Shown: positions 1-52,613 of the stretch, piece by piece
Layout: each line of letters begins with the position of its first letter
Position numbering within the stretch: the stretch's first letter is position 1
Origin: Pirellulales bacterium
GTDB taxonomy: Bacteria; Planctomycetota; Planctomycetia; Pirellulales; UBA1268
Assembly (NCBI GenBank): GCA_044337765.1
Contig: JBIIMX010000001.1
Location: 1 to 52,613, forward strand
Length of the DNA: 52,613 bases
Direction: 5' to 3'
Made by a program: the position numbers and the translations under genes
Notes under the pieces: generated by a model
The model's input: only the letters and a program-made list of their open reading frames with translations
Database searches by the model: none
Told to the model about the DNA's origin: nothing

Positions 1-2168
1 GCATACCGTCGCACGATCAGGCTGGGGTCCTCGAGGGCCTCGACGAGCTTGCGACCGACGCCTGCGGCCAATTCCTCATCGGTAAACCCGCGGGCCATCG
101 CCCAGATCTCGTCTGCTCTGCCGTGCGGCCCGCGATTGACGAACGACTCGTAGAGTCTCGCAGAGGCGTTGCCACCCCGGGCCAATGCCAGCGGCACGGT
201 AGCGTTCTCCCACTGCGACCACTGCCGCTGTTCCAGTTTTTGTGCGGAGGACTCGGCCGCGAGTTGCTCCACGAGATCGTCGAATTCCCCGAGCAGTGCG
301 AGTGTCGAAGCAGCCAGCATCCGGTTTTCGACACGCCGGTCGGTGGCGAGTTCGCGGAGGGCGCGAGAGAGCGGGGCCACAGCCGCAACCTTGGCGGCCA
401 ATGCCTCGCTCGCTGATCTCTCGAGCCTGTCGGGCCTCGACCCCGATTCAATCCAGGCGGGCAGCCCGCGATTGCGGACCACCGAGACTCGGCCGGCGTC
501 GTTGCTCGACCATTCCAGCGACATGCCCGCATCGAGCATGCCCTGGGCGTCGATTCCCTCGAGCGGCTGTTCGACGGGAAGCCCGTTCGCCGCCGTCTGC
601 CGCCATGCGAGGCCTTGGGAGGCCGCATAGATCCGCGACCGCACCAGTGGCGGCGTGCTGGCAGGGTCGGCGCCTGGCATGCGATCAAGCTGCACCTCGA
701 TCGCCACCGGATTGAGGAGTCCGGCATCGACCGTGCCGAGCAGTCCGCCAGCGGTTATGCCCAGCCTCGCGTCGGCCCGACTTGCCCGGGCCACGGCGCG
801 GCCAAACACCACCTCGATCCGCGGCACCCCATCGGCATCGAGCGAAAGCACGGCGCGGGTCGTGGGCAGCAGGCGAATCGTCACTCCGCGCACGTGAAGT
901 TCGGGCTGAAACGCCGGCGGCACGAGCAGGTCCTCGCGTTTTCCAAGTGGCGAACCCACGGGAAAGAAGGTCCACTCCGCGTTGCCCGCTTGCGCCGACA
1001 GGTGGAGAAGCACGCCCTCGCCGCCGACAAAGCCCACGGAATCCTGGGGCTCAGCGGCAGCGTCACTTGCGTCTGAAGCGAACGCGGGGGCGGGCGCGGG
1101 GGCGGGCGCAGCGGCTGGTGCGGAGGCGGGCGTCGCGGCCGGCGCTGAAGGCTGCACTGCCGCCATTGCACCAGGCGGCGCGACAGGTGCCGCAACAGGC
1201 GGCGCCGTTTGTGGTGGATTCGCAGGCGCCGGCACATCACCGACCGCAGCTGGTGGAGCAGCCGCTGGCTCGGTCGCCGCCGGCCCAATGGGCTCCGTTG
1301 CCTGAGCCGGCAGACCGACAACTGCTGCCGCCGGCGTGGCGTCTCCCACCGCAGCAGTTGGGTCGACGGCCGGGACGGCCGGGGCCTCGACGGGCGGGAC
1401 GGCCGGGGCCGGGTCAACGGCCGGCGGCTGTCCCTCCGCGGCTGCCACATCCTGCGGCTGATGTCCGCCTCGCCTCGTGAAATTCCCGCCCAGCAGCGCC
1501 CAGCCAAGCACGCCAGCCAACAACAGCAACAGGGCCACTGCAAGCCCTGCGGCCAACCAAGCGGCCAACGACGAACGCCCCGAGGGCGGCCGGCCTGGCC
1601 GCCGATGCGGGTCAACGACACCGTTTCCACTGGGTGCAGTCGCATGCTGCAGGCCGTTCGCCACCGAAACCGCGTCGCGGATGGCACGGGCCGTCTCCCG
1701 CGATTCGCGGTGGTTGTCACCGGCGGGTGTTGCCGCCTGTTCCGTCGCGGCCCGATCCTGCAGGCCTGCCACCAGCCCGCGTAGCCGCTGCTGAATCCGC
1801 TGCAGCTCTTCACCGTGCAGCCCGTGCTGCACCTTGGGATCGCGGGCCAGTTCAGCCAAGAGCCCATGGCAGGCCGCCACCTCCGCCAGGTGCACATCCG
1901 ATTCGATGCAGATCCGCTCGAAGGCCTCCAACTGGTCGGAAGAGAGCGTGTTGTCGAGGTATTCGGCGACGGAGTTGGGGTCTTCCGTGAGTCCGCGGCC
2001 GTCCGTCTTGGGGGCACCGATTGCCGTCCTGCCGACCGCCGCACGGATCCGCTCCACCAGGTGCGTGGCCACCGTGCTCGATGACACCTTTGCACCCAAT
2101 TCCTGCTGCTCGCCATCGGGCAGCACGCCGTCCAGCCAGGCCAGCAGGGTTCTGAGGGTAAGCCGCAT
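1..2168 (-). CDS. Conserved membrane protein with anti-sigma-factor-like N-terminus (start in window, 3' end runs off the left edge)
   Basis: Absent from the ORF track because no stop lies in the window. Manual reverse-strand translation from the ATG (complement of 2166-2168) is open to position 1: MRLTLRTLLAWLDGVLPDGEQQELGAKV...FERICIESDVHLAEVAACHGLL... This is followed by one TM stretch (LAAWLAAGLAVALLLLLAGVLGWALL), a Pro/Ala-rich linker and a globular C-terminal part. Listed ORFs overlapping it (881..2116 -, 782..1480 +) have Arg/Pro-rich shadow-frame composition. Confidence 0.7.
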   Translation of the reverse strand, partial: MRLTLRTLLAWLDGVLPDGEQQELGAKVSSSTVATHLVERIRAAVGRTAIGAPKTDGRGLTEDPNSVAEYLDNTLSSDQLEAFERICIESDVHLAEVAACHGLLAELARDPKVQHGLHGEELQRIQQRLRGLVAGLQDRAATEQAATPAGDNHRESRETARAIRDAVSVANGLQHATAPSGNGVVDPHRRPGRPPSGRSSLAAWLAAGLAVALLLLLAGVLGWALLGGNFTRRGGHQPQDVAAAEGQPPAVDPAPAVPPVEAPAVPAVDPTAAVGDATPAAAVVGLPAQATEPIGPAATEPAAAPPAAVGDVPAPANPPQTAPPVAAPVAPPGAMAAVQPSAPAATPASAPAAAPAPAPAPAFASDASDAAAEPQDSVGFVGGEGVLLHLSAQAGNAEWTFFPVGSPLGKREDLLVPPAFQPELHVRGVTIRLLPTTRAVLSLDADGVPRIEVVFGRAVARASRADARLGITAGGLLGTVDAGLLNPVAIEVQLDRMPGADPASTPPLVRSRIYAASQGLAWRQTAANGLPVEQPLEGIDAQGMLDAGMSLEWSSNDAGRVSVVRNRGLPAWIESGSRPDRLERSASEALAAKVAAVAPLSRALRELATDRRVENRMLAASTLALLGEFDDLVEQLAAESSAQKLEQRQWSQWENATVPLALARGGNASARLYESFVNRGPHGRADEIWAMARGFTDEELAAGVGRKLVEALEDPSLIVRRY

Positions 2169-2457
2169 GATCGTGCTCCGGGCCGCCGTTAGGGATCTGG
2201 GGGAGTTTAGAAAGGAGTCTCTGCCGCCGGGAGCCCGCTTCGAGATCAGGGTCCCCCTACAACAGTGGCGAACTGTCGGAATTTTCGTACACGCCGGCAA
2301 AAAAACCAGCCAAAAAGAGAAACCGTCCCGTGGCGACCTCTCCAGCCGGGACGTGCGTAAACCAAGAAGAGCAGCCGTTATTTTCCGGCAGACTACACTT
2401 TCTGTGTTCCGCGGAAGGCCCGATTCCGCGGAGGGCACCTGGAGACAGCTTGCATCC

Positions 2458-3039
2458 ATGACCGCCACGACAGCCACGACAGCCATGCCCCGACACCGTC
2501 GCAAAGCCATCCTTCGAGAGGCCTCCGGCTACATCGAGCTGGGTGAACTGCTCGTGCAGCAAGACACCCCCGTGCCGCCGAGCGGCCAGAGGCTCTTGCA
2601 GCGGGCGATTGATCTTCTGGCGTCGCTGGAGGAGCCGACACGGTCTTCAGCGATTGCGAAGCTGCTCGAAGGGGAGGCGCTTCGGGCCCTGGGCCGCTTT
2701 GAGGAGGGGCTCGTCGCGCTTGAGTTGGTGGCCAAGGAGGAGCCCAAGCGGCTGGAAGCGTGGCTGGGCATGGGCTGGTGCCTCAAGCGACTGGGGCGGC
2801 TTGACGACGCAATCCTCGCACTCGAACGAGGCCTGGCAGCTTCGCCCCGGCAGCCGATCCTCCTCTACAACCTTGCCTGCTATCATTCGCTCGCAGGCCG
2901 TGTTCAGGCGGCCATCGAACATCTCACAAAGGCGATCTCGCTTGACGATCGATTTCGGGATCTCACCGGAGCCGAGCCCGACTTCGATCCGATCCGGCAG
3001 GATCCACGGTTTGTTGCAGTCACGCACATCACCGTCTGA
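2458..3039 (+). CDS. TPR repeat protein
   Basis: C-terminal part of listed ORF 1834..3039. TPR-like repeats: GEALRALGRFEEGLVALELV, AWLGMGWCLKRLGRLDDAILALERGL, LLYNLACYHSLAGRVQAAIEHLTKAI. I place the start at the internal ATG 2458 (MTATTATTAMPRH...) because the upstream part overlaps the 1..2168 gene and looks non-coding. Confidence 0.7.
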   Translation: MTATTATTAMPRHRRKAILREASGYIELGELLVQQDTPVPPSGQRLLQRAIDLLASLEEPTRSSAIAKLLEGEALRALGRFEEGLVALELVAKEEPKRLEAWLGMGWCLKRLGRLDDAILALERGLAASPRQPILLYNLACYHSLAGRVQAAIEHLTKAISLDDRFRDLTGAEPDFDPIRQDPRFVAVTHITV

Positions 3040-3054
3040 ACGTGTCGATCCATT

Positions 3055-3891
3055 ATGACGAGCCCAGCCCTCCAGGAAGTCGTTGCCCTGCTGGGCTGTC
3101 CCGCGGCGGGCAACCCCGCGCAGTATCTGTTTGAGCGGATGATCGCCGCTGCTGGTCTCGACTGGCAGTTTGTCACGCTCGACGTGCAGCCCGAGCGGCT
3201 GATCGAGGCGATTGCTGGCGTATCGGCCATGGGGTTTCGCGGCTGCCTGCTTGCCGGGCCGCTGCGGGCAGCGGCGCTTTCGGCGGTGGCATCCGCCAGC
3301 CCGGCGGCCACGTTTTCCGGCGCGGTCGGCCTGATCGATCGTCAGCCGACCGGCCCTGCGGGCCACATGACCGACGGCCGCGGCGTGCTCGAGTCGCTGC
3401 GATCGCACATCGACCCGACTGGGAAACAGGTGCTGATCTTCGGTGCCGGGGCGGCGGCGCGGGCCACCGCCCTGGAGCTGTCGCTGGCCGGCGTTGCCGA
3501 AATCCTCGTCTGCGATCGCACGCCGGAGCGGGCGGCGTCGCTCGTCGAAGCGCTCACCGGTCTGGCTGCAGCACCGGCCTCCGCCCTGCCGTGGGAGGAG
3601 GCGATCGCGATCCCCGAACGTGTCGGCATTGTCGTGACCGCCGTACCGACCGACGGCCAGAAGCCGGTCGTGCCATTCACCGGTCTGCGTCCGGATCTGG
3701 TAGTGGCCGATCTCGCGCTCGTCAGTCAGCCCGCCCCCGTGGTGACCGCAGCCCGCAGTGCCGGGGCCTGCGTGATCGACGGACTCGAGATTCATTGCGA
3801 GCGAACGGCGATCGACTTCCAGTTGCTGACGGGGCTGGTGGCCGACACCGAAATGCTCCGCGACGCCCTCGACGAATTCTTCAGCGCGTGA
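3055..3891 (+). CDS. aroE: Shikimate dehydrogenase family protein
   Basis: 278 aa. N-terminal substrate-domain-like GNPAQYLFERMIAAAGLDWQFVTLDV. Rossmann motif GKQVLIFGAGAAARATALELSLAGVAEILVCDRTPERAASL, typical of the AroE family. Confidence 0.8.
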   Translation: MTSPALQEVVALLGCPAAGNPAQYLFERMIAAAGLDWQFVTLDVQPERLIEAIAGVSAMGFRGCLLAGPLRAAALSAVASASPAATFSGAVGLIDRQPTGPAGHMTDGRGVLESLRSHIDPTGKQVLIFGAGAAARATALELSLAGVAEILVCDRTPERAASLVEALTGLAAAPASALPWEEAIAIPERVGIVVTAVPTDGQKPVVPFTGLRPDLVVADLALVSQPAPVVTAARSAGACVIDGLEIHCERTAIDFQLLTGLVADTEMLRDALDEFFSA

Positions 3892-3896
3892 CCTGC

Positions 3897-4901
3897 TCAG
3901 GTCGGCTGTTTGGACAGCCGCTTGATCTTCTCGAGGACGGCCGTTGCGCTTGTTCGCACGTCGCCCACCGGATCACGAGTGAGCTGCTCCACGCTTTCGA
4001 GCAGCTGCTTGGGGGGCGGTTCGTGGGTGGTATCGACGAGCAGCGCGAGCCCCCGCAGGGCATTGACGACCACCAACGCACGCTTGTATCGCCGAGACTG
4101 CGCGGTCATGTCGGCCGCCGCGTCGGGGCCCACGACCACGTCGGGCAGGGCGAGCATTTCCGACAACGTGTCGTAGGATTCCACGCGGCCCTGTCGGGCC
4201 TGCGCGAGCGCCGCGTTGAAACGCACATCCTCGGCCGAGTCGCCGGCCAGTTGCCCGAGCCTTTCGATTGCCGCATCGCCACCGAGCACGCCGAGCGTGA
4301 AGGCGGTGGCCGACCGCAACTGTGCGTCATCGCTCTGCGACGCGGCGACCACTGCAGCGGTCACGCCTGCGGCATCGTCGAATGATCGGCCAGCCACGGT
4401 GAGGTTTGTCGCCAACACGGCCAGTGCCTCGACCGCCGCACGGGCGGTCTGCGGATCGGAGATGGCACGGGCCCGTGCCACGAGTGGTTCGGCGGCGGCA
4501 GGAATGGCGAATTCGCCCAATGCCCGGCAGAGGTAGAGCCGCAGGGTCTGCGACTGTTCGCCAGTACGGCCGCTGGTGGACTCGTCGCCGAGGATGCGGC
4601 CCAGTTCCGTGGCGAGAGATGCGTCGGCTTTGAGGGCTGCGCCGCCCGGGCCGCGCAGGTCGTTGGCAAGATTGAGGGCGGCCTGCCAGCGGCCTTCGTT
4701 GTCGCGGCGGAGCGTTTTCACATAGGCCTGCGGGTCGCTGCCGAGGTGGGCGAGCCAATGGAAGGCCAGCCACACGCAGACGATGATGGCGACGATCACG
4801 CCGGGCACGAGAAACAGCTGCACGAGAAACGCGGCGTTGGGCGGCTCAACGGGCGGCAGCGAGTCGTCTTGGGAGACGGTCCGGCGGGGTGTGTCGGCCA
4901 T
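3897..4901 (-). CDS. Membrane-anchored HEAT/armadillo-like repeat protein
   Basis: 334 aa. N-terminal TM (FLVQLFLVPGVIVAIIVCVWLAFHWLA) followed by repeated helical Ala/Leu-rich units (ARAAVEALAVLA, LRSATAFTLGVLGG, DVRFNAALAQAR, DVRTSATAVLEKI). Convergent with aroE across a 5-nt gap. Confidence 0.7.
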   Translation of the reverse strand: MADTPRRTVSQDDSLPPVEPPNAAFLVQLFLVPGVIVAIIVCVWLAFHWLAHLGSDPQAYVKTLRRDNEGRWQAALNLANDLRGPGGAALKADASLATELGRILGDESTSGRTGEQSQTLRLYLCRALGEFAIPAAAEPLVARARAISDPQTARAAVEALAVLATNLTVAGRSFDDAAGVTAAVVAASQSDDAQLRSATAFTLGVLGGDAAIERLGQLAGDSAEDVRFNAALAQARQGRVESYDTLSEMLALPDVVVGPDAAADMTAQSRRYKRALVVVNALRGLALLVDTTHEPPPKQLLESVEQLTRDPVGDVRTSATAVLEKIKRLSKQPT

Positions 4902-5027
4902 AGGGTATGAATCAGCCGGATGACGCGACGCACGCTGTTTGCGGCGCGAGGGGTGGTGAACTGGCGGAGATCGGCGAGAATCAGCGGTGGGCCCGCATGC
5001 GCTGCGTTGCCCGCTTCAGCAGTCTAG

Positions 5028-5840
5028 GTGGTCACCCCCGTGCGTCAACGTCCCGACCTTCCCGCAGCCCCCCCCCCTGCCCCGGCTTTGGCCGCGGTCT
5101 GGCTCGATGTGTCGTTGCCGACGGTGGAGGAAAATCTCGCGCTCGACGAGGCCCTGCTGGACCTGGCCCACGAGGGGGTGGCCACGGCGGCCTGCGTCCG
5201 CACATGGATGGCGACGGAGCATGCCGTCGTGCTCGGTTCGTCGAGCCGCGTGGAGGAGGAGATCGATCTGCAGGCCTGTTCGGCGGCGGGGGTGCGGGTG
5301 GTGCGGCGGCCGAGCGGCGGGGCGACGGTGGTGCTTGGGCCGGGGTGTTTGATGTGGTCGGTGATCACGCCCCATGCCGCGGGTGCGCCGCCGATCGAGT
5401 CGATCCATGCGGCGATGCTCGAGCCGCTGGCGGCTGCGATCACCGCGGCGTGGGCTCCCTCTGCCGGCCGGCGAGTTGCCCGTCGCGGTACGAGCGATCT
5501 GGCGGTCGTCACCGAACACGACGCGACGGAGCGAAAGGTATCGGGCAATGCGTTGCGGGTGCGGCGGCATGGGGTGCTTTACCATGGCACGCTCCTCGAT
5601 GGCTTCGATCTTGGGCTCGTATCGCGGGTGCTGAGGCATCCTCCCCGCGAGCCTGATTACCGTTCGCAACGTTCGCACGGTGACTTCCTGGCGAATCTTG
5701 GGCTCGGGCATCGGCGGCTCGAGCAGATCGTGCGGGTGGCGTTCAACGCCACGGTGACCGACGGAGTCTGGCCTCGCGACCGCGTGGCCCGGCTCGTTGC
5801 GGAACGCTACGCCGCCAAAGAGTGGACCCATCGGCTCTGA
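5028..5840 (+). CDS. Lipoate-protein ligase / octanoyltransferase family (BPL_LplA_LipB domain)
   Basis: Motifs NLALDEALL, RRPSGGATVVLGPGCLMWSVI and the lysine motif RKVSGNALRVRRHGVLYHGTLL match the LplA/LipB catalytic fold. The listed GTG start at 5028 is uncertain; a downstream start is possible. Confidence 0.75.
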   Translation: MVTPVRQRPDLPAAPPPAPALAAVWLDVSLPTVEENLALDEALLDLAHEGVATAACVRTWMATEHAVVLGSSSRVEEEIDLQACSAAGVRVVRRPSGGATVVLGPGCLMWSVITPHAAGAPPIESIHAAMLEPLAAAITAAWAPSAGRRVARRGTSDLAVVTEHDATERKVSGNALRVRRHGVLYHGTLLDGFDLGLVSRVLRHPPREPDYRSQRSHGDFLANLGLGHRRLEQIVRVAFNATVTDGVWPRDRVARLVAERYAAKEWTHRL

Positions 5841-5850
5841 AGCCGATGGC

Positions 5851-6038
5851 GTGGCAGCGAGTTTCCAACTTGCTGTATCCCATCCCCGTGGCAGCGAGTT
5901 TCCAACTTGCTGTGTCCCATCCCCGTGGCAGCGAGTTTCCAACTTGCTGTGTTTGGCTCTGCACAAGTTGAAAACTTGTGGCCACGGGGCCAAAACCTCC
6001 GGCCACCCCTTCCGTGGCAGCGAGTTTCCAACTTGCTG
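5851..6038. repeat. Array of REP-like hairpin repeats (4 copies of GTGGCAGCGAGTTTCCAACTTGCTG plus 1 variant hairpin)
   Basis: Copies at 5851-5876, 5888-5913, 5925-5950 (37-bp period) and 6014-6038. Each folds as CAGCGAGTT-TCC-AACTTGCTG, a 9-bp stem with one G-T/U pair. The variant GCACAAGTTGAAAACTTGTGGC at 5961-5982 is a perfect hairpin. The array starts immediately downstream of the ligase stop. Confidence 0.9.
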
Positions 6039-6315
6039 AATATGCCACCCTAAACCCCTTGCCCCGCTGTCAATCTAGGCAAGCCGGACCGGCAGTGAGG
6101 GATGGGCGGTCTATCGATTGCAAGGTAATCGCGATCGCCGGGATCGGCCGATCCTCCTAGTGGCGGATGGGATTCGGTGTCGGGATCGCGGCTGGTGGAC
6201 GAAAGAAAACAGTCTTTCGTCAGCGGCCGCTCCTGAGTAGGGTTCCCGACCCGATCGACAGGACGTCGTTCGATAGTTCGCACCAGCGACAGCCAGCAAC
6301 AGGAGGTTGCCTATC

Positions 6316-6585
6316 ATGCGTTTACACATGAATGCCGCGGACGTGCGGCGATTGGTCACGCATTACTTCCTCGATCTCGGCGTGGACAGCGTCGAAGTCG
6401 ATGACATCCAGGAAAACATCCGCATCGACCGCGGCCGTTGCGTAGCTCGCTGCTACCGCGTCGCGGACATGTTCGCGATGTGGATGATCGACGTCGGCGT
6501 GCTGCAGTTCTACGACGCCGACGGCGAAATGTTGCACACCGTGAACCTGTTCACGGAAATGCAGCCGCAGCGGGCCGCAGCCTGA
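6316..6585 (+). CDS. Small hypothetical protein
   Basis: Listed ORF 6307..6585. I use the ATG at 6316, which is preceded by AGGAGG (6301-6306). Balanced, non-shadow composition (MRLHMNAADVRRLVTHYFLDLGVDSVEVDDIQENIRIDRG...). No recognisable domain. Confidence 0.5.
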   Translation: MRLHMNAADVRRLVTHYFLDLGVDSVEVDDIQENIRIDRGRCVARCYRVADMFAMWMIDVGVLQFYDADGEMLHTVNLFTEMQPQRAAA

Positions 6586-6764
6586 TCGCGGTTTCCCGGC
6601 GAAGTTCTCGGGCATCGTCCGACGCAGGTCGTGCGTCGGCGTGCTTGAGTATTCACCCGAGCAAGATCTGACTCATGGCGGTGTGTGGTTTGGGGGATGG
6701 TGCGCGCGGAGGCGAGGCCGCGCCGTGGATCGAGTGACCGTGGTCTGTAGGCCGGGGGGTGGCG

Positions 6765-7826
6765 ATGTCTGACACATTTGATCTGGTGCGATCGCCGCGA
6801 CTGTCGATCGTCATTCCCACGCCGGCAGACACCGCGGCCATGGAAGAAACGCTGGTGAGCGTTTTGGAACACCGGCCGGACGACTGCGAGATCGTGGTCG
6901 CACTTGGCTGCGAGTATGCCGACCCGTGGAACATCCGCGAGGAGGTGCGATTCGTGCAGGCACCGGCGGGTTCGAGCCTGGTGGGCTGCGTGAATTTGGG
7001 GGTGGCGGCGAGCGCGGGCGACGTGGTGCACATTCTGGCTGCGGGCTGGCGGGCCACGGAGGGCTGGACCGATCTGCCGGTGGAGCGGTTTGAGGATGAC
7101 GACGTGGGAGCTGTGGTGCCGCTGGGCATCGCGGCCGACGATCGTGACCATGTTGTGTCGGCGGGCGTGCGATGTGCCGTCGGGGGGCGGCGGATCGATG
7201 TGGCCTCCGACGGCAGGTGGCGGCGCGTGAAGGTGGCGGCATGCCCGCCCGCGGGTGCGCCGGTGCCGCAGGGGCCGGTGCTCGAGACAGGTTTCTGGCG
7301 GTCGGACGTTCTTGAGTTGGCGGGCCGTGGGTTCACGACGGTGTGTGGGGATAAGGCGGCCGACGCTGACATGGCGATCACGCTGTCGCGGAGTGGCTGT
7401 CGGGTGGTGGTGGAGCCGCATTCGTTGGTGATCGCGCCGGCGGCGACGGCGGGCAGGGCTCGCACGCGTTCGTTCGCGGCTGGTCTGCATGCGGAGCGGC
7501 TCTTTTGGCGGAGCGTGGCGGGTTCATCGATCCTGCCCGCGCTGGTGATGCATGTCGTGGAGATCGTGCGGCATGCGGTGGCGCGAGCGCCGTTGGGCAC
7601 GCTTCCGATGCTTGTGGGCCGGCTGGTGGCCGTGCTGCAGTTTGGGTCGTATGTGTCCCGTTATTCGCAGCTGCGGCATGTGATTGCTCGGGCGGCTGGG
7701 CAGAGCGGTGTGGGAGTGGAGGCCGAGGAGCAGCCGTCGATTCGGATCGACGGGCGGCATGAAGGTTTTGGTCGTCCGCGGCAGCGTGGGTCGCGGGAGT
7801 CGGTGCCGCTTCGGAAGTCGGCCTGA
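6765..7826 (+). CDS. Glycosyltransferase family 2-like protein
   Basis: N-terminal PRLSIVIPTPADTAAMEETLVSVLEH resembles the GT2 SIVIPT motif. Hydrophobic C-terminal region. ATG at 6765 (listed GTG at 6759). Confidence 0.6.
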   Translation: MSDTFDLVRSPRLSIVIPTPADTAAMEETLVSVLEHRPDDCEIVVALGCEYADPWNIREEVRFVQAPAGSSLVGCVNLGVAASAGDVVHILAAGWRATEGWTDLPVERFEDDDVGAVVPLGIAADDRDHVVSAGVRCAVGGRRIDVASDGRWRRVKVAACPPAGAPVPQGPVLETGFWRSDVLELAGRGFTTVCGDKAADADMAITLSRSGCRVVVEPHSLVIAPAATAGRARTRSFAAGLHAERLFWRSVAGSSILPALVMHVVEIVRHAVARAPLGTLPMLVGRLVAVLQFGSYVSRYSQLRHVIARAAGQSGVGVEAEEQPSIRIDGRHEGFGRPRQRGSRESVPLRKSA

Positions 7827-8038
7827 GCGGGGCACGGCGTGTGCGGTGGGCCGCCTGTGCGGTGGGCAGAGCGCCGTTTGCCGAATGGGCCCAGAGTAGG
7901 TTGGGCAGCGGGCTGGATGGTGCTTGGATCGACTAGCCTGGGGCTTTGCAGCCAGTGGCGGGCGGGGTTTTCACCGGCAGACGCGGCGATCCTGTTATCG
8001 CGGGCCCGGGGCTGATAGAATTCGGGTGGTTGAGTCCT

Positions 8039-8112
8039 GCCCTCGTAGCTCAATTGGATAGAGCGTCAGCCTCCGAAGTTGAAGGTTACAGGTTCGATCC
8101 CTGTCGAGGGTA
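8039..8112 (+). tRNA. tRNA-Arg (anticodon CCG)
   Basis: Hand-folded 74-nt cloverleaf: acceptor GCCCTCG/CGAGGGT (one G-U pair), D arm GCTC-AATTGGATA-GAGC, anticodon arm TCAGC-CTCCGAA-GTTGA (U33, CCG at 34-36, A37), variable loop AGGTT, T arm ACAGG-TTCGATC-CCTGT, discriminator A. CCA is not encoded. Confidence 0.9.
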
Positions 8113-9376
8113 TTGGGTTTGTTGGTCTAGCTCGCGAAGTACGCGTTTTCCCGCGTGTTTCGTGAAGGTCGGACGGCGTCGGTCTGCCGCTGTCGGCTCC
8201 TGACTGTGCCGGGTAGTGTGCCGGGTTGGAGGCGGCTCGGTCGAAGTCGGCGTCGGTCGTCGAGAGGTAGTGGCTCCGAGCCACGGCGGCCGTATGGCCG
8301 AGCCAAGCGAAGACGACGTGAGCCGGGAACGTCTCCAAGAGCTCGATCTCCCGGCTGGCCCTGAGGTTCACGAAGAGCTTCGGCCACTTCGGCACGCTGG
8401 CACGCTCCAGCACTTGCTCGGCATACCGCCGGAGGTTCCGGCCGCCGCGAGCTCGTGGCACGACGTAGACGGCTCCCGGCTCGGCCGCGTCGAAGGCCGC
8501 CTCAAGGTATGGCCGGAGCTCGGCGAAGATCGGCACGATCCGCTCCTCGTGGCCGGCGAGGTGCGACTTCTTCGGCACGCGTACCGTGATTCTGTTTCTC
8601 TCCCAGTTCACGTCGCTCCACTTGAGCTCTTCAAGCTCGCTCGGAATCCGTAGGCCGGCGTATCGAGCGAAGGCGAAGATCAGTCTCCAGTCGTGATTCG
8701 GGCAGGCCGCCAGCACGGCCTCAATCGTCTCACGCTTCACGAAGTGCTTGCGGCTCGGGTTGGCCTGAGAGCCGCACCTAACCTCCTCAAACGGATTGCG
8801 GTCGATCACGCGACGCCGGACGGCGGCCTTGAAGAACTGCCGAGCACGTCGAAGATCGACCGACGCTGACGCTGGAGCGAAGCCCTTGCGGGACTTCGTC
8901 GGAGCCAGGAGCCACGCCTTGTAGTCGTCGGCGTCTCCTTCGTGGATCGTGTCGATCCGACGCTCCTTGCCGAAGAACTCCTCCAGCAGTCGTCGAGCTC
9001 GGCCGTAGTTCAAGGCCGTCATGCGCTTTTGCTGGCCGAGCGTGCTGAAGTAGTGCTCCAAGAAGGAGCCGACCGTCCACTCGATCGCGGTGATCTTCTC
9101 GCGTGGCTCTACGAGGCCTACTTTGGCCAGCTTGTCGTGGATCACGTCGCCGATCTCGGAGAGCCAGCCGGCCGTCTGGGAGTCGATCGGGAGGCCGGCG
9201 ATCTTCGCGGCCAGGAGCGACTCGATCTTGAGCTTCACGCTCTCGGCGAGCTTCTTCGGCAGCTTGCCGAGCCGGATCGTCTGCCGCTTGCCAGTCGGAT
9301 CGACGAAGAGCACGCGGTACGTCGTCGTCGTCGAGCCGTCGTCGAGCTTGAACTTTTCAGTGCTGAGCGTGGCCAC
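8066..9376 (-). CDS. int: Tyrosine recombinase / phage integrase
   Basis: 436 aa. Catalytic-domain motifs ARYAGLRIPSELEELKW, HLAGHEERIVPI, LRASREIELL and WLGHTAAVARSHYL (the R..H-x-x-R..H/W..Y pattern). The last 47 nt of the ORF overlap the tRNA-Arg 3' half. Confidence 0.9.
   Translation of the reverse strand: MATLSTEKFKLDDGSTTTTYRVLFVDPTGKRQTIRLGKLPKKLAESVKLKIESLLAAKIAGLPIDSQTAGWLSEIGDVIHDKLAKVGLVEPREKITAIEWTVGSFLEHYFSTLGQQKRMTALNYGRARRLLEEFFGKERRIDTIHEGDADDYKAWLLAPTKSRKGFAPASASVDLRRARQFFKAAVRRRVIDRNPFEEVRCGSQANPSRKHFVKRETIEAVLAACPNHDWRLIFAFARYAGLRIPSELEELKWSDVNWERNRITVRVPKKSHLAGHEERIVPIFAELRPYLEAAFDAAEPGAVYVVPRARGGRNLRRYAEQVLERASVPKWPKLFVNLRASREIELLETFPAHVVFAWLGHTAAVARSHYLSTTDADFDRAASNPAHYPAQSGADSGRPTPSDLHETRGKTRTSRARPTNPIPSTGIEPVTFNFGG
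8093..8116 (+). repeat. att core repeat (tRNA-proximal copy)
   Basis: Exact 24-nt match to 15742-15765. Covers the T-loop to the 3' end of tRNA-Arg plus 4 nt. Confidence 0.85.
8206..8228 (+). repeat. Tandem 11-mer GTGCCGGGTAG / GTGCCGGGTTG (candidate integrase arm-type sites, left end)
   Basis: Two copies with a 12-bp period, 90 bp inside the left att core and within the int 3' coding region. The same 11-mer pair occurs at 15680-15702. Confidence 0.4.
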
Positions 9377-9377
9377 G

Positions 9378-9596
9378 TTAGCTCCTCTTCTTGGGTTTGG
9401 GTTGCTTCTTCTTCACGAACACGAGGCCGAGCTCCAGGCCGATCCTGTCGAGCGAGTCGAAGGAGAGACCCGGCCGCTGCCGGAGAACGAACTTGGAGAG
9501 CGAGCACTCGCTGACGCCGGTTCTCTTGGCAAGCTCGTATCGAGTGATCCCGGCCTTCTCGATCGCGTCTCGGAGTTGCTCGCTCAACGGTTTCAC
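9378..9596 (-). CDS. XRE/Cro-type helix-turn-helix regulator
   Basis: 72 aa. ITRYELAKRTGVSECSLSKFV is a classic HTH. Its stop is 1 nt from the int start. Confidence 0.7.
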   Translation of the reverse strand: MKPLSEQLRDAIEKAGITRYELAKRTGVSECSLSKFVLRQRPGLSFDSLDRIGLELGLVFVKKKQPKPKKRS

Positions 9597-9623
9597 AGGG
9601 TACTGTCCTCTTCGTCTAGCAGT

Positions 9624-10193
9624 CTACCGATCCTTGAGACGCTCCGCCGGAACCCAGCGGACGCGAGCCGACCTTGCGGCCTCCAGCACGTCCGGCGGGA
9701 GCTTCAGTCGCTCGGCCACGAGCTCGACGGCCTGCCGCCAGAGCGTCTCCGCGTCCGGCCTCTTGGCCAGGAGGGACAGTATCGCCGGCTTGTGAGCCGC
9801 GACGCGAGCCTTGAGAGCCGCGTCCACGGCAGACGGTGGCGAGAGCCGTAGCCGGCCGTCCACGGCCTCCACGGCCACGCCGGCGGCCGCCAGGTCGTCG
9901 AGCACTTGGTCGGCGTCCACGAGCTCTACGAGCACGTCGCCGTGGCACGGCAGCGGTTTGCACCAGCACGCGAGCCGCCGGCCTCGTAGCTCGTGGAGAC
10001 GCCGCAGGAGCTCCGGCTGGCCGAGGACGTGCTGACGAAACTTCTCGATCACGTCGTCCCTCGTGCCGTCCACGTCCACGACGTACGGATTGGCGAAGGC
10101 CGACTCCGCGAGTCCTCGCCGATTGTTCTTGCGTCCGACGTAGACGGCGTCGCCGAGCTCGTCGCATTTGAGATTCACAACGCGGCCGCTCAT
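9624..10193 (-). CDS. DUF4326 domain protein
   Basis: N-terminal half matches the DUF4326 pattern: VYVGR...ANPY...DDVIEKFRQHVLGQPELLRRLHELRGRRLACWCKPLPCHGDVLVELV. Confidence 0.7.
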   Translation of the reverse strand: MSGRVVNLKCDELGDAVYVGRKNNRRGLAESAFANPYVVDVDGTRDDVIEKFRQHVLGQPELLRRLHELRGRRLACWCKPLPCHGDVLVELVDADQVLDDLAAAGVAVEAVDGRLRLSPPSAVDAALKARVAAHKPAILSLLAKRPDAETLWRQAVELVAERLKLPPDVLEAARSARVRWVPAERLKDR

Positions 10194-12628
10194 AGTTCGA
10201 GGTACTCCTCGTCGGCCATGGCCTGCCGCTCCGCTCGACTGTCGGCGTCAGCGTCAGCGGAACCCAGTTTCGCGGCCTGCTTCGGAGGTTGTGCTGACGC
10301 TGCCTGCCCGATGAGCACGAAGAGCCGTGTAGGCCGACCTCCCTCGCCGCTCGTCGGCTTGTCGATCCATAAGCCACGGCCGGCGTCCACGAGCCTCTGG
10401 AGAGCTTCTCCTGCCGCGTTGGCGTCGGCGATCGACCGGACTCCAGCAATCACGTCGCGGACGGCCACGCTGCCGCCGTGAGCGATCACGAAGGCCGCCA
10501 GCCGGTCGTCGGCCTGACGGGTCGCTCGCTCGGCCTCACTCTCGGCGAGCAACGCGTACACGCGACGCGTCTCGTGCTTGAACCAGCCGGTGAGCTCGAT
10601 CGCGGCAGCCATGCTACCGGCGTCGATCTCGCCGGCGACGACGTGCTCTCCAGCCGCGAGCCTGGCCTCGTGGACGACCAGTGCCAACCGGCCAGCGGTC
10701 TCCTCAAGCTTGCTCCACGCGGCCGCCAGGTCGCCGGTGAGCTCGTTCGTCTCGACGTTGTGCTCGTCGTGAAACTCCACGAAGAGCGTCTCGGCGTCGC
10801 GGTTGAGCCTGACGATCCTCGACTCCTGTCGGCCTGCCTTGAGCTCGTGCTCCAGGCTGTAGAGGTTGTCGAGCACGCGGACGAAGTCGCCTCTCGTCGT
10901 CCACCCGATCGTGTCGGTTGTCCACCGCTTCGGTCTGCGTGGTGGAGCCGCCAGTAGCAGTCGAGCCAGGAGTCCGCTCTCTCGCCGTTCAATGCCGAGA
11001 GCACGTCGGAGCACGCCTGGCTGGATCGTGCCAGTCAGCCAGACGGCGGCCTGCCGAATGTGGACCGAGCGACCAGTCCGCCTAGAGACGTTGTGAGAGC
11101 GGCCGCTGTAGGCCTTGAGAAAGAGAGCTTCGTCGGCGGCTGGCGTGCCGTTGTACCGACCCATACTGCCAAGGAGGCCGGAGAACTCGTCGGTGGCCAC
11201 GATTAGGCCTCGCGGGTTGTCGGCCAGTGCCGAGACAAGAGCCTCGCTTGTGGCGTCCTCGACGAGCACGCGACGTTGGATCGGCTCACGCGGTCGCTTC
11301 GGTGGCGGATCGTCGCTCTTCTTCGCGTGCCGCCAGGTCGAGCGTGCTTTCTCGTAGTCCTCGACCTCGACCTCGTAGGTCTGCCGCTCGGCCGCGTACT
11401 CCTCGTAGAGCCGATCCTCACGCTCGCGGACGTGATCGAGCGACACGTCGGCGGCTGGCGACTTCTGAGAGCCGCTCTCCGCGACCGTCACTGGCCAGAC
11501 GATCGGCAGAGCACTCCAGCCTGGCTTGAGCTCCACGCGTCGCGTCGTGCCGACCGCCGATCCCAGTACGGCCAGGAGCGGTAGGCTCACGAAGGCCTCG
11601 TCGCAACCGATCGCACGAGCGGCCTCTTCGATCAGCGTCGAGACGGCCTTCGGCAGAGCCGGCGTCGGGAACGGCCGCCAGGCCTCGACCGACGAGCTCG
11701 TGGAGGACGTGCTCGGCGTAGCCGGCGTCGTGCTGGCCGTGGCGGCCTTCGGCTTGAGCGGCTCGGTCTCGACAGCCTGCCGCTCGATCTTCTCGCGTAG
11801 AGCCTTGAGCTCCTCCTCGTCTCGGCAGGCCTCGTACAAGTCCGCCACGTCGCCTCCTGGCTCCAGGCCGTCGAGCTCGACGACGCGGACCGTCGCTGGA
11901 GGATCGAGCTTGTGGAGGATCGTGGCCACGTCTGCCGCGTACTGGCGGCCGGCGGCGTCGTTGTCCGGCAGGATCACGACCTCACGGCCGGCGAGCGGCG
12001 ACCAGTCGGTTTGTCTGGCCGCGTTGCTGCCACCGGAGCTCGTCGTGGAAGCAAGGCCGAGGCCGCCTTCAAGGAACAACGCGTCGCAGCACTTCTCGCC
12101 CTCGACGACGTAGACGCGATCGGCGTCCTCAAGAAACTCGACTCCGAGGAGCGGCCGTGGCTCGGTCATATGCGTTAGCCGCCAGCCGTCAGCGTGGCGG
12201 CTGAGCGGACGTATCACCTTCTCGCCGGCCGGCCGATCCCAGCGGAGCACGCGGCCGACTGGCTTGATCGTGACTGGATCGCGGTACTCCCACGAGCGAG
12301 TCGGTTTGCCGAGCGTTCGCTCGTAGGCCTTCTGAGCCTCGTTGGCGGTCGGATACGCCTTGCTTGTCGCCTTGCTCGACGAGCTCTTCTTGGCTGGCGT
12401 GGAAGTGGCGTCAGCGTCGAAAAGATCACGCTCTTCCAGGCCGAGAGCCGCGACGATCTTCTTGTGATCGCATCCGGCGTGGCACTTGAGGAGTACGCGG
12501 CCGTCGTCGCCGACGCCGATCGACAGACTGGCTTGCCTGTCCTCGTGAGCCGGACAACGTGCCGACCAGCCGCTCGAGGTTTTCTTGACGCTGTCGAACT
12601 TCGTCAGGAGCTTGGTAGCAGCACTCAT
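10190..12628 (-). CDS. Primase (Zn-finger + Toprim) fused to a DUF3987-type helicase-like domain
   Basis: 812 aa. Zn-binding SARCPAHEDRQASLSI...LLKCHAGCD. Toprim motifs VYVVEGEKCCDAL and VVILPDNDAAGRQYA. The large C-terminal region is typical of P4/satellite-type replication proteins. Confidence 0.8.
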   Translation of the reverse strand: MSAATKLLTKFDSVKKTSSGWSARCPAHEDRQASLSIGVGDDGRVLLKCHAGCDHKKIVAALGLEERDLFDADATSTPAKKSSSSKATSKAYPTANEAQKAYERTLGKPTRSWEYRDPVTIKPVGRVLRWDRPAGEKVIRPLSRHADGWRLTHMTEPRPLLGVEFLEDADRVYVVEGEKCCDALFLEGGLGLASTTSSGGSNAARQTDWSPLAGREVVILPDNDAAGRQYAADVATILHKLDPPATVRVVELDGLEPGGDVADLYEACRDEEELKALREKIERQAVETEPLKPKAATASTTPATPSTSSTSSSVEAWRPFPTPALPKAVSTLIEEAARAIGCDEAFVSLPLLAVLGSAVGTTRRVELKPGWSALPIVWPVTVAESGSQKSPAADVSLDHVREREDRLYEEYAAERQTYEVEVEDYEKARSTWRHAKKSDDPPPKRPREPIQRRVLVEDATSEALVSALADNPRGLIVATDEFSGLLGSMGRYNGTPAADEALFLKAYSGRSHNVSRRTGRSVHIRQAAVWLTGTIQPGVLRRALGIERRESGLLARLLLAAPPRRPKRWTTDTIGWTTRGDFVRVLDNLYSLEHELKAGRQESRIVRLNRDAETLFVEFHDEHNVETNELTGDLAAAWSKLEETAGRLALVVHEARLAAGEHVVAGEIDAGSMAAAIELTGWFKHETRRVYALLAESEAERATRQADDRLAAFVIAHGGSVAVRDVIAGVRSIADANAAGEALQRLVDAGRGLWIDKPTSGEGGRPTRLFVLIGQAASAQPPKQAAKLGSADADADSRAERQAMADEEYLEL

Positions 12629-12852
12629 GCTGTCACCTCCTGACCGACGCGGCGGCTCTTGAGAAAATCCTCCAAGGCCTTGAGCTCGTAGAGCCTGACG
12701 CGGCCTACGAGTACGCTCATGATCTCGTTGGACTTCGTGAGTCGCTCCAACGTTTTGATGCTGACGCCGATTGACGCGGCGGCCTGACGTGGCCGAAGAG
12801 CGAGCGTGGCCGCGATCGGCTCACGGTTGCGGTAGAATGAGTGCTGAGCCAT
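12625..12852 (-). CDS. Excisionase/MerR-type HTH (HTH_17-like) protein
   Basis: ALRPRQAAASIGVSIKTLERLTKSNEIMSVLVGRVRLYELKALEDFL. I use the internal ATG at 12852, preceded by GGAGG, rather than the listed start at 12927. Confidence 0.6.
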   Translation of the reverse strand: MAQHSFYRNREPIAATLALRPRQAAASIGVSIKTLERLTKSNEIMSVLVGRVRLYELKALEDFLKSRRVGQEVTA

Positions 12853-12923
12853 ACGTCCTCCTGTGACGTGGTGGTTTCGCTCGGAGTCGCTGGTTCCCGC
12901 CAGCGGCTCTTTGCGTTGGTGGA

Positions 12924-13193
12924 TCACTTGGTCGGCGTGGCAACGTGCTCACGCTGAGAGAGCCAGGCCTGGACGGCGGACGCCGGATACCTCACGAGCC
13001 GGCCGAGCTTCACGAAGCGAGGCCCGTTAGCCGGAGCGTGAGGCTGGCTCTTTGAGCGGAACCTCCACTGAGAGAGCGTCGTCACCGGAATGTCGGAGAG
13101 CTCGCTGAGCTCACGCGGACTGAGATGCTTTTCAAGAAGCACGAGGTTGGTCTCCTGAGTAAGCACGGTCGATTCACAAACGACGACCGGCAT
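12924..13193 (-). CDS. AlpA/excisionase-family HTH protein
   Basis: 89 aa. LSPRELSELSDIPVTTLSQWRF...PRFVKLGRLVRYPASAVQAWL matches the HTH_17/AlpA pattern. Confidence 0.65.
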   Translation of the reverse strand: MPVVVCESTVLTQETNLVLLEKHLSPRELSELSDIPVTTLSQWRFRSKSQPHAPANGPRFVKLGRLVRYPASAVQAWLSQREHVATPTK

Positions 13194-13361
13194 ATCTCTG
13201 GGTTACAGGAAAGACCCCGGACCCTTGCAGATAGGGTCAAAGCGGCGAGTGCCAGCGGAGGAGGAAAAAGCTTGGCAATTCGCGGGTAAAACAGGCTTTT
13301 ACGGGTCGATCGACGCCGAAAAAAATCTGTTGTGTACACAACAAGAGTGTACTGGCGACCA

Positions 13362-13832
13362 CTACGCGAACATGAGCCGGTCGAGCTCGTCGAGCTCGGG
13401 ATCGGCTGGCTCCTTGAGCACGCCGGCCGACTTGAGTCTGGCGTGGCTCGCGGGATCAAGGCCGAGAGCGGAGCCGTACCGCAGGAGCGTTGCTCGCACT
13501 CCCTGGAGTGCCTTTGCGGCCGGGTTGGGAAGTCTGCCGTGAGGAGTCGAGACGACGTGGCCTTCGGAGAGCACTTGGTCGGTGAGCCGATCGCACTCGT
13601 CGGCCATGCGGACGTAGTTCGTGAAGCACTCCCGCGTCTCGCGTCGGAGCCTGCCGTCCTCGACGAGCAACGGAACGAGCTCTTTCCAGCGTCGAAGAGC
13701 TCCTGGCGTCAGGCCTGCCGGCGGCTTGAGGAGCTGTTTGGCTTCGTCAGGCTTGGCGGCTTTCTTGGCTTGCTCGGCGAGCCACGCTCCGCCTAAGAGC
13801 TTCGACTTGCTGAGCGGTCCTCGACGACCCAT
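13362..13832 (-). CDS. Phage terminase small subunit, P27 family-like
   Basis: 156 aa. N-terminal GRRGPLSKSKLLGG..., then P..L.P.A...W..LVP.L...G.L...D, then RATLLRYGSALGLDPASHARL. These match the P27-family TerS architecture as I recall it. Confidence 0.6.
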   Translation of the reverse strand: MGRRGPLSKSKLLGGAWLAEQAKKAAKPDEAKQLLKPPAGLTPGALRRWKELVPLLVEDGRLRRETRECFTNYVRMADECDRLTDQVLSEGHVVSTPHGRLPNPAAKALQGVRATLLRYGSALGLDPASHARLKSAGVLKEPADPELDELDRLMFA

Positions 13833-13953
13833 GTGATCGGCCTCCGTATCTGGGAACTACCCTCATGCGAAAACCCGCAGCCGTACACTTCGATGAGACA
13901 TCCGTGGTCCGACGGGTTGAAAATCGGACGTGATTTCGACGTGCCCGGTTAGG

Positions 13954-14637
13954 TCAACCTGCCGCGAGCTCGCGGAGTCGGCCTGAGAGTCTCTTGGCTT
14001 CCGTGGTCCTCCAGGCCGAGCTCCTCGCTTCACGTCTCGCCGCTTCGATCGCCTGCCTGTCGCCGTGAGGAGCGAAGTACGCGATCGCTGAGCGGTACGC
14101 CGGACGCTGGCCTTGAGGAACCAGAGCGACGTGATCGAGCCGAGCCGAGCGGATCACGCGAACGACCTCGCGGCCGACTGTCCGGTGCTCGACCTTGCTC
14201 GTGGTGAAACCGACCGAGAGGCCGATACCACTCCGACCGGCAGCGGCGACGAGCATCCGAGCCAGCGGCTCGTCGGCCAGGTCGGCCTCAACGAGAAGGC
14301 CGAGCTCGTGGTCGATCGAGAGCCTGAGAGTGCCGTCCGCCGTGGTGGCGAGTTGTCCGCCGTGGTGGCGAGACTCAAGCCGGACAGGCTTCTCCTTGGT
14401 GATCGCGGCCAGAGCGTCGTGCCACGCGGCCACGTCGAAGGTCTCCGGCAACTCCCGGCGATCCTGAGCACAACGGACTGGCACGCTGACGCCAGGAGCC
14501 GCGACGCCGCACAGCACGCTGGCGTACGTTGGCGATAGCGGCTGAGCCACTCCACGCCGCACCCAGTCGGGAGCGTTGCGGAGCTTCACGGCAACGGCCG
14601 CCGGATCGAGAATCGCACAAGCTCGCTCGATAATCAC
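13954..14637 (-). CDS. HK97-family prohead protease-like (peptidase U35/S78-like) protein
   Basis: The pattern RLESRHHGGQLATTADGTLRLSIDHELGLLVEADL...GIGLSVGF...ARLDHVALVPQGQRPAYRSA follows the prohead-protease consensus H...G...D..GL.V...L....G.S.GF....L.EVSLV..PA. Confidence 0.5.
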   Translation of the reverse strand: MIIERACAILDPAAVAVKLRNAPDWVRRGVAQPLSPTYASVLCGVAAPGVSVPVRCAQDRRELPETFDVAAWHDALAAITKEKPVRLESRHHGGQLATTADGTLRLSIDHELGLLVEADLADEPLARMLVAAAGRSGIGLSVGFTTSKVEHRTVGREVVRVIRSARLDHVALVPQGQRPAYRSAIAYFAPHGDRQAIEAARREARSSAWRTTEAKRLSGRLRELAAG

Positions 14638-15188
14638 AGCGTGGCCTCCACGCTCGCGGCCTTGCCGATCCGACGAGACCGCTCCTCAATCAAGTCGTCC
14701 GCGACGTTGGCGGCCGGCTTGAAGAGTCGCGGGTTGTCTGCCGCGACGCGGTTCGCAGACTGAGCAATGCCGACCTCCGAAGTCATCAAGGCCGTGATCC
14801 GCCGGAAGAGGAGCGTGATTCGCTCGACCTCCTTCTTGGCCGCGTCGAGTGCTGCGTTGAGCTCTGGAGTCTGAGCCTCAAGAGCCTCTCGCTCGGCTCG
14901 CTTCATGGCGGTCTTATCGACCAGCCGCTTGTGCTCGACGAGAGCGGCCACGTCGTCGGCCAGGGAGTTGTGCGGCAGGCTAAGCCGCTCGGCGATCGCG
15001 GCGAGCTCGGCCAGAGTGGCACCGTCCGGCTCGCGGCCGCCGGCGATCGCTCGACAGATTTCACCCCATCGGGTTAGGTCGCCGGCCAAGGCCTCTCGTC
15101 GGAGCTCCTGGGTACGTTGTGACGCGTCGGCGAGAGCCGTCCGCCAGTCTCCAGTCGGTTTCTCGATCGTCTCACTTCGCCGTGGCAT
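14634..15188 (-). CDS. Hypothetical coiled-coil protein
   Basis: I use the internal ATG at 15188 of listed ORF 14634..15407 (MPRRSETIEKPTGDWRTAL...). The upstream part is Arg/Ser-rich and overlaps the next gene. It overlaps the downstream gene by 4 nt. Confidence 0.5.
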   Translation of the reverse strand: MPRRSETIEKPTGDWRTALADASQRTQELRREALAGDLTRWGEICRAIAGGREPDGATLAELAAIAERLSLPHNSLADDVAALVEHKRLVDKTAMKRAEREALEAQTPELNAALDAAKKEVERITLLFRRITALMTSEVGIAQSANRVAADNPRLFKPAANVADDLIEERSRRIGKAASVEATL

Positions 15189-15432
15189 AGCGTGCTCCTT
15201 GCGGGTTGGCTTTTCGGTCGGTCGCTTCGTGGACAACAAGTCCGCGAGCGGTACGAGCGGAGCGACTGATCGCTCCCTTTTTTGCAGCGGCGGCCAGGTG
15301 GCCGACGATCGCGTTGACGCCGACCTCGAGGCCGTCCGCGATCTCGCGGAGGCTTGGCGGGTAGCCGTGCTTGTCGGCGTACCGCCGACAGAAGAGCACC
15401 ACTTCACTCTGGCGTGGCGTGAGTCGATCCAT
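15172..15432 (-). CDS. Stand-alone LexA-type winged-helix DNA-binding domain protein (candidate island repressor)
   Basis: MDRLTPRQSEVVLFCRRYADKHGYPPSLREIADGLEVGVNAIVGHLAAAAKKGAISR matches the LexA N-terminal domain consensus (LT.RQ.EVL.F......GYPPS.REI...L......V..HL..L..KG.I.R). No S24 peptidase domain follows. Start taken at ATG 15432. Confidence 0.65.
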   Translation of the reverse strand: MDRLTPRQSEVVLFCRRYADKHGYPPSLREIADGLEVGVNAIVGHLAAAAKKGAISRSARTARGLVVHEATDRKANPQGARYATAK

Positions 15433-15679
15433 ATGGCCTCCTGGCGTGTTCATACTTGCAGGGTACGAACGGCCACCGGAGCCTTGCAGAAGCGAGACCG
15501 CGTCAGCACAACCCCAGCGGATCGCGGTCGCCACGAGGTTGTGCTGACGCTGACGCGATCACGTCGCCGGAGAGCGAAGGCCTTGAGCGAGTGCCAGGAG
15601 AGCCGACCGCTCCTCCGGCGTTAGACCGGCGAGCACGCGAGCGAGCTCGACCAAGTCCGCCGTCTCGTTGGCCGACACT

Positions 15680-15702
15680 GTGCCGGGTAGCGTGCCGGGT
15701 AG
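15680..15702 (+). repeat. Tandem 11-mer GTGCCGGGTAG x2 (candidate integrase arm-type sites, right end)
   Basis: Two exact copies with a 12-bp period, 40 bp inside the right att core, in the same orientation as the left pair. Confidence 0.4.
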
Positions 15703-15741
15703 ATCACCAGAGTCGGCTTTCTCGCGGCGTACGGAAGAAAA

Positions 15742-15765
15742 TTCGATCCCTGTCGAGGGTATTGG
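15742..15765 (+). repeat. att core repeat (distal copy, tRNA 3' fragment only)
   Basis: Exact 24-nt match to 8093-8116. No 5' tRNA half is present upstream, so this is not a tRNA gene. Confidence 0.85.
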
Positions 15766-15924
15766 TTTTCTGCGATTCGTTCCCGAGACTGCCATCTGAT
15801 AGTCGGCCGTCGCCGTCTTCTTCCGGGGACCGATCACCGCAAACACCTTGTCGAGATGCTGCCCGAGCGTCACGGCCGTCGGCTACGCGAGCGGGTTGCA
15901 TGCCGCTGGAGGGCTGCCAGAAAG

Positions 15925-16923
15925 TCATTGCGACGGTCTGCGATCAAACGTGGTCACCATAGTCAACGGCTGGCCTACCGTCGCCACAGGGCGAAATCGC
16001 TTGACTTCTCCATCGACCAATACCGCGACATCGACTGGCATGCGGGCCTGCCCTGACCAGCTCCTGAAGTGATGGATCGCAACGGTGTAGCGACCGTACG
16101 GCGCCAGACCTTTGGCCCAGAAAACATTCTCGACCGGGGTTCGTGTGAGCATGCCGTGATTGGCATTGGCGTCGACATCAAGAAAGCCCCCGCACAGCCC
16201 CCTTCTGTTCATCCAGCTGATCATCGAATACGAACCACCGGCTAGGGGCTCGACCATGACATGGACATCGATGTCATCGACGCTGTCCCACGCAATTGAT
16301 ATCTGCACATCTCCTGTCTTCGCTCCAGCAGCAGCAAGCCTTCGGCCCATCTCTCCGCCGAAACCACCCCCAACGCCCCCTTCCCTCTCCGACTGTCCCC
16401 CACGACCGACAGTCGCTGCAATGCGCTTGGGCATATTGGCAGGCCGTGCCGGCCGAGCAGCGTGTGGCACTTCCCCGACCAGGTCTGAGAAATCGGGTTC
16501 TACCGGCGGCGCATCGGCCACAAGTGAAACAAGCTGCACATCGCCCACGTTGACGGCGTCAGTCTCGGCAAGCAGTCGGTCTGAAATGATTTCTGCCTGC
16601 TCGACGTTGCTACTCGCAGCTTTGTCCGTCGGCATCAGCAACTCGTCCGACTGCAGATCCACCTCCCCTTGAGCGGTGCGGCTGAAATCAATCGCCAATC
16701 TCACCGGCACCGTGCGAGTGTCGGGGCCAATCAGCGTGAGGGCGAGTGCGAGCAGCAGGACCGTATGCACGATGATGCTCTGGACAATACCGGTGCGATA
16801 CAGATCGGCGACAAGAGCGTCGAGTGCATTGAAGCCTCGCCGGGCCGTGCCCACGCGAGGTGCCGCAGATGCCGCATCCCACTGCACCTTTTGCTCGAAC
16901 TTCTTCGAGCGGATGCTATTCAT
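15925..16923 (-). CDS. Membrane-anchored hypothetical protein with beta-rich C-terminal domain
   Basis: I use the internal ATG at 16923 (MNSIRSKKFEQK...). One TM (IVQSIIVHTVLLLALALTLI). The C-terminal ISIAWDSVDDIDVHVMVEP...GGFLDVDANANHG...VENVFWAKGLAPYGRYTVAIHHF is reminiscent of DUF2135/YfaP-type domains, but the match is weak. Confidence 0.55.
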   Translation of the reverse strand: MNSIRSKKFEQKVQWDAASAAPRVGTARRGFNALDALVADLYRTGIVQSIIVHTVLLLALALTLIGPDTRTVPVRLAIDFSRTAQGEVDLQSDELLMPTDKAASSNVEQAEIISDRLLAETDAVNVGDVQLVSLVADAPPVEPDFSDLVGEVPHAARPARPANMPKRIAATVGRGGQSEREGGVGGGFGGEMGRRLAAAGAKTGDVQISIAWDSVDDIDVHVMVEPLAGGSYSMISWMNRRGLCGGFLDVDANANHGMLTRTPVENVFWAKGLAPYGRYTVAIHHFRSWSGQARMPVDVAVLVDGEVKRFRPVATVGQPLTMVTTFDRRPSQ

Positions 16924-17295
16924 GCCCAGAGTCCTCGAAATATCCGCTATCGGGCAATACGGCCTGGAAACATCGATGTCTCGACAATACAGCGAGTCAT
17001 GCGCGGAGTAATTCGCCGACCCCGACGAGGCGGCACAGTCCACACGCGCCCCTACTAGGAAAGGCGTAATTCATGTCACCGAGGGGCAAAACCCATGACC
17101 AAGAGGACCGACAGCCGCCAAATCTCGGGGTTCGTCGTGTCTCTGTCCCGAGAATGCCGCTAAAAACGACATCTCGCTGTATTACGGGGTTTCTGCACCG
17201 CAGCTGAGGAGTCGCTCAGAAGCCGCCCGAATCCGCACGAGGGGATACACTCCCTGTTCGAAAGAGTTCGCGCTCACCAAAAAGCAGGCATTCAT

Positions 17296-18348
17296 ATGGG
17301 CGTTCCCAGCAGATACGGCTGTTCCATCGCATTCTTGACTGGCAGTCTCTTCGTTTCGGTCCCAGTCGCGGAGCAAGCGACGCACGCAGGCGAGGTCTCG
17401 GCTGTCGAACCAGCCACCGCTCCGGGCGTACAGTCATCGCGAACCGGGGGGGCCGGTGGAACAACGACGGTTGGGCACCCTCAGCCATCGTTGCTGCTGC
17501 TGGCAACCAATTACCGGTCGATCCGTCTCGTAGGAGACGATGAGAGCTTCGAGCGAGTCGAGAACGTTCTCGCTCGGCCCTACGAGTTCGACTTCACTGA
17601 ATGTCCCCTGCGTGACGTGGCGAGCGTCGTTTCCGATCGCACGGGCCTTCTGGTGCGTTTTAACCACCGTGCACTGGAGGATATGGGGCTCGACATCGAT
17701 ACCACCGTAGTGACCTCGGGGGCGGGCAAGCTGCCACTGAAGGATGGCCTCGGCACGATTCTGGATGCTCTCGACTTAGCTCTCCTTGTGGAGGACACGG
17801 GTATCGCGATTTCCTCACGCGACGCAGCTGACGCATCGCTCGAGCCTCGCTTCTACCCAATAGCGGCCACGGTCGATGCCGATCAGTTGATCACCGTGAT
17901 CCAAGACAGCGTGTCGCCTTTGTCGTGGGATGTCGTTGGAAACCAAGGCCATGCATGTGTCATCTCCGAAAACATCGGGCGCGGACTCGTTATTCGCCAA
18001 TGCCAGCGGGTTCACGATGACGTCGAGCGATTCCTCGCAAACTTGCAAAGGGCGGCATGGTATACAGACCCAGCGTCTCCGGAGGCCGCACCCATAAAGC
18101 GGGTCTATCGCATCGAACAGGGGGATACCCGACGTGAACTGGGAGAGAAGCTCGTAGGATTGTGCAACGAGGCACTTGCTCATGATCGAGATCCAGCGGC
18201 GACGGTCACGGTCGTGGGACCATGTGTCATCGTCAGTTCTCGGTCGCGTGTCTTCCACGTCATGGCCGGGGAACTGATCGGCTCTATTTCCGGAGTACCG
18301 CTTCATACACCAGACGCCGCGTCCGGAATGGGTGGAGGAAGCTTTTAG
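17296..18348 (+). CDS. Exported hypothetical protein
   Basis: 350 aa with a hydrophobic N-terminus (CSIAFLTGSLFVSVPVAEQA). No confident domain. The C-terminus abuts a transposase fragment and may be altered by it. Confidence 0.5.
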   Translation: MGVPSRYGCSIAFLTGSLFVSVPVAEQATHAGEVSAVEPATAPGVQSSRTGGAGGTTTVGHPQPSLLLLATNYRSIRLVGDDESFERVENVLARPYEFDFTECPLRDVASVVSDRTGLLVRFNHRALEDMGLDIDTTVVTSGAGKLPLKDGLGTILDALDLALLVEDTGIAISSRDAADASLEPRFYPIAATVDADQLITVIQDSVSPLSWDVVGNQGHACVISENIGRGLVIRQCQRVHDDVERFLANLQRAAWYTDPASPEAAPIKRVYRIEQGDTRRELGEKLVGLCNEALAHDRDPAATVTVVGPCVIVSSRSRVFHVMAGELIGSISGVPLHTPDAASGMGGGSF

Positions 18349-18601
18349 CGCGGGAGGAGAACACCTCGGTGGGCTCAACGACGATCGCATCGGGCGAGCA
18401 CTCGCCGCGTTGTTCGCAGCCGACGTCCCAAGCCTTGTGCTCTCGGTCATGACCCATGTCGTCCGGGAGTTCCGGGTGTCTCTCGACGAGCTTCATAACG
18501 ACTCCACATCGATCTCCTTTCACGGCGATTACACCGAGGCTCCCACCGCGCGACGGGGAGTTTTTGGCTTGCGTCCCTCTAAACGGCACCACTCGCAGTA
18601 G
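18332..18601 (+). pseudogene. Fragment of an IS1634/IS4-like transposase (N-terminal piece only)
   Basis: LNDDRIGRALAALFAADVPSLVLSVMTHVVREFRVSLDELHNDSTSISFHGDY matches the conserved N-terminal region of IS1634-family DDE transposases as I recall it. The ORF stops after 89 aa and no DDE domain follows. Confidence 0.55.
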
Positions 18602-18853
18602 GAGACTCTGGGCACTCGCCGCAGCCGGTGGCCCGTTGAGCCGTGGCTTTCTGAACCGGCGGCCGAGTGCGGCCGCTTGGGCCGCGCCGCGCTTCATGCG
18701 GCGGAGCATCGTGACTGACGACGGTACCCACGCAGGCGTAGTCCACGAAGGTCAACGGCTCCAGTAGGCGCGAGTAGGTATCCCCCCGATACTGAGGTGG
18801 CGTCAGACACGATGCCCAGGTGACACAAAGTATTCAACAAAGGTGACTCTGAG

Positions 18854-19453
18854 GTGAATAAACGAACGCTCTTCACGGCATGTGCTTTCATGGTCGTGTC
18901 CTTGGTGGCATCAGGAGTGGCCCGCTCGCAGCCCGCTGCACCGCCGGAGGTGGTGGGCACCTATCTGTTGACGATTCTGGAGCAAGGTACGAAGACACTG
19001 AAGCATGCCGTTTGTGAAATTAACGGTAACGAGTTGCTGTTAGACGACAAACCGTGGGGGACTTGGCAGGCCGTCTCCACTACTAAAATTGAAATCACCG
19101 CAAAGGACCAACAAAACGGGTTAGTGAAGCTATCGAGATTGCCCGCAGGGAATCTATTGGGTCAGCAAAAAAGTCAAGCGAGCAACGCGAAATGGACGCT
19201 GGAGAGAATTTATGTCGTCTCGAAGTGGAATCACCAGGCTGGCAATGGACAGCCGTTCGAATTGTCACTCTGGTCGAACGGGCGTGCGCAGAAGCCTGAC
19301 AGTCGCATACAGTGGAAAATAGTTCCTGCGGCTCGGGAACTCATTCTTCAATGGCCGGAGGCTACCGATCGATGCAAGTTGTCGGCTGATGGTCGTCGCT
19401 ATGAGGGACGAAACGAGCATGGAATGCTGATCACGGGCAAGCTGATTGAGTAA
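18854..19453 (+). CDS. Exported hypothetical protein
   Basis: 199 aa. Signal peptide MNKRTLFTACAFMVVSLVASGVARSQP. The DNA is visibly more A/T-rich than its surroundings. Confidence 0.6.
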   Translation: MNKRTLFTACAFMVVSLVASGVARSQPAAPPEVVGTYLLTILEQGTKTLKHAVCEINGNELLLDDKPWGTWQAVSTTKIEITAKDQQNGLVKLSRLPAGNLLGQQKSQASNAKWTLERIYVVSKWNHQAGNGQPFELSLWSNGRAQKPDSRIQWKIVPAARELILQWPEATDRCKLSADGRRYEGRNEHGMLITGKLIE

Positions 19454-19815
19454 CTCGAAAGGTCGGCATCGTGGCATCTTCAGTATGGACTACGACCTGC
19501 CCCCTTTAGCGACGCAATTCTCGGAGCGACAGTCCGCGGTGGCTGAATCCACGGGAGGGCAATCCATGCCACGCAGAATGAGTAAACTGGCTGAGGATAT
19601 CGCTGAGAATCTCCGCGTGGTGGACGGCACCGGTGCCGCTGGGGCCGGCCGCTGCGATTGAAGGCCTCTCGACGCCGCGCCGATCAGAGGCTGCTACTGA
19701 AGGGGCCATCTCCTCCTGCCGGCCGAGGGCCTTCGTGCAACTGCGGCGATGAACCAGCCGCCCTTTCGATGACGCGGTTGTCGCTGAACCTTTTATTCCT
19801 CAACGCGAGGTTGCG

Positions 19816-20061
19816 ATGTTTGCAACGCGAAGGCTCTGTTCACTGGTGATCGCCATTACTGCGACGGTTGTCTCTGTGCCGACAGCTGTTTTGGCGAACG
19901 AGCTCGAGAGACTTTTGTCAGACATCCATTCACTGGAGCAGAATGGCGATTATCGCGACGCTATTCCGCTTGCTCGTAAACTTGTCGCTGATGTGGAGAC
20001 CACGCCTGATCGATCGGCCGCAGTGGTCGTCCTCGCGAGGAGGGGTTATGATACCCGTTGA
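19816..20061 (+). CDS. Possible small exported protein or truncated gene
   Basis: 81 aa. Signal-like LCSLVIAITATVVSVPTAVLA followed by one TPR-like helix pair. Weak call. Confidence 0.3.
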   Translation: MFATRRLCSLVIAITATVVSVPTAVLANELERLLSDIHSLEQNGDYRDAIPLARKLVADVETTPDRSAAVVVLARRGYDTR

Positions 20062-20112
20062 TGGAGTGGCAAAATCAAACGGTGGCACATGGAGCGAAAA
20101 AGGGAATCGAGC

Positions 20113-22248
20113 ATGCGGACGTGCGCGTATATTTCAACAGCCTTGATGCTCGTGAGCCTTTCGACAGAGAAGTGTATGGGCCAGTTGCCGTCCGCTCCGC
20201 GGACGCTTGAAGACCTCCTCGATGACTCCTCGAAGCCGCCACTGCGCATGCCTGAGCGTATGGCGGATGCTCCACAACAAGCTGTTCCCAGCGATGACGC
20301 GATCGCGGATGCAGTCGAATTGATCCGGCAGGCCTACGAAAGCGACTATCAGGCGAGCGACAAGAATCCGGAGCCGCTCATCCACAAGCTGCTCTCGGCC
20401 ATGAGCCAAACGGATGTTCCGGCCCGCAAGTACGCCTGCTTGCTGGAGGCCGAACGGGCGGCGGCCAAGGCGGGCGATTACCAGAGGGTGTTGGAACTCA
20501 CAGATATCCGGGCCGTCGAATTCGAAATCGACGGCATCCAGACACGGCTCGATCGGTTGGCGGAATTCCTCACCCCGGCGGCCAAGCGAGACCCGGCCGC
20601 GCTAGCGAAACTCTACGGTCACGCGATCGAGACCGCCGAACGCGGCCTGCAACAGGAGACGATGGCCGCAGGCAAGGCGGCGGCCGACATGGCCGTGGGA
20701 ATAGCCAAGGCGACCCAGATGTTGGGACGGTCTAAAAAAAATCCTGATCTGATCGCGGCGGGAGAAGAGAAACTACGGGAAGCCCAGGACCTCGTGAAGA
20801 CCATCCAGAAGCGACGCGAATCGCTGGCGAAAATGGAGGCGGCGACCGCGGTGCTGAAAGACAATCCGGCTGATCCGGTGGCCAATGATACGGTTGGCAG
20901 GTATCGCTGCTTCGCAAGCAGCGATTGGGAGGATGGGCTGCCGATGCTCTCCAAGGCCGATGCCGGCGAACTGAAAGACATGGCGACTGAAGAGATCGCC
21001 CTGCGCGAGACCAATCCGCCCGATGTACGTCGCGTGTTTGAGGTCGCCGGCCGGTGGTGGAAATATGCCGAGGCACCAGGTTTGTCGACGCAAGAGAAGG
21101 GCGCCGTCAAAAAACATGCCGGCACTCTCTATGGCGAAATCATGGATCGCCTGACTGATCCACTGGAGGGTCAAGTCGCACAGACGCGATTCGCCAGCAG
21201 CGGGGCGCCGAAACCAAGCAGGGATGATTGGGTTGTCCCCCCTCCCCTTCCCGAGTCTGGGCCGGGGCCGGGGCCCCGGCCGGACGACACACTCTCTCCG
21301 GTGATCGACAAGAGTCTCGAGTGGCTGATCGCCCATCAACTTGGTGACGGGGGCTGGTCGTTCGAACATGGCCAGTGCAAGAAATGCAACGGTCAGTGCG
21401 ACAATCCGGGTGAAGGGAAGACCGCGGGTGATAGGTCTGCCGCCACTGCGTTGGCCATGATCGCTTTCCATCGAAGCGGCCACTCCCACAAGGAGGGCCG
21501 CTACAAAGCCCAGCTGCGGCAGGGGATCAGGTTCCTGACCGCTCTGGCCGCGAAAGGCGGCGGCAAATGCTACGGAGAGGAGGGCTCCCTGTACACGCAG
21601 GGTTGTGCCACCATCGCGCTCGCGGAAGCCTACGCATTGACCAAGGACGTGCGGCTGCGGCCAGCCGCACAGGCGGCACTCAACTACATCCAGGATTCGC
21701 AGGATCCGGCCGGAGGTGGTTGGCGCTACGCGCCGCGACAGGCGGGTGACACGTCTGCAACCGGTTGGCAGGTCGCTGCGTTGGCAATAGGTCGGTCAGC
21801 CGGACTGGCGGTCAGGCCCGACGTGCTGGTCAAAGCCGATCGCTTTCTCAATTCCGTCCAAGCCGACCAAGGTGCCGCCTACGGCTACACGGATGCCGGC
21901 ACGGCCCGAGGTACGACCGCCGTGGGCCTTTTTTGCCGCTCGAAGCTCGGTTGGACACCGCAGACGCCCGCTCTGAATCGTGGTGCAGCGACGTTCGTGA
22001 AGACCGGACCGTCGGCCGACCTCTACTTCGATTACTACGCCACGCAGGTCACGCAGTACGTGGGCGGCGAGACCTGGGACGCATGGCGCACGCCGATGCA
22101 CGACAAACTCGTGCAGTCGCAGGACCAGCGGGGCCACGCTGCGGGAAGTTGGTACGACGGTGTTTCCGGCGGCCACGGAGCAGACATTGGCGGACGGCTT
22201 TACTGCACGACTCTCGCCACGATGATCCTCTGCGTGGGGTCGCCATAG
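20113..22248 (+). CDS. Exported protein with C-terminal prenyltransferase/terpene-cyclase-like alpha/alpha-toroid repeats
   Basis: ATG at 20113 (MRTCAYISTALMLVSLS...). The C-terminal half carries repeats such as WLIAHQLGDGGWSF, ATALAMIAFHRSGH, TQGCATIALAEAY, YIQDSQDPAGGGWRY, TGWQVAALAIG and VQSQDQRGHAAGSWY, typical of the squalene-cyclase/prenyltransferase repeat fold. The N-terminal half is helical. Confidence 0.7.
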   Translation: MRTCAYISTALMLVSLSTEKCMGQLPSAPRTLEDLLDDSSKPPLRMPERMADAPQQAVPSDDAIADAVELIRQAYESDYQASDKNPEPLIHKLLSAMSQTDVPARKYACLLEAERAAAKAGDYQRVLELTDIRAVEFEIDGIQTRLDRLAEFLTPAAKRDPAALAKLYGHAIETAERGLQQETMAAGKAAADMAVGIAKATQMLGRSKKNPDLIAAGEEKLREAQDLVKTIQKRRESLAKMEAATAVLKDNPADPVANDTVGRYRCFASSDWEDGLPMLSKADAGELKDMATEEIALRETNPPDVRRVFEVAGRWWKYAEAPGLSTQEKGAVKKHAGTLYGEIMDRLTDPLEGQVAQTRFASSGAPKPSRDDWVVPPPLPESGPGPGPRPDDTLSPVIDKSLEWLIAHQLGDGGWSFEHGQCKKCNGQCDNPGEGKTAGDRSAATALAMIAFHRSGHSHKEGRYKAQLRQGIRFLTALAAKGGGKCYGEEGSLYTQGCATIALAEAYALTKDVRLRPAAQAALNYIQDSQDPAGGGWRYAPRQAGDTSATGWQVAALAIGRSAGLAVRPDVLVKADRFLNSVQADQGAAYGYTDAGTARGTTAVGLFCRSKLGWTPQTPALNRGAATFVKTGPSADLYFDYYATQVTQYVGGETWDAWRTPMHDKLVQSQDQRGHAAGSWYDGVSGGHGADIGGRLYCTTLATMILCVGSP

Positions 22249-22251
22249 CGA

Positions 22252-22342
22252 CCCCTTCAACGGCACCATATCCAGTGAGCGAGTCTGGGGGTTGACGTCA
22301 CACCCCTAGATTCTCTCTCGAGAAGTGGTGCCGTTGAGGGGG
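22252..22342. repeat. Long-range inverted repeat (17-bp arms, 57-nt loop) with a nested TGACGTCA palindrome; possible terminator or structured RNA
   Basis: CCCCTTCAACGGCACCA (22252-22268) pairs with TGGTGCCGTTGAGGGGG (22326-22342) with one G-U position. It begins 4 nt after the stop at 22248. Confidence 0.5.
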
Positions 22343-22487
22343 GGCAGGTCAGTATTCCGCCACGCAATGCGTCGCACCGGTCGAGGTGAGACACGCGAGC
22401 CGCCGCCTGTTGCCGCCGGTTTCTGCGGAATTTGACGACGCGGAGACGGCGAACTAGCCTCACTTGAAGGCCCTGAGGTGTTGAGAC

Positions 22488-22985
22488 ATGTGCATGCGCG
22501 TACGACTATTCAGCAGGATTGTCTTTTTGATTCCGTGCTTGATCGCGGGTTGGCCGACTCCTCACCTGTCGGCCGGTGAAGCGAAGACGGCGACCACCAC
22601 TGCCTCGAATCCGTTTGCGATTCCAGGAATCGACCGGTTGGTTGAAGCCGCTACTACAGAGGTAAAACGATCGGGTGATCGATTCCGGATCGCCGCATTC
22701 GACGACGTGCGCGACGTCATGGCTCATGCATCGGAGTGGATCTGGTATTCACGAGACAATGGCGTCCTGTTGGCTATCCCGGTTCGCGAGCGGCTGGGTA
22801 TTGCAGCCAAAGTCGAGGGTGAAAAAGCCTTGGCGGACGTTGTCCGACGACTCATCAATCAGGCCGGGTGGGGCAATCCACCGGTGCAGGTCGTCCTGAT
22901 CGAGCCCGAAGAGCCTCGCTTCGTGCCTCAATACGGTCGACCGTCCGCACCTATTCCGGCCATCTCTTGTTGTGGCTGCGACTGA
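22488..22985 (+). CDS. Small exported protein X1 (paralog of 42169..42765), Cys-rich C-terminal tail
   Basis: 165 aa. Signal peptide RIVFLIPCLIAGWPTPHLSAG. Shares EWIWYSRDNGVLLAI / DWHFYSRDRGILIAI and VVRRLINQ...VQVVLIEPE / VVEAVIRQ...VMVIFIDPA with X2. Ends in SCCGCD. Confidence 0.7.
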   Translation: MCMRVRLFSRIVFLIPCLIAGWPTPHLSAGEAKTATTTASNPFAIPGIDRLVEAATTEVKRSGDRFRIAAFDDVRDVMAHASEWIWYSRDNGVLLAIPVRERLGIAAKVEGEKALADVVRRLINQAGWGNPPVQVVLIEPEEPRFVPQYGRPSAPIPAISCCGCD

Positions 22986-23001
22986 GTCTACGCCAGCACG
23001 G

Positions 23002-24984
23002 TCATGGCACGAGGCTGCTCGCGTCGAACCAGAAGGCAGCCCCGCCTCGGGACTTGAGGGCCCTGCTCAAGCCGTCGACTCGCTCCGACAATCGACCAAT
23101 CTCCCTGGCAGCTGCCGGTCGATCCTTTTCGTAGGCGACAGAGGGGAACGGCAGCGCGGCCTTCAGCCGGAGCCCGAAAATATCCTCTAGGAAAACGCCG
23201 ACACTTCTGCTCTCCACAGGCATGCGATTCCATGCTGCACGCATGCGATCGCCGATCAGCCGATGCTTCGACACAGACTCGAGATCATCCGCCAGGGCTG
23301 CGATCACCGCATTCCCGTCGATCTGTTCACCACGGGCGAACGTGTCGCGCAGGTCGTCGAACATCCGGCCCACCGCCTCCTGCTCCGGTTCGGCGAGCAG
23401 GAAGAGTTCTCGGAATTGGGGCTGAGCCAACCCTGCGTCTTTCGACGTCGGGTGGAAGAGCCAACCACGTGACGGAACAAAGTATTGGAGATATCGATCG
23501 TCGAACGCTGCACGATCCAGCCCGCGTTTTTTCATGGCCTCGAGGAGTTTGGGCCCCGGGGCCGTGTACGGGGTCCGGGATTCCATCCGTTCGACCACAC
23601 GGCGTAGTTGCAGCCGCCGCAATTCAGTGGCCTCGCTCGCTGCCTGGAGCGCCTCCTTCAAGTTGTTGGTTCCAGCTTCCTGGTAGACGACGAGTCCTTC
23701 CGTATCCCCCAATTGTTTTACGGCCTCCGCAACTGCGGCACTGTCTTCCTTGAACAGCATCTCGTCCGGTGTCCTGCGCCGTCCCACGTGCATGAAGAAG
23801 ACAGACGCCCCCGTGTCCTCGATTTTTCTCGCGATGTCCGCCACGAGCGCCGGTTTCGCCGGGTCATCAGGCTCGTGGCCCGTATCCCCGAGCACCGTGA
23901 CGAACAGCGTGGCCCCGCGTTCGAACTCGAGGTTTGCCAAGCAATCGCGCAGCCCCTCCAGCATCCTCTCCGGTGGATTGGCGTACTCGCTGGGGGGGAG
24001 GAAGTGTCCGAGCTTCTCCACATCGTCGGCGAGCGACTCGACGTCCGTGGCCTCCTTCACATCTTGGAAGTCGCCCAACGTGACGCGAAGTTCGCCCTCG
24101 TCTGGCGTGTCCGCGGGACCGTCCCGATACGAACACACCGCCATTTTCACGGGCGTCGGTCGCGCTTCGGCGACCTCGCCCGCGTCGCGGATGAACTTTG
24201 CGACGATTTGACTGAACGGCGCCATACTCACCGTATCGTCGATGACAAACACCATCTCGAGCCCCTTTTCCTCGGCGGCCATCTCCCTGCGCTTTTCCAG
24301 CAGCTCCCTGTCAACTGGTCCACCGCAGACGGCCCCCATGTGGACGAGTCGATTCTCGATCGGGACGCCGAATCGGAATGTTGGAGTCGTATCGGGGTGC
24401 TTCCGATCCCGCTTCTCGGGTGAGATTCGCAATTCGACGAATGGAACCACGTCGTCAATCGTGACCGGCTCCCAGGTCTCCGCCCCCTCCCGTTCGTTCA
24501 CTACGACCGTTTTCTCGGCTCCCTGGAGGTTGCCGTTTACCTGCGCCACAAGCCGCTCGTAACTCTCCTTCGAGTCGTCGTGCAGGTCGGCAAGCCGCTC
24601 GCGCTTGCGTCGGGCGAAGGTGTATGCATAGCGACTCTGGAGCAGGTGCACGTGCACGCCGCGTGCCCATCCCAGCGGCGATTCGGCCGTGTAGCCGTCC
24701 TGCAGAAGGTGCCACTCGGCACTGGCCGAGTCGGTCCGCGTCTCGACGACGAAATACGGCCGAAAGAGAGGCAGCACCGTGTCCAGTGGCTTGCCGCCGG
24801 GGCCATCGTGAACCCGTAGCTCGTCGATGTCCTCGCCATCCAGTCTTCGGACGCCCATCGCCAGCTGTGGCACGAGCGAATCGCCCACGAACCCGCATGC
24901 GGACGGAGGCGCCGCCGTAACAGCCGACGCCGTAGCCCAGCAGGCCGCAACGCACACGAGTGTTTTCTGCCACCCGCTCATCAT
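23002..24984 (-). CDS. Exported von Willebrand factor A (vWA) domain protein V1 (paralog of 40155..42149)
   Basis: 660 aa. Signal peptide TLVCVAACWATASAVTA. MIDAS-like MVFVIDDTVSM plus downstream VLGDTGHEPDDP. Many blocks are shared with V2. Its start overlaps the C1 stop (ATGA). Confidence 0.8.
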   Translation of the reverse strand: MMSGWQKTLVCVAACWATASAVTAAPPSACGFVGDSLVPQLAMGVRRLDGEDIDELRVHDGPGGKPLDTVLPLFRPYFVVETRTDSASAEWHLLQDGYTAESPLGWARGVHVHLLQSRYAYTFARRKRERLADLHDDSKESYERLVAQVNGNLQGAEKTVVVNEREGAETWEPVTIDDVVPFVELRISPEKRDRKHPDTTPTFRFGVPIENRLVHMGAVCGGPVDRELLEKRREMAAEEKGLEMVFVIDDTVSMAPFSQIVAKFIRDAGEVAEARPTPVKMAVCSYRDGPADTPDEGELRVTLGDFQDVKEATDVESLADDVEKLGHFLPPSEYANPPERMLEGLRDCLANLEFERGATLFVTVLGDTGHEPDDPAKPALVADIARKIEDTGASVFFMHVGRRRTPDEMLFKEDSAAVAEAVKQLGDTEGLVVYQEAGTNNLKEALQAASEATELRRLQLRRVVERMESRTPYTAPGPKLLEAMKKRGLDRAAFDDRYLQYFVPSRGWLFHPTSKDAGLAQPQFRELFLLAEPEQEAVGRMFDDLRDTFARGEQIDGNAVIAALADDLESVSKHRLIGDRMRAAWNRMPVESRSVGVFLEDIFGLRLKAALPFPSVAYEKDRPAAAREIGRLSERVDGLSRALKSRGGAAFWFDASSLVP

Positions 24985-26666
24985 TTCATACCCTGCCCAA
25001 GGTTCAGCCGAGCGTCTGGTCGGGCTCCGATGGCATCGAGAACGTCGTCAATGTGCTCCACGAGCTCATCCGATTTTGGTGAGCGGGCCGTGACCTGGCC
25101 GTCGCTGACCTCGTCCTTCATCGCCTCCCCGAGCGCCCGGGCCCGTTCCGGATCGGCGTCTGGGCAAAGGAACGACACGGCACCGCAACCTTCGGAAGCC
25201 AGGGAACTGAAGACATGGAGGTTGGTCGCCGACACCAACTCCCGCTCGGGCCAGACGACGACCGTGCGGATGTCGGGGTTTGCTGAATCACGTCGCGCGC
25301 GGACGATGGTCTCCACGACCCGCTCCACCTGGCTCTCGAGGTCTTGGCGGGAAGTGGTGAATGGTTTGAACGCTTTGGCTGCCTCCGGCGGTTCGCTGCT
25401 CTCGTTGAGCAGCGTGTCGGTGCCATCGGCGTTGATCACGATCGCACCCTGATTGTAGGGCTTGCGATCCTTGATTGCTTCCCGGACTTGAGCCGTGATG
25501 ACATCACCCGGTTCGTGCAGACGCTGATCGTTCACGAGGTAGATCATGAAGTCGGCCGGTTTCGGCTTGCCACCGCCAGCTCCACCACCGCCAGCTCCAC
25601 CACCGCCAGCTCCACCACCGCCAGCTCCACCACCGCCAGCTCCACCACCGCCTGATCCACCACCGCCTGATCCACCACCGCCTGATCCACCACCGCCTGA
25701 CACACCACCACCTGGTCCACCCGTTGGTGCGCCACACACGCCGCACGAGCCACCTTTGCCATCACAGGGGCCGCACTTCCCGCTTCCGCGACACGCGGGA
25801 GAGTCGCCGCCTTTTCCCTTGCATGCATCGCATGAGCCCGAGCCTCTGCATGCCTTGCACGGGCTGCCGGCGCCCTTGCATTTGTCGCACATTCCGCTCC
25901 CAAGGCCGCAGGCCTCGCAGCCACCGGATTTGCCACCACATTTGGGGCATGCCGGCTTGCCGGACGGCTCGCATCCGCATCCCTTGCCGCCGCACTTCTT
26001 GCAACTGCCACTCTTGCCGCACGAAGCGCAACCTCCTTCTTTGCCTTTACAGTCGCCGCATGCTCCCTTGCCGTCACACTGATCGCAACGATCACCCTTG
26101 CCCTGGCACCGATCGCACTCAGGGCGTGTGGAGTTGCAGGCATCGCAGCCACCCTTGCGGTCCCCGCATTTCGCACAGGGCTTCCGGCACTTCTCGCATC
26201 CGCCGGACTTGTCGCCACACTGCGCGCAGGCCGCTTCGTCAGCAGGAACGGCTACGGGAACCCCGCCGGCAGCACCAGCTTGGCCGTTCCGCACGACGAA
26301 TGGGCCCAGTCGCACCATCCGCTCGCCAGCGGGGATGACTCCACCCGACTTGAAGGCCAATCCCCGCATGGCCAGCGTCACAGGGTAATCATCTTTGAGC
26401 GGGCGTGTGATCTCGGCCACAACCCAGAATGGCTCCCCCTGACGCCAACTTCCGATCCGTTGGCCCTCCTCATCTTCGAGCTGAAAACGGACCGCGGCCA
26501 GCGAGCTCGTGTCACCGCTGAGTGCGTATGAGGAGCACGAAAGCCCCACCATCGCTGCGGTCAGCGCGACGTGCAGCAGGCGCCATCTTCCGATTGCCGG
26601 GTAAAACGATCGGTCTGTAGCCATGTCGAGTTCCCTGTTCACGATTGCGCTTTTCCCGAGCTTCAT
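24981..26666 (-). CDS. Exported/anchored protein C1: conserved N and C domains split by a DnaJ-type CxxCxGxG zinc-finger-like array and a (G4S)n(G4A)n linker (paralog of 38374..40158)
   Basis: 561 aa. Hydrophobic WRLLHVALTAAMVGLSCSSYALSG. 16 CxxC motifs between aa 147 and 311, for example CDKCKGAGSPCKACRGSGSCDACKGKG. Then GGGGS and GGGGA repeats, then a C-terminal domain shared with C2 (IRTVVVWPERELV, VSFLCPDAD). The start could instead be the internal Met at MATDR. Confidence 0.8.
   Translation of the reverse strand: MKLGKSAIVNRELDMATDRSFYPAIGRWRLLHVALTAAMVGLSCSSYALSGDTSSLAAVRFQLEDEEGQRIGSWRQGEPFWVVAEITRPLKDDYPVTLAMRGLAFKSGGVIPAGERMVRLGPFVVRNGQAGAAGGVPVAVPADEAACAQCGDKSGGCEKCRKPCAKCGDRKGGCDACNSTRPECDRCQGKGDRCDQCDGKGACGDCKGKEGGCASCGKSGSCKKCGGKGCGCEPSGKPACPKCGGKSGGCEACGLGSGMCDKCKGAGSPCKACRGSGSCDACKGKGGDSPACRGSGKCGPCDGKGGSCGVCGAPTGGPGGGVSGGGGSGGGGSGGGGSGGGGAGGGGAGGGGAGGGGAGGGGAGGGKPKPADFMIYLVNDQRLHEPGDVITAQVREAIKDRKPYNQGAIVINADGTDTLLNESSEPPEAAKAFKPFTTSRQDLESQVERVVETIVRARRDSANPDIRTVVVWPERELVSATNLHVFSSLASEGCGAVSFLCPDADPERARALGEAMKDEVSDGQVTARSPKSDELVEHIDDVLDAIGARPDARLNLGQGMK
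25569..25721. repeat. Perfect 15-bp in-frame tandem repeats encoding the (G4S)/(G4A) linker
   Basis: On the plus strand, GCTCCACCACCGCCA occurs five times, followed by CCTGATCCACCACCG-type units (three or more). This lies inside the C1 coding sequence. Confidence 0.9.
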
Positions 26667-26675
26667 TGGGGGTGT

Positions 26676-26704
26676 TTGCGTAGTCCCAACCGTTTAGATA
26701 CTAT
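26676..26704 (+). promoter_or_regulatory. Candidate sigma70-like promoter for the core operon
   Basis: TTGCGT (26676-26681), a 17-nt spacer, then TACTAT (26699-26704), about 100 nt upstream of the ATG at 26807. It lies in the 140-bp divergent intergenic region between C1 and the core. Promoter rules for this phylum are poorly known. Confidence 0.3.
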
Positions 26705-26806
26705 CCCCCCAACCGAGGTGCGGTCCAATATGGTGCCACACCTTTCATCAGATGGGCACATCACCGCATAGGACTGCGGTGCGACTTCATTAACGGAATC
26801 GGTGCG

Positions 26807-28270
26807 ATGGTCGAGTGTGGCGTCACGGCTGACACATCTGCTTGGGAGCCCATTGCCTACGCCGCAGATCTCCAGCCACTGTACAGCGAGTTTGGAGACT
26901 ATCCAAGCCACGCGTTTGTCCGAGAGTTGGCTCCTGGAGTCGAGTATCACCAACCCGCGAGCATCGGCGGCCTGAGGACATGGTTACATCGCAAAGTTGA
27001 GTGGCAGTCGCGCTACTTGATGCCCTACCCAGGCGAAGTACCGCCGACCTCGGAAGACCTGCTCGACATCCAGGCCAGATTTGCCGGCCAAAGAGCAACG
27101 TTGAAGGACGGCGATGCCGCCCTCACGAGACTCGACGCGATCATCGATCAGTTCCTGGGCCTGGTGTGCGAGTTGCACGAAAACCAGATGCCGCTCGGGT
27201 TCGTAAATCCCCGGTCAGTGCGATTTGTCCGAGACGCAAGCGGCTCCGAAACCGTGCAGCTGCCAGACTTAGGTTTTGTCTTCAACGTCAACTCGCGCGC
27301 AGCTGCCCTGCCGAAGTGGCTCGAAGATCCCTCCATGAACGTCCTGTTTGACAGCGGCGCTGAGGCGAGGAATGAGGCTTACTATCAATGGATCTGCGAC
27401 AAAAGCCACGCAAACTTCGAGACACTGGCCTTCCAGGACGTGAAAATAGTTGGGCGGCTCATTGCATTCGCGTTGGCTGGCGAGTCGCAAGTGCGGAGGT
27501 GGGGTGGTGGTGAATGCCTGCATACCATCCCGCCACCCGCCGGCACGTTGAACGACACGGCCTGTGGCCCCGTGTGGGATGCAGTGAGTCGGGCAATCTC
27601 CGGTGAAACGCTGTCCGTTGCGGAGCTTCGGGAGGCTCTGCGCCGCGAGGACGCACGGCCAAGCAGGCACTTTCTCGTAAAGCCGCCCAAACCGCCGCCA
27701 CATTGGGTGGTGACGCTGGTGAAGCGGATCGCGAAGCCTGCTCTCGCGTCGGCAGCAGCGCTGCTGGTTGCGGGAGCAACGTGGGCGGCGTGGCAGGCGT
27801 TCGGCCCCCGATACACGTCGATTTGTCCGCATGTCTGGTCGTGGAATAGAGAGCTCTATCCGAGCCTGGTGGACCTCGAATCGCAAAAAGGCGCTGCAGC
27901 CGCGAACGACGTTGCGAAGCAGCGATTCCGTGAATCCCTCAAGCAATACGTGCAGTTGCTAAGGTCCAGCGCAAGTCACCCGTGCGATGGATCGTGCACC
28001 GACACACTCGTCGCATTGACCGAACCGTGGATCGACGATGAAGTCGACGGGACCTTGGAAACCCTGAGGCTGCAGCCTCGACAAAACGATGACGAAGTGG
28101 CGATTCTGACAGCCACAAAAGCCATCGTCGATGAGCTCAACTCGTTGCGCCGCGAAACGTCGCCACCGCTTTTTCAGTCGGCCGCGCAGACGCTTGACAG
28201 GCAACTGTCGCTCCGCGGGGCGGCCGAAGCAGCCGGAGATCGGTCCCCAGTGGAAGACGCCAAACCATGA
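26807..28270 (+). CDS. Single-pass membrane protein; cytoplasmic N-domain with a possible degenerate protein-kinase-like motif
   Basis: 487 aa. TM at ALASAAALLVAGATWAAWQAF. The segment LVCELHENQMPLGFVNPRSVRFVRDASGSETVQLPDLGFVF resembles the kinase catalytic loop plus DFG region, but the HRD Asp, Lys and Asn are substituted. No clear Gly-loop or VAIK. Confidence 0.6.
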   Translation: MVECGVTADTSAWEPIAYAADLQPLYSEFGDYPSHAFVRELAPGVEYHQPASIGGLRTWLHRKVEWQSRYLMPYPGEVPPTSEDLLDIQARFAGQRATLKDGDAALTRLDAIIDQFLGLVCELHENQMPLGFVNPRSVRFVRDASGSETVQLPDLGFVFNVNSRAAALPKWLEDPSMNVLFDSGAEARNEAYYQWICDKSHANFETLAFQDVKIVGRLIAFALAGESQVRRWGGGECLHTIPPPAGTLNDTACGPVWDAVSRAISGETLSVAELREALRREDARPSRHFLVKPPKPPPHWVVTLVKRIAKPALASAAALLVAGATWAAWQAFGPRYTSICPHVWSWNRELYPSLVDLESQKGAAAANDVAKQRFRESLKQYVQLLRSSASHPCDGSCTDTLVALTEPWIDDEVDGTLETLRLQPRQNDDEVAILTATKAIVDELNSLRRETSPPLFQSAAQTLDRQLSLRGAAEAAGDRSPVEDAKP

Positions 28271-28314
28271 ATGCTCACTTTTGCCCGTTGTCTCGTTGTC
28301 TCAGGAGAATCACC

Positions 28315-29637
28315 ATGTCTCGCGTCCTAAAATCCGTAGTTGTCGCGGCAGCTCTCGCGGCCGCAATGCCGGTTGGCACGGCTGTCGCGCAGGGGACCAT
28401 CACCAAAGGCGGCGGGCAGGTTCGTATGTCGCCGAGCGAGAAAGGTTCGCGGTCGGCGGATGGGCGGCGGGATAGCGCCCCCCGCAACATTTACATGGTC
28501 ATTCAAACGGACTCGTTGATGAGTCAGCAGGAGCTGGCGTCCAAATTCGAATCAGCGCGCAAGTCGACCCAAGGGTGCTCGTTTCAGAGCTATGACATTG
28601 ATCCAATTGATCCGAACACCTATACGCTGCTCAAGTCAATTCTGCAGAACGGTGTCGTCCCGCCGAACGCAGGAAGCCAGGGCGCAGTGTCGATCGAGCC
28701 TCTGGAAGGCCAGGACGGCGTGTGGACGGTCAACCTCAAGTCGGACTCCAAATATCTCGAGTCCGCCAAGGTGAAGGTCGCAACCTCCGCACAGGGCGAC
28801 GAGGAGTTGACGATGAAGGCCGAGCCGAAAGACAAGCTCAGTGCCAATCTTCGTTACCACAGCCCCGGCGTCTACATCCTCAAGATGCCGCCCGGTAGTG
28901 CGCCGAAGTCCGCCACGCTCATGGTGTCGGATGAGGCCAAACGCGGGCAGGATGCTCCCGTGGCGATGGAGGTCATTTGGCCCGATGCCGGGCGCTGCTA
29001 CCTCGCAACGCTCAAGGGCGTCGAGGGCGACGAGAAGGAACTGTACGACACACTCAAGGATGGGAAAAAGATCGCCAATCCCATCAAGGGCATCGAAGAT
29101 GCGACGAAAGCAGCCATCGTGGTGGCGAGCTTCAAGGAGGTACTGGCGGAGCCGATCGTTTTTAAGGACGATGCGATTCAGCTGTCATTCCCGAAGCCCG
29201 GCAATGTCGAGCCGAAGCGAATGTGGATGCGGTTCCCGTTGACCAAAACAGAGGAGACCGCGATCCGTCAGGAGCTCGACGCAAAGTTTGCCGGCGACGG
29301 CTTTAAGACGGTGCCCGCGTGGATCCGGGAGAATCAACTCGGGGAGAAGCTGACTCCCGAGGGTTCAACCGGCTGGTTTGAGCTTCCGTGGAATGCCGAG
29401 CATCAGGCATTCGAGCGAACTCTGCCGATCGACACGAAGTCGTGGCAGGAGCGTCTCGTCAACAACAAGGAGTTCATGGGCGACAACGCGATCCTGATCT
29501 ACGAGTTTGAGGGCGAGGATAAGACGCAGGAAATCATCAAGATCGATGGCGGCAAGCGGTATCGGCCGTACCAGGTCGCGGGCTGGCTGACAGGCCTGCC
29601 GAGCGCGCCATCCGCGGGCAAGGGCGGCGGCAAATAG
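28315..29637 (+). CDS. Exported hypothetical protein
   Basis: ATG at 28315, preceded by AGGAG. Signal peptide MSRVLKSVVVAAALAAAMPVGTAVAQG. The alternative start at 28267 forms an ATGA overlap with the previous stop. No recognised domain. Lys/Glu-rich and more A/T-rich. Confidence 0.7.
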   Translation: MSRVLKSVVVAAALAAAMPVGTAVAQGTITKGGGQVRMSPSEKGSRSADGRRDSAPRNIYMVIQTDSLMSQQELASKFESARKSTQGCSFQSYDIDPIDPNTYTLLKSILQNGVVPPNAGSQGAVSIEPLEGQDGVWTVNLKSDSKYLESAKVKVATSAQGDEELTMKAEPKDKLSANLRYHSPGVYILKMPPGSAPKSATLMVSDEAKRGQDAPVAMEVIWPDAGRCYLATLKGVEGDEKELYDTLKDGKKIANPIKGIEDATKAAIVVASFKEVLAEPIVFKDDAIQLSFPKPGNVEPKRMWMRFPLTKTEETAIRQELDAKFAGDGFKTVPAWIRENQLGEKLTPEGSTGWFELPWNAEHQAFERTLPIDTKSWQERLVNNKEFMGDNAILIYEFEGEDKTQEIIKIDGGKRYRPYQVAGWLTGLPSAPSAGKGGGK

Positions 29638-29753
29638 CTGCACGGCGTGGCGCGCGGGCCGCGAGGTCCGCGCGCCACACACACACCGACTGCTCCCGGT
29701 GAAATTGGCTTCGAGTACCGAAAGACCGGTCGAAAACTGAGGAACGATCATTT

Positions 29754-31856
29754 ATGCCACTTCCCAGAGCATTAACTGTCGAGGAGTGCAAACTTCTCCA
29801 AAAGGACGATCTTGTCGAGCGGTACCGTCAGTTCCGAACGGTGCTGGAGACGGTCGAAACGACTTTGGGCGATTTCGCGAAGCGGCCGGCGTTCGCCTCA
29901 ACGTGTGAGGAACTTGATCAACTGGCTGTCCGCATGTCACGTGATCGCTACCGCATCGGCTTTCTCGGCGTCTCGCAGGCTGGCAAATCGACCACCGCCG
30001 GTTGCGTTGTCGATGCGGTCGAAGCCAAGGACAATCCGGCTCCTCCGGGAGGCAAGGGCAAGGCCGCGACCGCCGTAGCCACGCGCATTCGACCCGTTCG
30101 GTCGCCCCACACCGAATGCCCACCAGGCGAAAAGCATCACGTCCAACTCTTGTTCCTCACCGAGGAACAGTTTAATCAGCGAGTGAAGGACATCTTTGGC
30201 ATTCTGGACTTGACCTTCGATGAAACTGCCGGAACTGACGCCTGGCTCGATGCGCTCAACGCTCACGGCACGTCACATCCAACCACCAGCGTGGACGACA
30301 GGGACACAGCGATACGTCTTATTCATGCAAGAAGGAAACACGGCGAGTTGTTGAAGCCGGACGGGGATTCGCCTGCCACTAAGAATGGGAGCTTCGATTT
30401 GGATGCACGACGATCGTACGTCGTGCATCCAGACGACGACACTCAATCGGAGACCCTCCAGTATGCGCTGCTTCGCGAGATGCGCATTTGGTACTGCACC
30501 GACGGTGATAAAGTTCCAGTGACGCTTGAGTTAATCGACTTGCCAGGCTTGGGCGTCGAACGAGAGAGCGACGAGGCCCTCACAACAGCTTTCCTCAAAG
30601 AATTGGACGGAGCATTTCTTTTCAGCGACCGCCAGCAACTCACTGGCAAGCCAGCTGCAACGCTAGCCAAGCACTTGCGTCAGCAGTTTGGCGAGACACT
30701 TTCGGGGCGCATGTGGCTGGTTGCGACGTTTATGCACGAACTGCAGGACCTTGACGACGTTAAGGGCACTATCAAAACTCTTGACGAACAGGTCACGAAG
30801 CATGGTTTTGTCAAAGAGAACGTCGTTTTCGTTGCTACCGGCGTGTTCCAGGCACTGAATGATCGGCAGGAGCCATCAAGAACTGCTTCCATCGATGCAT
30901 GGAAAGCATGCAAGCCGCCTGCTGCATTTCATCCTGAATACGACGACAACAACGAGCTGATCATCCCGCCAGCGATTCAAGCATTTGCAGCTTTTCGTGA
31001 AGCGTATCGAGGTCTGGCGGTAGATGGCGGTATTTCTCGCATTCGCAATTTGATGACGAAGAACGTCGAAGCCGACGTACGCAGGCAAACGCAGGAACAT
31101 GCAGTCGACGTAATGAATCGCCTCATCCAGGCCTTGAGTAAAGACTTGGCAGCATCTCGGCAGATGGGCGGAATGTCCCACGAGCAGATGGTAGACGCCG
31201 CAAAAGCGGCCAGCGCAATCGAGGTGATTGCCGAGAGTCTCAGGCGGCCGCATCAGCAGGTCGACGGCATCGCGGAGGACATCATCGCAAGCCTGGGAGA
31301 ACTGCTGGAGGAACTCTTCGAGAACCGCACTACCGATCCAACCAAGTCTGACAATGCCAGTTGTGGCAATGCCCTCAAGCGGCAAGGCATCGTCAGGGCC
31401 AAACAAGTCATCACGGATGTTGTGAAGGGCGTGCGAGACGACGTTGAAGCACTCACGAACGACTGCTCGGCGATGAGCGTCGAGACGATCAAGGCGGCGA
31501 TTCAGAAATGGAGAGATGACTGCAGCACGCTCGAGACGGGATTGAGCCCAAAGAGTGGCACAGATTTTTCCGAACAGTGCCTGAGTGGGCTCCAAATGCA
31601 GAGCGGATTGGTGGACGAAATGTGGTCCGACGGTCGTGGCCCCAGCATCGCCGATTATCGAGGCTTGATGGAGAAAAAGATCGTGCTCGTAGCACATGAA
31701 TTCGTGTCTCGTCTGGCCAAGGAGTTGGCCGACGCAATGGCAGAGCTTTCTGGCCGCATGAGAAGCGTCGGGGATGAAAGTGCCGCTGCGAATCCTGTGC
31801 ATCTCGAGTCAATCAAGATGATCGAAGGCGAACTGCATCAACTTCAAGCCACCTAG
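29754..31856 (+). CDS. Dynamin-family (bacterial dynamin-like) GTPase
   Basis: 700 aa. G1 RIGFLGVSQAGKSTT and G3 LELIDLPGLGVE (the dynamin-type DLPG), followed by a long helical region. I could not identify a canonical G4 by eye. Confidence 0.7.
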   Translation: MPLPRALTVEECKLLQKDDLVERYRQFRTVLETVETTLGDFAKRPAFASTCEELDQLAVRMSRDRYRIGFLGVSQAGKSTTAGCVVDAVEAKDNPAPPGGKGKAATAVATRIRPVRSPHTECPPGEKHHVQLLFLTEEQFNQRVKDIFGILDLTFDETAGTDAWLDALNAHGTSHPTTSVDDRDTAIRLIHARRKHGELLKPDGDSPATKNGSFDLDARRSYVVHPDDDTQSETLQYALLREMRIWYCTDGDKVPVTLELIDLPGLGVERESDEALTTAFLKELDGAFLFSDRQQLTGKPAATLAKHLRQQFGETLSGRMWLVATFMHELQDLDDVKGTIKTLDEQVTKHGFVKENVVFVATGVFQALNDRQEPSRTASIDAWKACKPPAAFHPEYDDNNELIIPPAIQAFAAFREAYRGLAVDGGISRIRNLMTKNVEADVRRQTQEHAVDVMNRLIQALSKDLAASRQMGGMSHEQMVDAAKAASAIEVIAESLRRPHQQVDGIAEDIIASLGELLEELFENRTTDPTKSDNASCGNALKRQGIVRAKQVITDVVKGVRDDVEALTNDCSAMSVETIKAAIQKWRDDCSTLETGLSPKSGTDFSEQCLSGLQMQSGLVDEMWSDGRGPSIADYRGLMEKKIVLVAHEFVSRLAKELADAMAELSGRMRSVGDESAAANPVHLESIKMIEGELHQLQAT

Positions 31857-31873
31857 GTTTTCGCGGAGTAACA

Positions 31874-34420
31874 ATGTCGAAAAAACCGTTCACGATACTG
31901 TTTCCCGAAGACTGCACCGAGCTGACGGGGGTACGTCGATGTGATTGGAAGTTGCAGGTCACAGACCTCGTTGTGAACGTGCCTTTCACGCCGGGCGACG
32001 TCCCAAAGATGCAGCACTGCACGGTGTTCTTCCATTGGCCCAGCGACTTTGGTTTTCTCTCTCTACAGCCCAAGGTCGCTAGCGAATTGCATAAGTCCGG
32101 TGAGGCTGCGCGCGTCGCAGCCGTAGAGTTCTACAAAAAAAGCGGCAACCCGCTCCGCGGGCAGCTCGTGGCCGACAACTGGTTCGCGTACCGGTTTGCC
32201 GCCGCGGGTCCGCATGAAGCCAGCAAGGATGGCCCCAAGGTGGTCGGCGTCACCATCAACATCGACACCTCGCACGAGCTGTTTCGAGAGCACGTAAAAA
32301 ACATTCCTGGCCAGTCGCTGACAGTAGACATTGACATCGACATCGGCGGTGCGAAGGTAAATTCGAAAACGGTTGAATTGCAGTACGATAAAGTTGTTCT
32401 CAAGGTAACGATTCCAGCCCGACGGCTCGAGCCGTATGACGGTGTCGTCGCGATCGATTTCGGTAATACCAACTCGACACTCGTCGCGTGTCACGATAAT
32501 GCCGGCGTTGCATTTATTCCTTGCGAATACCGGACAATAGCGTCGGGGCAATCACTGGACTCTGTAACGGCGCACGACCCGGTGCCCACTGTGCTGGAGA
32601 TTGTCGAGTACAACGAACCTGCTGAGCAGGGCAAGGCGAGCACGTACAGTGTCAACTACGGCCTGCAGGCTCTCGATACCACCCAGCCCGCCAGGCTCAT
32701 TACCGGCGCGAAACGGATGCTGGCAGATATGCCCGAAAGCAAGTCTGCCCCGCGAACGCTGCGCGTACTTGTAGGCGATGGTCCAGTTCCCGTACCAATT
32801 CCCGCCCACGATCCCGCGGAGATTTTTATCAGCCACATGTTCGCTGCTTTTCTGCACTTTGTGCGAAAGGAGCCCAAACGAGTGGCGATAACCTGCCCCA
32901 GCACATTTTCGGAAACTGAGGCAAACAGGGTGCGCATCGCGACGGTCAACGGGTTGCGCCGCGCCCTACGGCAACACCCGCTGCTCCCTTCTGAGAAAAA
33001 AATAACCGACACAGCCGCAGCCAACACCGTGAAGCCGTGCCTCGATGAATCGACGGCTGCGGCATTCTGGTTCATCCAACAAGAAGTGCTCGAAAGGCGT
33101 GGACGGGGAGCGATCGAATTCCAATACCTTTACCCCAAAGGAATGAACGTCCTCATTTACGACTGCGGCGGAGGTACAACCGATATCTCCCTTGTAAAGG
33201 TCGGGTACGCACCAGGCACGACACGGCTGAAGATAGATGTTTTAGGTCGGCGTGGACACCGAACATTTGGCGGCGATTTCATCACCCTGCAGTATGCGAA
33301 GTATGTGAAGTACCAGATATACGCACGGGATAAGGGTGAACCCGATGACGAGGAAATAAACCAGTTTTTTGCCGAATCTGCAGGCGGCACCAAACAGCCA
33401 CTACTTGCGAGCGTCAATAAGGTTATCCCGACACTTTTTGACAGTAATGCCCCTCGCGTTGGCGCTGCTGCGGAGGCTCGTGCACGCGCTTGGTCGCTAT
33501 GGATTCTTGCCGAGCGGTTGAAGTGCCTTGGGTTTGAATCCGATGAAACGAATGATTCACAGAAGGCGAGTGACTATCGAGAAGACGCGTTTCGGATATT
33601 CTTCAACCGAATTGAACCACCAGCGCCACAAGGGGACGAGAAAAAACGACTGAGTGCCATAATTGGGAAACATGGCTTTGCGGTTGACAAGGAACATATT
33701 CGTACAATGCTCGCGCCGGTGCTTGACGAAACCATTCGCTACGCGAACGAGCTCATAAAAGGTCGCCTGCCCAAGGACGAGGAGGTGCACCGTGTCTATC
33801 TCGTCGGCAACGCGTCACGGTTCCCGATCATCAGCGAGCGAATGCTGGATGCCGAGCGCGGTCTCGGCGTCCGTTTTCTCTCCGAGAAACTCGTCCAGGG
33901 CGGCCCGTCCAGAAGCGACGGATCCCGTCCTGCGATGAGTTACGATGACTTGAAGAACTGCGTGGCCAAGGGCGCCGCAGTGGCGATTGCGCTTCAAAGC
34001 CAGCAGAAGGCGATTGCCGACTGGGATGAAGACGTGATGAAAAAGCTGCCTTACAGTATCGAGTATCAGGATCCAGCCAGGGCTTATCCCCGCGTCCTGT
34101 TTGACTGCGGCACACTCATGGAGGCCTCGAAGGAAGCCAACGAGACGATTCAGATCCACGCCGACGCAAAGGGTCGCGTGCTGACGGATCGGATCCGGTT
34201 GAGTCGCCGGTGGCCAGGGGCAGGCGATAAAGAGCTCGAGGAGTTCCTGGTTTTTCGCTTCCCGGTTCCCTTGGTAGAGGGGCGCTATCGGGTGAGCTAC
34301 GATGGCGAGGGGGGCTACAAGGCGAGTTGCCTGGAGAAGTCGCATAAACAGCTCGTTGCAAAGGGTGAACCGATAATTTTCCCGCCCACGGTGCCCCCGA
34401 GTCAAAGTGGCGAGTTCTAA
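31874..34420 (+). CDS. Divergent Hsp70/actin-fold ATPase (DnaK-NBD-like) with about 190-aa N-terminal extension
   Basis: 848 aa. All Hsp70 nucleotide-binding-domain signatures occur in order: VAIDFGNTNS (phosphate 1), ITCPSTFSETEANRVR, LDESTAAAFWF, VLIYDCGGGTTDISLV (phosphate 2), GHRTFGGDFIT, VYLVGNASRFPIISERM. The start is 17 nt after the dynamin-like stop. Confidence 0.8.
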   Translation: MSKKPFTILFPEDCTELTGVRRCDWKLQVTDLVVNVPFTPGDVPKMQHCTVFFHWPSDFGFLSLQPKVASELHKSGEAARVAAVEFYKKSGNPLRGQLVADNWFAYRFAAAGPHEASKDGPKVVGVTINIDTSHELFREHVKNIPGQSLTVDIDIDIGGAKVNSKTVELQYDKVVLKVTIPARRLEPYDGVVAIDFGNTNSTLVACHDNAGVAFIPCEYRTIASGQSLDSVTAHDPVPTVLEIVEYNEPAEQGKASTYSVNYGLQALDTTQPARLITGAKRMLADMPESKSAPRTLRVLVGDGPVPVPIPAHDPAEIFISHMFAAFLHFVRKEPKRVAITCPSTFSETEANRVRIATVNGLRRALRQHPLLPSEKKITDTAAANTVKPCLDESTAAAFWFIQQEVLERRGRGAIEFQYLYPKGMNVLIYDCGGGTTDISLVKVGYAPGTTRLKIDVLGRRGHRTFGGDFITLQYAKYVKYQIYARDKGEPDDEEINQFFAESAGGTKQPLLASVNKVIPTLFDSNAPRVGAAAEARARAWSLWILAERLKCLGFESDETNDSQKASDYREDAFRIFFNRIEPPAPQGDEKKRLSAIIGKHGFAVDKEHIRTMLAPVLDETIRYANELIKGRLPKDEEVHRVYLVGNASRFPIISERMLDAERGLGVRFLSEKLVQGGPSRSDGSRPAMSYDDLKNCVAKGAAVAIALQSQQKAIADWDEDVMKKLPYSIEYQDPARAYPRVLFDCGTLMEASKEANETIQIHADAKGRVLTDRIRLSRRWPGAGDKELEEFLVFRFPVPLVEGRYRVSYDGEGGYKASCLEKSHKQLVAKGEPIIFPPTVPPSQSGEF

Positions 34421-34438
34421 CAACGCAAGGAGTGCGTC

Positions 34439-37400
34439 GTGGGTGCTTCGTCCAAGGAGGAGCTTCGCAGCCAGCTCGCGAATGAATTTTCGCATGCAGC
34501 AGACCTGTATCGCCAGGTCGCAGGCTTACTCGAGCAGTCCGAACCCGGGCTGAGTCAGGTGTGTCGCGCTTTGCTGGCAGAGCCTCCGGGGTTTCAAGGG
34601 CAGCCCGACCAGATTGCTGATGAAGCAGCCAGCGACAAACCGCAACACGTTATCCACCTGATGCAATGGTGGGCAAGCTACGGTGACTTCGAGGCCGTGC
34701 TGATGAGCGCAGCACCGTCCACTGGAAAGCCGGGCTTTTTTGCTTCGAAGGACAAAGGCTTATCAAAGGCCAAGCTGGAGATCGCCCGTGCAAAGGTATA
34801 CGGCAATCAAGCATGCCGTCCTTTGAACTGGTATGTGCAGCTATCCAAGAGCACAGCCAAAGATAGTTTGTGCAGTGCGGCCGTAGCCGAGGCACTACGC
34901 GTCTATGCCAACGGGGATTGGAAGACGTTTGACGATCTCAAAGTTGATTTTTTCGATGCAGTTACTCGGTCGATCGGGTTGCGGATGCTCTTACTCTGCC
35001 GCCATGATCGGGGACTGTCTGAGAAGGATCTATGCGAACTCGCCGACCAACTGGGGCTCGCCGTCAACAGCGAGCCGGCATCGGAATCACCCGCTACTTC
35101 GGGCGCGGTCCGACCTGCATTGTGGGATTTTGAACGGTCGACAAGGAACATCCGTCCGGCGTTTCGAGTGTCCGGACACCTTCTGCCCGCCACATGCTTG
35201 GTCGCCAGGCCCAAGTCGTACCTGCGTATGGCATCGAAATACGAGAGCGACCAACATGCGTGGAAGCGGGAGAGGTTGATCAAGGCGGCACGGCACAGTT
35301 GGCCGAGCAGTCAAGATTTCGCCAAAAAGATCCTCGGCCTCTTGAGTACGCCCGAGAGGGCGCACAATGGCGTGTCCGCGCTAAAGGCCTTAGCAGGATT
35401 TCTTACACTTGCACTCGAGACCGCACCAGCCAAGGAGCAACTCAAGGAGAAGCAGTCAAACTTCTTCACGCAATTGCAGGAATGCTTGAAGGTAAGCGAT
35501 ACCCGGATACTCGCCGTACGTCCGAACACAGATCGAGCATTTCGTCGAGTTCCGTGTCGCACTGCCGAACAGGAAAACCGCATATGCTACTTGAAGATTG
35601 ACAGAGAAGATATCGCGATTGGGAAATTACGCAGGTGCGAAGCCGAAGACGACGTGTTCGATGCGGTGTGGCTGTACGACCTACACCTGTGGGCGGTCGA
35701 CGAGGTGTCGCAACGATCGAAGCACCTTGGGTACACGGCGTTGATGGCTGCCCTGAATCAAGCAGGCTGCTGGGACAATGCCTGGGAAGAGATCAAGAAA
35801 TCGTTGCTCGGCCTGACCTCTGATGCTTCGGCCGAGGCTATTGCGCAAGCGTTCTCCGCACTGTGGCCCCGCGTGCTAGCTTTTAGGGCTGTAGCGGCCA
35901 AGGAGAAGAGTGGTGCAGAGCAACTGTTTGATGAAGTGGATCAATTACTGAAGGAGATGGTCCACGCCACGCTTCAACTGCTTGAGAAGCGAGGCGGGAC
36001 CACCTTTCCGCCGCGATTCAGCAGGGTTGAGCAGGCTGGCGAAATCGATCTGAAGCAATGGCTGGCAGAGGACGGGCGCTGGCAGGATGGCCACAGTGTC
36101 GAGATTGAGGTGCGTTCCGGTGCAGGGCCGGAACTCGTGGAGGCAGCGGCTCCGACGCGGCTGCAAATGGACCTGCCGGGCTTCGATGAACACAACCCGC
36201 ACGATGTTCGACTTGTGAACATGCCGGGTGTCTTCTTCTGGCGCGGCGGTGATCCACCGCCCTACGTCCGACTTATTCACCAGCACGTCTGCGAGCCAAT
36301 CGTTGCAGCGTTCAGCGGCGGCAGTCCAGCCCCGGTTGATTTCGGCACAGCCCTGAAATCCCTGAGACAAGCTTTCTCATCGGGCGACGGAGCGAAAGCC
36401 TTCGACGGCTTGGTCAAGGCGGCTGTCGAAGGTAATGACAATGCCACAAGGTGGTTGGATTATTTAAAGGAGGAACCCCGCTTTCAACTCGACTGCTTCC
36501 CGAGGATCGAGAATCACGAGGGTAAATGGATACCGTCTGCCCCTGGCGGTGATGACGAGTACGTGCAGTGGGACTACGACGACAGATCCCCCAAAACATT
36601 GATCCGCGTGACGTATGCCATGAACTCAGCAGCCTCCGCCGCTGTTTTCAGCAAGGGTCCCCGGGATAAGTTTTTAGAACTAGCGGCTGCTGACGCTGTG
36701 AACCAATGGTGCGTGCGGGTTGGCGGCGAAGCTACCGAACGGGGCAATGACCTGCTCCGAGCAACGGAGCGGCATTGGGCGTTCGACCATCCGCTTGGCA
36801 CGACTGTTCGGCTTGCTGCTGAGTTGCTCGACCAAATCGGCGAGGCCGGCACCATCGGCAAAACTGTAGATCCGAGCGAAATCGACAAGCTTCGTGACGA
36901 CGGTTATCAGGCCCTGAAGGCCTGGCTCGCCGCTGTCGAGGGAGTCGTGACGCCCGACGACTGGTCGGCCCGGGAGGGGAGCGACCCTCGTGCGGAAGAC
37001 CGCGACACACTCTCGTGGGCTTTCAGTTCCTTGGTGCCGACAGGCCGCACCATCGTGCATGAGTTTGGTGTAAAAGCTTTCGACTACGAAAAGCCGTTTG
37101 CGGGCGCGCTGTCTGCTGGAAAGCCATTTCCGGGCTATGAAGAAATCGATGACATGTCACGCACGTTCTGGACTGGGGCGTGGGCAGAACTCGCAGCTAT
37201 GTGGAACCGTGTGCCTGGACTTTCGGACAAGAACAGACGCGCCCGCGTCCTGTACCAAATCTATCAGGATTTGTCGTTGCGAGAGACTAACGAGTCGGTT
37301 TCCTGGTACGCGAGTGCGAAGGACAAGCTTGTGTCGATTCTTGAAGCTGAGTTTGGATGGGAGCCGTTCCCAGATGAGGATGAAGTTGAGCTGGGGCCCT

Positions 37401-37540
37401 CTCTGGCGGTCGATCGAGTTGAGCTCGAGGACGGGCGAAAGGCTGTGAGCGGCGCAGTAGTGAAGGTAATCGCGAAGGGCTTCAAGCAACGAACTGACCG
37501 AGATGGCGTAACGCAGCCCGCCATCGTCAAACAAAAGTAA
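34439..37540 (+). CDS. Large orphan protein (1033 aa) with GrpE-like C-terminal tail
   Basis: Long uninterrupted ORF with ordinary composition, starting 18 nt after the Hsp70-like stop. No domain is recognised except the last roughly 70 aa (LEAEFGWEPFPDEDEVELGPSLAVDRVELEDGRKAVSGAVVKVIAKGFKQRTDRDGVTQPAIVKQK). This resembles the GrpE C-terminal beta-domain pattern FG.E......DP..H.A.......  G.V..V.QKGY......RPA.V.V. Confidence 0.75.
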   Translation: MGASSKEELRSQLANEFSHAADLYRQVAGLLEQSEPGLSQVCRALLAEPPGFQGQPDQIADEAASDKPQHVIHLMQWWASYGDFEAVLMSAAPSTGKPGFFASKDKGLSKAKLEIARAKVYGNQACRPLNWYVQLSKSTAKDSLCSAAVAEALRVYANGDWKTFDDLKVDFFDAVTRSIGLRMLLLCRHDRGLSEKDLCELADQLGLAVNSEPASESPATSGAVRPALWDFERSTRNIRPAFRVSGHLLPATCLVARPKSYLRMASKYESDQHAWKRERLIKAARHSWPSSQDFAKKILGLLSTPERAHNGVSALKALAGFLTLALETAPAKEQLKEKQSNFFTQLQECLKVSDTRILAVRPNTDRAFRRVPCRTAEQENRICYLKIDREDIAIGKLRRCEAEDDVFDAVWLYDLHLWAVDEVSQRSKHLGYTALMAALNQAGCWDNAWEEIKKSLLGLTSDASAEAIAQAFSALWPRVLAFRAVAAKEKSGAEQLFDEVDQLLKEMVHATLQLLEKRGGTTFPPRFSRVEQAGEIDLKQWLAEDGRWQDGHSVEIEVRSGAGPELVEAAAPTRLQMDLPGFDEHNPHDVRLVNMPGVFFWRGGDPPPYVRLIHQHVCEPIVAAFSGGSPAPVDFGTALKSLRQAFSSGDGAKAFDGLVKAAVEGNDNATRWLDYLKEEPRFQLDCFPRIENHEGKWIPSAPGGDDEYVQWDYDDRSPKTLIRVTYAMNSAASAAVFSKGPRDKFLELAAADAVNQWCVRVGGEATERGNDLLRATERHWAFDHPLGTTVRLAAELLDQIGEAGTIGKTVDPSEIDKLRDDGYQALKAWLAAVEGVVTPDDWSAREGSDPRAEDRDTLSWAFSSLVPTGRTIVHEFGVKAFDYEKPFAGALSAGKPFPGYEEIDDMSRTFWTGAWAELAAMWNRVPGLSDKNRRARVLYQIYQDLSLRETNESVSWYASAKDKLVSILEAEFGWEPFPDEDEVELGPSLAVDRVELEDGRKAVSGAVVKVIAKGFKQRTDRDGVTQPAIVKQK

Positions 37541-37573
37541 AGCCGGTGCACTAGGCCTGATTATGGAGATGGC

Positions 37574-38377
37574 ATGGGTTCGAATCTAAATGCGTTGATT
37601 AAGGAAGGTGTGGGCGGAGGCGCATCTTGGTGGCTCGACGCCCTAGGGATTGTCACGGGCATGATCGCGGCAGCTGTGATCATACTCATCGGGCGGCCCG
37701 CAGGCGGGTGGGCCCAGCAACTCGGGGCAGCCACGGTGATGGCGATCGGGATGTGTGCGGGCGCGGTCTTGCCGTTGCTGTGGCGAGTCGCCGGTGCCCG
37801 CTCCATAGGAAGCCGCTTGGCGGCGCAGCATGCTCCGCCTGACCCGAGTGGTCTTCGGAGTCGTTTTTCTGCGGGCGTATTTCAAGCCAGCAATTTGTCG
37901 CCCGATCGGTGCAGTTCCGAGGACTTACGGCGTGCCGCCGCGCACGCATCCGCCGAATTCGCACGGTTCGCGGCACGCACTGCGATTCCTGCTAGTTTCG
38001 TGGCGTTTCTGGCACCGGTGGTAGCGTTGGTTGGAGGCTGGAATGTGGCGAGGCAGGCCGGGCCGAACACCTATTCATTCCAGTCGATGGCACCGTCGAT
38101 GATCGCGGGAATCGCCTGCGCCGCCGTCGTGGTTCTGCTGATCGAGCTTTACGTGGTGGCCATGCGCGCAGCTCCGTCACGGTGGGCCACTTCCGTGGGT
38201 GGCTCGGGAACGACCAGTGTGCCTGATCATGGCTCAGGGTCGAAGTCAGGGGCCGGCGACGCCCCCCCGGATTTAAAATCAGGTTCTACGATCGACGTTC
38301 CGCCCGTAGCAAAGGGAATGTCGGTGGACGAGTTCACCAGACTATTTGATGGCCCGGGCACATCCGGCGATTCGTGA
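37574..38377 (+). CDS. Polytopic membrane protein, hypothetical
   Basis: 267 aa with at least four hydrophobic segments (LGIVTGMIAAAVIILIG, ATVMAIGMCAGAVLPLLW, FVAFLAPVVALVGGW, MIAGIACAAVVVLLIELYVV) and a Gly/Ser-rich tail. Its stop overlaps the C2 start (GTGA). Confidence 0.7.
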   Translation: MGSNLNALIKEGVGGGASWWLDALGIVTGMIAAAVIILIGRPAGGWAQQLGAATVMAIGMCAGAVLPLLWRVAGARSIGSRLAAQHAPPDPSGLRSRFSAGVFQASNLSPDRCSSEDLRRAAAHASAEFARFAARTAIPASFVAFLAPVVALVGGWNVARQAGPNTYSFQSMAPSMIAGIACAAVVVLLIELYVVAMRAAPSRWATSVGGSGTTSVPDHGSGSKSGAGDAPPDLKSGSTIDVPPVAKGMSVDEFTRLFDGPGTSGDS

Positions 38378-40158
38378 AGGTTACCGTGTCTCGTTCAGGC
38401 GAACCGCAGTTATCGCCGTTCATCATAGCCACGCCGTGGGCGGTGTGGGTCTACGTGTTGTCGCTCGTTTGCTGCCTTCTGCCTCAGGGCGAGAAAAGCG
38501 AGCCTTTAGAAAGATCCGTCCTCACCGTCTCGAACTCCACAGTTCATGTGCCTGAGAACGCACCAAATGGGCTCGCGAACGCGGTGGCTTTCGAACTAAG
38601 CAAGCCGCTCGACTTTCGCCTCGAGGTGCCGGTGACCGTGACTGACGGCTCGGCGAGGCTGGGGGAACACTACGCCATGCGGCGCCGGCCGCGGGTGATT
38701 TTCGAGGCAGGTTCCAAGCAGGGCGTGCTGTCTGGAGACGGCGATGGATGCGACGTGGTCATCACTGACGACCACGAACTGCTCGACGGGGAGCCACGCT
38801 CTTTCGACATCACGCTCGGAACGGTTGAAGGCATCGTGGAACTGGACGCGAGCCGATCGACGTGCCGCGTCAGCATCGATGATGACGAGAAACCACCCAC
38901 CTCTCGCGTCAAGATCCGGTTCGCTTTCAGTGGTGGCGAATTGACGGAGTCGCAGGTCGCAGGTCATTCGCTTTCGGTGCAAGCGGAAAAGGCCCCGGAG
39001 GAAAAGTCGGAGATGACCGTCGTCGTCCAACTGCAGTCCGGCAAGGAGCCGAAGGATCTTGGACGCAAGACTTTCTTCCTCGAACCAGGGCAGACCGCAC
39101 TCACGTTCCGCGTGTCCGACGTTGTGCCGCTCGAACAGCTGAAAGCCTTCGGCCTGACCGATGACGATGCTCCTGGGCCATCTTCGGAGATCATCGTGCG
39201 GCTGCGCGGCCAGCATCCGCTCTACGCCGACGAACCACGGGACCTTACGTTCCGGGTGACCGACAACGACCCAGCCGCGAAACTGTCCATGGCGATCCAA
39301 GACACGGCCGGCCAACCACTCGACCGAATCCTGCCCGGCTCCCCCTTCTGGGTCGTCGCCGATGTGGATCGCGGACTCCGCCTCGGATTGCCCCTTCAAA
39401 TCAACCTCGACAAGGGCGGCCCGATTGTCACCGGCACGCTCGCCGCAGGAGAGCGAAGCGTCCGTCTCGGACCACTGAGTGCAAGCCCGGGCCCTGAAAG
39501 GACGATCGAGGTCGCGATGGCGGTGCCCGCGAACGCGGCTGCGCGACCCTTCGTCGAGCTGCCCGTTCCCGAGAGTCTTCCCAAGGGGCCCAAGGACGAC
39601 AGTCGATTCGCGGTGATCGTCGTCAACACGTCGCGACTGCGGGAACCGGACAATGGCATCCTGGAGGCCGTGTGGAAATACATGATACCGAACGGAAAAT
39701 CTTCCTTCCGGAATGGCATGCTGCTCGTGGGGCCGGCGCGACCGAAGGTTCTTTCGGGAGAGACATTGCCGGTTGAGAGTGTGGGCTTCACCCCGCTCGT
39801 CAAGGACGGCCAGGGCGTCTCAGCGCAACTGAACAAGGTCTTGGAAGTCGTTTCGTACGTGCGGCAGGAGAACCAAGATCCCACCATCCGCATCGTCGTT
39901 GTCTGGGCAGAACGCGGCCTCGAATCGTCAGTCGCGGCATCCCGACTAAAGCCCATCGACCGGGAGAAGTATGGACCGATCTCGTTCCTCTGCCCGAGCG
40001 CTGACGTCGATGGCAGGGGTGCGATACGAGATGCCCTCGTCGGAGTCGGCAGCGCCGATGTCGAAAGCGTGACCGTTCGCTGCCCGGACGTGGACGAATT
40101 ATCCGAGCACATTCGCTGGGCGATCGATGGATTCCGAGCACCGGAAAAGACCAAGTGA
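38374..40158 (+). CDS. Exported/anchored protein C2 with Calx-beta-like repeats (paralog of C1)
   Basis: 594 aa with an N-terminal hydrophobic segment. Calx-beta-like unit: VPVTVTDGSARLGEHYAMRRRPRVIFEAGSKQGVL...VVITDDHELLDGEPRSFDITLGTVEG, with further similar units. The C-terminal two-thirds aligns with C1 (GSPFWVVADV, AGERSVRLGP, IRIVVVWAERGLE, ISFLCPSAD). Confidence 0.8.
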   Translation: MKVTVSRSGEPQLSPFIIATPWAVWVYVLSLVCCLLPQGEKSEPLERSVLTVSNSTVHVPENAPNGLANAVAFELSKPLDFRLEVPVTVTDGSARLGEHYAMRRRPRVIFEAGSKQGVLSGDGDGCDVVITDDHELLDGEPRSFDITLGTVEGIVELDASRSTCRVSIDDDEKPPTSRVKIRFAFSGGELTESQVAGHSLSVQAEKAPEEKSEMTVVVQLQSGKEPKDLGRKTFFLEPGQTALTFRVSDVVPLEQLKAFGLTDDDAPGPSSEIIVRLRGQHPLYADEPRDLTFRVTDNDPAAKLSMAIQDTAGQPLDRILPGSPFWVVADVDRGLRLGLPLQINLDKGGPIVTGTLAAGERSVRLGPLSASPGPERTIEVAMAVPANAAARPFVELPVPESLPKGPKDDSRFAVIVVNTSRLREPDNGILEAVWKYMIPNGKSSFRNGMLLVGPARPKVLSGETLPVESVGFTPLVKDGQGVSAQLNKVLEVVSYVRQENQDPTIRIVVVWAERGLESSVAASRLKPIDREKYGPISFLCPSADVDGRGAIRDALVGVGSADVESVTVRCPDVDELSEHIRWAIDGFRAPEKTK

Positions 40159-42149
40159 CACAATTCACGCTGCTGATTCGGACATCGTTTTTGGTATGTG
40201 TCGTCGCACCCGCCTGCATAGTGGCAGCAGGCGGACGGAATGCCCATGCGCAGAGCGGTGCGCCACGCGCATCGCCGCCATCGACCGCGGCACACACCAC
40301 GTTTGTGCCGGACACGCTGATCCCGCGGCTCGCCATGGGGGTGAGACGAGGAGTCAAGGACTCGAGAGAGGTCGCCGAATTGAGGGACCGACCGGGCGGT
40401 GCGATCGTAGGACGAGTTCCACTGTTTTCAGCGATGTTCGTCCACGCTGAACAACGACTCGACTCCCAGGACTGGGTTCTGCTCGCCAGCGGGTACGCGG
40501 GCGACAAGGCAGGCAAGCGGGGCTGGGTGCCCCGCTCCGATATCGAGGTGTTTTCAACCCGCTACGGCTACGTCTTGCACGACACGGGAAACGCGACGGA
40601 GTTTTTCCCGACGCCCGGGGACGCCTACGCGATCGTCCCCGGAATCGGCCCCAAGGGCCAAGCGACGCCCTCGCAGTCGGCCTCCGTGCTTGGGCGGCCG
40701 GACGCCGCTGGCTGGCAGCCGTTGCGGCGAACTGACCAGATGCCCTTCATGGAGTTGGAATTTGATCGGCGGTCTGGTTATCCGTCGACCACTCCATCGA
40801 TTGCGACGCCGTACGACGGCCGGCTTGTACGCGTCGGAGTCATTTGTGGCGGCCCGGTCGACAAGGTGGAGCTTGCGAGGCTCAAGGAAGAGGCCGACCG
40901 GAAGCCCGCGATCGAGATGTTGTTTGTCGTCGATGAGACGTTGAGTATGGGCCCATTCTTCCCTGGTGTGTCTGACTTCATCCGAGCGGTAGGCCAGGCG
41001 GCGGGCAACGGCCGGCAACCCCGAATCGCTGTTTCGTACTACACGGATGGACCAGCAGGTGAAAGAACGACCTGTGAGCCTTTGCGAAACGCGACGCCAC
41101 AGTTTGTCACGGCATTGGCGAATTCGGTGAAGCAGCACAAGCAGAAGATTCCCCCTGGAGACTTCATCAATCCGCCGGAGCGGATGCTTGAGGGGATGCG
41201 GGACGCGATCCAGAAGGCAGGATTTACAAAAGGTAACACGTCGATCGCCGTGGTGATCGGCGACACCGGCCACGAGCCGACGGACCCTGACAAGAAGAGA
41301 TTGCTCGACGGAGTGGCCGGAGTGGTTGCTGACCACGGCCTCATGGTCTTCTTCGTGCATGTAGGCCTAGCGAACAATCAAATGAACCCGGCTCAACAAC
41401 TGTTCAAGGATGACATGCTTGCATTGCAGACGCGTGTCGCCAAGCGTGACAAAGCTCTTGCCGATCGCGTCATATACACCACGGCGAATGCCGGCAACCT
41501 GACCGCGGAACTCGAGGGATTACGGCGCGAGGCTGACCGATTGGCCGAGCAGGCCCAGTTGATGGCTGGCCGTATCACCTCGCGCAACACCAACACGATG
41601 CCGGGGCCGGCCCTGGTCGCCACGATGAAGCAGGACGGCGTGACCTTGGCCCAATTCAACGACGCGCATCAGCAAATCTACGTGCCAAGCTATGCGTGGA
41701 TGGCATCACCGAGAGACGCGGGGGCGAATGGCGGATCTCGCGCCCGTCTGTCGAGATACATCTGCCTCGCCGCGGAGGAACAACAGGCACTCGCCGCCCT
41801 GCTGGAGTCGGCGCAGAGGAATGTTGACGCTGGATTGGCCGTCGATCACGACAATGCCGTGCAGGCGTTCGTGCAGTCGCTGCGGGCTGCAACGACGGGC
41901 TCAGCCGCCGTGGAAGCCGCTCACGCGAACTGGAAGAAACTGGGGCCCGATCGAACGGCCGGCGGATTTCTCCACAAATTCCTTGGCCTCGGCATCCAAG
42001 CAGAGATGCTTTTCAGTTCGAGCCCACCAGGCAACACTGAAGAGATGGCCGATGCGAAAAACTCACTGCAGGCCCTGACGACCGTGGTACGCGAGGCCAG
42101 CCGTGACAAAGACAGGTTTTGGTTCGAGGCCACCAGCCTGGCGCCATGA
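40155..42149 (+). CDS. Exported vWA domain protein V2 (paralog of V1)
   Basis: 664 aa. Signal-like FLVCVVAPACIVAAG. MIDAS-like MLFVVDETLSM and VIGDTGHEPTDP. Shares LAMGVRR, ICGGPVD, NPPERMLEGMRD and FWFEATSLAP with V1. GTGA overlap with C2. Confidence 0.8.
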   Translation: MTQFTLLIRTSFLVCVVAPACIVAAGGRNAHAQSGAPRASPPSTAAHTTFVPDTLIPRLAMGVRRGVKDSREVAELRDRPGGAIVGRVPLFSAMFVHAEQRLDSQDWVLLASGYAGDKAGKRGWVPRSDIEVFSTRYGYVLHDTGNATEFFPTPGDAYAIVPGIGPKGQATPSQSASVLGRPDAAGWQPLRRTDQMPFMELEFDRRSGYPSTTPSIATPYDGRLVRVGVICGGPVDKVELARLKEEADRKPAIEMLFVVDETLSMGPFFPGVSDFIRAVGQAAGNGRQPRIAVSYYTDGPAGERTTCEPLRNATPQFVTALANSVKQHKQKIPPGDFINPPERMLEGMRDAIQKAGFTKGNTSIAVVIGDTGHEPTDPDKKRLLDGVAGVVADHGLMVFFVHVGLANNQMNPAQQLFKDDMLALQTRVAKRDKALADRVIYTTANAGNLTAELEGLRREADRLAEQAQLMAGRITSRNTNTMPGPALVATMKQDGVTLAQFNDAHQQIYVPSYAWMASPRDAGANGGSRARLSRYICLAAEEQQALAALLESAQRNVDAGLAVDHDNAVQAFVQSLRAATTGSAAVEAAHANWKKLGPDRTAGGFLHKFLGLGIQAEMLFSSSPPGNTEEMADAKNSLQALTTVVREASRDKDRFWFEATSLAP

Positions 42150-42168
42150 ACCAATGTTGCCTGAAATG

Positions 42169-42765
42169 CTAGCGGCATTCGCACGCTTGGCTATTTGAAA
42201 CGCCTGTCGAAAAGCCTGACCAGGGAGCGATCCCAACAGGATTCATTCCGTATCCCCATCCCGACTGACTGCCGCTCTCGATTGGGGAGGAATAGACGGG
42301 GCGGTAGTGTGACTGCCGCGTGCTGGATTCGTGGATGGCGGGATCGATGAAAATCACCATAACGCGGTCGCTGATCGCCATATCCCGCTCTTGGCGAATC
42401 ACGGCCTCGACCACACGGGCGATCTTGGATGGACCGGAACTCCGAGTCGCCAGAGATACGTCGGGCCCAGCGTCGATCGCGATGAGAATTCCGCGATCAC
42501 GGCTGTAAAAATGCCAGTCGGCTGGGGCGGCAGTGACGATCCTCACCAGTTCAGCGTTCTCAAAAGCCGACCCTTCCTTGCTATCCGTGTATTCAGTTTT
42601 GATGTAGTCCGCGCTCTTAGACGCAATATCGGCACCGTGAGCAACGACCCACCTCCCCTCTGGGGCTGAGATTTGGCCGCATGCAACGTCGCACACAAGA
42701 GCGATGAGAAGGCATGCGGCTGCTCTGACCGGCATAATACGCATAATCCGCAAGCTCCTGGCCAC
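42169..42765 (-). CDS. Small exported protein X2 (paralog of X1), Cys-containing C-terminal tail
   Basis: 198 aa. Signal peptide VRAAACLLIALVCDVACG. Blocks shared with X1. Ends in SQACECR. Convergent with V2 across a 19-nt gap. Confidence 0.7.
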   Translation of the reverse strand: MARSLRIMRIMPVRAAACLLIALVCDVACGQISAPEGRWVVAHGADIASKSADYIKTEYTDSKEGSAFENAELVRIVTAAPADWHFYSRDRGILIAIDAGPDVSLATRSSGPSKIARVVEAVIRQERDMAISDRVMVIFIDPAIHESSTRQSHYRPVYSSPIESGSQSGWGYGMNPVGIAPWSGFSTGVSNSQACECR

Positions 42766-42932
42766 CTCAAATTTCCGAGTTTAAAAGACCTTAGCTCAGG
42801 AAGATGGGTTGTCAAGTTGGGACGGCGCGCCACCCTGCATGGCTGACAACCCGCCTGGCACCAAGTGGGGTATCTGTATTTCCAATGCGGGCTACCATCT
42901 CTTGTTCTTATCTGCCTTTTTGAAGGCAGCCA

Positions 42933-43616
42933 TCAGAACCGGGCTCCCGCAGCCCCGACGGCGAGCGCCCACCAGACCCCCGTCGTCACGCACCCGAGCG
43001 TACCAATACCGCCGAGGATTGCACCCGCGATCGCCAGGCCGCGATTCGCCTGATTCGTCCCGTTTAAAGCAACGAGACTCAAAATAAACCCCAGTGGTGC
43101 GGTGCAGCCGAGCATGGAGAGTACGAACCCGGCAATGGCCATGCCGTTGGATGCTTCCGCTTTTGGCTCTTCCCCCTTTCCGACGAACAGAGCCAATTCA
43201 GGAATCGATCGTACGACGACCCACTTATCCCACCCCTGTTTGCAGACAACATCGTCTTTTTTGATGATGCCGCTGGCCAGATACTGCTGCAGGGTTGCAA
43301 GAGGCACCGGGTCCGGTTGCTGCGTGCCGTGCAGCACGATAAACCAAAGATCCTGGCTTGGGCTTAGCTCGGGGTTGGTTATCGCAGGCACCGAGGCCCC
43401 GTTCTCAATTACGGGCGCGGGGACAACACTCGGTTTCCGGAATATCTCCGGAAAATCACCGGCCTTTCTCCAGTCAACGCCGTCTCGCGAAACTTCCGAA
43501 CGGCTGCCCACCATGCCACGTTGCACTCGCTGCTGCATCTCGGACAGCGCAAATGGACCGAGCGTACTGCCTCGCACCCGGAAGAAATAGGGACGGGAAT
43601 CGCCTGTATCGTTCAT
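42933..43616 (-). CDS. Tandem GYF_2 (DUF4339) domains + DUF4190-like membrane domain protein
   Basis: I use the internal ATG at 43616 (MNDTGDSRPYFFRVRGSTLGPFALSEMQQRVQRGMVGSRSEVSRDGVDWRKAGDFPEIF). Second GYF_2: LWFIVLHGTQQPDPVPLATLQQYLASGIIKKDDVVCKQGWDKWVVVRSIPELA. The C-terminal Gly/Ala-rich double-TM region (GMAIAGFVLSMLG...GLAIAGAILGGIG) is typical of DUF4190. Confidence 0.7.
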   Translation of the reverse strand: MNDTGDSRPYFFRVRGSTLGPFALSEMQQRVQRGMVGSRSEVSRDGVDWRKAGDFPEIFRKPSVVPAPVIENGASVPAITNPELSPSQDLWFIVLHGTQQPDPVPLATLQQYLASGIIKKDDVVCKQGWDKWVVVRSIPELALFVGKGEEPKAEASNGMAIAGFVLSMLGCTAPLGFILSLVALNGTNQANRGLAIAGAILGGIGTLGCVTTGVWWALAVGAAGARF

Positions 43617-43656
43617 AGCGGGTAGCTCGCACAACCAAGAGGCGTCACCGGGTAGA

Positions 43657-45051
43657 TCATGCCCCTGACCGCCTGACCGCAGATATGAAGAAGACGCCAA
43701 CGACAAAAAGAATAAACACGAGCAGCAGGCCAACAACGGCGGCGATCGCAATTTTTTCCTTGTAAACGATGCGATCACGGCTCGCTTTCACCAAGTTACG
43801 GCAGGCCTCGAGTTCGGCGAGGCGAGCATTCGTCGAGGTGGGCACCAAGCCCGGACTCCTTTCGCACAGCCTTTTCGTCGCAATACGCAGGTCGCTCTCA
43901 CGTCGTAGCCACTCCGCGGACCGCTGCTTGAACTCCTCCCAGCCGACTGCAGATTCGGGGGCTTTTTCGATCAGTTTCTGAATGTCGTCTTCTTTCTTGC
44001 CGAATGCCGCCCTTCCTTCCTCGAACTGCTCCTGTTGGGCAAGCCACGCGAGCGACTGCTTGGCCGACTTTTCGACCGCCTTTGCCTGCTCGAGAAACTT
44101 CATTTCGATGGCGACCGCTGACGTCTCCGGCACCGAATTGGCAAGCTGCAGTGCCTGGACGAAGTCTTTTCGGAGCGAGAGAAAATGCCCCTTCGCCTGG
44201 ATCGCGGCATTGAGCATCACTGGAAACGAAGGCGAGTAGACATTTTGAATGTGGGACAAGTCGCGACACCTCACTGCGAGCAGCGAGGCGGCCTCCTCGA
44301 GCGAATGAATTCCGTCGCGACATGTAAAAAGGTGTGGCACGGCCTTGGTGAGCGCGGCAAGAGGTCCTGAGAGCTGCCCCTCCCAGTCCACGGCTTTCAC
44401 CTCCTCAATAAGGCGCGCAAGTTTCGTAAAGTTCCGTGTCTCAATTGCAGCGCGGACTTCCGCCTCAATCTGACCGGCTCGCTGGCGGCGGATCGGCGCA
44501 ATCATGTCGGTCCAGATTCCGCGGCCCGGGTCGATATTGCGGATCGAGGTGAGGAGCGTCAGCCGCGTGCCAAGATCACCACGAAGGAGGACATTTCTCC
44601 GGAACGCATCGAGTTGATCTTTCAACCAGTGACCGGAGACGCTCTGGGAGGACAATTCCTCGAACATGGCGCCTACCATGCCCCGAAGTTCGCGGTCGAA
44701 CTGCGGCACCGAAACTTCACGTGCATCGAGCGCTTCCTTCCAAGCCGCCCAGCCATCCCTGTCAAATGGCTCGAGCAGTCGCTCTCCCACTTCGAAGAAG
44801 CCCTCAGCGTGCCACTGCTTCGCCTCGTCGCGCAGTCCACGGCTGGCGAGTTGCCAGCACGTATAGAGTGATGCATTCCACTCATCGACAGCCTCCGTCC
44901 ACTCCGCCATCCGGCCTATCAAAAGATCCATACCTGTTTCGCCGCCTATATCGAGAGCGGTTTTGACCGCGGCAGCAATCTCGCGCCACTGCTCCAGCCG
45001 CTCATACGTGATGGCCGGAGGCGTGCCCGTGTTTCCGTCGGGTGGACTCAT
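43657..45051 (-). CDS. All-helical, C-terminally tail-anchored protein (possible GTPase-associated helical component)
   Basis: 464 aa. Composition suggests a helix-rich protein. Single C-terminal TM (IAIAAVVGLLLVFILFVVGVFFISAV). ATGA overlap with the upstream GAP1-like gene. Confidence 0.65.
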   Translation of the reverse strand: MSPPDGNTGTPPAITYERLEQWREIAAAVKTALDIGGETGMDLLIGRMAEWTEAVDEWNASLYTCWQLASRGLRDEAKQWHAEGFFEVGERLLEPFDRDGWAAWKEALDAREVSVPQFDRELRGMVGAMFEELSSQSVSGHWLKDQLDAFRRNVLLRGDLGTRLTLLTSIRNIDPGRGIWTDMIAPIRRQRAGQIEAEVRAAIETRNFTKLARLIEEVKAVDWEGQLSGPLAALTKAVPHLFTCRDGIHSLEEAASLLAVRCRDLSHIQNVYSPSFPVMLNAAIQAKGHFLSLRKDFVQALQLANSVPETSAVAIEMKFLEQAKAVEKSAKQSLAWLAQQEQFEEGRAAFGKKEDDIQKLIEKAPESAVGWEEFKQRSAEWLRRESDLRIATKRLCERSPGLVPTSTNARLAELEACRNLVKASRDRIVYKEKIAIAAVVGLLLVFILFVVGVFFISAVRRSGA

Positions 45052-48000
45052 TGTCTCTGCTCGTCAGGTTGCGTGACCTTGACTTCCTTCCCGCCATGCT
45101 TGATCTCGAATCGTTTCACTGGGATCGGGCCGCCCTCCTGCGGCATTTTCCAAAGAAGCGAGAGCGTCGCCGACACAAGAGTCTCGAGCAAGATCTCGCT
45201 GCACTCCTTTTTCACCGGGTCTACCTTGTCATGCAACGCGATCCAGGCATCGATGCCGAGAACAGCGCGGGCGAAGTCATGCGGGTCGGTGTCGCCATCT
45301 TGACCTGGTGACTCATCAAGAAACCTCGCCAGCCAGAGCGGCGAGCACAGCCATTGGTCTAAATCCGCATTCCACTCCTCAATGGCTTTATCAGTCGATA
45401 CTTTCGTTGCGTCATACTTGCTCTTGGCGATCTTGTACTTGTTCATAGCTTCAGCGTCGGCCTCTGATGCCGGCGCTTCGGGGGGCGGCGGCGACTGCGG
45501 TCGCTTGCCACGTTCCCTCACAAACGCTGCTTGTACAAACGCATGAAACGGGCCTTCCTGTTTTTTTACAAAATCAAACGCTTGATCCCGCCAGGCCTGC
45601 AGCCTCATCTTTTGCTCAGTTGGTTTGAGCGAGAGAGCCGTGTCGATCTTTTTCTCAAGGGCATCGACCGTATTTTTGGGATTGCGATGGCCTTCATCGA
45701 GCATCACTTTGAACAGTCGCACGAATTTGTCTCGGTTCCATTCGGCGGAGAGCGGTGGCCATGGCTGGGTCAGGTCCCGAGCTTTGAAACGGGTGACGCG
45801 AGCGGTCCATGGCTGGGAGTCCTTCCGCGACAGGAGAACAGTGAGTCCGCCGTCAGCGGCGTCGAACTTACTCTCCAGTGATTCGAGCCATACGCGGCGA
45901 CCTTTGTTGGCATCGCCGTCGGCGATGGTGCACCATAGGTCTGTCGTGCTTTCCAGTGAGCCATTGCCTGCACGGGTTTCCAATTCCAATACACGGGTGC
46001 CGTTCGGGCGGCCGCTGTTCAACGTCATCTTGAGCACATTCGGTCCGCCGAGTAGCGAAGGGGCGACTTTCAGAGACTGACTCATCTTCAAGGAAACAGC
46101 GTCACCAGTGAGTACGTCGGAGAGGCTACAACTCTGTCCATCGGCGCGACTTGCCTCTACCTCGTCCGGCGCGGCGACGGCGGGGAGTGTGATCAGTTGC
46201 GGTGTCGGGCTGGCATCGGATGCAAAAATGAAAGGAACATAGAGATGGTCCCGAGGCTCGTTCGCGCCCAGCTCGGATTTGAAGGTCAAATTCCCCTTCC
46301 CTCGGTCGAGCCTCACTGTCCCCCAATGTTTGTGCAAGTCGTCAGGCAGGCCCGTCAACTTCCAGATCCGCTGGTCTCCTGCTTCAGCCGACGGCGACTC
46401 CACCTTGGGCTTCCAATTACCAACGGATGGCAAGGACAGTGTGAACGTGAGATTCTTGGCATCCAGATCGGACGCGAGAATCACCGGCTTGGCATCAATT
46501 TCTCCGCTTGGCCTTGGCTCATACTGGATGAGTGCTTCCTGGAGTGCAGTGAATGCCTGACTGGCCAACTCGGCTGGGGAGAACTGAGGCATTTGATCGG
46601 GCGTGGACTCGATCACAGAGGTTTTCTCCTTGGCGATCGCTTGATCGATGGCCGCAACAGAACTGTTGAGTGTGTTGGCCGCGTCGTTGTAGGTCAGGCC
46701 GGCTTTATTCGCGGCAAGTGTCTCTCGAAATCGTTGCATGATCTTTGACCGAGTAGCCGGCGGAAGTCGGCCAGGCCAGAGAAATTCCACTGACGCCTCA
46801 CCCAATACCTGCCGCAACTTTCCCTGCGGCTTGTCGAAGGCCGCAGCCACGACCTGTGTTGCGGCATCGATGGCCCGTTGCAGCGAGTTGACGTCGCGCA
46901 CCTTCGGCGGCTTTGCGTTCGCCGCAATCCAGCCCGCTACGAGACTTGCGACGGCAGTTCGAGCTTGGCCCTCCTCAGGGGCAGTGACATGTACCCCGAG
47001 CTTTTCGGCGTTTGTGAGCACATCCTTGCCTTGCAGTACGCCCTGCACCGCGGACAGCAGGTCTGAACGTCGTTGTGCCGATTCAACACGAGATCTGTCG
47101 ATCGCCTTGGTCGCCAGAGCGCTCAGAAGTAATGAGAACTCGGTTTCTACCGGAATGTTATTGTCGTCCCAGAATGCGTGCTGCCATTCCCCGAGCGTCG
47201 GCTGAGTATCTCCTGAGAAGGGCTTTCCGACATCGGAGTCGGCATACGCGTAGATCTTGTCTTGGCAGCCTTTCGCGGCCAGTACGTCCAACCAATACCA
47301 CACGGCGACCGAACCAGCGACAAGCACGATGGCCGCCAGCAACGTGCTGCAGAGAATATACCAGTGAAGCCGCGACTTCGGCTCATCCTCATCCCAACTG
47401 CCCGGCGCCGTCGGCGGGCGATGCGAATGAACCATCGCCTGTCCGGCCGCCGTCTGACCGACCGGCAACATCGGCCCCGCAGCCTCTTCCAGCGACGGCG
47501 GCATGCTCGGGCCCCGGGAAGGCGCACGCGCCACAGACTGCTTCGGTCCCTGTCGCGCGACGGCGACAAAATCATCCGCGGCCAGATTGGCGGGCACGGG
47601 GTTACGGCTCGACAGATCAACGATCAGCAAGCCGGCATGCCCGGCCGCGGATTCGGGACTCCCAGCGTACGTTCCGCGGAACGACGACAAAGAACTGCCT
47701 ATGACGGTGGTGTCGAACGTAGTGCGCCACCGGTTGTCGGGAGGAAGAAGGGCAAACGCTTCTTGAAAAAGCTCCAACAGGGTTCGGCACCAGGCAGGCG
47801 AGCAATCGGGCGCGATCACCAGCGATGGCTGGCCACGCATCGCCCGCTGCGCAAGTACTCCACCCCAACCGGCGTCGCCCGTCACGCCCTCCCAGCGATG
47901 ACAGACAGCGGGCTGCACGGGCGGCGCCGAGAGTGCGAAGGGGGCGGCTCGTTCTTCCGGGCCGCCCTTCCAGACAGTCGCAAGCCGCGCCTCGTTCGCG

Positions 48001-48341
48001 GCGAGCACGGCCGCCGGCGAGGAATTCCGGAGAGCCGCCATTTCGTTGGGATCCACGGCCAGCAGGTGCGACAGTTTGTTTGATCTGTTTGAAAAGTCGA
48101 TACCAGCATCAACTGTGCGACCGAGCACGTTGAGTTGCCCGGTGGCCCCACGCACAGAGCGAAAACTGTAGATCACCGGATTTCGGCCACTTCCCTGCGG
48201 GATGTGCCGATACACAGCCAACTGCTCGAGGCTCGTCATCAAGTCGTCGCTGACGCCAGCCGTGCGCATGACGGTCTGAAACCCGGTACGACCATGTTTT
48301 ACGCCGCGAGGGACGCTCGTAACGACGATTTCCTTTGCCAT
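45048..48341 (-). CDS. GAP1-like (GTPase-associated protein 1-like) large membrane protein
   Basis: I use the ATG at 48341 (MAKEIVVTSVPRGVKHGRTGFQTVMRTAGVSDDL...), 22 nt after the GTPase stop. This N-terminus follows the pattern I recall for GAP1-N domains (hydrophobic-x-YTS..RGL..G..GFQ.VA.S.G). Central TM WYILCSTLLAAIVLVAGSVAVWYWL, then a long C-terminal region. The listed ORF extends to 48383. Confidence 0.6.
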   Translation of the reverse strand: MAKEIVVTSVPRGVKHGRTGFQTVMRTAGVSDDLMTSLEQLAVYRHIPQGSGRNPVIYSFRSVRGATGQLNVLGRTVDAGIDFSNRSNKLSHLLAVDPNEMAALRNSSPAAVLAANEARLATVWKGGPEERAAPFALSAPPVQPAVCHRWEGVTGDAGWGGVLAQRAMRGQPSLVIAPDCSPAWCRTLLELFQEAFALLPPDNRWRTTFDTTVIGSSLSSFRGTYAGSPESAAGHAGLLIVDLSSRNPVPANLAADDFVAVARQGPKQSVARAPSRGPSMPPSLEEAAGPMLPVGQTAAGQAMVHSHRPPTAPGSWDEDEPKSRLHWYILCSTLLAAIVLVAGSVAVWYWLDVLAAKGCQDKIYAYADSDVGKPFSGDTQPTLGEWQHAFWDDNNIPVETEFSLLLSALATKAIDRSRVESAQRRSDLLSAVQGVLQGKDVLTNAEKLGVHVTAPEEGQARTAVASLVAGWIAANAKPPKVRDVNSLQRAIDAATQVVAAAFDKPQGKLRQVLGEASVEFLWPGRLPPATRSKIMQRFRETLAANKAGLTYNDAANTLNSSVAAIDQAIAKEKTSVIESTPDQMPQFSPAELASQAFTALQEALIQYEPRPSGEIDAKPVILASDLDAKNLTFTLSLPSVGNWKPKVESPSAEAGDQRIWKLTGLPDDLHKHWGTVRLDRGKGNLTFKSELGANEPRDHLYVPFIFASDASPTPQLITLPAVAAPDEVEASRADGQSCSLSDVLTGDAVSLKMSQSLKVAPSLLGGPNVLKMTLNSGRPNGTRVLELETRAGNGSLESTTDLWCTIADGDANKGRRVWLESLESKFDAADGGLTVLLSRKDSQPWTARVTRFKARDLTQPWPPLSAEWNRDKFVRLFKVMLDEGHRNPKNTVDALEKKIDTALSLKPTEQKMRLQAWRDQAFDFVKKQEGPFHAFVQAAFVRERGKRPQSPPPPEAPASEADAEAMNKYKIAKSKYDATKVSTDKAIEEWNADLDQWLCSPLWLARFLDESPGQDGDTDPHDFARAVLGIDAWIALHDKVDPVKKECSEILLETLVSATLSLLWKMPQEGGPIPVKRFEIKHGGKEVKVTQPDEQRQ

Positions 48342-48363
48342 AAAACAAATGCACCGTGGTTCG

Positions 48364-49674
48364 TTAGCAATGGGGACCGACAAGGAGGTGGGGAACGCAT
48401 ACGTGCATCAGAATGAGAAGCGGCACCTCCGACCACATCGGCTTGATGTTTCCAGCGAGGTGGTAGTAGCCCTGCTCGTCCTTCCCGGTCGGTGGACAGC
48501 CCGTCGCACTCACCGGCACGAAAAACGTCAAGTCGGGATCGCAGTATGTTTCGATGCGCGACAGCATCGAAGCGGCATAATTGGACATCATTTTGCGACA
48601 GGCATCCGAAACCCTCTTTACGATCTCGAATTCAAAGGCGACGCGATCATCACCGTTGCTGGCAGCTTCGACACCCTGCCACAGGTCTGGAAGCCGATCT
48701 ATGTTGGTGAGCGAGTTCCAGGCATCGAATTTGGCGATGGCGACAATCAGCGGTTTTCTCACGCGCTCGCTTTCTGACAATCCGGCGAACCGCTGGACTC
48801 GTTGCATCGCGGAACTGAATAGTGACTGCTGCTGGCTCATGCGTGAGTCTGTCCACTGCAGGTCTTCGCTTTTTTGGGAACAAGCCTGCCGGAATGAGTT
48901 TTCCTGAGTTGGATCGAACACGAACATCAGCCCATCCGCCTTGGACATATGCCGCGTGACAGGACTTTCCTCTCTCTCCATCCCAGGCTCGAAACTCTCT
49001 CCGGCATTGTCGTAGATTCGCAGGATACGCCCCGCCTCCGACCCGGCAGCATGCGCAGGATGCCCCGCCATGGCGTCGAGCTTAAACAGGAACGGTTTGG
49101 GCAGAAGCTTTGTGCGTCTTCCGAATGCCACCCTCGTATACCAGTCCCCCTCGAGGTCGGTCTTCAAGAGCCGCACCTTGGTGCTGGGAGTAGGCGCCTT
49201 GAAGAGTTGGGACTGGTAGTCCCTGATAATCACGTTGGTTTCAGCGTCTGCGTCGTCGATGGAGATGCGACATTTGTCGAGCCTTTGCTCCGCCTGATAG
49301 GTCATCGATGTCAGCAGGTACGATTTACTGCTCGACGGCGATCCGAAGATCGAGAGGGCGAGCGTGCGGCGTGTGGCCAACACACGCGGCACCTTCAAAT
49401 GGCAGTTTGGGCACGCCGTTTCCGTGCACACGCCGCCAAGCGGATCAACCGCATCGCCTTGGATCGTAAACTGGCTTGGCAGAAACCGGCGGTACGCTCC
49501 ATCGGGTAACCGATGGTCAAATGCGAGTTCGGCGCTGGTCGCGATGAAGTGCATCTGCTCCGGAGGAAACTCGTGCCAGCAGTGCGGACAGACTATCGTG
49601 TCGAGGAGAAACCCTTCATCGGATCTGGATTCCATTTTTATGAAGCACAATGGAGCCGTAAGGGGGTGGCACAT
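48364..49674 (-). CDS. Zinc-ribbon-fused TRAFAC-type P-loop GTPase
   Basis: 436 aa. Zinc ribbon CPHCWHEF...CPNCHLKV. G1 SIFGSPSSSKSYL, G3 RIYDNAGESF, G4-like VAIAKFDAW, G5-like VPVSATG. The start may instead be the ATG at 49635 (MESRSDEGF...). Confidence 0.75.
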   Translation of the reverse strand: MCHPLTAPLCFIKMESRSDEGFLLDTIVCPHCWHEFPPEQMHFIATSAELAFDHRLPDGAYRRFLPSQFTIQGDAVDPLGGVCTETACPNCHLKVPRVLATRRTLALSIFGSPSSSKSYLLTSMTYQAEQRLDKCRISIDDADAETNVIIRDYQSQLFKAPTPSTKVRLLKTDLEGDWYTRVAFGRRTKLLPKPFLFKLDAMAGHPAHAAGSEAGRILRIYDNAGESFEPGMEREESPVTRHMSKADGLMFVFDPTQENSFRQACSQKSEDLQWTDSRMSQQQSLFSSAMQRVQRFAGLSESERVRKPLIVAIAKFDAWNSLTNIDRLPDLWQGVEAASNGDDRVAFEFEIVKRVSDACRKMMSNYAASMLSRIETYCDPDLTFFVPVSATGCPPTGKDEQGYYHLAGNIKPMWSEVPLLILMHVCVPHLLVGPHC

Positions 49675-49886
49675 CGCGTGACAAGCTAGTATTCTCGGGG
49701 GGATAAAGGGAATCTGTCAAGGCTTCGCAGCGGGCGAAACACGAAAGACACGCGGGTCGAAGGCGTTGTGGATCCCCGCGGCGGAGTCTCACTCGCGTGC
49801 GTTCCCTGAGTCGCAAGGCACTTCAACCACCGAATTCGCTGCCATGACAATCGCTTTGCACACTCGCTTGACGCGGAGTCGACGGC

Positions 49887-50672
49887 ATGAGTGAAGAGTG
49901 GTACGTCGGCAGAGGTGGACGGCAGACAGGCCCCTTCACTCTGCAGCAATTGAGGCAGATGGCAGCCTCTGGCCATTTGTCGAAGGCCGATCTGATTTGG
50001 AAGGACGGTTTTCCGAACTGGGTTCCTTGCTCGTCAGTCACTGATCTCTTTCCATCGGCTTCGGGTGTTTCCCCCACGTCATTGCATCGGCCTACACCCA
50101 GGCCAACGGCGCCACCTCCATCAGTTTCGGTGCGAAGCGAGGAAGGCCTTGGCACTTCGGAGGCGTCCACAGGAGCGGACCCGGGTTGGGCATTCCAGAC
50201 AACGCCCAACGCGGCCACAATTCCTGGCGCACCACTTCAACTTGCGGAATTTCTACCACGGGTCGGAGCCGCATTGCTCGACGGGCTGTTTGTCAGCCTG
50301 ATCGGCTGCATTCCGAACGGGGTTATTGTCGGACTTCTGTTGGCCGCCATCAACAATAACCGCGACAATGCCGAAGCTCTGGCTTTTCTGGCCAACATTT
50401 TCACCAGTGCCATCGGATTCCTCATTGGGGTCGTCTACTGCGTCACACTTGATGCCTCTGCCAAACAGGGTACGTGGGGCAAGCAGATCGTCGGCCTCCG
50501 AGTGACCGACCTTGATGGCCGCAGGCTCAGCATCGGCCGCGCCATCGGCCGTTTCTTTGCACGTTATCTCACCATCTGCACATGCGGTATCGGCTACCTG
50601 CTTCCACTGTTCACACAAAAGAGGCAGACACTGCACGACCTGATATGCGGCTGCATTGTTGTCAACAAATGA
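49887..50672 (+). CDS. GYF_2 (DUF4339) + RDD family membrane protein
   Basis: EEWYVGRGGRQTGPFTLQQLRQMAASGHLSKADLIWKDGFPNWVPCSSVTDLF is the GYF_2 domain. The RDD domain shows RVGAALLDGLFVSLI...GTWGKQIVGLRVTDLDGRRLSIGRAIGRFFARYL. Confidence 0.75.
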   Translation: MSEEWYVGRGGRQTGPFTLQQLRQMAASGHLSKADLIWKDGFPNWVPCSSVTDLFPSASGVSPTSLHRPTPRPTAPPPSVSVRSEEGLGTSEASTGADPGWAFQTTPNAATIPGAPLQLAEFLPRVGAALLDGLFVSLIGCIPNGVIVGLLLAAINNNRDNAEALAFLANIFTSAIGFLIGVVYCVTLDASAKQGTWGKQIVGLRVTDLDGRRLSIGRAIGRFFARYLTICTCGIGYLLPLFTQKRQTLHDLICGCIVVNK

Positions 50673-50692
50673 TCGCGGCATCCGGCAGATCG

Positions 50693-51199
50693 ATGACTCC
50701 AGCCGGCCACCACGAGGAGCCGATCCTGGAACAACGGCGGTCACCGCCGCCGCTTCCCCGTTCCGCACCCTCTCGAGCAGAGCGCGGGGCAGCCGGGGGG
50801 TTCGCGTTGCTTGGATGCCTCGTTTTTACGGTGGCGGCGATCCTTTGCCCCTATGACCCGGAAGGTCGGCCACTTTCACACGGCACTCACCGACAGCTTG
50901 GCTTGCCACCCTGCGCCATACAGGCACTCACAGGCCTTCCCTGTCCCTCCTGTGGCATGACGACGAGCATTTCGCTCGTCATGCACGGCGACCTTGCAGC
51001 TGCGAGCGAGGCCAACTCAGCCGGGCTCATCGTGGCGGGCCTCGGTTTGTTTACGACTGTCTGGCTGGCAGCCGTGGCGGCCGGGATGCCCGCTGGCACA
51101 TTCACCGTAGATGAGACGATCAAATGGCTCACCGTCGCAGGTACGACAGCCGCAATGCTCCGCTGGCTCGCATTGGCGGCCACATGGCTTGGACAGTGA
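50693..51199 (+). CDS. DUF2752 domain membrane protein
   Basis: I use the internal ATG at 50693. The CP.CG motif (LTGLPCPSCGMTTS) is followed by hydrophobic helices, typical of DUF2752. Confidence 0.6.
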   Translation: MTPAGHHEEPILEQRRSPPPLPRSAPSRAERGAAGGFALLGCLVFTVAAILCPYDPEGRPLSHGTHRQLGLPPCAIQALTGLPCPSCGMTTSISLVMHGDLAAASEANSAGLIVAGLGLFTTVWLAAVAAGMPAGTFTVDETIKWLTVAGTTAAMLRWLALAATWLGQ

Positions 51200-51565
51200 T
51201 GCGTATCGGCGACGAGGCAGCGTCCCGAACTACTTCCCACTTCCTCCCAGTGGTGACCCATTCGTAACCCAGTGCAGGCGACGACTGGGCTGGGTTTTGC
51301 AAAGCAGGCCACTACGGCATCACCACCTTCGAGTCCCTGCTCCTCCATCAGCTTTACGATCCTGGCGGCGTTCTCCGCTTGTCTGGTGTCGCGGGGCAAA
51401 GACACGCCTTCCGGCACATCGACAACGTTTTTTCCGTCGGCGGCCTGCATCGGGCGTCGCTCTGGAAGATTTTCGGCAGAGCGGGCGAATGGCAATATCC
51501 TCCACTCCCGAGTATCTTGTTCCGGTCGCGGACGTGTCCGGCTCGTTTTGAATGGATTCCCACAC

Positions 51566-52613
51566 ATGGACAGCCTGTTTGCCTGGACGATCACCGCTCC
51601 CGCACTCATGCTGCTGGCCGCTGGTCTCATCCCGCGGGACTGGGCGAACGAGCACCTCGATTTCATGCGGCGGCTGGCCAAAACCTTGACCGTGGCGGCT
51701 GCGGTCCTTGCTGCTGTCGTTGCTGTGTGGCTGGCCTTCGGAGGGCCGATCGACGTTCGCTTGGCGGTTGTGCCCGGTCTGCCCGCCCTCAACTTCGGTG
51801 TCTACTTTGACGACCTCGCAGCGATCATGCTCCTGCTGATCAGCTTTATCGGTGCGGTCATCTGTCGGTACGCGGTCCGCTATCTCGACGGCGATCGCGA
51901 GCAGGGGCGATTCCTCTGCTGGATGCTCTTCACGCTCGGCGCGGTGCTCCTGCTGGTCACCTCCCGGAACCTGCTCCAGTTCGCCACCGCCTGGCTCTTG
52001 GCAGACCTCGGCCTCCATGAACTCCTCTGCCACCACCGCCATCGGTCCTGGGCTCTCTGGGCCGCACGCAAAAAACTCCTCATCAGTCTGCTCGGCAACG
52101 TCTTTCTGATCGCCGCCTTGGCGGTGACGTATGTCAGCCTCGGCAGCTTCGACTACACCGACCTATTCGCCAAGGCCGTGGCCCTGCGGGAGCAGTCGGC
52201 ACCGAACTCGATGCTGGTCTGGGCCATCGGAAGCCTGTTTGTGTTGGCGGCGATGACCAAGTCGGCCCAGTTTCCCTTTCACAGCTGGCTGCCCGATACG
52301 ATGGAGGCGCCCACGCCGGTTTCCGCCCTGATGCACGCTGGCATTATTAATGCCGGAGGGTTTCTCGTGATCCGGCTCAGTCCGCTGCTGGTGCTCTCGC
52401 CCGCCGCTCTTGGCCTGCTGGCGATGATCGGCGCGATCACCGCGCTCCTCGGTGGCGTCGTGATGCTCTCTCAGACGAGCGTGAAACGTTCGCTTGCGTT
52501 TTCGACGATTGCCCAGATGGGCTTCATGATGCTCCAGTGCGGGCTCGGCGGCTTTTCCGCGGCTTTGCTCCACATCGTCGCGCACTCGCTCTACAAGGCC
52601 CATGCCTTTCTCA
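51566..52613 (+). CDS. Proton-conducting membrane transporter, NuoL/MnhA/DabB family (5' complete, 3' end runs off window)
   Basis: Not in the ORF track because there is no stop in the window. Manual translation from ATG 51566: MDSLFAWTITAPALMLLAAGL...KSAQFPFHSWLPDTMEAPTPVSALMHAGIINAGGFLVIRL...STIAQMGFMMLQCGLG...LLHIVAHSLYKAHAFL. This is the Proton_antipo_M signature. Confidence 0.85.
   Translation, partial: MDSLFAWTITAPALMLLAAGLIPRDWANEHLDFMRRLAKTLTVAAAVLAAVVAVWLAFGGPIDVRLAVVPGLPALNFGVYFDDLAAIMLLLISFIGAVICRYAVRYLDGDREQGRFLCWMLFTLGAVLLLVTSRNLLQFATAWLLADLGLHELLCHHRHRSWALWAARKKLLISLLGNVFLIAALAVTYVSLGSFDYTDLFAKAVALREQSAPNSMLVWAIGSLFVLAAMTKSAQFPFHSWLPDTMEAPTPVSALMHAGIINAGGFLVIRLSPLLVLSPAALGLLAMIGAITALLGGVVMLSQTSVKRSLAFSTIAQMGFMMLQCGLGGFSAALLHIVAHSLYKAHAFL

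Follow-up and report, generated by a model that had tools for sequence, protein, structure and literature searches.

An intact 7.65-kb integrative element at tRNA-Arg(CCG) of a freshwater planctomycete, most likely a PICI-like phage satellite

The window, a stretch of 52,613 nucleotides from a Pirellulales genome (contig JBIIMX010000001.1), carries an integrative element of 7.65 kb that is intact and mobile at present. Its host is a freshwater planctomycete of the Pirellulales type, and the element is most likely a PICI-like phage satellite (probability about two in three). The element was inserted into the 3' end of tRNA-Arg(CCG) by tyrosine-integrase recombination, and near-identical and related copies exist in two forms, inserted in longer contigs and as free circles closed exactly at att. 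Its gene content suggests that it spreads by hijacking phage capsids, and we infer that it depends on a helper phage and is encapsidated.

ARAGORN found a single tRNA, the integration target tRNA-Arg(CCG) (8038-8113, plus strand). Exact 24-bp direct repeats had been predicted to delimit the element, one of them in the 3' part of the tRNA, and both were located: the attL core (TTCGATCCCTGTCGAGGGTATTGG, 8093-8116) is the 3' part of the tRNA, and the identical attR core lies at 15742-15765. The 3' end of the tRNA is rebuilt by the element's att copy. An empty tRNA-Arg site, which the original prediction proposed to seek in related genomes, was present in a genome of the same genus (G009:C179), where the intact tRNA runs directly into sequence 93% identical to the element's right flank in the window; in this relative that flank belongs to the chromosome. 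Because the empty-site junction sits exactly at the 24-nt repeat, the 7,649 bp represent a true insertion. The rebuilt tRNA 3' end, the empty site and the circular attP form described below identify a tRNA-targeting tyrosine-integrase island. The flanking lipoate-ligase gene matched freshwater Pirellulales and Planctomycetia MAGs, in agreement with the phylum assignment.

Circular attP junctions had also been proposed as a check, and circular contigs of three variants were recovered. Logan contigs from four runs were 7,741 bp long with 30-nt (k-1) terminal overlaps; all four represent the same 7,711-bp circle opened at different points, with 0 mismatches between them. This circle was 86% identical to the window element at the nucleotide level and colinear with it through the predicted attP junction. 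A single 7,580-bp circle, cut at different points, accounts for the JGI contigs L085 and L086 from two samples. It shares 99.9% identity with a copy that is integrated at tRNA-Arg on contigs of 75 kb and 28 kb. When circle and integrated copy were aligned, the two blocks shared 26 nt of the 7,580-bp circle, marking the att core. The third variant, of ~7.5 kb, wraps around, its two ends sharing ~205 nt. Circular contigs are evidence of excision, or at the least of units joined head to tail, and say nothing on packaging. The ten-gene, 7.5-7.7-kb architecture is conserved across many metagenomes, with proteins 62-93% identical, and every close relative was the same compact ten-gene element, not part of a full prophage. 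No relative of the element was found among IMG/VR viral contigs.

The tyrosine integrase gene (8066-9376, minus strand; PF00589 Phage_integrase, PF13102 SAM_5, phrog_1 E 1e-30) adjoins attL at one end of the element and, as anticipated, reads into tRNA-Arg, within which it terminates. This integrated isoform has 436 aa, its last 16 codons being supplied by attL and the tRNA. In the circle, Int has 488 aa: the segment at 15559-15741 (minus strand) encodes its C-terminal 60 residues in the circular (attP) form only, with the frame continuous across att. Circular relatives encode Int of 486-499 aa ending with the same peptide, and over the last 34 codons of the circular-form Int pS was 0.29-0.42 versus a pN of 0.06-0.16. 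On integration the tail becomes 8 residues (PVTFNFGG) read from the tRNA past the att core. Since attP lies inside int, integration swaps the conserved C-terminal tail of Int. Tandem GTGCCGGGTAG-type repeats on the left arm (8206-8228) and tandem GTGCCGGGTAG repeats on the right arm (15680-15702) are, by their sequence, candidate integrase arm sites.

Gene families were assigned with Pfam, TIGR and PHROG profiles. The element consists of ten genes, all co-directional on the minus strand, and the scans matched the same families that had been predicted (int, XRE, DUF4326, primase, two HTH, TerS, protease and LexA-DBD). All ten are intact, with no pseudogenes and dN/dS of 0.17-0.62, and are kept by purifying selection. 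Beside int lies an XRE/Cro-type HTH regulator of 72 aa (HTH_26, 9378-9596, minus; PF13443 E 2e-5, phrog_4583 repressor), and next a DUF4326 protein with a TubC_N-like C-terminal part (9624-10193, minus; PF14216 E 2e-22), which is kept in all element variants. The replication protein of 812 aa (10190-12628, minus) combines a zinc-ribbon/Toprim primase with a DUF3987 helicase-like domain (PF13148 E 2e-69, Toprim_3, phrog_6088 primase, phrog_2373 helicase); its homologues adjoin a tRNA and int in many Pirellulales. Two HTH_17-type proteins follow. The first (MerR/excisionase/AlpA-type; 12625-12927, minus; PF12728, TIGR01764 excisionase domain) has a likely true start that gives 75 aa (12625-12852), relatives' calls being 75-76 aa, and the second has 89 aa (12924-13193, minus; PF12728 E 3e-4). 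At the far end, an 86-aa protein (15172-15432, minus; PF01726 E 5e-16) is a stand-alone LexA winged-helix DNA-binding domain without an S24 peptidase domain, TIGR00498 aligning over positions 1-75 of 203 only. Judged by its sequence, it is a candidate master repressor. A 21-nt inverted repeat upstream of its gene (15493-15557) is a candidate operator or iteron; one arm recurs exactly at 10285-10302, and the repeat is partly conserved in the circle L068.

The small terminase subunit (TerS; P27 family/Terminase_4, 156 aa, 13362-13832, minus; phrog_83) matched PF05119 at E 2.6e-15 and 57 bits (cut-off 24.7), and TIGR01558 at 41.7, slightly below the cut-off of 45.6. It was the only Terminase_4 protein in the MAG, and its dN/dS was 0.18-0.22. 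One variant of the element lacks TerS and has a 113-aa ORF at that place, so the backbone can do without TerS. No helper phage came to light, the nearest TerS being 36% identical in sampled Pirellulales genomes and 27-29% identical in GenBank phages.

The neighbouring gene encodes an HK97-type prohead serine protease (Peptidase_S78, 227 aa, 13954-14637, minus; PF04586 E 5e-7 and 30.3 bits against a cut-off of 21, TIGR01543) with some 60 extra N-terminal residues and a long C-terminal helix. His91 and Ser141 (in GLSVGF) were invariant across 38 sequences, one of them a bona fide phage protease. The AF2 model (pLDDT 88) has a prohead-protease fold; a fold search of BFVD gave 160 matches at E<=1e-3, and the 50 of these listed were, where named, prohead proteases or protease-capsid fusions. 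In the PDB the top match was EBV assemblin, the EBV protease. These results indicated an S78 member with an assemblin-like fold and a catalytic His and Ser, which is predicted to be catalytically intact. Between the protease and LexA-DBD genes lies a gene for a 184-aa all-helical protein (14634-15188, minus), with a 4-nt overlap between its stop and the start of the protease gene. It had a dN/dS of 0.20-0.30, and its AF2 model (pLDDT 88) contains helices only, one of them of 77 residues. The protein had no family match in profile scans, no detectable homologue and no fold match, and for want of a homologue or fold match its role as a candidate scaffold-like partner of the protease is a guess.

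The S78-like protease is always preceded by a small ORF, which in the present element is the long-helix protein. The same small-ORF and protease module occurs in other small planctomycete islands with different integrases and replicases, which carry defence cargo (Mrr, AbiE and T5orf172). A P27-type TerS adjoins the module in most of these islands (it was not identified in L183), and TerL, portal and capsid genes were absent beside the protease homologues in the small integrase-bearing islands. Among the homologues found, just one, a very distant 318-aa phage protease, adjoined TerL and portal genes. The original prediction listed genes for large terminase, portal, capsid, tail and lysis as missing; Pfam and PHROG scans found none in the element, and no phage structural domains were present in the scanned flanking ORFs (2647-7826 and 15925-24984). 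The HK97 capsid family (PF05065) had no match across the whole 84%-complete MAG, and an HK97 capsid gene was found in only 1 of 20 genomes of the genus.

Two readings would deny that the element is a functioning mobile unit. The circular contigs could be assembly artefacts of tandem integrated copies with no true excision, given that any head-to-tail junction lets a short-read assembler close a circle. This is very improbable, because closed units of three variants came independently from four Logan runs, two JGI samples and several NCBI/ENA assemblies, their junction is exactly the att core, a congener has the empty site, and long contigs have the integrated element as a single copy rather than in tandem. 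Alternatively, as the original prediction allowed, the element could be the remnant of a decayed prophage from which the genes for large terminase, portal, capsid, tail and lysis have disappeared; TerS and the prohead protease are phage genes, and the island lies at a tRNA with an integrase. This reading is hardly credible and was rejected, since all genes are intact under the dN/dS given above and the element excises as circles. The conserved ten-gene architecture in many metagenomes also argues against it, as does the gene order, in which the protease precedes TerS and no room is left for TerL or portal, versus the order TerS-TerL-portal-S78 in a true phage comparator. Neither a lack of excised forms with decay of the genes nor confinement of homologues to full-length prophages was observed: circles occur, relatives are compact, and distant homologues lie in small islands.

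A third reading accepts mobility and assigns the phage-derived genes another use. The element would then be an autonomous, plasmid-like integrative element, self-excising and self-replicating, whose phage-derived genes mainly sabotage phages and whose transfer does not involve phage. Under this reading, transfer would proceed via vesicles, transformation or mobilisation, and TerS, the protease and the helical protein would form a defence island. The circles and the full replication module are in keeping with it, as are the variant without TerS, the lack of a match in IMG/VR, and the larger relatives in which the same module accompanies Mrr, AbiE, T5orf172 and HSDR_N. It nevertheless appears unlikely, if clearly less so than the two preceding readings: TerS has no known role beyond DNA recognition for packaging, no relaxase, oriT protein or conjugation gene was found in any library scan, and the known interference by satellites accompanies their own packaging (PMC10085698).

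The satellite reading suggests the following life cycle. In the resting state the LexA-type DNA-binding protein, possibly together with the XRE protein, would repress the single co-directional operon, probably by binding to the inverted repeat that precedes its own gene. Repression would be relieved when an HK97-like cos or pac phage infects the cell or is induced. Int and one excisionase-type HTH_17 protein would then excise the circle, restoring the longer Int isoform (488 aa) with its conserved C-terminal tail, and the Toprim-DUF3987 protein would replicate it. The P27-family TerS is expected to pair with the helper's large terminase and so direct packaging to element DNA. The prohead protease and its putative helical partner may enter or process helper procapsids, either adapting capsids to the small genome or interfering with the helper. 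As happens in marine satellites, concatemers of the 7.6-kb monomer may be packed as well. The search for a helper phage that found none, the absence of relatives from IMG/VR viral contigs, the TerS-less variant and a helical protein with neither homologue nor fold match count against the satellite reading.

Like PICIs (SaPIs and EcCICFT073-type islands), the element has an integrase, a putative regulator and putative AlpA/excisionase-type HTH proteins, a primase-replicase, its own TerS and capsid-related gene(s); it is likewise compact, excises to a circle and lacks large terminase, portal, capsid, tail and lysis genes. At 7.65 kb it is about half the usual size, PICIs usually spanning about 10-15 kb, and its genes are all co-directional, whereas PICIs have divergent int/regulator and operon arms. 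The candidate repressor consists of nothing but a LexA DNA-binding domain, and the capsid module consists of an intact prohead protease and a helical protein, in contrast to the CpmA/B-type or Ppi/Rpp-type genes of PICIs. It also differs in its Toprim-DUF3987 replicase and its host phylum, Planctomycetota. The functional PICI core comprises an integrase, a regulator, a primase-replicase, capsid morphogenesis genes and TerS, with an occasional serine protease, and the regulation module is defined by homology to alpA, merR or stl (PMC10085698). By the rules of that study the element has an integrase at one end, a primase-replicase module and a small terminase subunit, and neither it nor its flanks hold the forbidden tail, holin, portal or head-tail connector genes; no element protein matched a PICI-type capsid morphogenesis family. 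Its regulation genes are two HTH_17, an XRE HTH and the LexA-DBD, with no Phage_AlpA family match reported. Proteobacteria and Firmicutes together accounted for more than 99.9% of the PICIs detected (PMC10085698). A literature search gave no report of satellites in Planctomycetota, in line with the original prediction.

That prediction had named PICI/P4-like satellites; the functional PICI plan fits and the P4 part did not hold. The element resembles P4 in its integrase at a tRNA, putative AlpA-type HTH protein and large primase-helicase protein. It is not P4-like by membership, as Pfam and PHROG scans of the ten proteins gave no Psu, Sid, Delta or Eps family. The N-domain of its integrase is SAM_5, unlike the P4-type arm-binding domain of the P4 integrase, and to our knowledge P4 has no terminase or protease. 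With cfPICIs it shares a left arm of integrase, putative regulator and primase, as well as TerS and a prohead serine protease (PMC10085698). cfPICIs, however, encode a capsid protein, portal, head-tail adaptor, connector and large terminase (PMC10085698), all absent from the element; with no PF05065 match in the MAG either, it was not assigned to this group.

The myxophage Mx8 offers a parallel for the integrase: attP of Mx8 lies within the IntP/IntX reading frame, so that integration creates a new int 3' end and an altered Int C-terminus (PMC6070905). In the present element, too, attP is inside int and the Int C-terminus differs between circle and chromosome; Mx8, unlike the element, is a complete temperate phage, and in Mx8 the consequence of the new tail for activity is known. 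The VEIMEs of marine bacteria (virion-encapsidated integrative mobile elements; Eppley et al. 2022) measure <5 to 16.8 kb and are packed as concatemers, some groups having prohead-type serine proteases with HNH and others small terminases (PMC9618062). Their named hosts include Pelagibacter, other Alphaproteobacteria, Prochlorococcus and Verrucomicrobia, and the string 'Planctomyc' is absent from the main text (PMC9618062). VEIMEs are defined by their presence as concatemers inside virus particles. In general plan the present element resembles them, both being small integrative elements of aquatic free-living bacteria that carry an integrase and replication genes without capsid genes.

The only tRNA gene in the window, located with ARAGORN, is tRNA-Arg(CCG) at 8038-8113, and both exact copies of the 24-nt direct repeat originally predicted there, TTCGATCCCTGTCGAGGGTATTGG, were found at 8093-8116 and 15742-15765. 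Searching 40 related genomes at the DNA level also recovered the empty tRNA-Arg site whose presence in relatives had been proposed as a check. In a genome of the same genus (G009, contig C179), the right flank of the window lies directly after the tRNA with 93% identity. Alignment of the two placed the empty-site junction exactly at the repeat, and the inserted unit measures 7,649 bp. The element is therefore a real insertion. No structural genes were found just beyond the repeats in the flanks scanned. A 372-aa protein in the right flank (15925-17043, minus strand), whose C-terminal domain matches phrog_1735 (unknown function, E = 6e-15), is encoded at the empty site of G009 as well and thus lies outside the element; elsewhere in the genus this gene is poorly conserved.

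The host MAG comprises 3.7 Mb in 560 contigs and is 84% complete. The host is an uncultured freshwater planctomycete, and a lipoate-ligase gene in the flank matches MAGs from lakes that carry the labels Pirellulales, Planctomycetia or Planctomycetaceae. Downstream of this gene, at approximately 5850-6040, short repeats match many contigs of the MAG and of its congeners at 74-87% and belong to a dispersed REP-like family. A second integrase-like stretch of the same MAG (C438:113-656) has 69% DNA identity to window positions 8234-8774. A different integrase, 48-51% identical, was located at tRNA-Arg(CCG) on three further contigs, L061 (G017:C197), L062 (G018:C62) and L060 (G016:C285), with an HTH_17 gene beside it in G017 and G018; the contigs are too short to show cargo. 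The occurrence of this integrase in other species of the genus indicated that this tRNA site is a hotspot common to related islands.

Ten genes, all on the minus strand, lie between the repeats, and their family matches agree with the gene list of the original prediction. They encode a tyrosine integrase, an XRE HTH protein, a DUF4326 protein, a primase/helicase-like protein with Toprim and DUF3987 domains, two HTH_17 excisionase-type proteins, a P27-family small terminase (TerS), a Peptidase_S78 protein, a 184-aa protein without a family, and a protein with a LexA DNA-binding domain that lacks the S24 peptidase part. No defence system was detected within the element, the defence-gene scan giving just weak generic HTH or Toprim matches. 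The 18-nt sequence GAGGTTGTGCTGACGCTG occurs in exactly two copies, at the 3' end of the primase gene (10285-10302) and upstream of the LexA-type gene (15535-15552), with a weaker third copy at the primase 5' end (12576-12593). Positions 15493-15513 pair with the copy upstream of the LexA-type gene as a 21-nt inverted repeat, and these sequences may be operators or replication iterons.

Among contigs with protease homologues of 62-93% identity, the longest cluster at 7.6-8.5 kb, and three circular variants were recognized from assembled contigs; circles came from runs SRR30952541, SRR30952543, SRR30952544 and SRR30952584 and from JGI samples 3300042560 and 3300034012. In each of four Logan assemblies, variant A is a contig of 7,741 bp whose ends overlap by 30 nt, equal to k-1 if Logan k is 31. 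Once trimmed, the four contigs were rotations of one 7,711-bp circle with 0 mismatches. Over its full length this circle has 86% identity to the window element, and the two remain colinear over the junction that attL x attR (the two repeats) would give, reading int, att core and then the LexA-type gene. Variant B is a single 7,580-bp circle, recovered in two JGI samples as contigs that are rotations of it. It is 99.9% identical to a copy that occupies tRNA-Arg(CCG) on contigs of 75 kb and 28 kb, the left flanks of which are syntenic with the window, and 26 nt of the circle shared by both alignment blocks mark the att core at both integrated ends. Variant C occurs in NCBI, ENA and Logan assemblies, again with the LexA-type gene after int, and one of its contigs wraps round with a redundancy of approximately 205 nt. 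The element is almost certainly active and excising, and it is very improbable that the circles are an artefact of assembly.

The att core, read in the int frame, encodes PIPSTGIE. The chromosomal Int stops 8 codons past the core, within the tRNA, and is 436 aa long; in the circular form it runs on for 60 codons past the core, so that its length is 488 aa for the window element and, among the relatives, 486-499 aa. Within the final 34 codons the peptide ...DLxELARVLxGLxxEERxALLxLAxGLRxPAT is kept in four variants, and synonymous divergence (0.29-0.42) exceeds non-synonymous divergence (0.06-0.16). The conserved peptide and this excess indicated that the Int tail is translated.

Across 38 homologues with identities as low as 25%, among them a phage protease that adjoins a large terminase (TerL) and portal, residues Glu65, His91, Gly113 and Ser141 of the S78 protein are invariant. 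Its AlphaFold model (pLDDT 88) had 160 BFVD matches at E<=1e-3, and among the 50 listed, those with names were prohead proteases or protease-capsid fusions. A sequence search against solved structures gave no match for the protease, and the best PDB match of the model was Epstein-Barr virus assemblin, the fold of which is common to phage prohead proteases. Its conserved residues and predicted fold indicate that the S78 protein is a true prohead protease. A search of GTDB species genomes with the protease alignment found no other copies. The gene for the 184-aa protein lies upstream and overlaps the protease start by 4 nt. Its model consists of helices only, one of them 77 residues long, and searches with this protein returned no family and no fold match; a scaffold-like role is conceivable.

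Protease homologues of 28-35% identity were located in other small islands with their own integrases and replicases, the latter being a DnaB_C helicase or a 718-aa protein. The gene order in these distant islands is TerS, small ORF, protease, an ORF of approximately 110 aa, defence-type cargo (HSDR_N, T5orf172, Mrr/SNF2, AbiEi/AbiEii) and host genes, and one island contains an HK97-gp10-like gene. The small ORFs are positional counterparts of the 184-aa protein, which has no detectable homology to those of the distant modules. Among the ORFs beside the protease in relatives, the 110-aa ORF gave weak HTH_7 and HNH hints and the 113-aa ORFs matched no informative family. On two ENA GROS21 metagenome contigs (L181/L182), an island of approximately 16 kb carries an integrase, DUF1580, a DnaB_C helicase, TerS, a 161-aa ORF, the protease and a 110-aa ORF, followed by defence cargo consisting of a 1,099-aa Mrr/SNF2 helicase-nuclease and an AbiEii/AbiEi pair. 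Restriction-like and abortive-infection genes adjoin the same module in larger relatives, and the family may therefore serve these bacteria as a carrier of defence genes.

The small-ORF and protease module is also present on two contigs of G009, the congener with the empty site. Two of the three Terminase_4 loci of this genome (C206, L057; C57, L056; C110, L188) have the pair. Because the G009 genome contains no HK97 capsid gene, these loci may be further satellite-like islands. TerL, portal and capsid genes were absent from all module loci of G009 and the distant islands; in contrast, the genes around a distant 318-aa phage protease follow the canonical order TerS-TerL-portal-protease. Of 201 genomes sampled from the order, 81 contain primase homologues. 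Several of these homologues are neighbours of a tRNA, an integrase and an HTH_17 gene, in some cases with att repeats of 45-57 nt. TerS lies near few of them (G113:C10, G067:C695, G028:C186), which indicated that the window element joins a common integrase-primase backbone to a phage-derived packaging and capsid module.

The search for a helper phage by TerS and protease that had been recommended yielded none. TerS proteins of GenBank phages are 27-29% identical, the best match across sampled genomes of the order is 36% identical, and the protease had no match in GenBank phages. No close relatives were found in IMG/VR, and no capsid gene in the MAG itself. Across 20 genomes of the genus a single phage-like cluster was detected (G015:C48, L187; 2697-13600), encoding in order a 497-aa terminase-like protein, a 386-aa portal-like protein, a 173-aa protease, a 396-aa HK97 capsid protein, and head-tail and tail proteins. 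The G015 genome has no Terminase_4 match, and the 173-aa protease is not detectably similar to that of the element.

Taken as a whole, we assign a probability of roughly two in three to the element being a phage satellite. Encapsidation and helper dependence are what we infer, given the outcome of the helper and IMG/VR searches and the replacement of TerS in one variant. In this sister variant (L170-L174; NCBI, ENA and Logan contigs) a 113-aa ORF stands in place of TerS, as would suit a plasmid-like, phage-interfering island, a reading we consider unlikely. The decayed prophage named as the alternative in the original prediction has far less probability still. None of the ten genes contains a stop, and dN/dS against two circles was 0.17-0.62, lowest for TerS, the protease, the helical protein and the LexA-type protein. 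Intact genes under purifying selection, the conserved ten-gene layout and the circles lead us to reject a decaying prophage.

A more specific proposal can be made tentatively, at well below even odds. The islands could constitute an undescribed satellite family native to Planctomycetota, with a minimal kit in which TerS is joined by a catalytically active prohead protease and its partner with a long helix, which would seize capsid maturation via their own protease/scaffold-like pair, not a capsid-size factor. Because attP lies in int, Int would toggle between episomal and chromosomal isoforms. The element is natural and apparently active, and public lake time-series metagenomes already contain it in both integrated and circular form. 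This makes it testable whether HK97-like phages infect uncultured planktonic planctomycetes, whether capsid parasitism is possible with just a terminase subunit and a maturation protease, and whether an integration-dependent change of the integrase tail sets the direction of recombination.

Phage satellites influence phage-host dynamics as well as defence and gene transfer. Proteobacteria, Firmicutes and a few marine lineages account for nearly all of those known, and phages of Planctomycetota are themselves barely known. Full-text literature searches found no paper tying satellites to Planctomycetes or Planctomycetota, in line with the earlier statement that they are essentially undescribed there. 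The PICI functional core consists of an integrase, a regulator, a primase-replicase, capsid morphogenesis genes and TerS, and tail, holin and portal genes are forbidden (PMC10085698). More than 99.9% of the PICIs detected were from Proteobacteria or Firmicutes, with a serine protease as an occasional extra (PMC10085698). Of the PICI/P4-like organisation originally proposed, the PICI integrase, replicase, TerS and gene absences were confirmed, whereas the capsid-related module and regulators differ and the element falls outside the definitions of both cfPICIs and P4. Small marine VEIMEs, which are packed as concatemers and in some cases encode prohead-type proteases or small terminases (PMC9618062), resemble the element. 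The myxophage Mx8 has the same int/attP layout, which changes integrase behaviour (PMC6070905), and the element is like Mx8 in that attP lies inside int, so that integration swaps the Int C-terminus.

Follow-up and report, generated by a model that had tools for sequence, protein, structure and literature searches.

A 20-kb locus in a Pirellulales bacterium, in which two paralogous three-gene cassettes face each other across six genes and which matches no named system, raises the question of whether this arrangement is a functional system and, if so, of what kind. The window, the whole stretch of 52,613 nucleotides that was analyzed, contains all 12 open reading frames of the locus (positions 22488-42765) at the coordinates given in an earlier note and in the mirrored order described there: X1> <V1 <C1, the core genes G1 to G6, and C2> V2> <X2. 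Both C-V junctions are indeed 4-nt overlaps, ATGA for C1/V1 (minus strand, 24984-24981) and GTGA for C2/V2 (40155-40158), and the coordinates leave gaps of 16 nt between X1 and V1 and of 19 nt between V2 and X2. All three paralogous pairs were significant by BLASTP, with E values of 6e-91 for V1/V2 (33% identity over the full length), 1e-17 for C1/C2 (30% identity over the C-terminal 180 amino acids, with a second block at 6e-8) and 9e-9 for X1/X2, and the shared strings quoted for C, V and X all lie within these alignments. The mirror symmetry is real as a layout but is not the conserved unit, which comprises nine genes, G1-G2-G3-G4-G5-G6-C-V-<X, with X convergent. On the left, X1>/<V1/<C1 forms an additional cassette confined to this sub-lineage; DNA identity places it in the related locus L063 as well, and in the P0013 contig the case for it is limited to the sizes and order of the genes.

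Whether these genes co-occur in other genomes had been posed as a test, and the same gene order was found in dozens of divergent genomes. The nine-gene order is kept in 95 distinct G4 groups (lineages), almost all of them Planctomycetota and the cultured Zavarzinella formosa among them, and is retained down to 25-30% identity; no other gene family recurs with the cluster. Carriers belong to the Gemmataceae, Isosphaeraceae, Pirellulales, Planctomycetaceae and Thermoguttaceae; a motif scan found the cluster in about 50 GTDB species, and one MAG holds two copies (L030 and L042). For the genes with a close relative (G1-G6, C2, V2, and X2), dN/dS against L062 was 0.08-0.36, and they are therefore real coding sequences. 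The 140 bp between the divergent C1 and G1 presumably carry the promoters of both genes and contain no match to the sigma-70 consensus, as expected for this phylum. That the locus is a chance juxtaposition or a set of spurious high-GC ORFs forming no functional unit can practically be dismissed: no promoter or terminator signal at the locus rises above chance and several proteins lack a database match, as such a reading would have it, but it is refuted by the conserved synteny and also sits badly with the purifying selection on every tested gene and the tight packing of the genes (4-nt overlaps and gaps of 17-33 nt). The nine-gene cluster is thus a real, conserved and undescribed planctomycete system. 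We found no paper on it, and the earlier failure to recognize a named system is borne out by Pfam, NCBIfam, and PADLOC, no model of which classifies it, PADLOC returning a partial LeoBC match for G3 only. Neither Pfam nor NCBIfam has a match for G1, G2, G5, G6, C, or X, and profile searches assigned none of the core proteins to an unrelated, well-characterized pathway.

Table 1. Features of the locus and of the adjoining genes, in window coordinates.
Feature	Coordinates	Strand	Description
X1	22488..22985	+	Small exported protein, left (extra) cassette; signal peptide, alpha/beta core, linker, C-terminal CGCD
V1	23002..24984	-	Exported vWA protein, left cassette; MIDAS motif DDTVSM ... GDTG
C1	24981..26666	-	Anchored/exported, left cassette; CxxC-rich array, conserved C-terminal domain, one beta-domain common to C2
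C1/G1 intergenic region	26667..26806	.	Divergent, 140 bp; nucleotide identity to L063 85-88%
G1	26807..28270	+	Single-pass membrane protein; predicted cytoplasmic kinase-like domain, TM, periplasmic helical domain with conserved Cys
G2	28267..29637	+	Exported protein; signal peptide
G3	29754..31856	+	Dynamin-like GTPase (DLP), predicted cytoplasmic; invariant P-loop G72xxxxGKS79, T106, D262xPG265
G4	31874..34420	+	Divergent Hsp70-family ATPase; N-terminal beta-rich domain (1-185), nucleotide-binding domain, C-terminal beta-sandwich of the substrate-binding type
G5	34439..37540	+	1033-aa orphan, predicted cytoplasmic; mostly helical, conserved C-terminal third
Hypervariable segment	34700..35900	+	N-terminal half of G5; nucleotide identity to L062 56-65% versus 84-93% elsewhere
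G6	37574..38377	+	4-TM membrane protein, 2+2 pattern; hydrophobic segments 21-39, 50-68, 137-155, 177-195
C2	38374..40158	+	N-terminally anchored, predicted periplasmic; two Calx-beta domains, beta-domain, conserved C-terminal domain
Exchanged cassette block	38542..42817	.	Periplasmic part of C2, V2, X2; nucleotide identity 83.8% to L060, 81.5% to L061
V2	40155..42149	+	Exported vWA protein with MIDAS, right cassette; 76% identical to L060
X2	42169..42765	-	Small exported protein ending CECR, converges on V2; paralog of X1
DO-GTPase/GAP1-N2/464-aa/GYF-TM system	42933..49674	-	Predicted conflict system; Pfam matches

Signal peptides or anchors were predicted for G2, V, X, and C, and no TM segment for G3 to G5, a pattern that would place G3, G4, and G5 in the cytoplasm, G2 and the C-V-X cassette in the periplasm, and G1, G6, and the N-terminal anchor of C in the membrane. 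The domain calls made earlier for G3, G4, V, and C2 all stood. The best PDB match of the G3 profile is SynDLP/Slr0869 (7zw6, E of 7e-15), stalk regions included, with further matches to mitofusin (∼2e-5), PADLOC LeoBC (3e-5, partial), and Pfam Dynamin_N (0.007); G3 is a dynamin-like protein whose GTPase motifs are intact. G4 lies beside it, 17 nt downstream, and matches the DnaK nucleotide-binding domain (NBD) with an E value of 1.5e-6. Its AF2 model (pLDDT 81, pTM 0.84) has full-length DnaK, BiP, and Ssb as top Foldseek matches (E of ∼1e-19, ∼680 aligned columns), so that G4 is predicted to have a full Hsp70 fold, and with DFGNT, K280, DE392..AAAF, YDCGGGTTD, and GNxSR invariant, its catalytic residues and motifs are intact. 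The G4 family comprises 169 clusters at E ≤1e-30 among 1.84e9 representatives, almost all from Planctomycetota.

The remaining core proteins are less familiar. G1 shows conserved motifs across 22 aligned sequences (LH..LG..P.N, LPDxGF, and DLRxLARLxAxxLxG), none of which has a Pfam match, Pkinase included; hhalign aligned its catalytic loop, DFG, and subdomain IX with those of PknB (E of 8e-4, probability 24%), and a PDB search gave weak kinase matches on the same segment. The assignment of G1 as a kinase-like TM protein holds, while the motif itself is weakly supported, and G1 may be a kinase-like receptor, predicted to be a pseudokinase with the HRD aspartate and the catalytic-loop lysine replaced. 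G2, which directly follows G1 in nearly all loci, is the best-conserved component (94% identical to L062, dN/dS of 0.08) and has no match in PDB or Pfam. G5, which an iterated HMM search located downstream of G4 in ∼40 loci, has no Pfam or PDB match, a poor AF2 model (pLDDT 46), and no relationship to GAP1 (hhalign E of 0.13; no GAP1-N, -M, or -C domain). It is the fastest-evolving and always the most divergent gene, 64% identical to L062 at the amino acid level versus 82-94% for the others, with a blastn gap at 34972-35672. The protein described earlier as polytopic, G6, has four hydrophobic segments; in most loci G5 is followed by a positional homolog that shares this TM pattern, and together these homologs form one BLAST family covering 15 loci.

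In the cassettes, the V family profile matches the vWA repeats of collagen VI (E of 1.3e-10), and with D260, S264, D298, E342, G369, and D370 (V2 numbering) invariant, the MIDAS is intact. The C2 profile matches the Calx-beta domains of NCX1 (E of 2.7e-4), and C2 has a TM segment at 17-35. C1 carries 38 Cys and a Gly-rich, length-variable (GGGGS/A)n linker coded by a 15-nt tandem array at 25570-25721. Members of the X family have the invariant core W..RD..L.A and carry a CxC at the C terminus; in all closer loci whose sequence extends beyond V, the next gene is a convergent X. C1 is 87% identical to its L063 homolog, and V1 and X1 are 52% and 42% identical to those of L009.

A further feature of the locus, absent from the earlier note, is its mosaic, cassette-swapping evolution. 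Nucleotide identity to L060 and L061 is restricted to the block 38542..42817, within which C2, V2, and X2 are 80, 76, and 69% identical to the L060 proteins (80% also for C2 and L061), whereas for G3-G6 there is no similarity at the DNA level and amino acid identity is 25-42%; C2-V2-X2 is a cassette exchanged between lineages. Compared to L063, nucleotide identity falls from ∼90% at either end of the cluster to ∼60% in between, and dS reaches 2.5-3.8 in G3-G5, where synonymous sites are saturated, versus 0.49 in C2 and 0.85 in G1. The core G3-G5 has been replaced, and cores as well as cassettes swap between lineages. Diversification is by exchange; positive selection was not demonstrable, all tested genes being under purifying selection (dN/dS ≤0.36). 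Within the sub-lineage the periplasmic parts are more conserved than the cytoplasmic ones, which is the opposite of what a simple "variable external sensor" model holds.

The flanks of the cluster are mostly heterogeneous and ordinary, with housekeeping genes among them. Also absent from the earlier note were the genes adjoining X2, which recur beside the cluster elsewhere. They match Pfam GAP1-N2 (1.6e-17), GAP1-M (0.0035), DO-GTPase2 (0.0018), and GYF_2 (6e-21) and fit the planctomycete GAP1-N2 + GYF type of the predicted "GTPase-centric" DO-GTPase conflict systems of Kaur, Burroughs, Iyer & Aravind (2020; PMC7159879). Such genes adjoin the cluster in 9 of the 44 lineages with enough flank, and no DO-GTPase neighbor lies within the examined flank in ∼80% of lineages. 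In L031, L044, L049, L091, and L098 a DO-GTPase2-beta-helix fusion immediately precedes G1 in the same orientation; L017, L021, L076, and L083 have GAP1, N464, and GYF genes upstream, and the present locus has them downstream.

The evolution and neighbors of the locus suggest a role in defense or recognition. We read it as one copy of a membrane-spanning planctomycete system with an extra periplasmic cassette, for which a conflict or surveillance role (anti-phage or anti-competitor) is tentatively the likeliest because of the exchange of cores and cassettes, the hypervariable G5, and the recurrent DO-GTPase/GAP1-N2/GYF neighbors. The C-V-X cassettes would then be swappable binding modules outside the membrane, joined to cytoplasmic NTPases. 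A cassette would bind a ligand or sense an envelope disturbance, G1 would relay the signal across the membrane, the Hsp70-like ATPase and G5 would govern how the dynamin-like protein assembles on the membrane in a GTP-dependent manner, and that protein might remodel, seal, or disrupt the membrane. Against a conflict role count the lack of a recognizable effector in the cluster (no nuclease, protease, TIR, or pore-former), the lack of a PADLOC class, the many lineages without a DO-GTPase neighbor, the purifying selection, and the conserved periplasmic parts.

A physiological alternative, doubtful but deserving weight, is a membrane-remodeling machine, by analogy perhaps to dynamin and Hsc70 in endocytosis, in which the NTPases would power invagination, the formation or release of vesicles, membrane repair, or macromolecule uptake at sites marked by the periplasmic vWA and Calx-beta proteins. 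The adjacent coding of a DLP and a full Hsp70 fold fits this, as do the age of the cluster, with its order kept across several planctomycete orders, the conservation of the periplasmic G2 and C, the highest in the cluster, with all tested genes under purifying selection, and the ordinary genes in most flanks; planctomycetes have also been reported to take up macromolecules (PMC3343278). The patchy distribution (169 G4 clusters, about 50 species), the MAG with two copies, and the conflict genes as recurrent neighbors do not, and exchange of cores and cassettes together with a hypervariable G5 would be unusual for housekeeping. Between the uptake and conflict/defense roles on which the earlier note had speculated, we infer that the latter is somewhat favored, and its interpretation as a whole is partly supported.

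It is rather unlikely that the cluster is a lineage-specific variable arm, a fourth "theme", of the neighboring DO-GTPase/GAP1-N2 system and dependent on DO-GTPase and GAP1. The cluster and that system adjoin each other directly in this locus and in eight other lineages, with the DO-GTPase2 fusion immediately 5′ of G1 in Gemmataceae, and the described GAP1-N2 themes draw on parts of the same kinds, but ∼35 of the 44 lineages lack such a gene in the upstream flank, the side and orientation differ (downstream and convergent in this locus, upstream and co-directional in others), G5 is no GAP1 homolog, and G3 is of the dynamin type. Less likely again is a surface structure for adhesion or cell-cell (kin) recognition, in which C-V-X would be displayed, the NTPases would act as export, assembly, or signaling chaperones, and a second cassette would add a second specificity. 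We know of no role for Hsp70 or dynamin in assembling bacterial surface fibers; the cluster lacks a secretion ATPase, secretin, sortase, or outer-membrane component, and its most variable part, G5, is predicted to be cytoplasmic. This reading draws on vWA/MIDAS and Calx-beta as classical adhesion and ligand-binding domains, on the modular, exchangeable, and sometimes duplicated cassettes, on the length-variable linker of C1, and on the correlation of GAP1-N2 systems with multicellular or rosette habits (PMC7159879).

The cluster can be compared with known systems that share some of its parts. G1 has the topology of PknB-type Ser/Thr receptor kinases, with a predicted cytoplasmic kinase-like domain, one TM, and an extracytoplasmic domain, the last being a helical bundle and not PASTA. 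Like MoxR-vWA ternary and BatA-E systems, the cluster pairs an extracytoplasmic or membrane-tethered vWA that has an intact MIDAS with an NTPase and further constant components, but its NTPases are dynamin-like and Hsp70-like, without MoxR or another AAA+ ATPase. The G4 NBD has the phosphate-1, phosphate-2, and adenosine motifs and the catalytic Lys and Glu of DnaK, HscA/HscC, BiP, and Ssb, followed by a beta-sandwich; it differs from canonical Hsp70 in an identity of only 14-16%, an extra 185-aa N-terminal beta-rich domain, a long helical insertion, a model without a helical lid after the beta-sandwich, and a cluster that encodes no J-protein or GrpE.

With the DLPs of known operons (SynDLP Slr0869, Nostoc BDLP, B. 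subtilis DynA, ETEC LeoABC/"Eleos", and M. tuberculosis IniABC), G3 shares the GTPase motifs and helical stalk, but the cluster has a single DLP gene, with no pair and no two-headed fusion. To our knowledge, none of those operons has an Hsp70-like ATPase, a pseudokinase receptor, a 1,000-aa orphan, or periplasmic vWA cassettes. DLPs have been tied to phage defense (DynA) and membrane repair (PMC12998192), and a dynamin-type phage-defense system has been described (bioRxiv 10.1101/2022.05.11.491447).

The GAP1-N2 systems, with their tubulin+vWA, Hsp70+GrpE, and kinase+PP2C+vWA themes and a large constant "third component" of ∼1,100 aa (PMC7159879, which does not mention dynamin), differ in several respects. 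The cluster GTPase is a SynDLP-like dynamin and not a DO-GTPase, its kinase-like protein is predicted to be catalytically dead, G5 has no GAP1 domains, FNIII-repeat protein, GrpE, DnaJ, PP2C, and tubulin are absent, and most copies stand alone, with GAP1-N2, DO-GTPase2, and GYF-TM adjacent in about 20% of lineages. Like those systems, however, the cluster is a membrane-proximal, multigene, NTP-dependent assembly in planctomycetes that pairs a GTPase with Hsp70, kinase-like, and extracytoplasmic vWA parts.

The twelve open reading frames that the earlier note had called in this locus are all present where it placed them: six plus-strand core genes (G1 to G6) and two flanking cassettes, each made of a C gene, a V gene and the gene for a small exported protein, X. 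By fetching G4 homologs together with their contigs, we recovered the conserved order G1, G2, G3, G4, G5, G6, C, V followed by a convergent X, and this order holds where G4 is only 25 to 40% identical. Scanning a single genome for each GTDB species gave 50 loci, nearly all of them from Planctomycetota (Gemmataceae, Isosphaeraceae, Pirellulales, Planctomycetaceae and Thermoguttaceae), with Zavarzinella formosa DSM 19928 (Gemmataceae) as a cultured carrier. A metagenome scan added 80 loci, and all loci together fall into 95 G4 groups that are distinct at 90% identity. The G4 family is small: an exhaustive HMM search of 1.84 billion representatives counted 169 clusters of it at E<=1e-30. All-against-all clustering of the remaining ORFs showed no other co-travelling family. 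The mirrored layout on which the earlier note was built is indeed present here, but the left cassette (X1 forward, V1 and C1 reverse) falls outside the general pattern and is seen in this lineage. The related locus L063 keeps 82 to 91% DNA identity with the window from the promoter-proximal 5' part of C1 through the intergenic region into the beginning of G1, and on the related contig P0013 a left cassette is apparent from gene sizes and order only.

Six loci (L009, L020, L051, L053, L054 and L056), represented by the cluster or its G4 gene, sit in MAGs labeled Alphaproteobacteria, Beijerinckiaceae, Bacteroidales, Chitinophaga, delta proteobacterium and Bacteroidota. Their planctomycete-like gene order and GC of 0.56 to 0.65 suggest mis-binning, although lateral transfer may be an alternative. 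One Gemmataceae MAG (palsa_1347, PLDW01) holds two complete copies of the cluster that diverge from each other (L030 and L042), and on a metagenome contig (L117) another G4-like gene lies upstream in the opposite orientation, at 1142-2800 (-).

Features of the locus and its surroundings in the window
Feature	Position	Strand	Remark
Integrative element, ~7.65 kb	8038-15786		at tRNA-Arg(CCG)
tRNA-Arg(CCG)	8038-8113
tRNA-Arg 3' end, 24 nt	8093-8116		repeated at 15742-15765
Tyrosine integrase	8066-9376	-	in tRNA-Arg element
DUF3987/Toprim primase-like protein	10190-12628	-	in tRNA-Arg element
Caudovirus prohead protease S78	13954-14637	-	in tRNA-Arg element
719-aa protein, prenyltransferase/squalene-hopene-cyclase-like repeats	20089-22248	+	just left of X1
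X1	22488-22985	+	left cassette
V1	23002-24984	-	left cassette
C1	24981-26666	-	left cassette
15-nt tandem array	25570-25721		in C1; 10 copies, 94-98% matches
G1	26807-28270	+	core
G2	28267-29637	+	core
G3	29754-31856	+	core
G4	31874-34420	+	core
G5	34439-37540	+	core
G6	37574-38377	+	core
C2	38374-40158	+	right cassette
V2	40155-42149	+	right cassette
X2	42169-42765	-	right cassette
GAP1-N2-type system	42933-49674	-	directly right of X2; four genes, complete-looking
GYF_2 fused to RDD membrane domain	49887-50672	+	second GYF_2 protein in window

The paralogy proposed between the two cassettes was borne out by BLASTP for all three pairs: V1 and V2 align end to end with 33% identity (E 6e-91), C1 and C2 share their C-terminal ~180 aa (E 1e-17) and a second block (E 6e-8), and X1 matches X2 with an E of 9e-9. 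The junctions are likewise as described, with 4-nt overlaps at C1/V1 (ATGA) and C2/V2 (GTGA) and convergent X-V gaps of 16 and 19 nt. We also observed 4-nt overlaps at G1/G2 and at G6/C2, and core gaps of 17 nt (G3-G4), 18 nt (G4-G5) and 33 nt (G5-G6). Promoter and terminator scans of the locus gave no signal above chance, and the predicted operon structure is read from gene spacing. In every gene comparable to a close relative dN/dS lies between 0.08 and 0.36, and these are therefore genuine coding sequences. A recent inverted duplication does not account for the mirror image, as the V1/C1/X1 and V2/C2/X2 paralogs are only 30 to 33% identical and V1, C1 and X1 are closer to cassettes of other lineages than to V2, C2 and X2; V1 is 52% identical to the V protein of L009.

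The profile of G3 found as its best match the dynamin-like protein SynDLP (Slr0869, 7zw6; E 7e-15), aligned over the GTPase domain (31-318) and over further stretches (395-561) into the helical regions, followed by Mitofusin-1 (E 1.8e-5). The 23 family members all share the P-loop G72xxxxG77K78S79, T106 of switch I and D262-x-P-G265. From the profile match and these GTPase motifs we assign G3 to the bacterial dynamin-like proteins (DLPs). A conserved segment with R319, W321 and D328, a candidate region for the base-specificity motif (N/T)KxD, aligns with the RVFYVFNRIDD segment of SynDLP. An identity with the Eleos/LeoABC system, which PADLOC defines by LeoA together with LeoBC, was not found: G3 matches LeoBC partially (E 3.3e-5, profile positions 42-178 of 601) and LeoA has no PADLOC match at the cluster.

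G4 carries the invariant motifs D195FGNT199, K280R281, D391E392..AAAF, Y429DCGGGTTD437 and V641Y..GNxSR, which align with those of DnaK. Neither the nucleotide-binding motifs nor the catalytic Lys and Glu vary within the family. An AlphaFold model built from 21 homologs (pLDDT 81, pTM 0.84) places beta strands at 728-833, a substrate-binding beta-sandwich (SBD-beta) following the nucleotide-binding domain (NBD), and Foldseek aligned ~680 columns of it with full-length DnaK, BiP and Ssb across NBD and SBD-beta (E ~1e-19). The helical lid (SBD-alpha) is absent, the model stopping shortly past the beta-sandwich, and there is an extra N-terminal beta-rich domain. By its motifs and its fold, G4 is a divergent but complete Hsp70. 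No DnaJ/J-protein or GrpE domain was detected among the cluster proteins.

The remaining core proteins are less readily placed. G1 is a single-pass membrane protein and probably a pseudokinase receptor. Its cytoplasmic domain aligned with PknB in hhalign (E 8e-4, probability 24%) through the catalytic loop, DFG and subdomain IX, and weak kinase matches from a PDB search coincide with the same segment. The HRD Asp position is occupied by F in G1 and by L in the family consensus, while the DFG-like D154 is kept, and none of 22 family members has a Pkinase Pfam match. Because the HRD aspartate is replaced and the Pfam match is missing, G1 does not qualify as a eukaryotic-type protein kinase and would be at best a pseudokinase, its kinase fold being putative. 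G6 has four transmembrane segments in a pattern conserved by position across loci. Searches of Pfam, NCBIfam, PADLOC and PDB sequences matched neither the exported G2 nor the 1033-aa, cytoplasmic, mostly helical G5, and an AF2 model of G5 from 6 close sequences (pLDDT 46) was too poor for use. We considered G5 as a divergent GAP1 and rejected this, with hhalign against the window's own GAP1 giving an E of 0.13 and 0 of 14 G5 homologs matching a GAP1 Pfam model at E<=1.

In the cassettes, the V profile matched collagen VI vWA repeats (E 1.3e-10) with an invariant MIDAS (D260-x-T-x-S264, D298 and G369-D370), and V accordingly has a vWA domain with an intact MIDAS. The C profile matched the NCX1 CBD1/2 Calx-beta domains in C2-type proteins only (E 2.7e-4, two stretches within ~38-185). 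These domains are tandem in C2, whereas C1 bears instead a CxxC-rich array and a Gly-rich linker. The linker is encoded by the near-perfect 15-nt tandem array, giving a (GGGGS/GGGGA)n stretch that joins the CxxC array to the C-terminal domain and may be variable in length. The C-terminal domain common to C1 and C2 was also considered as a vWA domain and rejected (hhalign of C against V, E 0.7). X proteins end in an invariant C-x-C-[RHDNQ], with tails CGCR, CGCH, CGCD, CECR and CNCR after a Gly/Ser/Pro-rich linker, in a comparison of X1 and X2 with L006, L009, L010, L012, L013, L015 and L059-L061. Searches of X against Pfam, NCBIfam, PADLOC and PDB sequences gave nothing beyond one marginal match (3hiu, E 0.017), and hhalign gave no signal for a relationship to C or G2.

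Comparison with close relatives showed that the parts of the cluster have separate histories. Against L060 and L061, C2, V2 and X2 are 80%, 76% and 57 to 69% identical and the block 38542-42817 has 84% DNA identity with exactly those bounds, whereas G3 to G6 are 25 to 42% identical with no DNA similarity. As the exchanged block begins just past the N-terminal membrane anchor of C2, we infer that this anchor is part of the core unit. In the comparison with L063, the two ends (C1 side and C2) are ~90% identical in DNA and G3 to G6 50 to 72%, mostly ~60%; dS is 2.5 to 3.8 (saturated) for G3 to G5, 0.49 for C2 and 0.85 for G1. Against L062, otherwise 84 to 93% identical, only the N-terminal half of G5 drops, to 56 to 65%, and G5 is the most divergent gene in every comparison. 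Each gene is under purifying selection. From these comparisons we conclude that cores and cassettes are exchanged as modules and that G5 is the hypervariable component. The locus is a clear example of module swapping that involves a cytoplasmic engine and periplasmic cassettes.

The four genes right of X2 encode a GYF transmembrane protein (GYF_2+DUF4190), a 464-aa protein with no Pfam match, a GAP1-N2/GAP1-M protein (1111 aa, E 1.6e-17) and a weak DO-GTPase2 match. By domain content we assign them to the planctomycete GAP1-N2 + GYF type of the 'GTPase-centric' conflict systems, which were predicted by Kaur et al. (2020, PMC7159879). Homologs of the 464-aa protein adjoin the cluster in L017, L021 and L083. 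In L017, GAP1, the 464-aa gene and GYF immediately precede G1 in the same orientation; L021, L076 and L083 have 464-aa and/or GYF genes upstream; and in L031, L044, L049, L091 and L098 a same-strand DO-GTPase2-beta-helix fusion ends ~80 nt or less from G1 or overlaps its start. Of the 44 distinct lineages in which 2.5 kb or more of sequence precedes G1, 9 (~20%) have a DO-GTPase/GAP1/464-aa/GYF neighbor, and because both arrangements and lineages vary, chance adjacency seems unlikely. The remaining flanks are mixed (one Cas_Csd1, a transposase, an FtsK-like ATPase, a ClpB-like ATPase, an ABC transporter and a hybrid histidine kinase).

Elsewhere in the window, the second GYF_2 protein matches PADLOC PD-T4-6 with its C-terminal part (E 8e-8). 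The 719-aa repeat protein may be a loosely linked neighbor, since a 47%-identical homolog lies just past X in L006 and L007. The tRNA-Arg element looks phage-satellite-like. The cluster is not its cargo, as the att repeat closes the element at 15765, 6.7 kb before X1, and searches for viral carriage returned a single distant Hsp70, on a giant-virus contig, those for plasmids nothing.

Signal peptides, anchors and hydrophobic segments would place G2, C, V, X and the G1 C-terminal domain in the periplasm, G3, G4, G5 and the kinase-like domain of G1 in the cytoplasm, and G1, G6 and the C anchor across the membrane. We propose, as a working scheme, a receptor-coupled membrane machine: the vWA/Calx-beta cassette would bind a ligand or sense envelope damage, G1 would pass this event across the membrane, the Hsp70-like ATPase and G5 would gate assembly of the dynamin-like GTPase, and the latter would remodel, seal or disrupt the membrane.

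For its role, we lean tentatively, at somewhat under an even chance, toward conflict or surveillance, because of the module exchange and hypervariable G5, the patchy distribution with occasional second copies (L030, L042), the DO-GTPase neighbors and the documented part of DLPs in phage defense (PMC12998192; bioRxiv 10.1101/2022.05.11.491447). Evidence to the contrary is that the cluster has no recognizable effector domain, that it fits no PADLOC model and that most of its copies have ordinary neighbors. A physiological machine for membrane remodeling or uptake is rather unlikely in our estimate. That the cluster is a dependent arm of the DO-GTPase system is doubtful. The cluster itself is not a DO-GTPase/GAP1 conflict system: no DO-GTPase model matches G1 to G6, C, V or X, DO-GTPase2 genes occur only as neighbors, G3 is of dynamin type and G5 has no GAP1 domain. 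An adhesion or recognition apparatus is the least probable of these readings.

Dynamin and Hsc70 cooperate in eukaryotic endocytosis, and it is conceivable, if improbable, that the cluster is a bacterial counterpart of this pair, a receptor-coupled machine in which ligand capture by the periplasmic vWA/Calx-beta cassettes would lead to invagination, scission or sealing of the cytoplasmic membrane driven by dynamin and Hsp70. It would serve endocytosis-like uptake in Planctomycetes or a new kind of membrane-based immunity, with G5 as a new, hypervariable class of cytoplasmic adaptor. If true, such a machine would be a defense or uptake system without precedent among those described.

We found neither a published description of the cluster nor a model that would classify it. 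The parts themselves are of known kinds (DLP, Hsp70, vWA and Calx-beta), and for the combination of dynamin, Hsp70, pseudokinase and vWA we found no described precedent. If our reading is right, this would be a new architecture among bacterial membrane-proximal NTPase systems. It would also be, as far as we could find, the first bacterial case in which a dynamin-like GTPase and an Hsp70 are paired in a conserved operon, and this in a phylum whose membrane biology and reported macromolecule uptake have long been debated. The analysis also defines five families that lack a Pfam model (G1, G2, G5, G6 and X) plus the C-terminal domain of C, and the cultured Z. formosa makes questions about the cluster testable. 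The DO-GTPase/GAP1-N2 systems, so far predicted and never tested, are now tied to it. Kaur et al. (2020) describe themes for GAP1-N2 systems in which a GTPase is joined by Hsp70, kinases and extracytoplasmic vWA proteins. These themes recall parts of the cluster but include no dynamin-like protein, which the cluster has in G3; in its logic, the cluster resembles the systems of the same authors that combine an NTPase, a vWA protein and a large constant component.

Follow-up and report, generated by a model that had tools for sequence, protein, structure and literature searches.

Sequence comparison indicates that the cysteine-rich array of C1, a gene in the window (the whole stretch of 52,613 nucleotides analysed here), forms a domain that is both old and conserved in a Planctomycetota protein family not yet characterised. 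The reading that we favour, with a probability of about 0.5, is that C1 is an exported beaded stalk, stabilised by metal or alternatively by disulfides, which bears a vWA-like head and is part of an eight-gene envelope system.

Table 1. Features of C1, C2 and the surrounding conserved gene cluster (positions in the window)
Feature	Position	Strand	Description and basis
C1	24981..26666	-	561 aa; ORF and translation, orthologs P0001/P0002/P0040, AF2 domain map
C1 predicted Sec-type signal peptide	26520..26666	-	~aa 1-49; hydropathy and flank charges
C1 beta-sandwich domain	26262..26501	-	aa 56-135; AF2, BLASTP, family alignment
C1 Cys4 array	25734..26228	-	aa 147-311; 16 CxxC, nine modules
C1 module 1	26178-26228	-	
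C1 module 2	26118-26177	-	
C1 module 3	26061-26117	-	
C1 module 4	26004-26060	-	
C1 module 5	25950-26003	-	
C1 module 6	25890-25949	-	
C1 module 7	25833-25889	-	
C1 module 8	25776-25832	-	
C1 module 9	25728-25775	-	
C1 Gly-rich tether	25572..25721	-	(GGGGS)4(GGGGA)5; TRF, AF2
C1 C-terminal alpha/beta domain	25026..25571	-	aa 366-547; vWA-like fold without MIDAS
vWA1	23002..24984	-	660 aa; predicted secreted vWA protein, MIDAS-type IDDTVSM ... GDTG
Rest of conserved operon	26807..38377	+	divergent from C1
487-aa protein	26807-28270	+	conserved operon
456-aa protein	28267-29637	+	predicted secreted; conserved operon
Dynamin-like GTPase	29754-31856	+	700 aa; weak matches to Dynamin_N/LeoBC
Hsp70-like ATPase	31874-34420	+	weak matches to HSP70/DnaK
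1033-aa protein	34439-37540	+	conserved operon
267-aa protein	37574-38377	+	4-TM; topology prediction
C2	38374..40158	+	594 aa; N-terminal TM helix, ~360 aa of N-terminal domains, vWA-like domain
C2, position of the array	~39547-39573	+	~10 aa
vWA2	40155..42149	+	664 aa; predicted secreted MIDAS-type vWA partner of C2

From its N-terminus, C1 consists of a signal peptide, a beta-sandwich, the Cys4 array, a Gly tether and a vWA-like domain. Its ORF is intact in orthologs from other samples, namely P0001 (85% identity, L013), P0002 and P0040. Over 21.7 kb L001 does not differ from the window, and it was therefore excluded as independent evidence or independent assembly. The beta-sandwich has strands at aa 57-124 (AF2, pLDDT ~70-89) and residues 52-123 share 35% identity with C2 (BLASTP); judged from this and the family alignment, its homolog in C2 and in the full-length family members is their last N-terminal domain. 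No other part of the family is as conserved as the C-terminal vWA-like domain (30% identity with C2 over residues 373-548, E 1e-15), which AF2 models with a pLDDT of ~85-94. Its Foldseek matches in the PDB are weak (E 5e-3 to 1e-2, prob 0.9-0.98, TM ~0.45-0.52) and comprise integrin I domains, collagen VI vWA and TFIIH p44. A Pfam scan gave no VWA match for this domain, and the MIDAS motif (DxSxS...T...D) is absent from it: the first strand and loop read FMIYLVNDQRLHEP, conserved in the family as LVN[ND]QRLHEP.

The 16 CxxC motifs that an earlier sequence-only reading had counted between aa 147 and 311 of C1 were recovered exactly: CAQC (starting at aa 147), CEKC (157), CAKC (164), CDAC (174), CDRC (184), CDQC (194), CGDC (203), CASC (213), CKKC (222), CPKC (240), CEAC (250), CDKC (260), CKAC (270), CDAC (279), CGPC (298) and CGVC (308). 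These 165 residues hold 35 of the 38 cysteines of the whole protein. The DnaJ-type context that had been ascribed to many of the motifs holds for part of the array: seven of the 16 are exact CxxCxGxG, and nine read CxxCxG. No CxxCH haem-binding motif occurs in C1 and His is rare across all arrays, which speaks against a multihaem cytochrome c.

The array is made of nine 14-residue modules, C-x2-C-x6-C-x2-C, for which the family consensus is CxxCGG[RK][PG]GGCxAC. The x6 spacing is constant inside each CxxC pair, the linkers between the modules vary (3, 5 or 6 residues), and an x6 pair stands at both the start and the end of the arrays. Module 5 is a variant (CKKC-x4-CGC) and module 8 is one Cys short, with Ser289 (TCT) where the ortholog has TGT; including the CGC and SPAC variants, C1 has 18 CxxC-type sites. 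Shuffling of the 165 residues gave 7.1 +/- 2.1 CxxC motifs versus the 16 observed, and 0.26 in-register C-x2-C-x6-C-x2-C modules (maximum 4 in 20,000 shuffles) versus the nine observed. A knuckle-like signature emerges from 132 modules: after the first CxxC, position +2 is Gly in 88% and position +1 in 58%, the second CxxC has GG in front of it, and position 7 is R or K in 73%. The net non-Cys charge per module is +0.9 to +2.3 in every ortholog. With just 2-7 hydrophobic residues per array, folding around a core would be impossible. Full-length orthologs have even CxxC counts (8, 12, 14, 18 and 20) that are not always multiples of 4, and x6 is invariant only within adjacent pairs; a division into DnaJ four-motif sets was rejected on these grounds. 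As judged from the spacing, the structural unit is the adjacent CxxC pair rather than the DnaJ four-motif hairpin. Some orthologs carry five-Cys clusters (CxxCx3CxxCxxC), so that a clean C4 unit is not universal among the modules.

We give next to no credence to the idea that the array is low-complexity or slippage sequence without specific function, tolerated in C1 after a recent insertion. It is true that the neighbouring Gly tether is a near-perfect 15-bp tandem repeat of ~10 copies (TRF 25570-25721, period 15, 94-98% matches), with a pLDDT below 40, and that AF2 confidence is also low in the array: with a 30-sequence alignment of full-length C1 the flanking domains are good and the array has a pLDDT of 40-55, and a four-module segment (39-row alignment of module windows) reaches 51 without secondary structure. 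However, the array shows no tandem repeat at the DNA level except one weak 12-bp, 2-copy match (score 36), which points to old and diverged modules, and nine modules in register are far above the number expected by chance. Cys positions and x6 spacing are conserved among orthologs that are 36-85% identical, the opposite of the noise that the first reading had considered as a way to be wrong. Compared with the L013 ortholog, the array has a dN/dS of 0.21 and keeps 34 of its 35 Cys; it is under purifying selection. The number of modules is steady within subclades; the Gly tether ranges from 0 to ~95 aa among orthologs.

All 22 homologs outside the C2 clade have the array at the same alignment position, with 8-20 CxxC, and all 22 are from Planctomycetota metagenomes. 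None of the 17 C2-type homologs has it. C2 itself was rightly described as lacking the array: it has 0 CxxC, 6 Cys and no Gly tether, and in the family alignment 'PANAAARPF' stands where the others have array and Gly-rich linker. It had also been proposed that the array is a lineage-specific insertion in C1. This is contradicted by its occurrence in all non-C2 homologs, by five other loci in which an array-bearing protein fills the operon slot of C2, and by the tree, where C1 is an N-terminally truncated offshoot nested within the array-bearing clade. The array thus long predates C1. The C2 clade is sister to the entire array-bearing clade (tree without outgroup). Having the array is the conserved condition in its clade, and the exception is C2.

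The C1/C2 family can be recognised by the invariants LVN[NTD][QS]RL[HR]EP, VVW[PA]ER and GP[IV]SFLCPDAD, located in the last beta-sandwich and the C-terminal domain. An exhaustive phmmer search with the array gave 7 matches in 1.84 billion representative proteins, and at the DNA level the canonical module occurred at 11 loci in the metagenome contigs scanned, of which 9 belong to the C1/C2 family and 2 are due to chance. We found no model for this family in Pfam or NCBIfam, nor a description of it in literature searches on the gene combination and on periplasmic CxxC arrays. A profile of the N-terminal region of the family has no PDB relative. Motifs such as 'GSARLGEHY...VVITDD...EPRSFDITL' made us suspect Calx-beta domains there; Pfam reported none in C2 or P0005.

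The genetic context is conserved. The start of vWA1 overlaps the stop of C1 by 4 bp. Its assignment is based on a signal peptide, a weak match to Pfam VWA_2, and the DxTxS and GDTG motifs kept in five orthologs/paralogs. It shares 33% identity with vWA2 and is nearer to the array-type partners, at 38%. A family gene is followed by a MIDAS-type vWA gene in the window and in L002, L003, L006, L011 and L013, and the operon gene order is conserved in L002, in the contigs of P0009 and P0014, and in L003, L011 and L013. Annotation of the operon with Pfam, PADLOC, NCBIfam and PDB yielded weak matches only. The Eleos/Dynamins anti-phage system was rejected as an assignment, as PADLOC recognised no LeoA and, for LeoBC, gave a single weak match (E 3.3e-5, 21 bits) to the 700-aa GTPase. 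The eight-gene system lies downstream of a tRNA-Arg and an integrase and has a conflict system of known type next to it; the 3' end of the tRNA-Arg, of which another copy was sought to delimit an island, is not repeated in the window.

C1 is probably exported, as had been suggested earlier. In its predicted signal peptide the n-region (..GRWR) is basic, the h-region reads LLHVALTAAMVGL and cleavage is likely between SYA and LS, with flank charges of +6/-3 on the N side versus +1/-1 on the C side; P0001, P0002 and P0040 have the same layout. A lipobox was considered for the C1-type signal peptides; three of four sequences have the Cys, but residues -3 to -1 are unsuitable, and we do not assign one. 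Signal peptides are predicted for the C1-type proteins, for vWA1 and vWA2, for the vWA protein of L002 and for the 456-aa protein. For the full-length family members the positive-inside rule gives no clear orientation (N flank +1, C flank ~+2), and the case for export comes mainly from the C1-type signal peptides and the partners.

Profile and structure searches did not place the array in a known family. Neither C1 nor the array by itself had a match in Pfam, NCBIfam or PADLOC, even at E<=10, and a PDB sequence search with the array alone gave 0 matches at E<=10; full-length C1 matched only engineered Gly-Ser linkers in the PDB, via its Gly tether, and these were set aside. The DnaJ_CXXCXGXG profile of Pfam (PF00684; gathering 32.7 bits) matched neither the array nor C1, P0003 or P0015 at E<=10, whereas the control P0042 scored 36.7 bits. 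C1, P0003 and P0015 were likewise not matched by BSD2_CRD (PF25436) or DUF7895 (PF25433), the former detecting P0042 at 46.9 bits, above its gathering score, and the latter P0045 at 38.9 bits (above gathering) and P0044 at 22.1 bits (below). The Pfam VSP profile gave no match either. These HMMER negatives are weak for such a composition: bias handling can hide such sequence, and a profile of the module alignment returned nothing from 5.8 billion proteins, family members included. In hhalign, the module alignment reached a probability of 26% against P0042 and of 2% against the cysteine-rich domain of E. coli DnaJ (sequence entered by hand). With phmmer, the C1 array matched the tandem CxxCxGxG arrays P0041, P0042, P0044 and P0045 at E 4e-6 to 9e-4 (1.84 billion proteins), and re-scoring against them gave 35-43 bits versus at most 3.8 bits for 200 shuffles (z ~10). 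As far as sequences can tell, the similarity is ordered and goes beyond composition; it is a pattern in common, not demonstrated homology.

Membership of the DnaJ cysteine-rich domain, whose repeat the array had been said to mimic, is not supported, as the Pfam profile is silent where controls match and the hhalign probabilities are low. The related idea of a genuine DnaJ-type client-binding domain, i.e. a cytoplasmic co-chaperone module for the Hsp70-like ATPase of the operon, appears to us very improbable. The Hsp70-like gene in the same conserved cluster, the seven exact CxxCxGxG motifs and the ambiguous topology of the full-length members would fit it. Yet no J domain or DnaJ_C was found in C1 (Pfam, NCBIfam), orthologs with 14 or 18 CxxC are at odds with four-motif modules, and both the canonical signal peptides of the C1-type proteins and the predicted secretion of the translationally coupled partners argue for a location outside the cytoplasm.

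The sequence data show how the modules are built, conserved and selected, where the array stands in the family tree, that it is confined to this family, and what genes surround it; from them we infer that C1 is exported, binds metal, serves as a stalk and pairs with vWA1. The four cysteines would hold each module together, most likely with two 'knuckles' chelating a single metal ion (Zn2+), as in CxxCxGxG proteins of the DnaJ/BSD2 type, or alternatively by two disulfides. The knuckle-like Gly pattern is indirect support for Zn2+, as is the positive charge of the modules, which would offset a [Zn(Cys)4]2- centre. In tandem, 4 to ~10 modules, depending on the lineage, would form a stiff beaded stalk, and on the periplasmic side stalk and flexible Gly tether may keep the vWA-like head at a distance from the membrane anchor or the N-terminal beta-sandwich. 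There, the head of C1 probably pairs with the co-translated, secreted MIDAS-type vWA1. C1 and vWA1 could be the outward-facing parts of a system whose cytoplasmic parts would be the dynamin-like GTPase and the Hsp70-like ATPase. An ancestral protein apparently split into two old paralogs: C2 would have retained the anchor and the N-terminal domains without array, and C1 the array, its anchor being replaced by a cleavable signal peptide. The absence of a confident AF2 fold for the array, and of matches to zinc-finger profiles (Pfam, NCBIfam) and PDB sequences, speaks against the stalk model. C2-type proteins work without array or tether, which means that a role as spacer only is not essential for the operon-encoded protein. 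As to the metal, Zn(Cys)4 is unusual in the oxidising periplasm and disulfides are the default for Sec-exported Cys.

A possible, though in our view not probable, explanation does without metal: the array would be a rod outside the cytoplasm, or a cross-linker of the envelope, stapled by disulfides only. Two disulfides per four-Cys module, or intermolecular ones, would give a rigid, protease-resistant and strongly cationic stalk, comparable to the Cys-rich stalks of integrin beta and the cystine-rich envelope proteins of PVC bacteria. Predicted export, the lack of zinc-finger profile matches and the even Cys counts of most arrays (16, 24, 28, 34, 36 and 38) are consistent with it, and the combination of beta-sandwiches, Cys-rich repeats and vWA-like head may be seen as a parallel to integrin beta. 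On the other hand, the Cys count is odd in 6 of 23 arrays (35 in C1; 17 in P0018 and P0020-P0022), and one thiol would then stay free. CxxC followed by Gly is typical of metal knuckles and redox-active sites but not of disulfides that join strands structurally, given that positions i and i+3 point to opposite sides of a strand. The excess charge of ~+1.5 per module is also explained more simply as compensation of a thiolate centre.

Rather than structural, the array could be functional: a periplasmic redox- or metal-responsive element (Zn-thiolate/disulfide switch, PDI-like module or soft-metal buffer) that would sense or act on envelope conditions or the vWA partner. We think this unlikely. 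LQY1 and CYO1, which combine Zn2+ binding with PDI-like activity (PMC3800646), provide a precedent, and 18 CxxC-type sites per protein mean a high redox or metal capacity. That the array is kept on the soluble, signal-peptide paralog C1, apart from the anchored C2, suggests a role independent of anchoring. Nevertheless, neither a thioredoxin fold nor another catalytic context was detected, the conserved operon contains no metal-resistance or Dsb genes, and a module number conserved within subclades is more readily expected of a structural element than of a bulk buffer. A long shot, which we hold for somewhat less likely still, is a chain of up to ten tetrathiolate centres (Zn, or rubredoxin-like redox Fe), exported into the planctomycetal periplasm, that would form a mechanical or electron-conducting link gated by redox state or by metal. 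Such a chain would connect an integrin-like pair of vWA heads outside to the GTPase and ATPase inside, in what would be an undescribed mobile envelope-spanning machine for signalling or defence.

Tandem CxxC 'knuckles' are well known from DnaJ, a cytosolic chaperone with four motifs. In C1 and its relatives, a distinct four-cysteine module of 14 residues recurs 4 to ~10 times in apparently exported proteins and is always positioned between the beta-sandwich and the vWA-like head. Its setting is a conserved cluster of eight genes, among them those for a dynamin-like GTPase and an Hsp70-like ATPase, and these proteins are without family assignment. If metal is bound outside the cytoplasm, the array of our preferred metal-stabilised stalk would be a rare bacterial periplasmic poly-Zn(Cys)4 structural element; as a compact, tunable 'ruler' motif, it might also be of use to protein engineers. 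If it is disulfide-stapled, it would be a new bacterial Cys-rich stalk analogous to those beneath integrin heads. In both cases the array points to an envelope system of uncultured Planctomycetota that is so far unstudied.

Several known systems can be compared with C1. The cysteine-rich domain of DnaJ has four CxxCxGxG motifs that form two interleaved Zn centres (motifs 1+4 and 2+3) and lies between the J domain/G-F region and the C-terminal client-binding domains of this cytosolic co-chaperone. Like the C1 array, the domain (PF00684) has CxxC knuckles followed by Gly, is Gly-rich and is devoid of a hydrophobic core. It differs in that the unit of the C1 array is a CxxC pair with a fixed x6 loop, 4 to ~10 in tandem, and in that C1 has no J domain and is predicted to be exported whereas DnaJ is cytosolic. 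The tandem CxxCxGxG arrays (P0042, P0045) resemble C1 in their long CxxC runs with a period of 9-10 residues; unlike C1, they have no obvious N-terminal signal peptide (sequences read by eye), P0045 is fused to TPR, and they lack both the alternating spacing (x6 within, 3-6 between) and the GG[RK]PGG loop. LQY1 and CYO1, DnaJ-like zinc-finger proteins of the (CxxCxGxG)n type, are Zn2+-binding and act in a PDI-like manner at the thylakoid membrane (PMC3800646). They share with C1 the occurrence of CxxCxGxG-type motifs outside the classical cytosolic chaperone setting, but they are plant chloroplast proteins with two to four motifs versus 16 in C1, and the likeness noted here is one of motif. 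Metallothioneins are small cytosolic proteins with C-x-C and C-C clusters and Giardia VSPs are CxxC-rich surface proteins of a eukaryote; what they have in common with the C1 array is a very high Cys content together with metal binding or surface exposure, both putative for C1. In integrin beta, a vWA-like betaI head is carried on a stalk of disulfide-bonded I-EGF repeats of ~40 aa each. Domain order, membrane orientation and Cys pattern are different, there is no sequence relationship, and the C1 head is without MIDAS, this motif being on the partner vWA1. By analogy of architecture, though, both the C1 family and integrin beta may be described as membrane-tethered, extracytoplasmic proteins in which beta-sandwiches and a Cys-rich stalk are combined with a vWA-type head that works with a partner subunit.

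The C1 protein contains 16 CxxC motifs between residues 147 and 311, which correspond to positions 25734 to 26228 of the window. The motif count, the outer coordinates and all sixteen tetrapeptides of the sequence-only reading were reproduced by a regular-expression scan. This 165-residue stretch holds 35 of the 38 cysteines of C1 and is composed of 25% Gly, 21% Cys and 14% Lys. Its pattern exceeds what is expected from a Cys-rich composition. Shuffling of the same residues yields 7.1 +/- 2.1 CxxC motifs, and in-register C-x2-C-x6-C-x2-C units, observed nine times, occur 0.26 times by shuffling (maximum 4 in 20,000 shuffles). By type, we counted 7 exact CxxCxGxG, 9 CxxCxG and 0 CxxCH. The array is not made of sixteen equal repeats, as start-to-start distances alternate between 10 and then 7, 9 or 10. 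A distance of 10 (CxxC-x6-CxxC) is found without exception at each odd step in all orthologs, whereas the linkers between pairs vary (3, 5 or 6 residues), and an x6-linked pair is found at both ends of the arrays. The structural unit is thus a 14-residue four-cysteine module. Its consensus, from 132 modules in 23 proteins, is C-x-x-C-G-G-[RK]-[PG]-G-G-C-x-A-C, with Gly at positions 6 (88%), 9 (83%) and 5 (58%), and Arg or Lys at position 7 (73%). C1 has nine modules, seven of them perfect. Module 5 reads CKKC-x4-CGC, and module 8 (CDAC-x6-SPAC) has three cysteines, which makes the array total odd. Ser289 in the second CxxC of module 8 (TCT, 25800-25802) is Cys (TGT) in the closest ortholog, P0001 from the metagenomic locus L013; either a true substitution or a one-base error in the assembly could explain the difference. 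Some ortholog arrays are closed by a variant five-cysteine cluster, C-x2-C-x3-C-x2-C-x2-C, that replaces the standard module, e.g. CVRCQGKCGECKDC. These variants, located in the C-terminal part of the arrays in P0003, P0008 and P0010 (and L021, L023), hint at a different metal or disulfide arrangement there. Besides one weak 12-bp, 2-copy match (score 36), no DNA-level tandem repeat was found inside the array, indicating that the modules are old and diverged.

Features of the window and of the C1 protein
Feature	Position	Strand	Details
tRNA-Arg(CCG)	8038-8113		
Tyrosine integrase	8066..9376	-	directly follows tRNA-Arg
DUF3987/Toprim primase-like gene	10190..12628	-	
719-aa ORF	20089-22248		signal-peptide-like N-terminus
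C1 ORF	24981..26666	-	561 aa
C2 ORF	38374..40158	+	594 aa
Eight-gene cluster	26807-42149 and 23002-26666		gene order kept in at least 6 other metagenomic loci
GYF x2 + DUF4190 protein	42933..43778	-	
GAP1-N2 domain protein	45048..48383	-	PF20013, E 1.6e-17
GYF + RDD protein	49887..50672	+	
Tether-coding 15-bp tandem repeat	25570-25721		near-perfect, ~10 copies, 94-98% matches
Beta-sandwich	C1 aa 56-135		pLDDT about 70-89 (AlphaFold2, family alignment)
Alpha/beta domain	C1 aa 366-547		pLDDT about 85-94 (AlphaFold2, family alignment)
Cys4 array			no confident fold, pLDDT 40-55 (AlphaFold2, family alignment)
Gly tether			disordered, pLDDT below 40 (AlphaFold2, family alignment)

A search of 5.8 billion protein clusters with C1 devoid of its Gly tether returned 22 homologs, all unnamed and derived from metagenomes or MAGs. 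In all 22, a CxxC array occupies the corresponding alignment position and is flanked by the same beta-sandwich and C-terminal domain. These arrays have 8, 12, 14, 18 or 20 CxxC motifs; the two nearest C1-type proteins have 17. An N-terminal TM helix is present in most homologs (660-800 aa), along with some 350 residues of N-terminal domains missing in C1. As the sequence-only reading had stated, the paralog C2 is devoid of any CxxC; it has six cysteines in total. By BLASTP, C1 residues 373-548 align with the C-terminus of C2 (30% identity, E 1e-15) and residues 52-123 with the domain immediately preceding it. The C2 search gave 17 proteins (57-100% identity, all about 590 aa), none of them with a CxxC. 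Both the N-terminal 370 residues and the C-terminal domain of C2 align with the full-length array-bearing proteins, and the C2 junction is the exact site of their array. In a neighbour-joining tree of the C-terminal domain, midpoint-rooted without an outgroup, two clades are seen, C2 type and array type; C1, P0001 and P0002 are nested within the latter, adjoining P0003-P0013. Gene neighbourhoods were also compared. A common order, partial on some contigs, is found at L002, L003, L006 and on the contigs of P0009 and P0014. It starts with a protein of about 415 aa, a dynamin-like GTPase, an Hsp70-like ATPase and a protein of about 1,060-1,110 aa, and ends with a membrane protein of about 290 aa, the array-bearing protein and a vWA protein of about 670 aa. 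In the window, the array-less C2, followed by its partner vWA2, occupies the slot held elsewhere by the array-bearing protein. C1 and its own partner vWA1 form a second pair, divergent from the operon head, and L013, with its 85%-identical ortholog, is arranged alike. The array-bearing form is thus the norm for this slot. The vWA1 protein shares 38% identity with the vWA protein of L002, the partner of an array-type protein, versus 33% with vWA2. Homologs, neighbourhoods and tree nesting together indicate that C1 derives from an array-bearing ancestor by N-terminal truncation and is much younger than the array. An earlier proposal of a lineage-specific insertion in C1 is therefore abandoned. 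The ancestral protein would have been divided between two old paralogs, C2 (anchor and N-domains) and C1 (array and tether). Compared with the L013 ortholog, dN/dS is 0.21 for the array (dS 0.17), and 0.08 and 0.17 for the flanking domains; 34 of the 35 array cysteines are kept, two via synonymous changes. The array is a selected, functional domain. That it could be low-complexity noise is contradicted by this dN/dS, the retained cysteines and the invariant x6 spacing in orthologs.

Exhaustive phmmer comparison of the array with 1.84 billion representative proteins gave seven matches at E<=1e-3. Two are family members, one is a spurious repeat protein, and four (P0041, P0042, P0044, P0045) are unrelated proteins containing long runs of CxxCxGxG. 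The canonical module was also searched at the DNA level (TGY-N6-TGY-GGN-GGN-MGN-CCN-GGN-GGN-TGY-N6-TGY) in 241 million metagenome records; 11 loci were found, nine encoding members of the C1 family and two a chance 38-aa ORF. The canonical module is thus specific to this family, and the array can be described as a chain of C4 modules that is conserved and confined to the family. The MAGs of family members belong to Planctomycetota (Pirellulales, Planctomycetaceae, Planctomycetia, two labelled Kuenenia); one carries the label Alphaproteobacteria, possibly through a binning error. The unrelated metagenomic proteins P0042, P0044 and P0045 contain dozens of tandem CxxCxGxG, and one is fused to TPR repeats. 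Their arrays are matched by the Pfam BSD2_CRD, DnaJ_CXXCXGXG and DUF7895 profiles, and they constitute a separate, apparently unstudied class of poly-knuckle proteins.

C1-type N-termini present a basic n-region, a hydrophobic stretch of 13-17 residues and small residues at -3 and -1, with candidate cleavage between SYA and L in C1, SNA and R in P0001, and AWA and M in P0040. Signal-peptide-like N-termini are also found on vWA1, vWA2, the vWA protein of L002 and the 456-aa protein of the operon. At the cut-off applied, no hydrophobic segment was detected in the dynamin-like, Hsp70-like or 1033-aa proteins, and about four were detected in the 267-aa protein. The C1 stop and vWA1 start overlap by 4 bp, and the pair is translationally coupled. 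Applied to full-length members, the positive-inside rule gives an ambiguous answer, with one basic residue preceding the helix and about two following it, so export is argued from the C1-type signal peptides, the secreted, coupled partners and homology. On this basis the array is probably exported, and the earlier suggestion of an exported protein is retained as a prediction. Directly after the array, C1 has a (GGGGS)4(GGGGA)5 tether and then a 180-residue alpha/beta domain. The tether measures between 0 and about 95 aa in orthologs and module number is stable within subclades, which suggests that tether length variation is driven by slippage. Among PDB folds, the C1 model is best matched by vWA domains (integrin alphaM and alphaX I domains, collagen VI, TFIIH p44), although the matches are weak (E 5e-3 to 1e-2, TM 0.45-0.52 relative to target). 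The MIDAS motif is absent from the C1 C-terminal domain, which has LVNDQRLHEP there; D-x-T-x-S and GDTG are kept in the partner vWA proteins.

With 2-7 hydrophobic residues per array, order could come only from the cysteines. The net basic excess is +0.9 to +2.3 per module. In rubredoxin and DnaJ, CxxC followed by Gly is the classic signature of a metal knuckle. Three features speak for a single tetrahedral metal site in each module: this spacing, the presence of exactly four cysteines per invariant unit, and about two compensating basic residues. The predicted periplasmic location, in contrast, favours disulfides, and a purely disulfide rod or envelope cross-linker is one rival reading. Since these pointers conflict and AlphaFold2 is of no help, we commit to a cross-linked stalk. 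In this main reading (probability about 0.5), the cysteines would cross-link the modules into a beaded stalk of lineage-specific length that, together with the flexible Gly tether, would present the vWA-like head to the MIDAS-type partner. Metal has an even chance of holding the modules, disulfides are a tentative candidate and other arrangements are unlikely. Alternatively, the array could be a functional element and not a spacer, either redox- or metal-responsive or PDI-like, with LQY1 and CYO1 as precedent (PMC3800646). The C2-type proteins work without array or tether, so the anchored protein can dispense with the stalk, and this keeps the alternative in play.

The eight-gene cluster encodes a 487-aa protein, a secreted 456-aa protein, the dynamin-like GTPase, the Hsp70-like ATPase, the 1033-aa protein, a 4-TM protein, a C-type protein and a MIDAS-type vWA protein. 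It received no family assignment from Pfam, NCBIfam or PADLOC. Neither Kaur et al. 2020 (PMC7159879) nor PADLOC nor the literature searched describes this composition, and the cluster may represent an NTPase-driven envelope system not yet described. The tRNA-Arg/integrase region looks like the start of an integrated island, which may include the C1/C2 system; within the window, neither a second copy of the tRNA-Arg 3' end nor the far end of the island was found. Over the first 8 kb the G+C content is 0.66-0.70, and beyond 16 kb it is mostly lower, at 0.56-0.64. The 719-aa ORF, situated between the region of the primase-like gene and the C1/vWA1 pair, weakly matches squalene-hopene cyclase C-terminal repeats (E 6e-6) and pectic acid lyase (E 9e-5). 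At 42.9-50.7 kb, GYF-domain membrane proteins flank the GAP1-N2 protein, whose 436-aa and 464-aa neighbours have no Pfam match. Planctomycete GAP1-N2 GTPase-centric conflict systems with GYF-domain components were reported by Kaur et al. 2020 (PMC7159879), and positions 42933-50672 agree with them in both the GAP1-N2 protein and the flanking GYF proteins. The tRNA-Arg and integrase, the G+C drop and these neighbours indicate that the C1/C2 cluster is probably part of a mobile island and has a conflict system of known type as its neighbour.

The CxxC-knuckle motif class is already known. No description of this module, of its tandem arrangement, of its likely extracytoplasmic setting or of its host family was found in Pfam, NCBIfam, PADLOC, PDB or the literature searched. 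A mimicry of the DnaJ zinc finger had been proposed from the sequence. The Pfam DnaJ_CXXCXGXG, BSD2_CRD and DUF7895 profiles gave no match, even at E<=10, in C1, the isolated array, P0003 or P0015, HMMER negatives that, like all others reported here, carry the caveat that a module profile retrieved nothing, family members included, from the big database. With the same library, the control P0042 scored 46.9 bits on BSD2_CRD and 36.7 bits on DnaJ_CXXCXGXG, and P0045 38.9 bits on DUF7895. With hhalign, the module alignment reached 26% probability against P0042 and 2% against an E. coli DnaJ cysteine-rich domain. No J domain was detected in C1 with Pfam or NCBIfam. The DnaJ cysteine-rich domain is a four-motif hairpin in which motifs 1 and 4, and 2 and 3, share two zinc ions. 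In contrast, the array unit has two motifs, as follows from the ortholog counts of 14 and 18 CxxC and the fixed spacing in adjacent pairs. Membership in the DnaJ domain is thus not supported by the profile misses, hhalign, motif counts and spacing, and the missing J domain. A further rival, a cytoplasmic DnaJ-like co-chaperone for the Hsp70-like ATPase of the cluster, is unlikely given the predicted export. What stands of the mimicry is the resemblance itself, with 7 of the 16 motifs being exact CxxCxGxG. The array scored 35-43 bits against four tandem CxxCxGxG arrays, and 200 composition-preserving shuffles never exceeded 3.8 bits. An ordered CxxC/Gly/period pattern is thus common to the C1 array and the tandem CxxCxGxG arrays, by descent or convergence.

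Follow-up and report, generated by a model that had tools for sequence, protein, structure and literature searches.

An eight-gene, envelope-spanning operon of Planctomycetota centred on a predicted dynamin-like GTPase and an Hsp70-like ATPase

The genes of a predicted dynamin-like protein (DLP; C) and of an Hsp70-like ATPase (D) lie at the centre of a larger, conserved and envelope-spanning operon of eight genes, A to H, which occupies positions 26807-42149 of the + strand (Table 1) in the window, i.e. the whole planctomycete stretch of 52,613 nucleotides that was analysed. The operon is confined to a minority of Planctomycetota and comprises five unannotated protein families (A, B, E, F and the N-terminal domain of D). 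Without quite granting it an even chance, we favour the reading that C, D and E work in the cytoplasm as the nucleotide-driven core of a self-sufficient operon for accessory membrane remodelling in the response to envelope stress or phage attack.

Table 1. Features of the operon and of the divergent G'/H' pair, with their predicted products
Feature	Position	Strand	Size	Description
Gene A	26807..28270	+	487 aa	Bitopic membrane protein
Gene B	28267..29637	+	456 aa	N-terminal signal peptide/anchor, then extracytoplasmic protein
Hairpin in B-C spacer	29647..29678	+		Perfect 14-bp, G+C-rich
Gene C	29754..31856	+	700 aa	Predicted dynamin-like protein (DLP)
Gene D, N-terminal beta-rich domain	31874..32428	+	aa 1-185	Found in the D family alone
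Gene D, Hsp70 NBD	32429..34003	+	aa ~186-710	Helical subdomains enlarged
Gene D, predicted C-terminal beta-sandwich	34016..34420	+	aa 715-835, ~120 aa	Followed by tail PPxQSGxF/I
Gene E	34439..37540	+	1033 aa	Soluble, Trp-rich
Gene F	37574..38377	+	267 aa	Membrane protein, ~4 TM helices
Gene G	38374..40158	+	594 aa	TM anchor, Calx-beta-like repeat(s), conserved C-terminal domain
Gene H	40155..42149	+	664 aa	Signal/TM segment, possible SH3b-like segment, probable vWA, C-terminal helical region
H'	23002-24984	-	660 aa	DxTxS motif
G'	24981-26666	-	561 aa	16 CxxC repeats

The initial annotation had described C and D as apparent operon partners. Both open reading frames, the 17-nt spacing and all the quoted motifs were found on translation exactly as claimed, and the pairing is conserved, but the pair is not the whole unit, which runs from A to H. 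The D reading frame (31874-34420, +; 848 aa) is separated from C by 17 nt, and a Shine-Dalgarno-like GGAG/GAGGA precedes both genes. In the window, the A/B, F/G and G/H junctions are overlaps of 4 nt and the C/D, D/E and E/F junctions are gaps of 17-33 nt. The B-C spacer measures 116 nt and carries, just past the B stop codon, a hairpin without a U-tract (MFE of -39.1 kcal/mol for a 65-nt stretch, z = -2.9), which may serve in RNA processing or stability. A scan for promoters and terminators yielded none above the shuffled expectation. The GC content is 0.555-0.57 across 30-36 kb, versus 0.60-0.69 in the flanks.

The product of gene C belongs to the dynamin superfamily and is a real DLP, as the initial annotation had proposed. 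Its AF2 model (pLDDT 84.7) was compared with the PDB using Foldseek and the best 39 matches all belong to the dynamin superfamily, with E-values of 3e-16 to 1e-4; they include SynDLP (3e-16), BDLP (7e-10), IniA, Drp1, Mx and mitofusin. The protein is laid out as N-terminal helices (aa 10-61), a GTPase domain (~62-400) and a helical stalk (406-699). G1 reads GVSQAGKST (aa 72-80), in which G72, G77, K78, S79 and T80 are invariant over 22 sequences, and both G2 (T110-R111-x-x-P) and G3 (DLPG, aa 262-265) are invariant among the aligned homologues. G4 (aa 325-328) is degenerate in the window protein, T325-F-M-H328, and reads TYMH or TFMH in the three closest aligned relatives (61-67% identity), whereas all the remaining aligned orthologues have T[KRH]xD, in most cases T[KR]xD. 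The canonical G4 was thus lost in the window clade, which makes the GTP specificity uncertain here. Taken alone, C scores 16.8 bits against Pfam Dynamin_N, below the gathering cut-off of 27; the same model is matched at E<0.01 by 17 of its 22 relatives (best 5.3e-8). PDB sequence and profile searches with C returned no dynamin, so that its family is settled by structure prediction alone. The hydropathy profile of C contains neither a hydrophobic paddle nor any other membrane-binding segment, and its action on membranes is assumed from family membership. With PADLOC, C gave a weak match to LeoBC (3.3e-5, 21 bits) limited to the N-terminal, GTPase half. Membership of the Eleos system was rejected on the grounds that this weak match comes without LeoA or a second DLP, and the PADLOC matches to GajB and Jet were spurious.

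The product of gene D is an Hsp70 whose ATPase site is intact. It matches Pfam HSP70 with 27 bits (gathering cut-off 20.6), and the profile of its family aligns by hhalign with the nucleotide-binding domain (NBD) of E. coli DnaK with a probability of 97.9% (E=5.6e-13), aa 271-709 covering DnaK 61-383. Consistently, the top Foldseek matches of its AF2 model (pLDDT 82, pTM 0.86) are DnaK, BiP, Ssb and Hsp110, the best one at 1.9e-19. Both family assignments of the initial annotation hold, the matches lying far beyond chance. The signature motifs are DFGNTNS (195-201), ITCPSTFSE (339-347), DESTAAA (391-397), YDCGGGTTDISL (429-440), FGGDF (465-469) and LVGNASRFP (643-651), and the catalytic set D195, K280 (K70 in DnaK), E392 (E171), D430 (D194) and T435 (T199) is invariant. 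Over 22-25 homologues sharing only 25-40% identity, the motif residues of C and D are mostly invariant. The N-terminal extension of about 190 aa noted previously is real: it corresponds to a domain (aa 1-185) that is beta-rich in the model and kept across the D family, in most representatives of which the alignment starts at profile position 40-110 or before. Assignment of D as an orthologue of DnaK, HscA, HscC or YegD was rejected, the scores against the NCBIfam DnaK and HscA models lying far below the cut-offs.

The C-terminal region of D had been described as unlike the DnaK substrate-binding domain (SBD). This holds for the sequence, since aa 700-848 aligned by hhalign with the DnaK SBD at a probability of 0.2% with no sequence similarity, and for the alpha-helical lid (SBD-alpha), of which the model has none, the only helix past the beta-domain being 4 residues long (aa 842-845). 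The fold search suggests otherwise for the beta part. In the model, aa 715-835 form a 9-strand domain; the top 50 Foldseek matches are all NBD+SBD constructs aligned over ~680 columns, with an rmsd of ~9 to ATP-open Hsp70 structures and ~28 to ADP states. From these alignment lengths and from the lower rmsd to ATP-state structures, the domain is probably an SBD-beta-like sandwich, packed against the NBD in the manner of Hsp70 in its ATP state. D would thus be a lidless Hsp70 and not an NBD fused to a foreign domain. The protein ends 13 residues past the beta-domain, in a tail whose PPxQSGxF/I residues are invariant. None of the eight operon proteins contains a J-domain (DnaJ) or GrpE, nor does any of the flanking ORFs that were scanned, and the only HPD tripeptides, those of C and H', fall outside any J-domain.

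The neighbourhood of the two genes was compared in other genomes. C lies directly 5' of D in all 26 assessable Planctomycetota loci (those with enough DNA), the C-D junction being a gap of at most 97 nt or an overlap. The order C-D-E is invariant with short or overlapping junctions, and E follows D in each of 29 loci. The order A-B-C-D-E was found in at least 20 GTDB loci from Planctomycetaceae, Pirellulales, Isosphaeraceae and Gemmataceae, A opening the gene array in 22 loci and B being kept in 23. L001/L002 and a JGI contig carry the eight-gene array as well, with matching gene sizes and ~30% identity. Across 23 loci, the divergence of C tracks that of D (r=0.96 for pairwise distances) more closely than is seen for the other pairs tested (0.72-0.88). 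A chance adjacency of two unrelated genes, or a wrong family assignment, might be suggested by the sub-threshold Pfam score of the window C and by the PDB sequence searches devoid of dynamin. Confronted with structural matches at 1e-16 and 1e-19, with adjacency in 26/26 loci and with r=0.96, this explanation retains practically no probability, and we regard it as already refuted by the conservation data.

Nearly all relatives are labelled Planctomycetota. The family amounts to 163 clusters at 50% identity (E<=1e-30) among 1.84e9 proteins, and Zavarzinella formosa (DSM 19928, WP_020471905.1) is the sole isolate among the ~60 clusters whose source information was consulted. One metagenome-assembled genome (MAG), PLDW01, carries two copies of the operon (L021 and L030). 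No relatives were detected in phage and plasmid collections. The family is rare, has a single host in culture, varies in its flanks and occurs twice in one MAG, which marks it as an accessory module rather than core planctomycete biology and counts against a general planctomycete trafficking machine. Such a constitutive dynamin/Hsp70 machine, which would drive invagination of the membrane, the scission and uncoating of vesicles, uptake of macromolecules or budding without FtsZ, would agree with the strict co-inheritance of a genuine DLP with an Hsp70, with the absence of toxin-like effectors and with the presence of the operon in budding Gemmataceae such as Z. formosa. It would also suit the host phylum on general grounds: Planctomycetes have unusual membranes and, to our knowledge, lack FtsZ. 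We nevertheless consider it decidedly unlikely given only 163 clusters with essentially one cultured host, a varying context with two paralogous copies in one MAG, a DLP without paddle, no J-domain, nucleotide-exchange factor (NEF), coat-like or BAR-like partner, and components that mostly consist of periplasmic adhesion-type domains. The eukaryote-like scission and uncoating evoked in the initial annotation is neither supported nor refuted; with no J-protein or nucleotide-exchange factor in the operon, the analogy with dynamin/Hsc70/auxilin is deprived of its third member.

By their TM and signal segments, the partners of C, D and E span the envelope: A is bitopic, F crosses the membrane through four TM helices, and B is extracytoplasmic, as are G, with its Calx-beta, and H, with a probable vWA and its MIDAS. 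In A, the cytoplasmic N-domain exhibits the kinase-like pattern LHxxGxxLGxxxPxSV ... LPDxGF ... DxRxxARLIA, and is followed by an Ala-rich TM helix (~aa 310-335) and by an extracytoplasmic C-domain with conserved Cys. The profile of the A family matches, with E-values of only ~0.2, the catalytic-loop/DFG segment in RSK2, PknI and LanKC, the stretch LHxxGxxLGxLQPxSV...PDVGF facing LHAQGVVHRDLKPSNIL...DFGFA of RSK2. At this level of significance (E ~0.2) the alignment keeps the DFG Asp and has lost the HRD Asp, the Lys and the Asn. The N-domain is therefore tentatively assigned as a pseudokinase, having kinase-like motifs without the catalytic Asp, Lys and Asn; beyond these kinase segments, A matched nothing in Pfam or the PDB. 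B, with a hydrophobic segment at aa 15-42, had no match in Pfam or the PDB. Neither had E, in which no TM segment was found. No relatives of E were detectable outside the operon family, and a third homologue search with its profile retrieved 6 close relatives only. The idea that E is a degenerate second DLP or Hsp70 was rejected (hhalign probabilities of 1.9% and 0.1%). The position of F is occupied in other loci by an ORF of 270-320 aa. G has an N-terminal TM segment and its family profile matches the Calx-beta domain of a Na/Ca exchanger (E=8.1e-5). H carries a MIDAS-like D260-x-T262-x-S264, invariant or nearly so, and an invariant G123-W124; its profile matches the vWA domain of collagen VI (E=1e-3), and Pfam VWA or VWA_4 is detected in 3 of 10 H members while remaining below significance for the window H. 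No Pfam or PDB match was obtained for the proteins at the G and H positions of distant loci, nor for the small conserved ORF f12.

A second pair G'/H' (23002..26666, -) is paralogous to G/H and divergently transcribed. In G', a Gly-rich 15-nt tandem repeat and the 16 CxxC repeats replace Calx-beta, and the pair is nearer to the G/H of locus L003 (40-53% identity) than the window G and H are. This duplicated pair, in which the repeat module differs, suggests that a surface-exposed part has diversified, and together with three to four extracytoplasmic proteins out of eight, with adhesion-type domains, it would suit an operon for the biogenesis or secretion of a surface structure. The vWA and Calx-beta proteins and B would then be exported adhesins or matrix, D a private chaperone or assembly ATPase, and C would drive a vesicle-type release, as has reportedly been proposed for LeoABC in ETEC; the weak LeoBC similarity of C points in the same direction. 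We hold this reading to be unlikely on balance, although it keeps some weight: B, G and H carry ordinary N-terminal signals or anchors, so that Sec would export them without a chaperone of their own, the operon encodes neither an outer-membrane nor a secretin-like component, and D, with its unique N-domain, co-varies most tightly with C and not with G or H.

A GAP1-N2 gene (PF20013, 1.6e-17) and a DO-GTPase2-like gene, accompanied by GYF/TM genes, lie at 45048-49674 of the window, convergent with H. The same genes, k-j-i, are found directly 5' of A in locus L011, where the i and j genes share 60-65% identity with their window counterparts, versus only ~30% for A-D. A DO-GTPase2-like gene is also located 5' of A in L035, with a homologue at the same position in L022. 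GAP1-N2 neighbourhoods are described as recruiting Hsp70, vWA, kinase and tubulin/cytoskeletal NTPases, planctomycetes included (Kaur, Burroughs, Iyer & Aravind, eLife 2020; PMC7159879). Rather than being autonomous, the operon could be the planctomycete-specific variable arm of the adjacent DO-GTPase/GAP1-N2 conflict system, a dynamin replacing the tubulin of firmicutes and actinobacteria. Adjacency in the window, the arrangement in L011, L035 and L022, and the shared Hsp70, vWA, kinase and tubulin themes of GAP1-N2 neighbourhoods (PMC7159879) are consistent with this idea, which we find quite unlikely all the same. Adjacency to a DO-GTPase concerns only 4 of ~25 loci, the loci with 3-5 kb of flank have mostly unrelated neighbours and no GAP1, none of the A-H proteins matches the GAP1 or DO-GTPase models, and dynamin is mentioned neither in Kaur et al. 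2020 nor in its supplement (PMC7159879). The genes 5' of A vary; recurrent ORFs of ~700 and ~400 aa at this place in other loci, considered as cryptic GAP1 or j homologues, instead encode TPR, FtsK, MacB/HlyD, histidine kinase and the like. The location of the operon on an integrase-bearing island was also rejected: the element delimited by its att repeats measures 7.65 kb (8.1-15.8 kb) and ends 11 kb before A.

We return to the reading of C, D and E as the core of an accessory envelope device. The operon probably serves to remodel or protect the membrane. Its role is most likely an accessory response to envelope stress or conflict (anti-phage), not housekeeping trafficking. The periplasmic vWA/Calx-beta proteins, A and F would form a membrane platform that senses an event at the envelope, for example a bound ligand, damage or phage attack. 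This platform would recruit C, a DLP without a membrane paddle of its own, whose GTP-dependent assembly would remodel, seal or pinch the cytoplasmic membrane. D, with its intact catalytic residues and a lidless, SBD-beta-like clamp, would act independently of any J-protein on one dedicated client (C or E) and thereby control polymer assembly or recycling. The defence role offered as an alternative in the initial annotation receives some support from the DO-GTPase/GAP1-N2 genes of the window and L011, from the DO-GTPase-like genes of L035 and L022 and from the weak LeoBC match, but no effector (nuclease, protease, pore, TIR etc.) is recognisable in the operon. An accessory or conflict character is also suggested by the lower GC content across 30-36 kb and by the contrast in L011 between the identities of i/j and of A-D. 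Conflict systems typically associate a constant core with a variable effector; the lack of an effector and the constancy of all eight components therefore count against a conflict system. We also considered a bacterial dynamin-Hsp70 cycle, in which trans-envelope receptors would recruit C to pinch or tubulate the membrane and the lidless, J-independent D would disassemble it. This cycle, which appears very unlikely, would represent a prokaryotic analogue, conceivably a relative, of eukaryotic scission and uncoating, and would mean receptor-triggered vesicle formation or uptake in some Planctomycetes.

In the literature searched, we found no description of operon A-H and no obligatory, co-evolving partnership of a bacterial dynamin with an Hsp70-type ATPase. 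Should C and D act on each other, they would provide the first bacterial chaperone-type ATPase controlling a dynamin polymer, and a natural example of a lidless Hsp70 that serves one dedicated client without a J-protein. The operon would tie the remodelling of membrane on the cytoplasmic side to sensors of the vWA/Calx-beta type in the periplasm, and is a testable candidate for either a new system of envelope defence or a planctomycete device specialised in membrane trafficking.

Compared with known bacterial DLPs (SynDLP, Nostoc BDLP, Mycobacterium IniA, Campylobacter DLP1/2, B. subtilis DynA), C shares in its predicted fold a large GTPase domain and a helical neck/stalk and, like SynDLP, has no obvious hydrophobic paddle. 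It differs from them by an identity of only 10-14% and by the TFMH of the window clade at G4. As far as is known, bacterial dynamins act singly or as DLP pairs, and their genes usually form a tandem pair or a fusion; C is a single DLP gene whose obligatory partners, unlike theirs, are the Hsp70-like D and E. Compared with the Hsp70/DnaK family, its lidless or truncated paralogues included, D has all the catalytic NBD residues and a predicted ~120-aa beta-domain at the site to which SBD-beta docks when ATP is bound, and differs by its 185-aa N-terminal domain, its enlarged helical NBD subdomains, its own C-terminal tail, the lack of a lid and an operon without J-protein or GrpE. The anti-phage system Eleos (LeoA/LeoBC) and the vesicle-release locus LeoABC of ETEC are likewise dynamin-based, with an entirely different gene complement; the operon has no LeoA partner. 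With the dynamin/Hsc70/auxilin set of eukaryotic clathrin-mediated endocytosis, the operon shares the link between a dynamin and an Hsp70, by analogy only: it is rare, has no J-protein, clathrin-like or adaptor-like gene, and has periplasmic vWA/Calx-beta partners instead. The DO-GTPase/GAP1-N2 systems, in which NBD-only Hsp70s were noted (Kaur et al. 2020, PMC7159879), differ by their GAP1, FNIII, GrpE, DnaJ and variable effector, which the operon lacks, and by a DO-GTPase where the operon has a dynamin. Their component logic is nevertheless similar, with a membrane-proximal GTPase, an Hsp70, extracellular vWA domains on TM anchors (probable in H) and a kinase or kinase-like protein (tentatively A), and the likeness extends to peptidoglycan- or ligand-binding domains.

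The two reading frames that the initial annotation had assigned to a dynamin-like protein (DLP, gene C) and an Hsp70-like ATPase (gene D) were both found where it placed them, 17 nt apart. All the motifs that it had read were recovered in the translations, and most motif residues are invariant in 22-25 homologues sharing just 25-40% identity with the window proteins. The dynamin/Hsp70-like gene pair is real, but the true unit is larger, an eight-gene operon formed by genes A to H. Homologue searches returned small families for C and D (37 and 28 clusters at 90% identity), from metagenomes or Planctomycetota MAGs and sharing contigs. By exact protein look-up, two contigs were retrieved on which the same eight-gene array recurs at about 30% identity; the genes there measure roughly 478/420/684/808/1060/295/592/669 aa. 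A locus scan on one genome per GTDB species then yielded 37 loci, the relevant ones mostly labelled Planctomycetaceae, Pirellulales, Isosphaeraceae or Gemmataceae (the latter including Fimbriiglobus, Urbifossiella and Zavarzinella formosa DSM 19928). Using tblastn and all-against-all clustering, the order A-B-C-D-E was retrieved in practically all loci that had sufficient DNA, and F, G and H come after E in many of them. The pairing is conserved in other genomes: C lies directly upstream of D in all 26 assessable planctomycete loci, and across loci the two genes overlap or are separated by at most 97 nt.

C and D are strictly co-inherited within the operon. Their pairwise distance matrices correlate with r=0.96 over 23 loci, and lower values were obtained for the D-E (0.86), A-D (0.88), A-C (0.87) and B-D (0.72) couples. 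In the window, 4-nt overlaps are found at A/B, F/G and G/H and gaps of 17-33 nt at C/D, D/E and E/F, the exception being the 116-nt B-C spacer, the sole long one of the operon, which carries a hairpin directly after the B stop codon. Terminator-like sites in the scan did not exceed the shuffled expectation.

Features of the operon and its neighbourhood in the window
Feature	Position	Strand	Description
Integrated element	8038-15786		7.65 kb; includes an HTH protein
tRNA-Arg(CCG)	8038-8113		site of the integrated element
Tyrosine integrase	8066-9376		in the element
DUF3987/Toprim primase	10190-12628		in the element
Prohead protease S78	13954-14637		in the element
G'/H'	23002-26666	-	second, divergent pair, paralogous to G/H
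A	26807-28270	+	bitopic; N-domain aligns to kinase alphaE/catalytic-loop/DFG segment
B	28267-29637	+	signal or anchor sequence; no relatives found
Hairpin	29647-29678		perfect 14-bp GC stem, lacking a U-tract; 65-nt fold z = -2.9
C	29754-31856	+	DLP, 700 aa; GGAG/GAGGA Shine-Dalgarno-like site upstream
D	31874-34420	+	Hsp70-like, 848 aa; GGAG/GAGGA Shine-Dalgarno-like site upstream
D N-domain	aa 1-185		beta-rich (AF2 model)
D NBD			enlarged helical subdomains (AF2 model)
D beta-domain	aa 715-835		nine strands (AF2 model)
E	34439-37540	+	soluble and rich in Trp; unmatched in Pfam and the PDB
F	37574-38377	+	membrane protein with about four TM helices
G	38374-40158	+	anchored by a TM segment; repeat of Calx-beta type (8.1e-5) and conserved C-domain
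H	40155-42149	+	signal or TM segment, then vWA domain with D260-x-T262-x-S264
GYF_2+DUF4190	42933-43778
464-aa protein	43657-45051		C-terminally anchored
GAP1-N2+M	45048-48383		1111 aa with TM segment; PF20013, 1.6e-17
DO-GTPase2-like	48364-49674
GYF_2+RDD	49887-50672	+

By sequence alone, the window C protein is marginal as a dynamin: it scores 16.8 bits against Pfam Dynamin_N (cut-off 27), sequence and profile searches gave no dynamin among its PDB matches, and its match to LeoBC (PADLOC) stands at 3.3e-5. Dynamin_N is matched by 17 of 22 members of the family, the best at 5.3e-8. The AlphaFold2 model built from the family alignment was confident (pLDDT 84.7, pTM 0.67), and its first 39 Foldseek matches in the PDB all belong to the dynamin superfamily, comprising SynDLP (3e-16), BDLP (7e-10), IniA, Campylobacter DLP1/2, Drp1, dynamin, MxA/B, mitofusin/Fzo1 and OPA1. 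No hydrophobic paddle was found. The G1 (GxSQAGKST), G2 (T110-R111-x-x-P) and G3 (DLPG) motifs are invariant in the family. G4 reads T[KRH]xD in every aligned orthologue outside the window clade, whereas the window protein reads TFMH (aa 325-328, window 30726-30737) and its three nearest relatives in the alignment read TYMH or TFMH. This leaves the guanine specificity of the clade uncertain, and its nucleotide specificity may have changed.

D passes the Pfam HSP70 threshold (27 bits for 20.6) through a match limited to aa 422-480. Its family profile aligned with E. coli DnaK using hhalign (aa 271-709 on DnaK 61-383, 97.9% probability, E=5.6e-13), pairing K280, E392, D430 and T435 with DnaK K70, E171, D194 and T199; all four are invariant in the family alignment. 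Both C and D combine their respective folds with intact NTPase sites. The three-part AF2 model of D (pLDDT 82.4, pTM 0.86) retrieved as its top 50 Foldseek matches only Hsp70s with both NBD and SBD (DnaK, BiP, Ssb, Hsc70, Hsp110), over up to about 680 columns and with rmsd of about 9 for ATP-open and about 28 for ADP states. The NBD by itself could explain no more than about 540 columns, and the top matches include no NBD-only PDB entry; we therefore infer that the modelled C-terminal domain can be laid over an SBD-beta in its docked position. The initial annotation held that this region does not resemble the DnaK SBD; this stands for the sequence, with no similarity detected by hhalign (0.2%), and for the helical lid, missing from a chain that closes with the conserved tail PPxQSGxF/I at residue 848, and probably fails for the fold.

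The operon products are of mixed cytoplasmic, membrane and periplasmic topology. In the N-domain of A the DFG Asp is kept and G, Q and S replace the HRD Asp, Lys and Asn, so that A is tentatively proposed as a pseudokinase (E about 0.2 only, no Pfam match). The 1033-aa protein E was considered as a relative of C or D and proved unrelated to both. Neither a J-domain nor a GrpE was found among the operon proteins. In G', 16 CxxC repeats (aa 147-310) take the place of the Calx-beta region, and a 15-nt tandem repeat at 25540-25749 would encode a Gly-rich tract. A 198-aa ORF with no Pfam match (42169-42765, minus strand) is convergent with H; as its counterpart is conserved at the same position in four other loci (L001, L006, L007 and L009), it may be a ninth component.

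The cluster is rare. An exhaustive HMMER search with the D profile in 1.84 billion representatives retrieved 163 proteins at E<=1e-30, 448 at E<=1e-10 and 1268 at E<=1e-3; no relatives were detected in the phage and plasmid collections searched. Among the approximately 60 clusters with source information examined, the sole isolate was Zavarzinella formosa (WP_020471905.1), whose locus lies at about 198.6-214.5 kb of NZ_JH636442.1. One Gemmataceae MAG (PLDW01) harbours two clusters, L021 and L030, that differ in subtype: E is long in one (about 1118 aa), whereas in the other E is short (about 716 aa) and D is longer (about 939 aa). Among Gemmataceae, clusters with the short E prevail (L024-L030, L032, L033). 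A few loci are labelled Alphaproteobacteria, Beijerinckiaceae, 'Ca. Kuenenia' or deltaproteobacteria (contigs including L003, L005, L007, L014, L019 and L036). With an H-like protein that shares 53% identity with the window H', L003 looks planctomycete, suggesting a mis-binned contig; its G/H are nearer to G'/H' (40-53% identity) than to the in-operon G/H. Frameshifts occur throughout L036. Upstream neighbours vary by locus (TPR proteins, FtsK-like ATPase, MacB/HlyD, hybrid histidine kinase).

In the window, GC falls to 0.555-0.57 across 30-36 kb. The operon lies outside the tRNA-Arg element, which is bounded by a 24-nt att repeat (8093-8116 and 15742-15765) and looks like a satellite or prophage remnant. 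A 719-aa protein (20089-22248, plus strand) exhibits prenyltransferase/squalene-cyclase-like repeats, with SQHop_cyclase_C at 5.8e-6, just below cut-off; a 47% identical homologue adjoins the cluster in L001 (about 21029-22200, minus strand) and L002.

The distribution of the cluster speaks for an accessory response to envelope stress or conflict, which we tentatively prefer, rather than for a constitutive machine of trafficking or division, which we consider very improbable. The eukaryote-like reading first advanced, of a dynamin and an Hsp70 acting in sequence, is supported by neither distribution nor partners and seems improbable. The operon might also be a surface-structure biogenesis system, a role that we rank lower, as unlikely. 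In the preferred accessory response, the periplasmic vWA/Calx-beta proteins together with A and F would form a sensing and anchoring platform, to which the paddle-less DLP would be recruited to remodel the cytoplasmic membrane. The Hsp70-like ATPase, lidless and J-independent, would have C or E as its dedicated client and thereby govern assembly or recycling. Two features argue chiefly against a classical defence system: no effector is recognisable, and all eight genes are constant.

A complete-looking DO-GTPase/GAP1-N2 gene set adjoins the operon (42933-50672, mostly minus strand), its GAP1-N2, DO-GTPase2-like and GYF/TM genes being convergent with H. Three neighbour genes of this set (k-j-i) are also directly upstream of A in L011, where i and j share 60-65% identity with their window counterparts and A-D only about 30%, pointing to either rapid divergence or a xenologous replacement at one locus; the whole L011 cluster is inverted relative to k-j-i, compared with the window. 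In L035 and L022, the gene in front of A is of the DO-GTPase2-like/beta-helix type. These associations could make the operon a dependent arm of the GAP1-N2 system, which seems rather improbable and ranks below the accessory response. GAP1 was not seen at most loci, and we therefore treat the operon as autonomous, yet recurrently associated with GAP1-N2/DO-GTPase systems. Literature searches returned no account of a DLP/Hsp70 cluster, and dynamin is unmentioned in the text or supplement of PMC7159879; the operon is undescribed. The window GAP1-N2 set itself matches the planctomycete GYF-linked variant of GTPase-centric conflict systems (Kaur et al. 2020, PMC7159879), in which GAP1-N2 neighbourhoods recruit Hsp70, extracellular vWA, kinases and tubulin.
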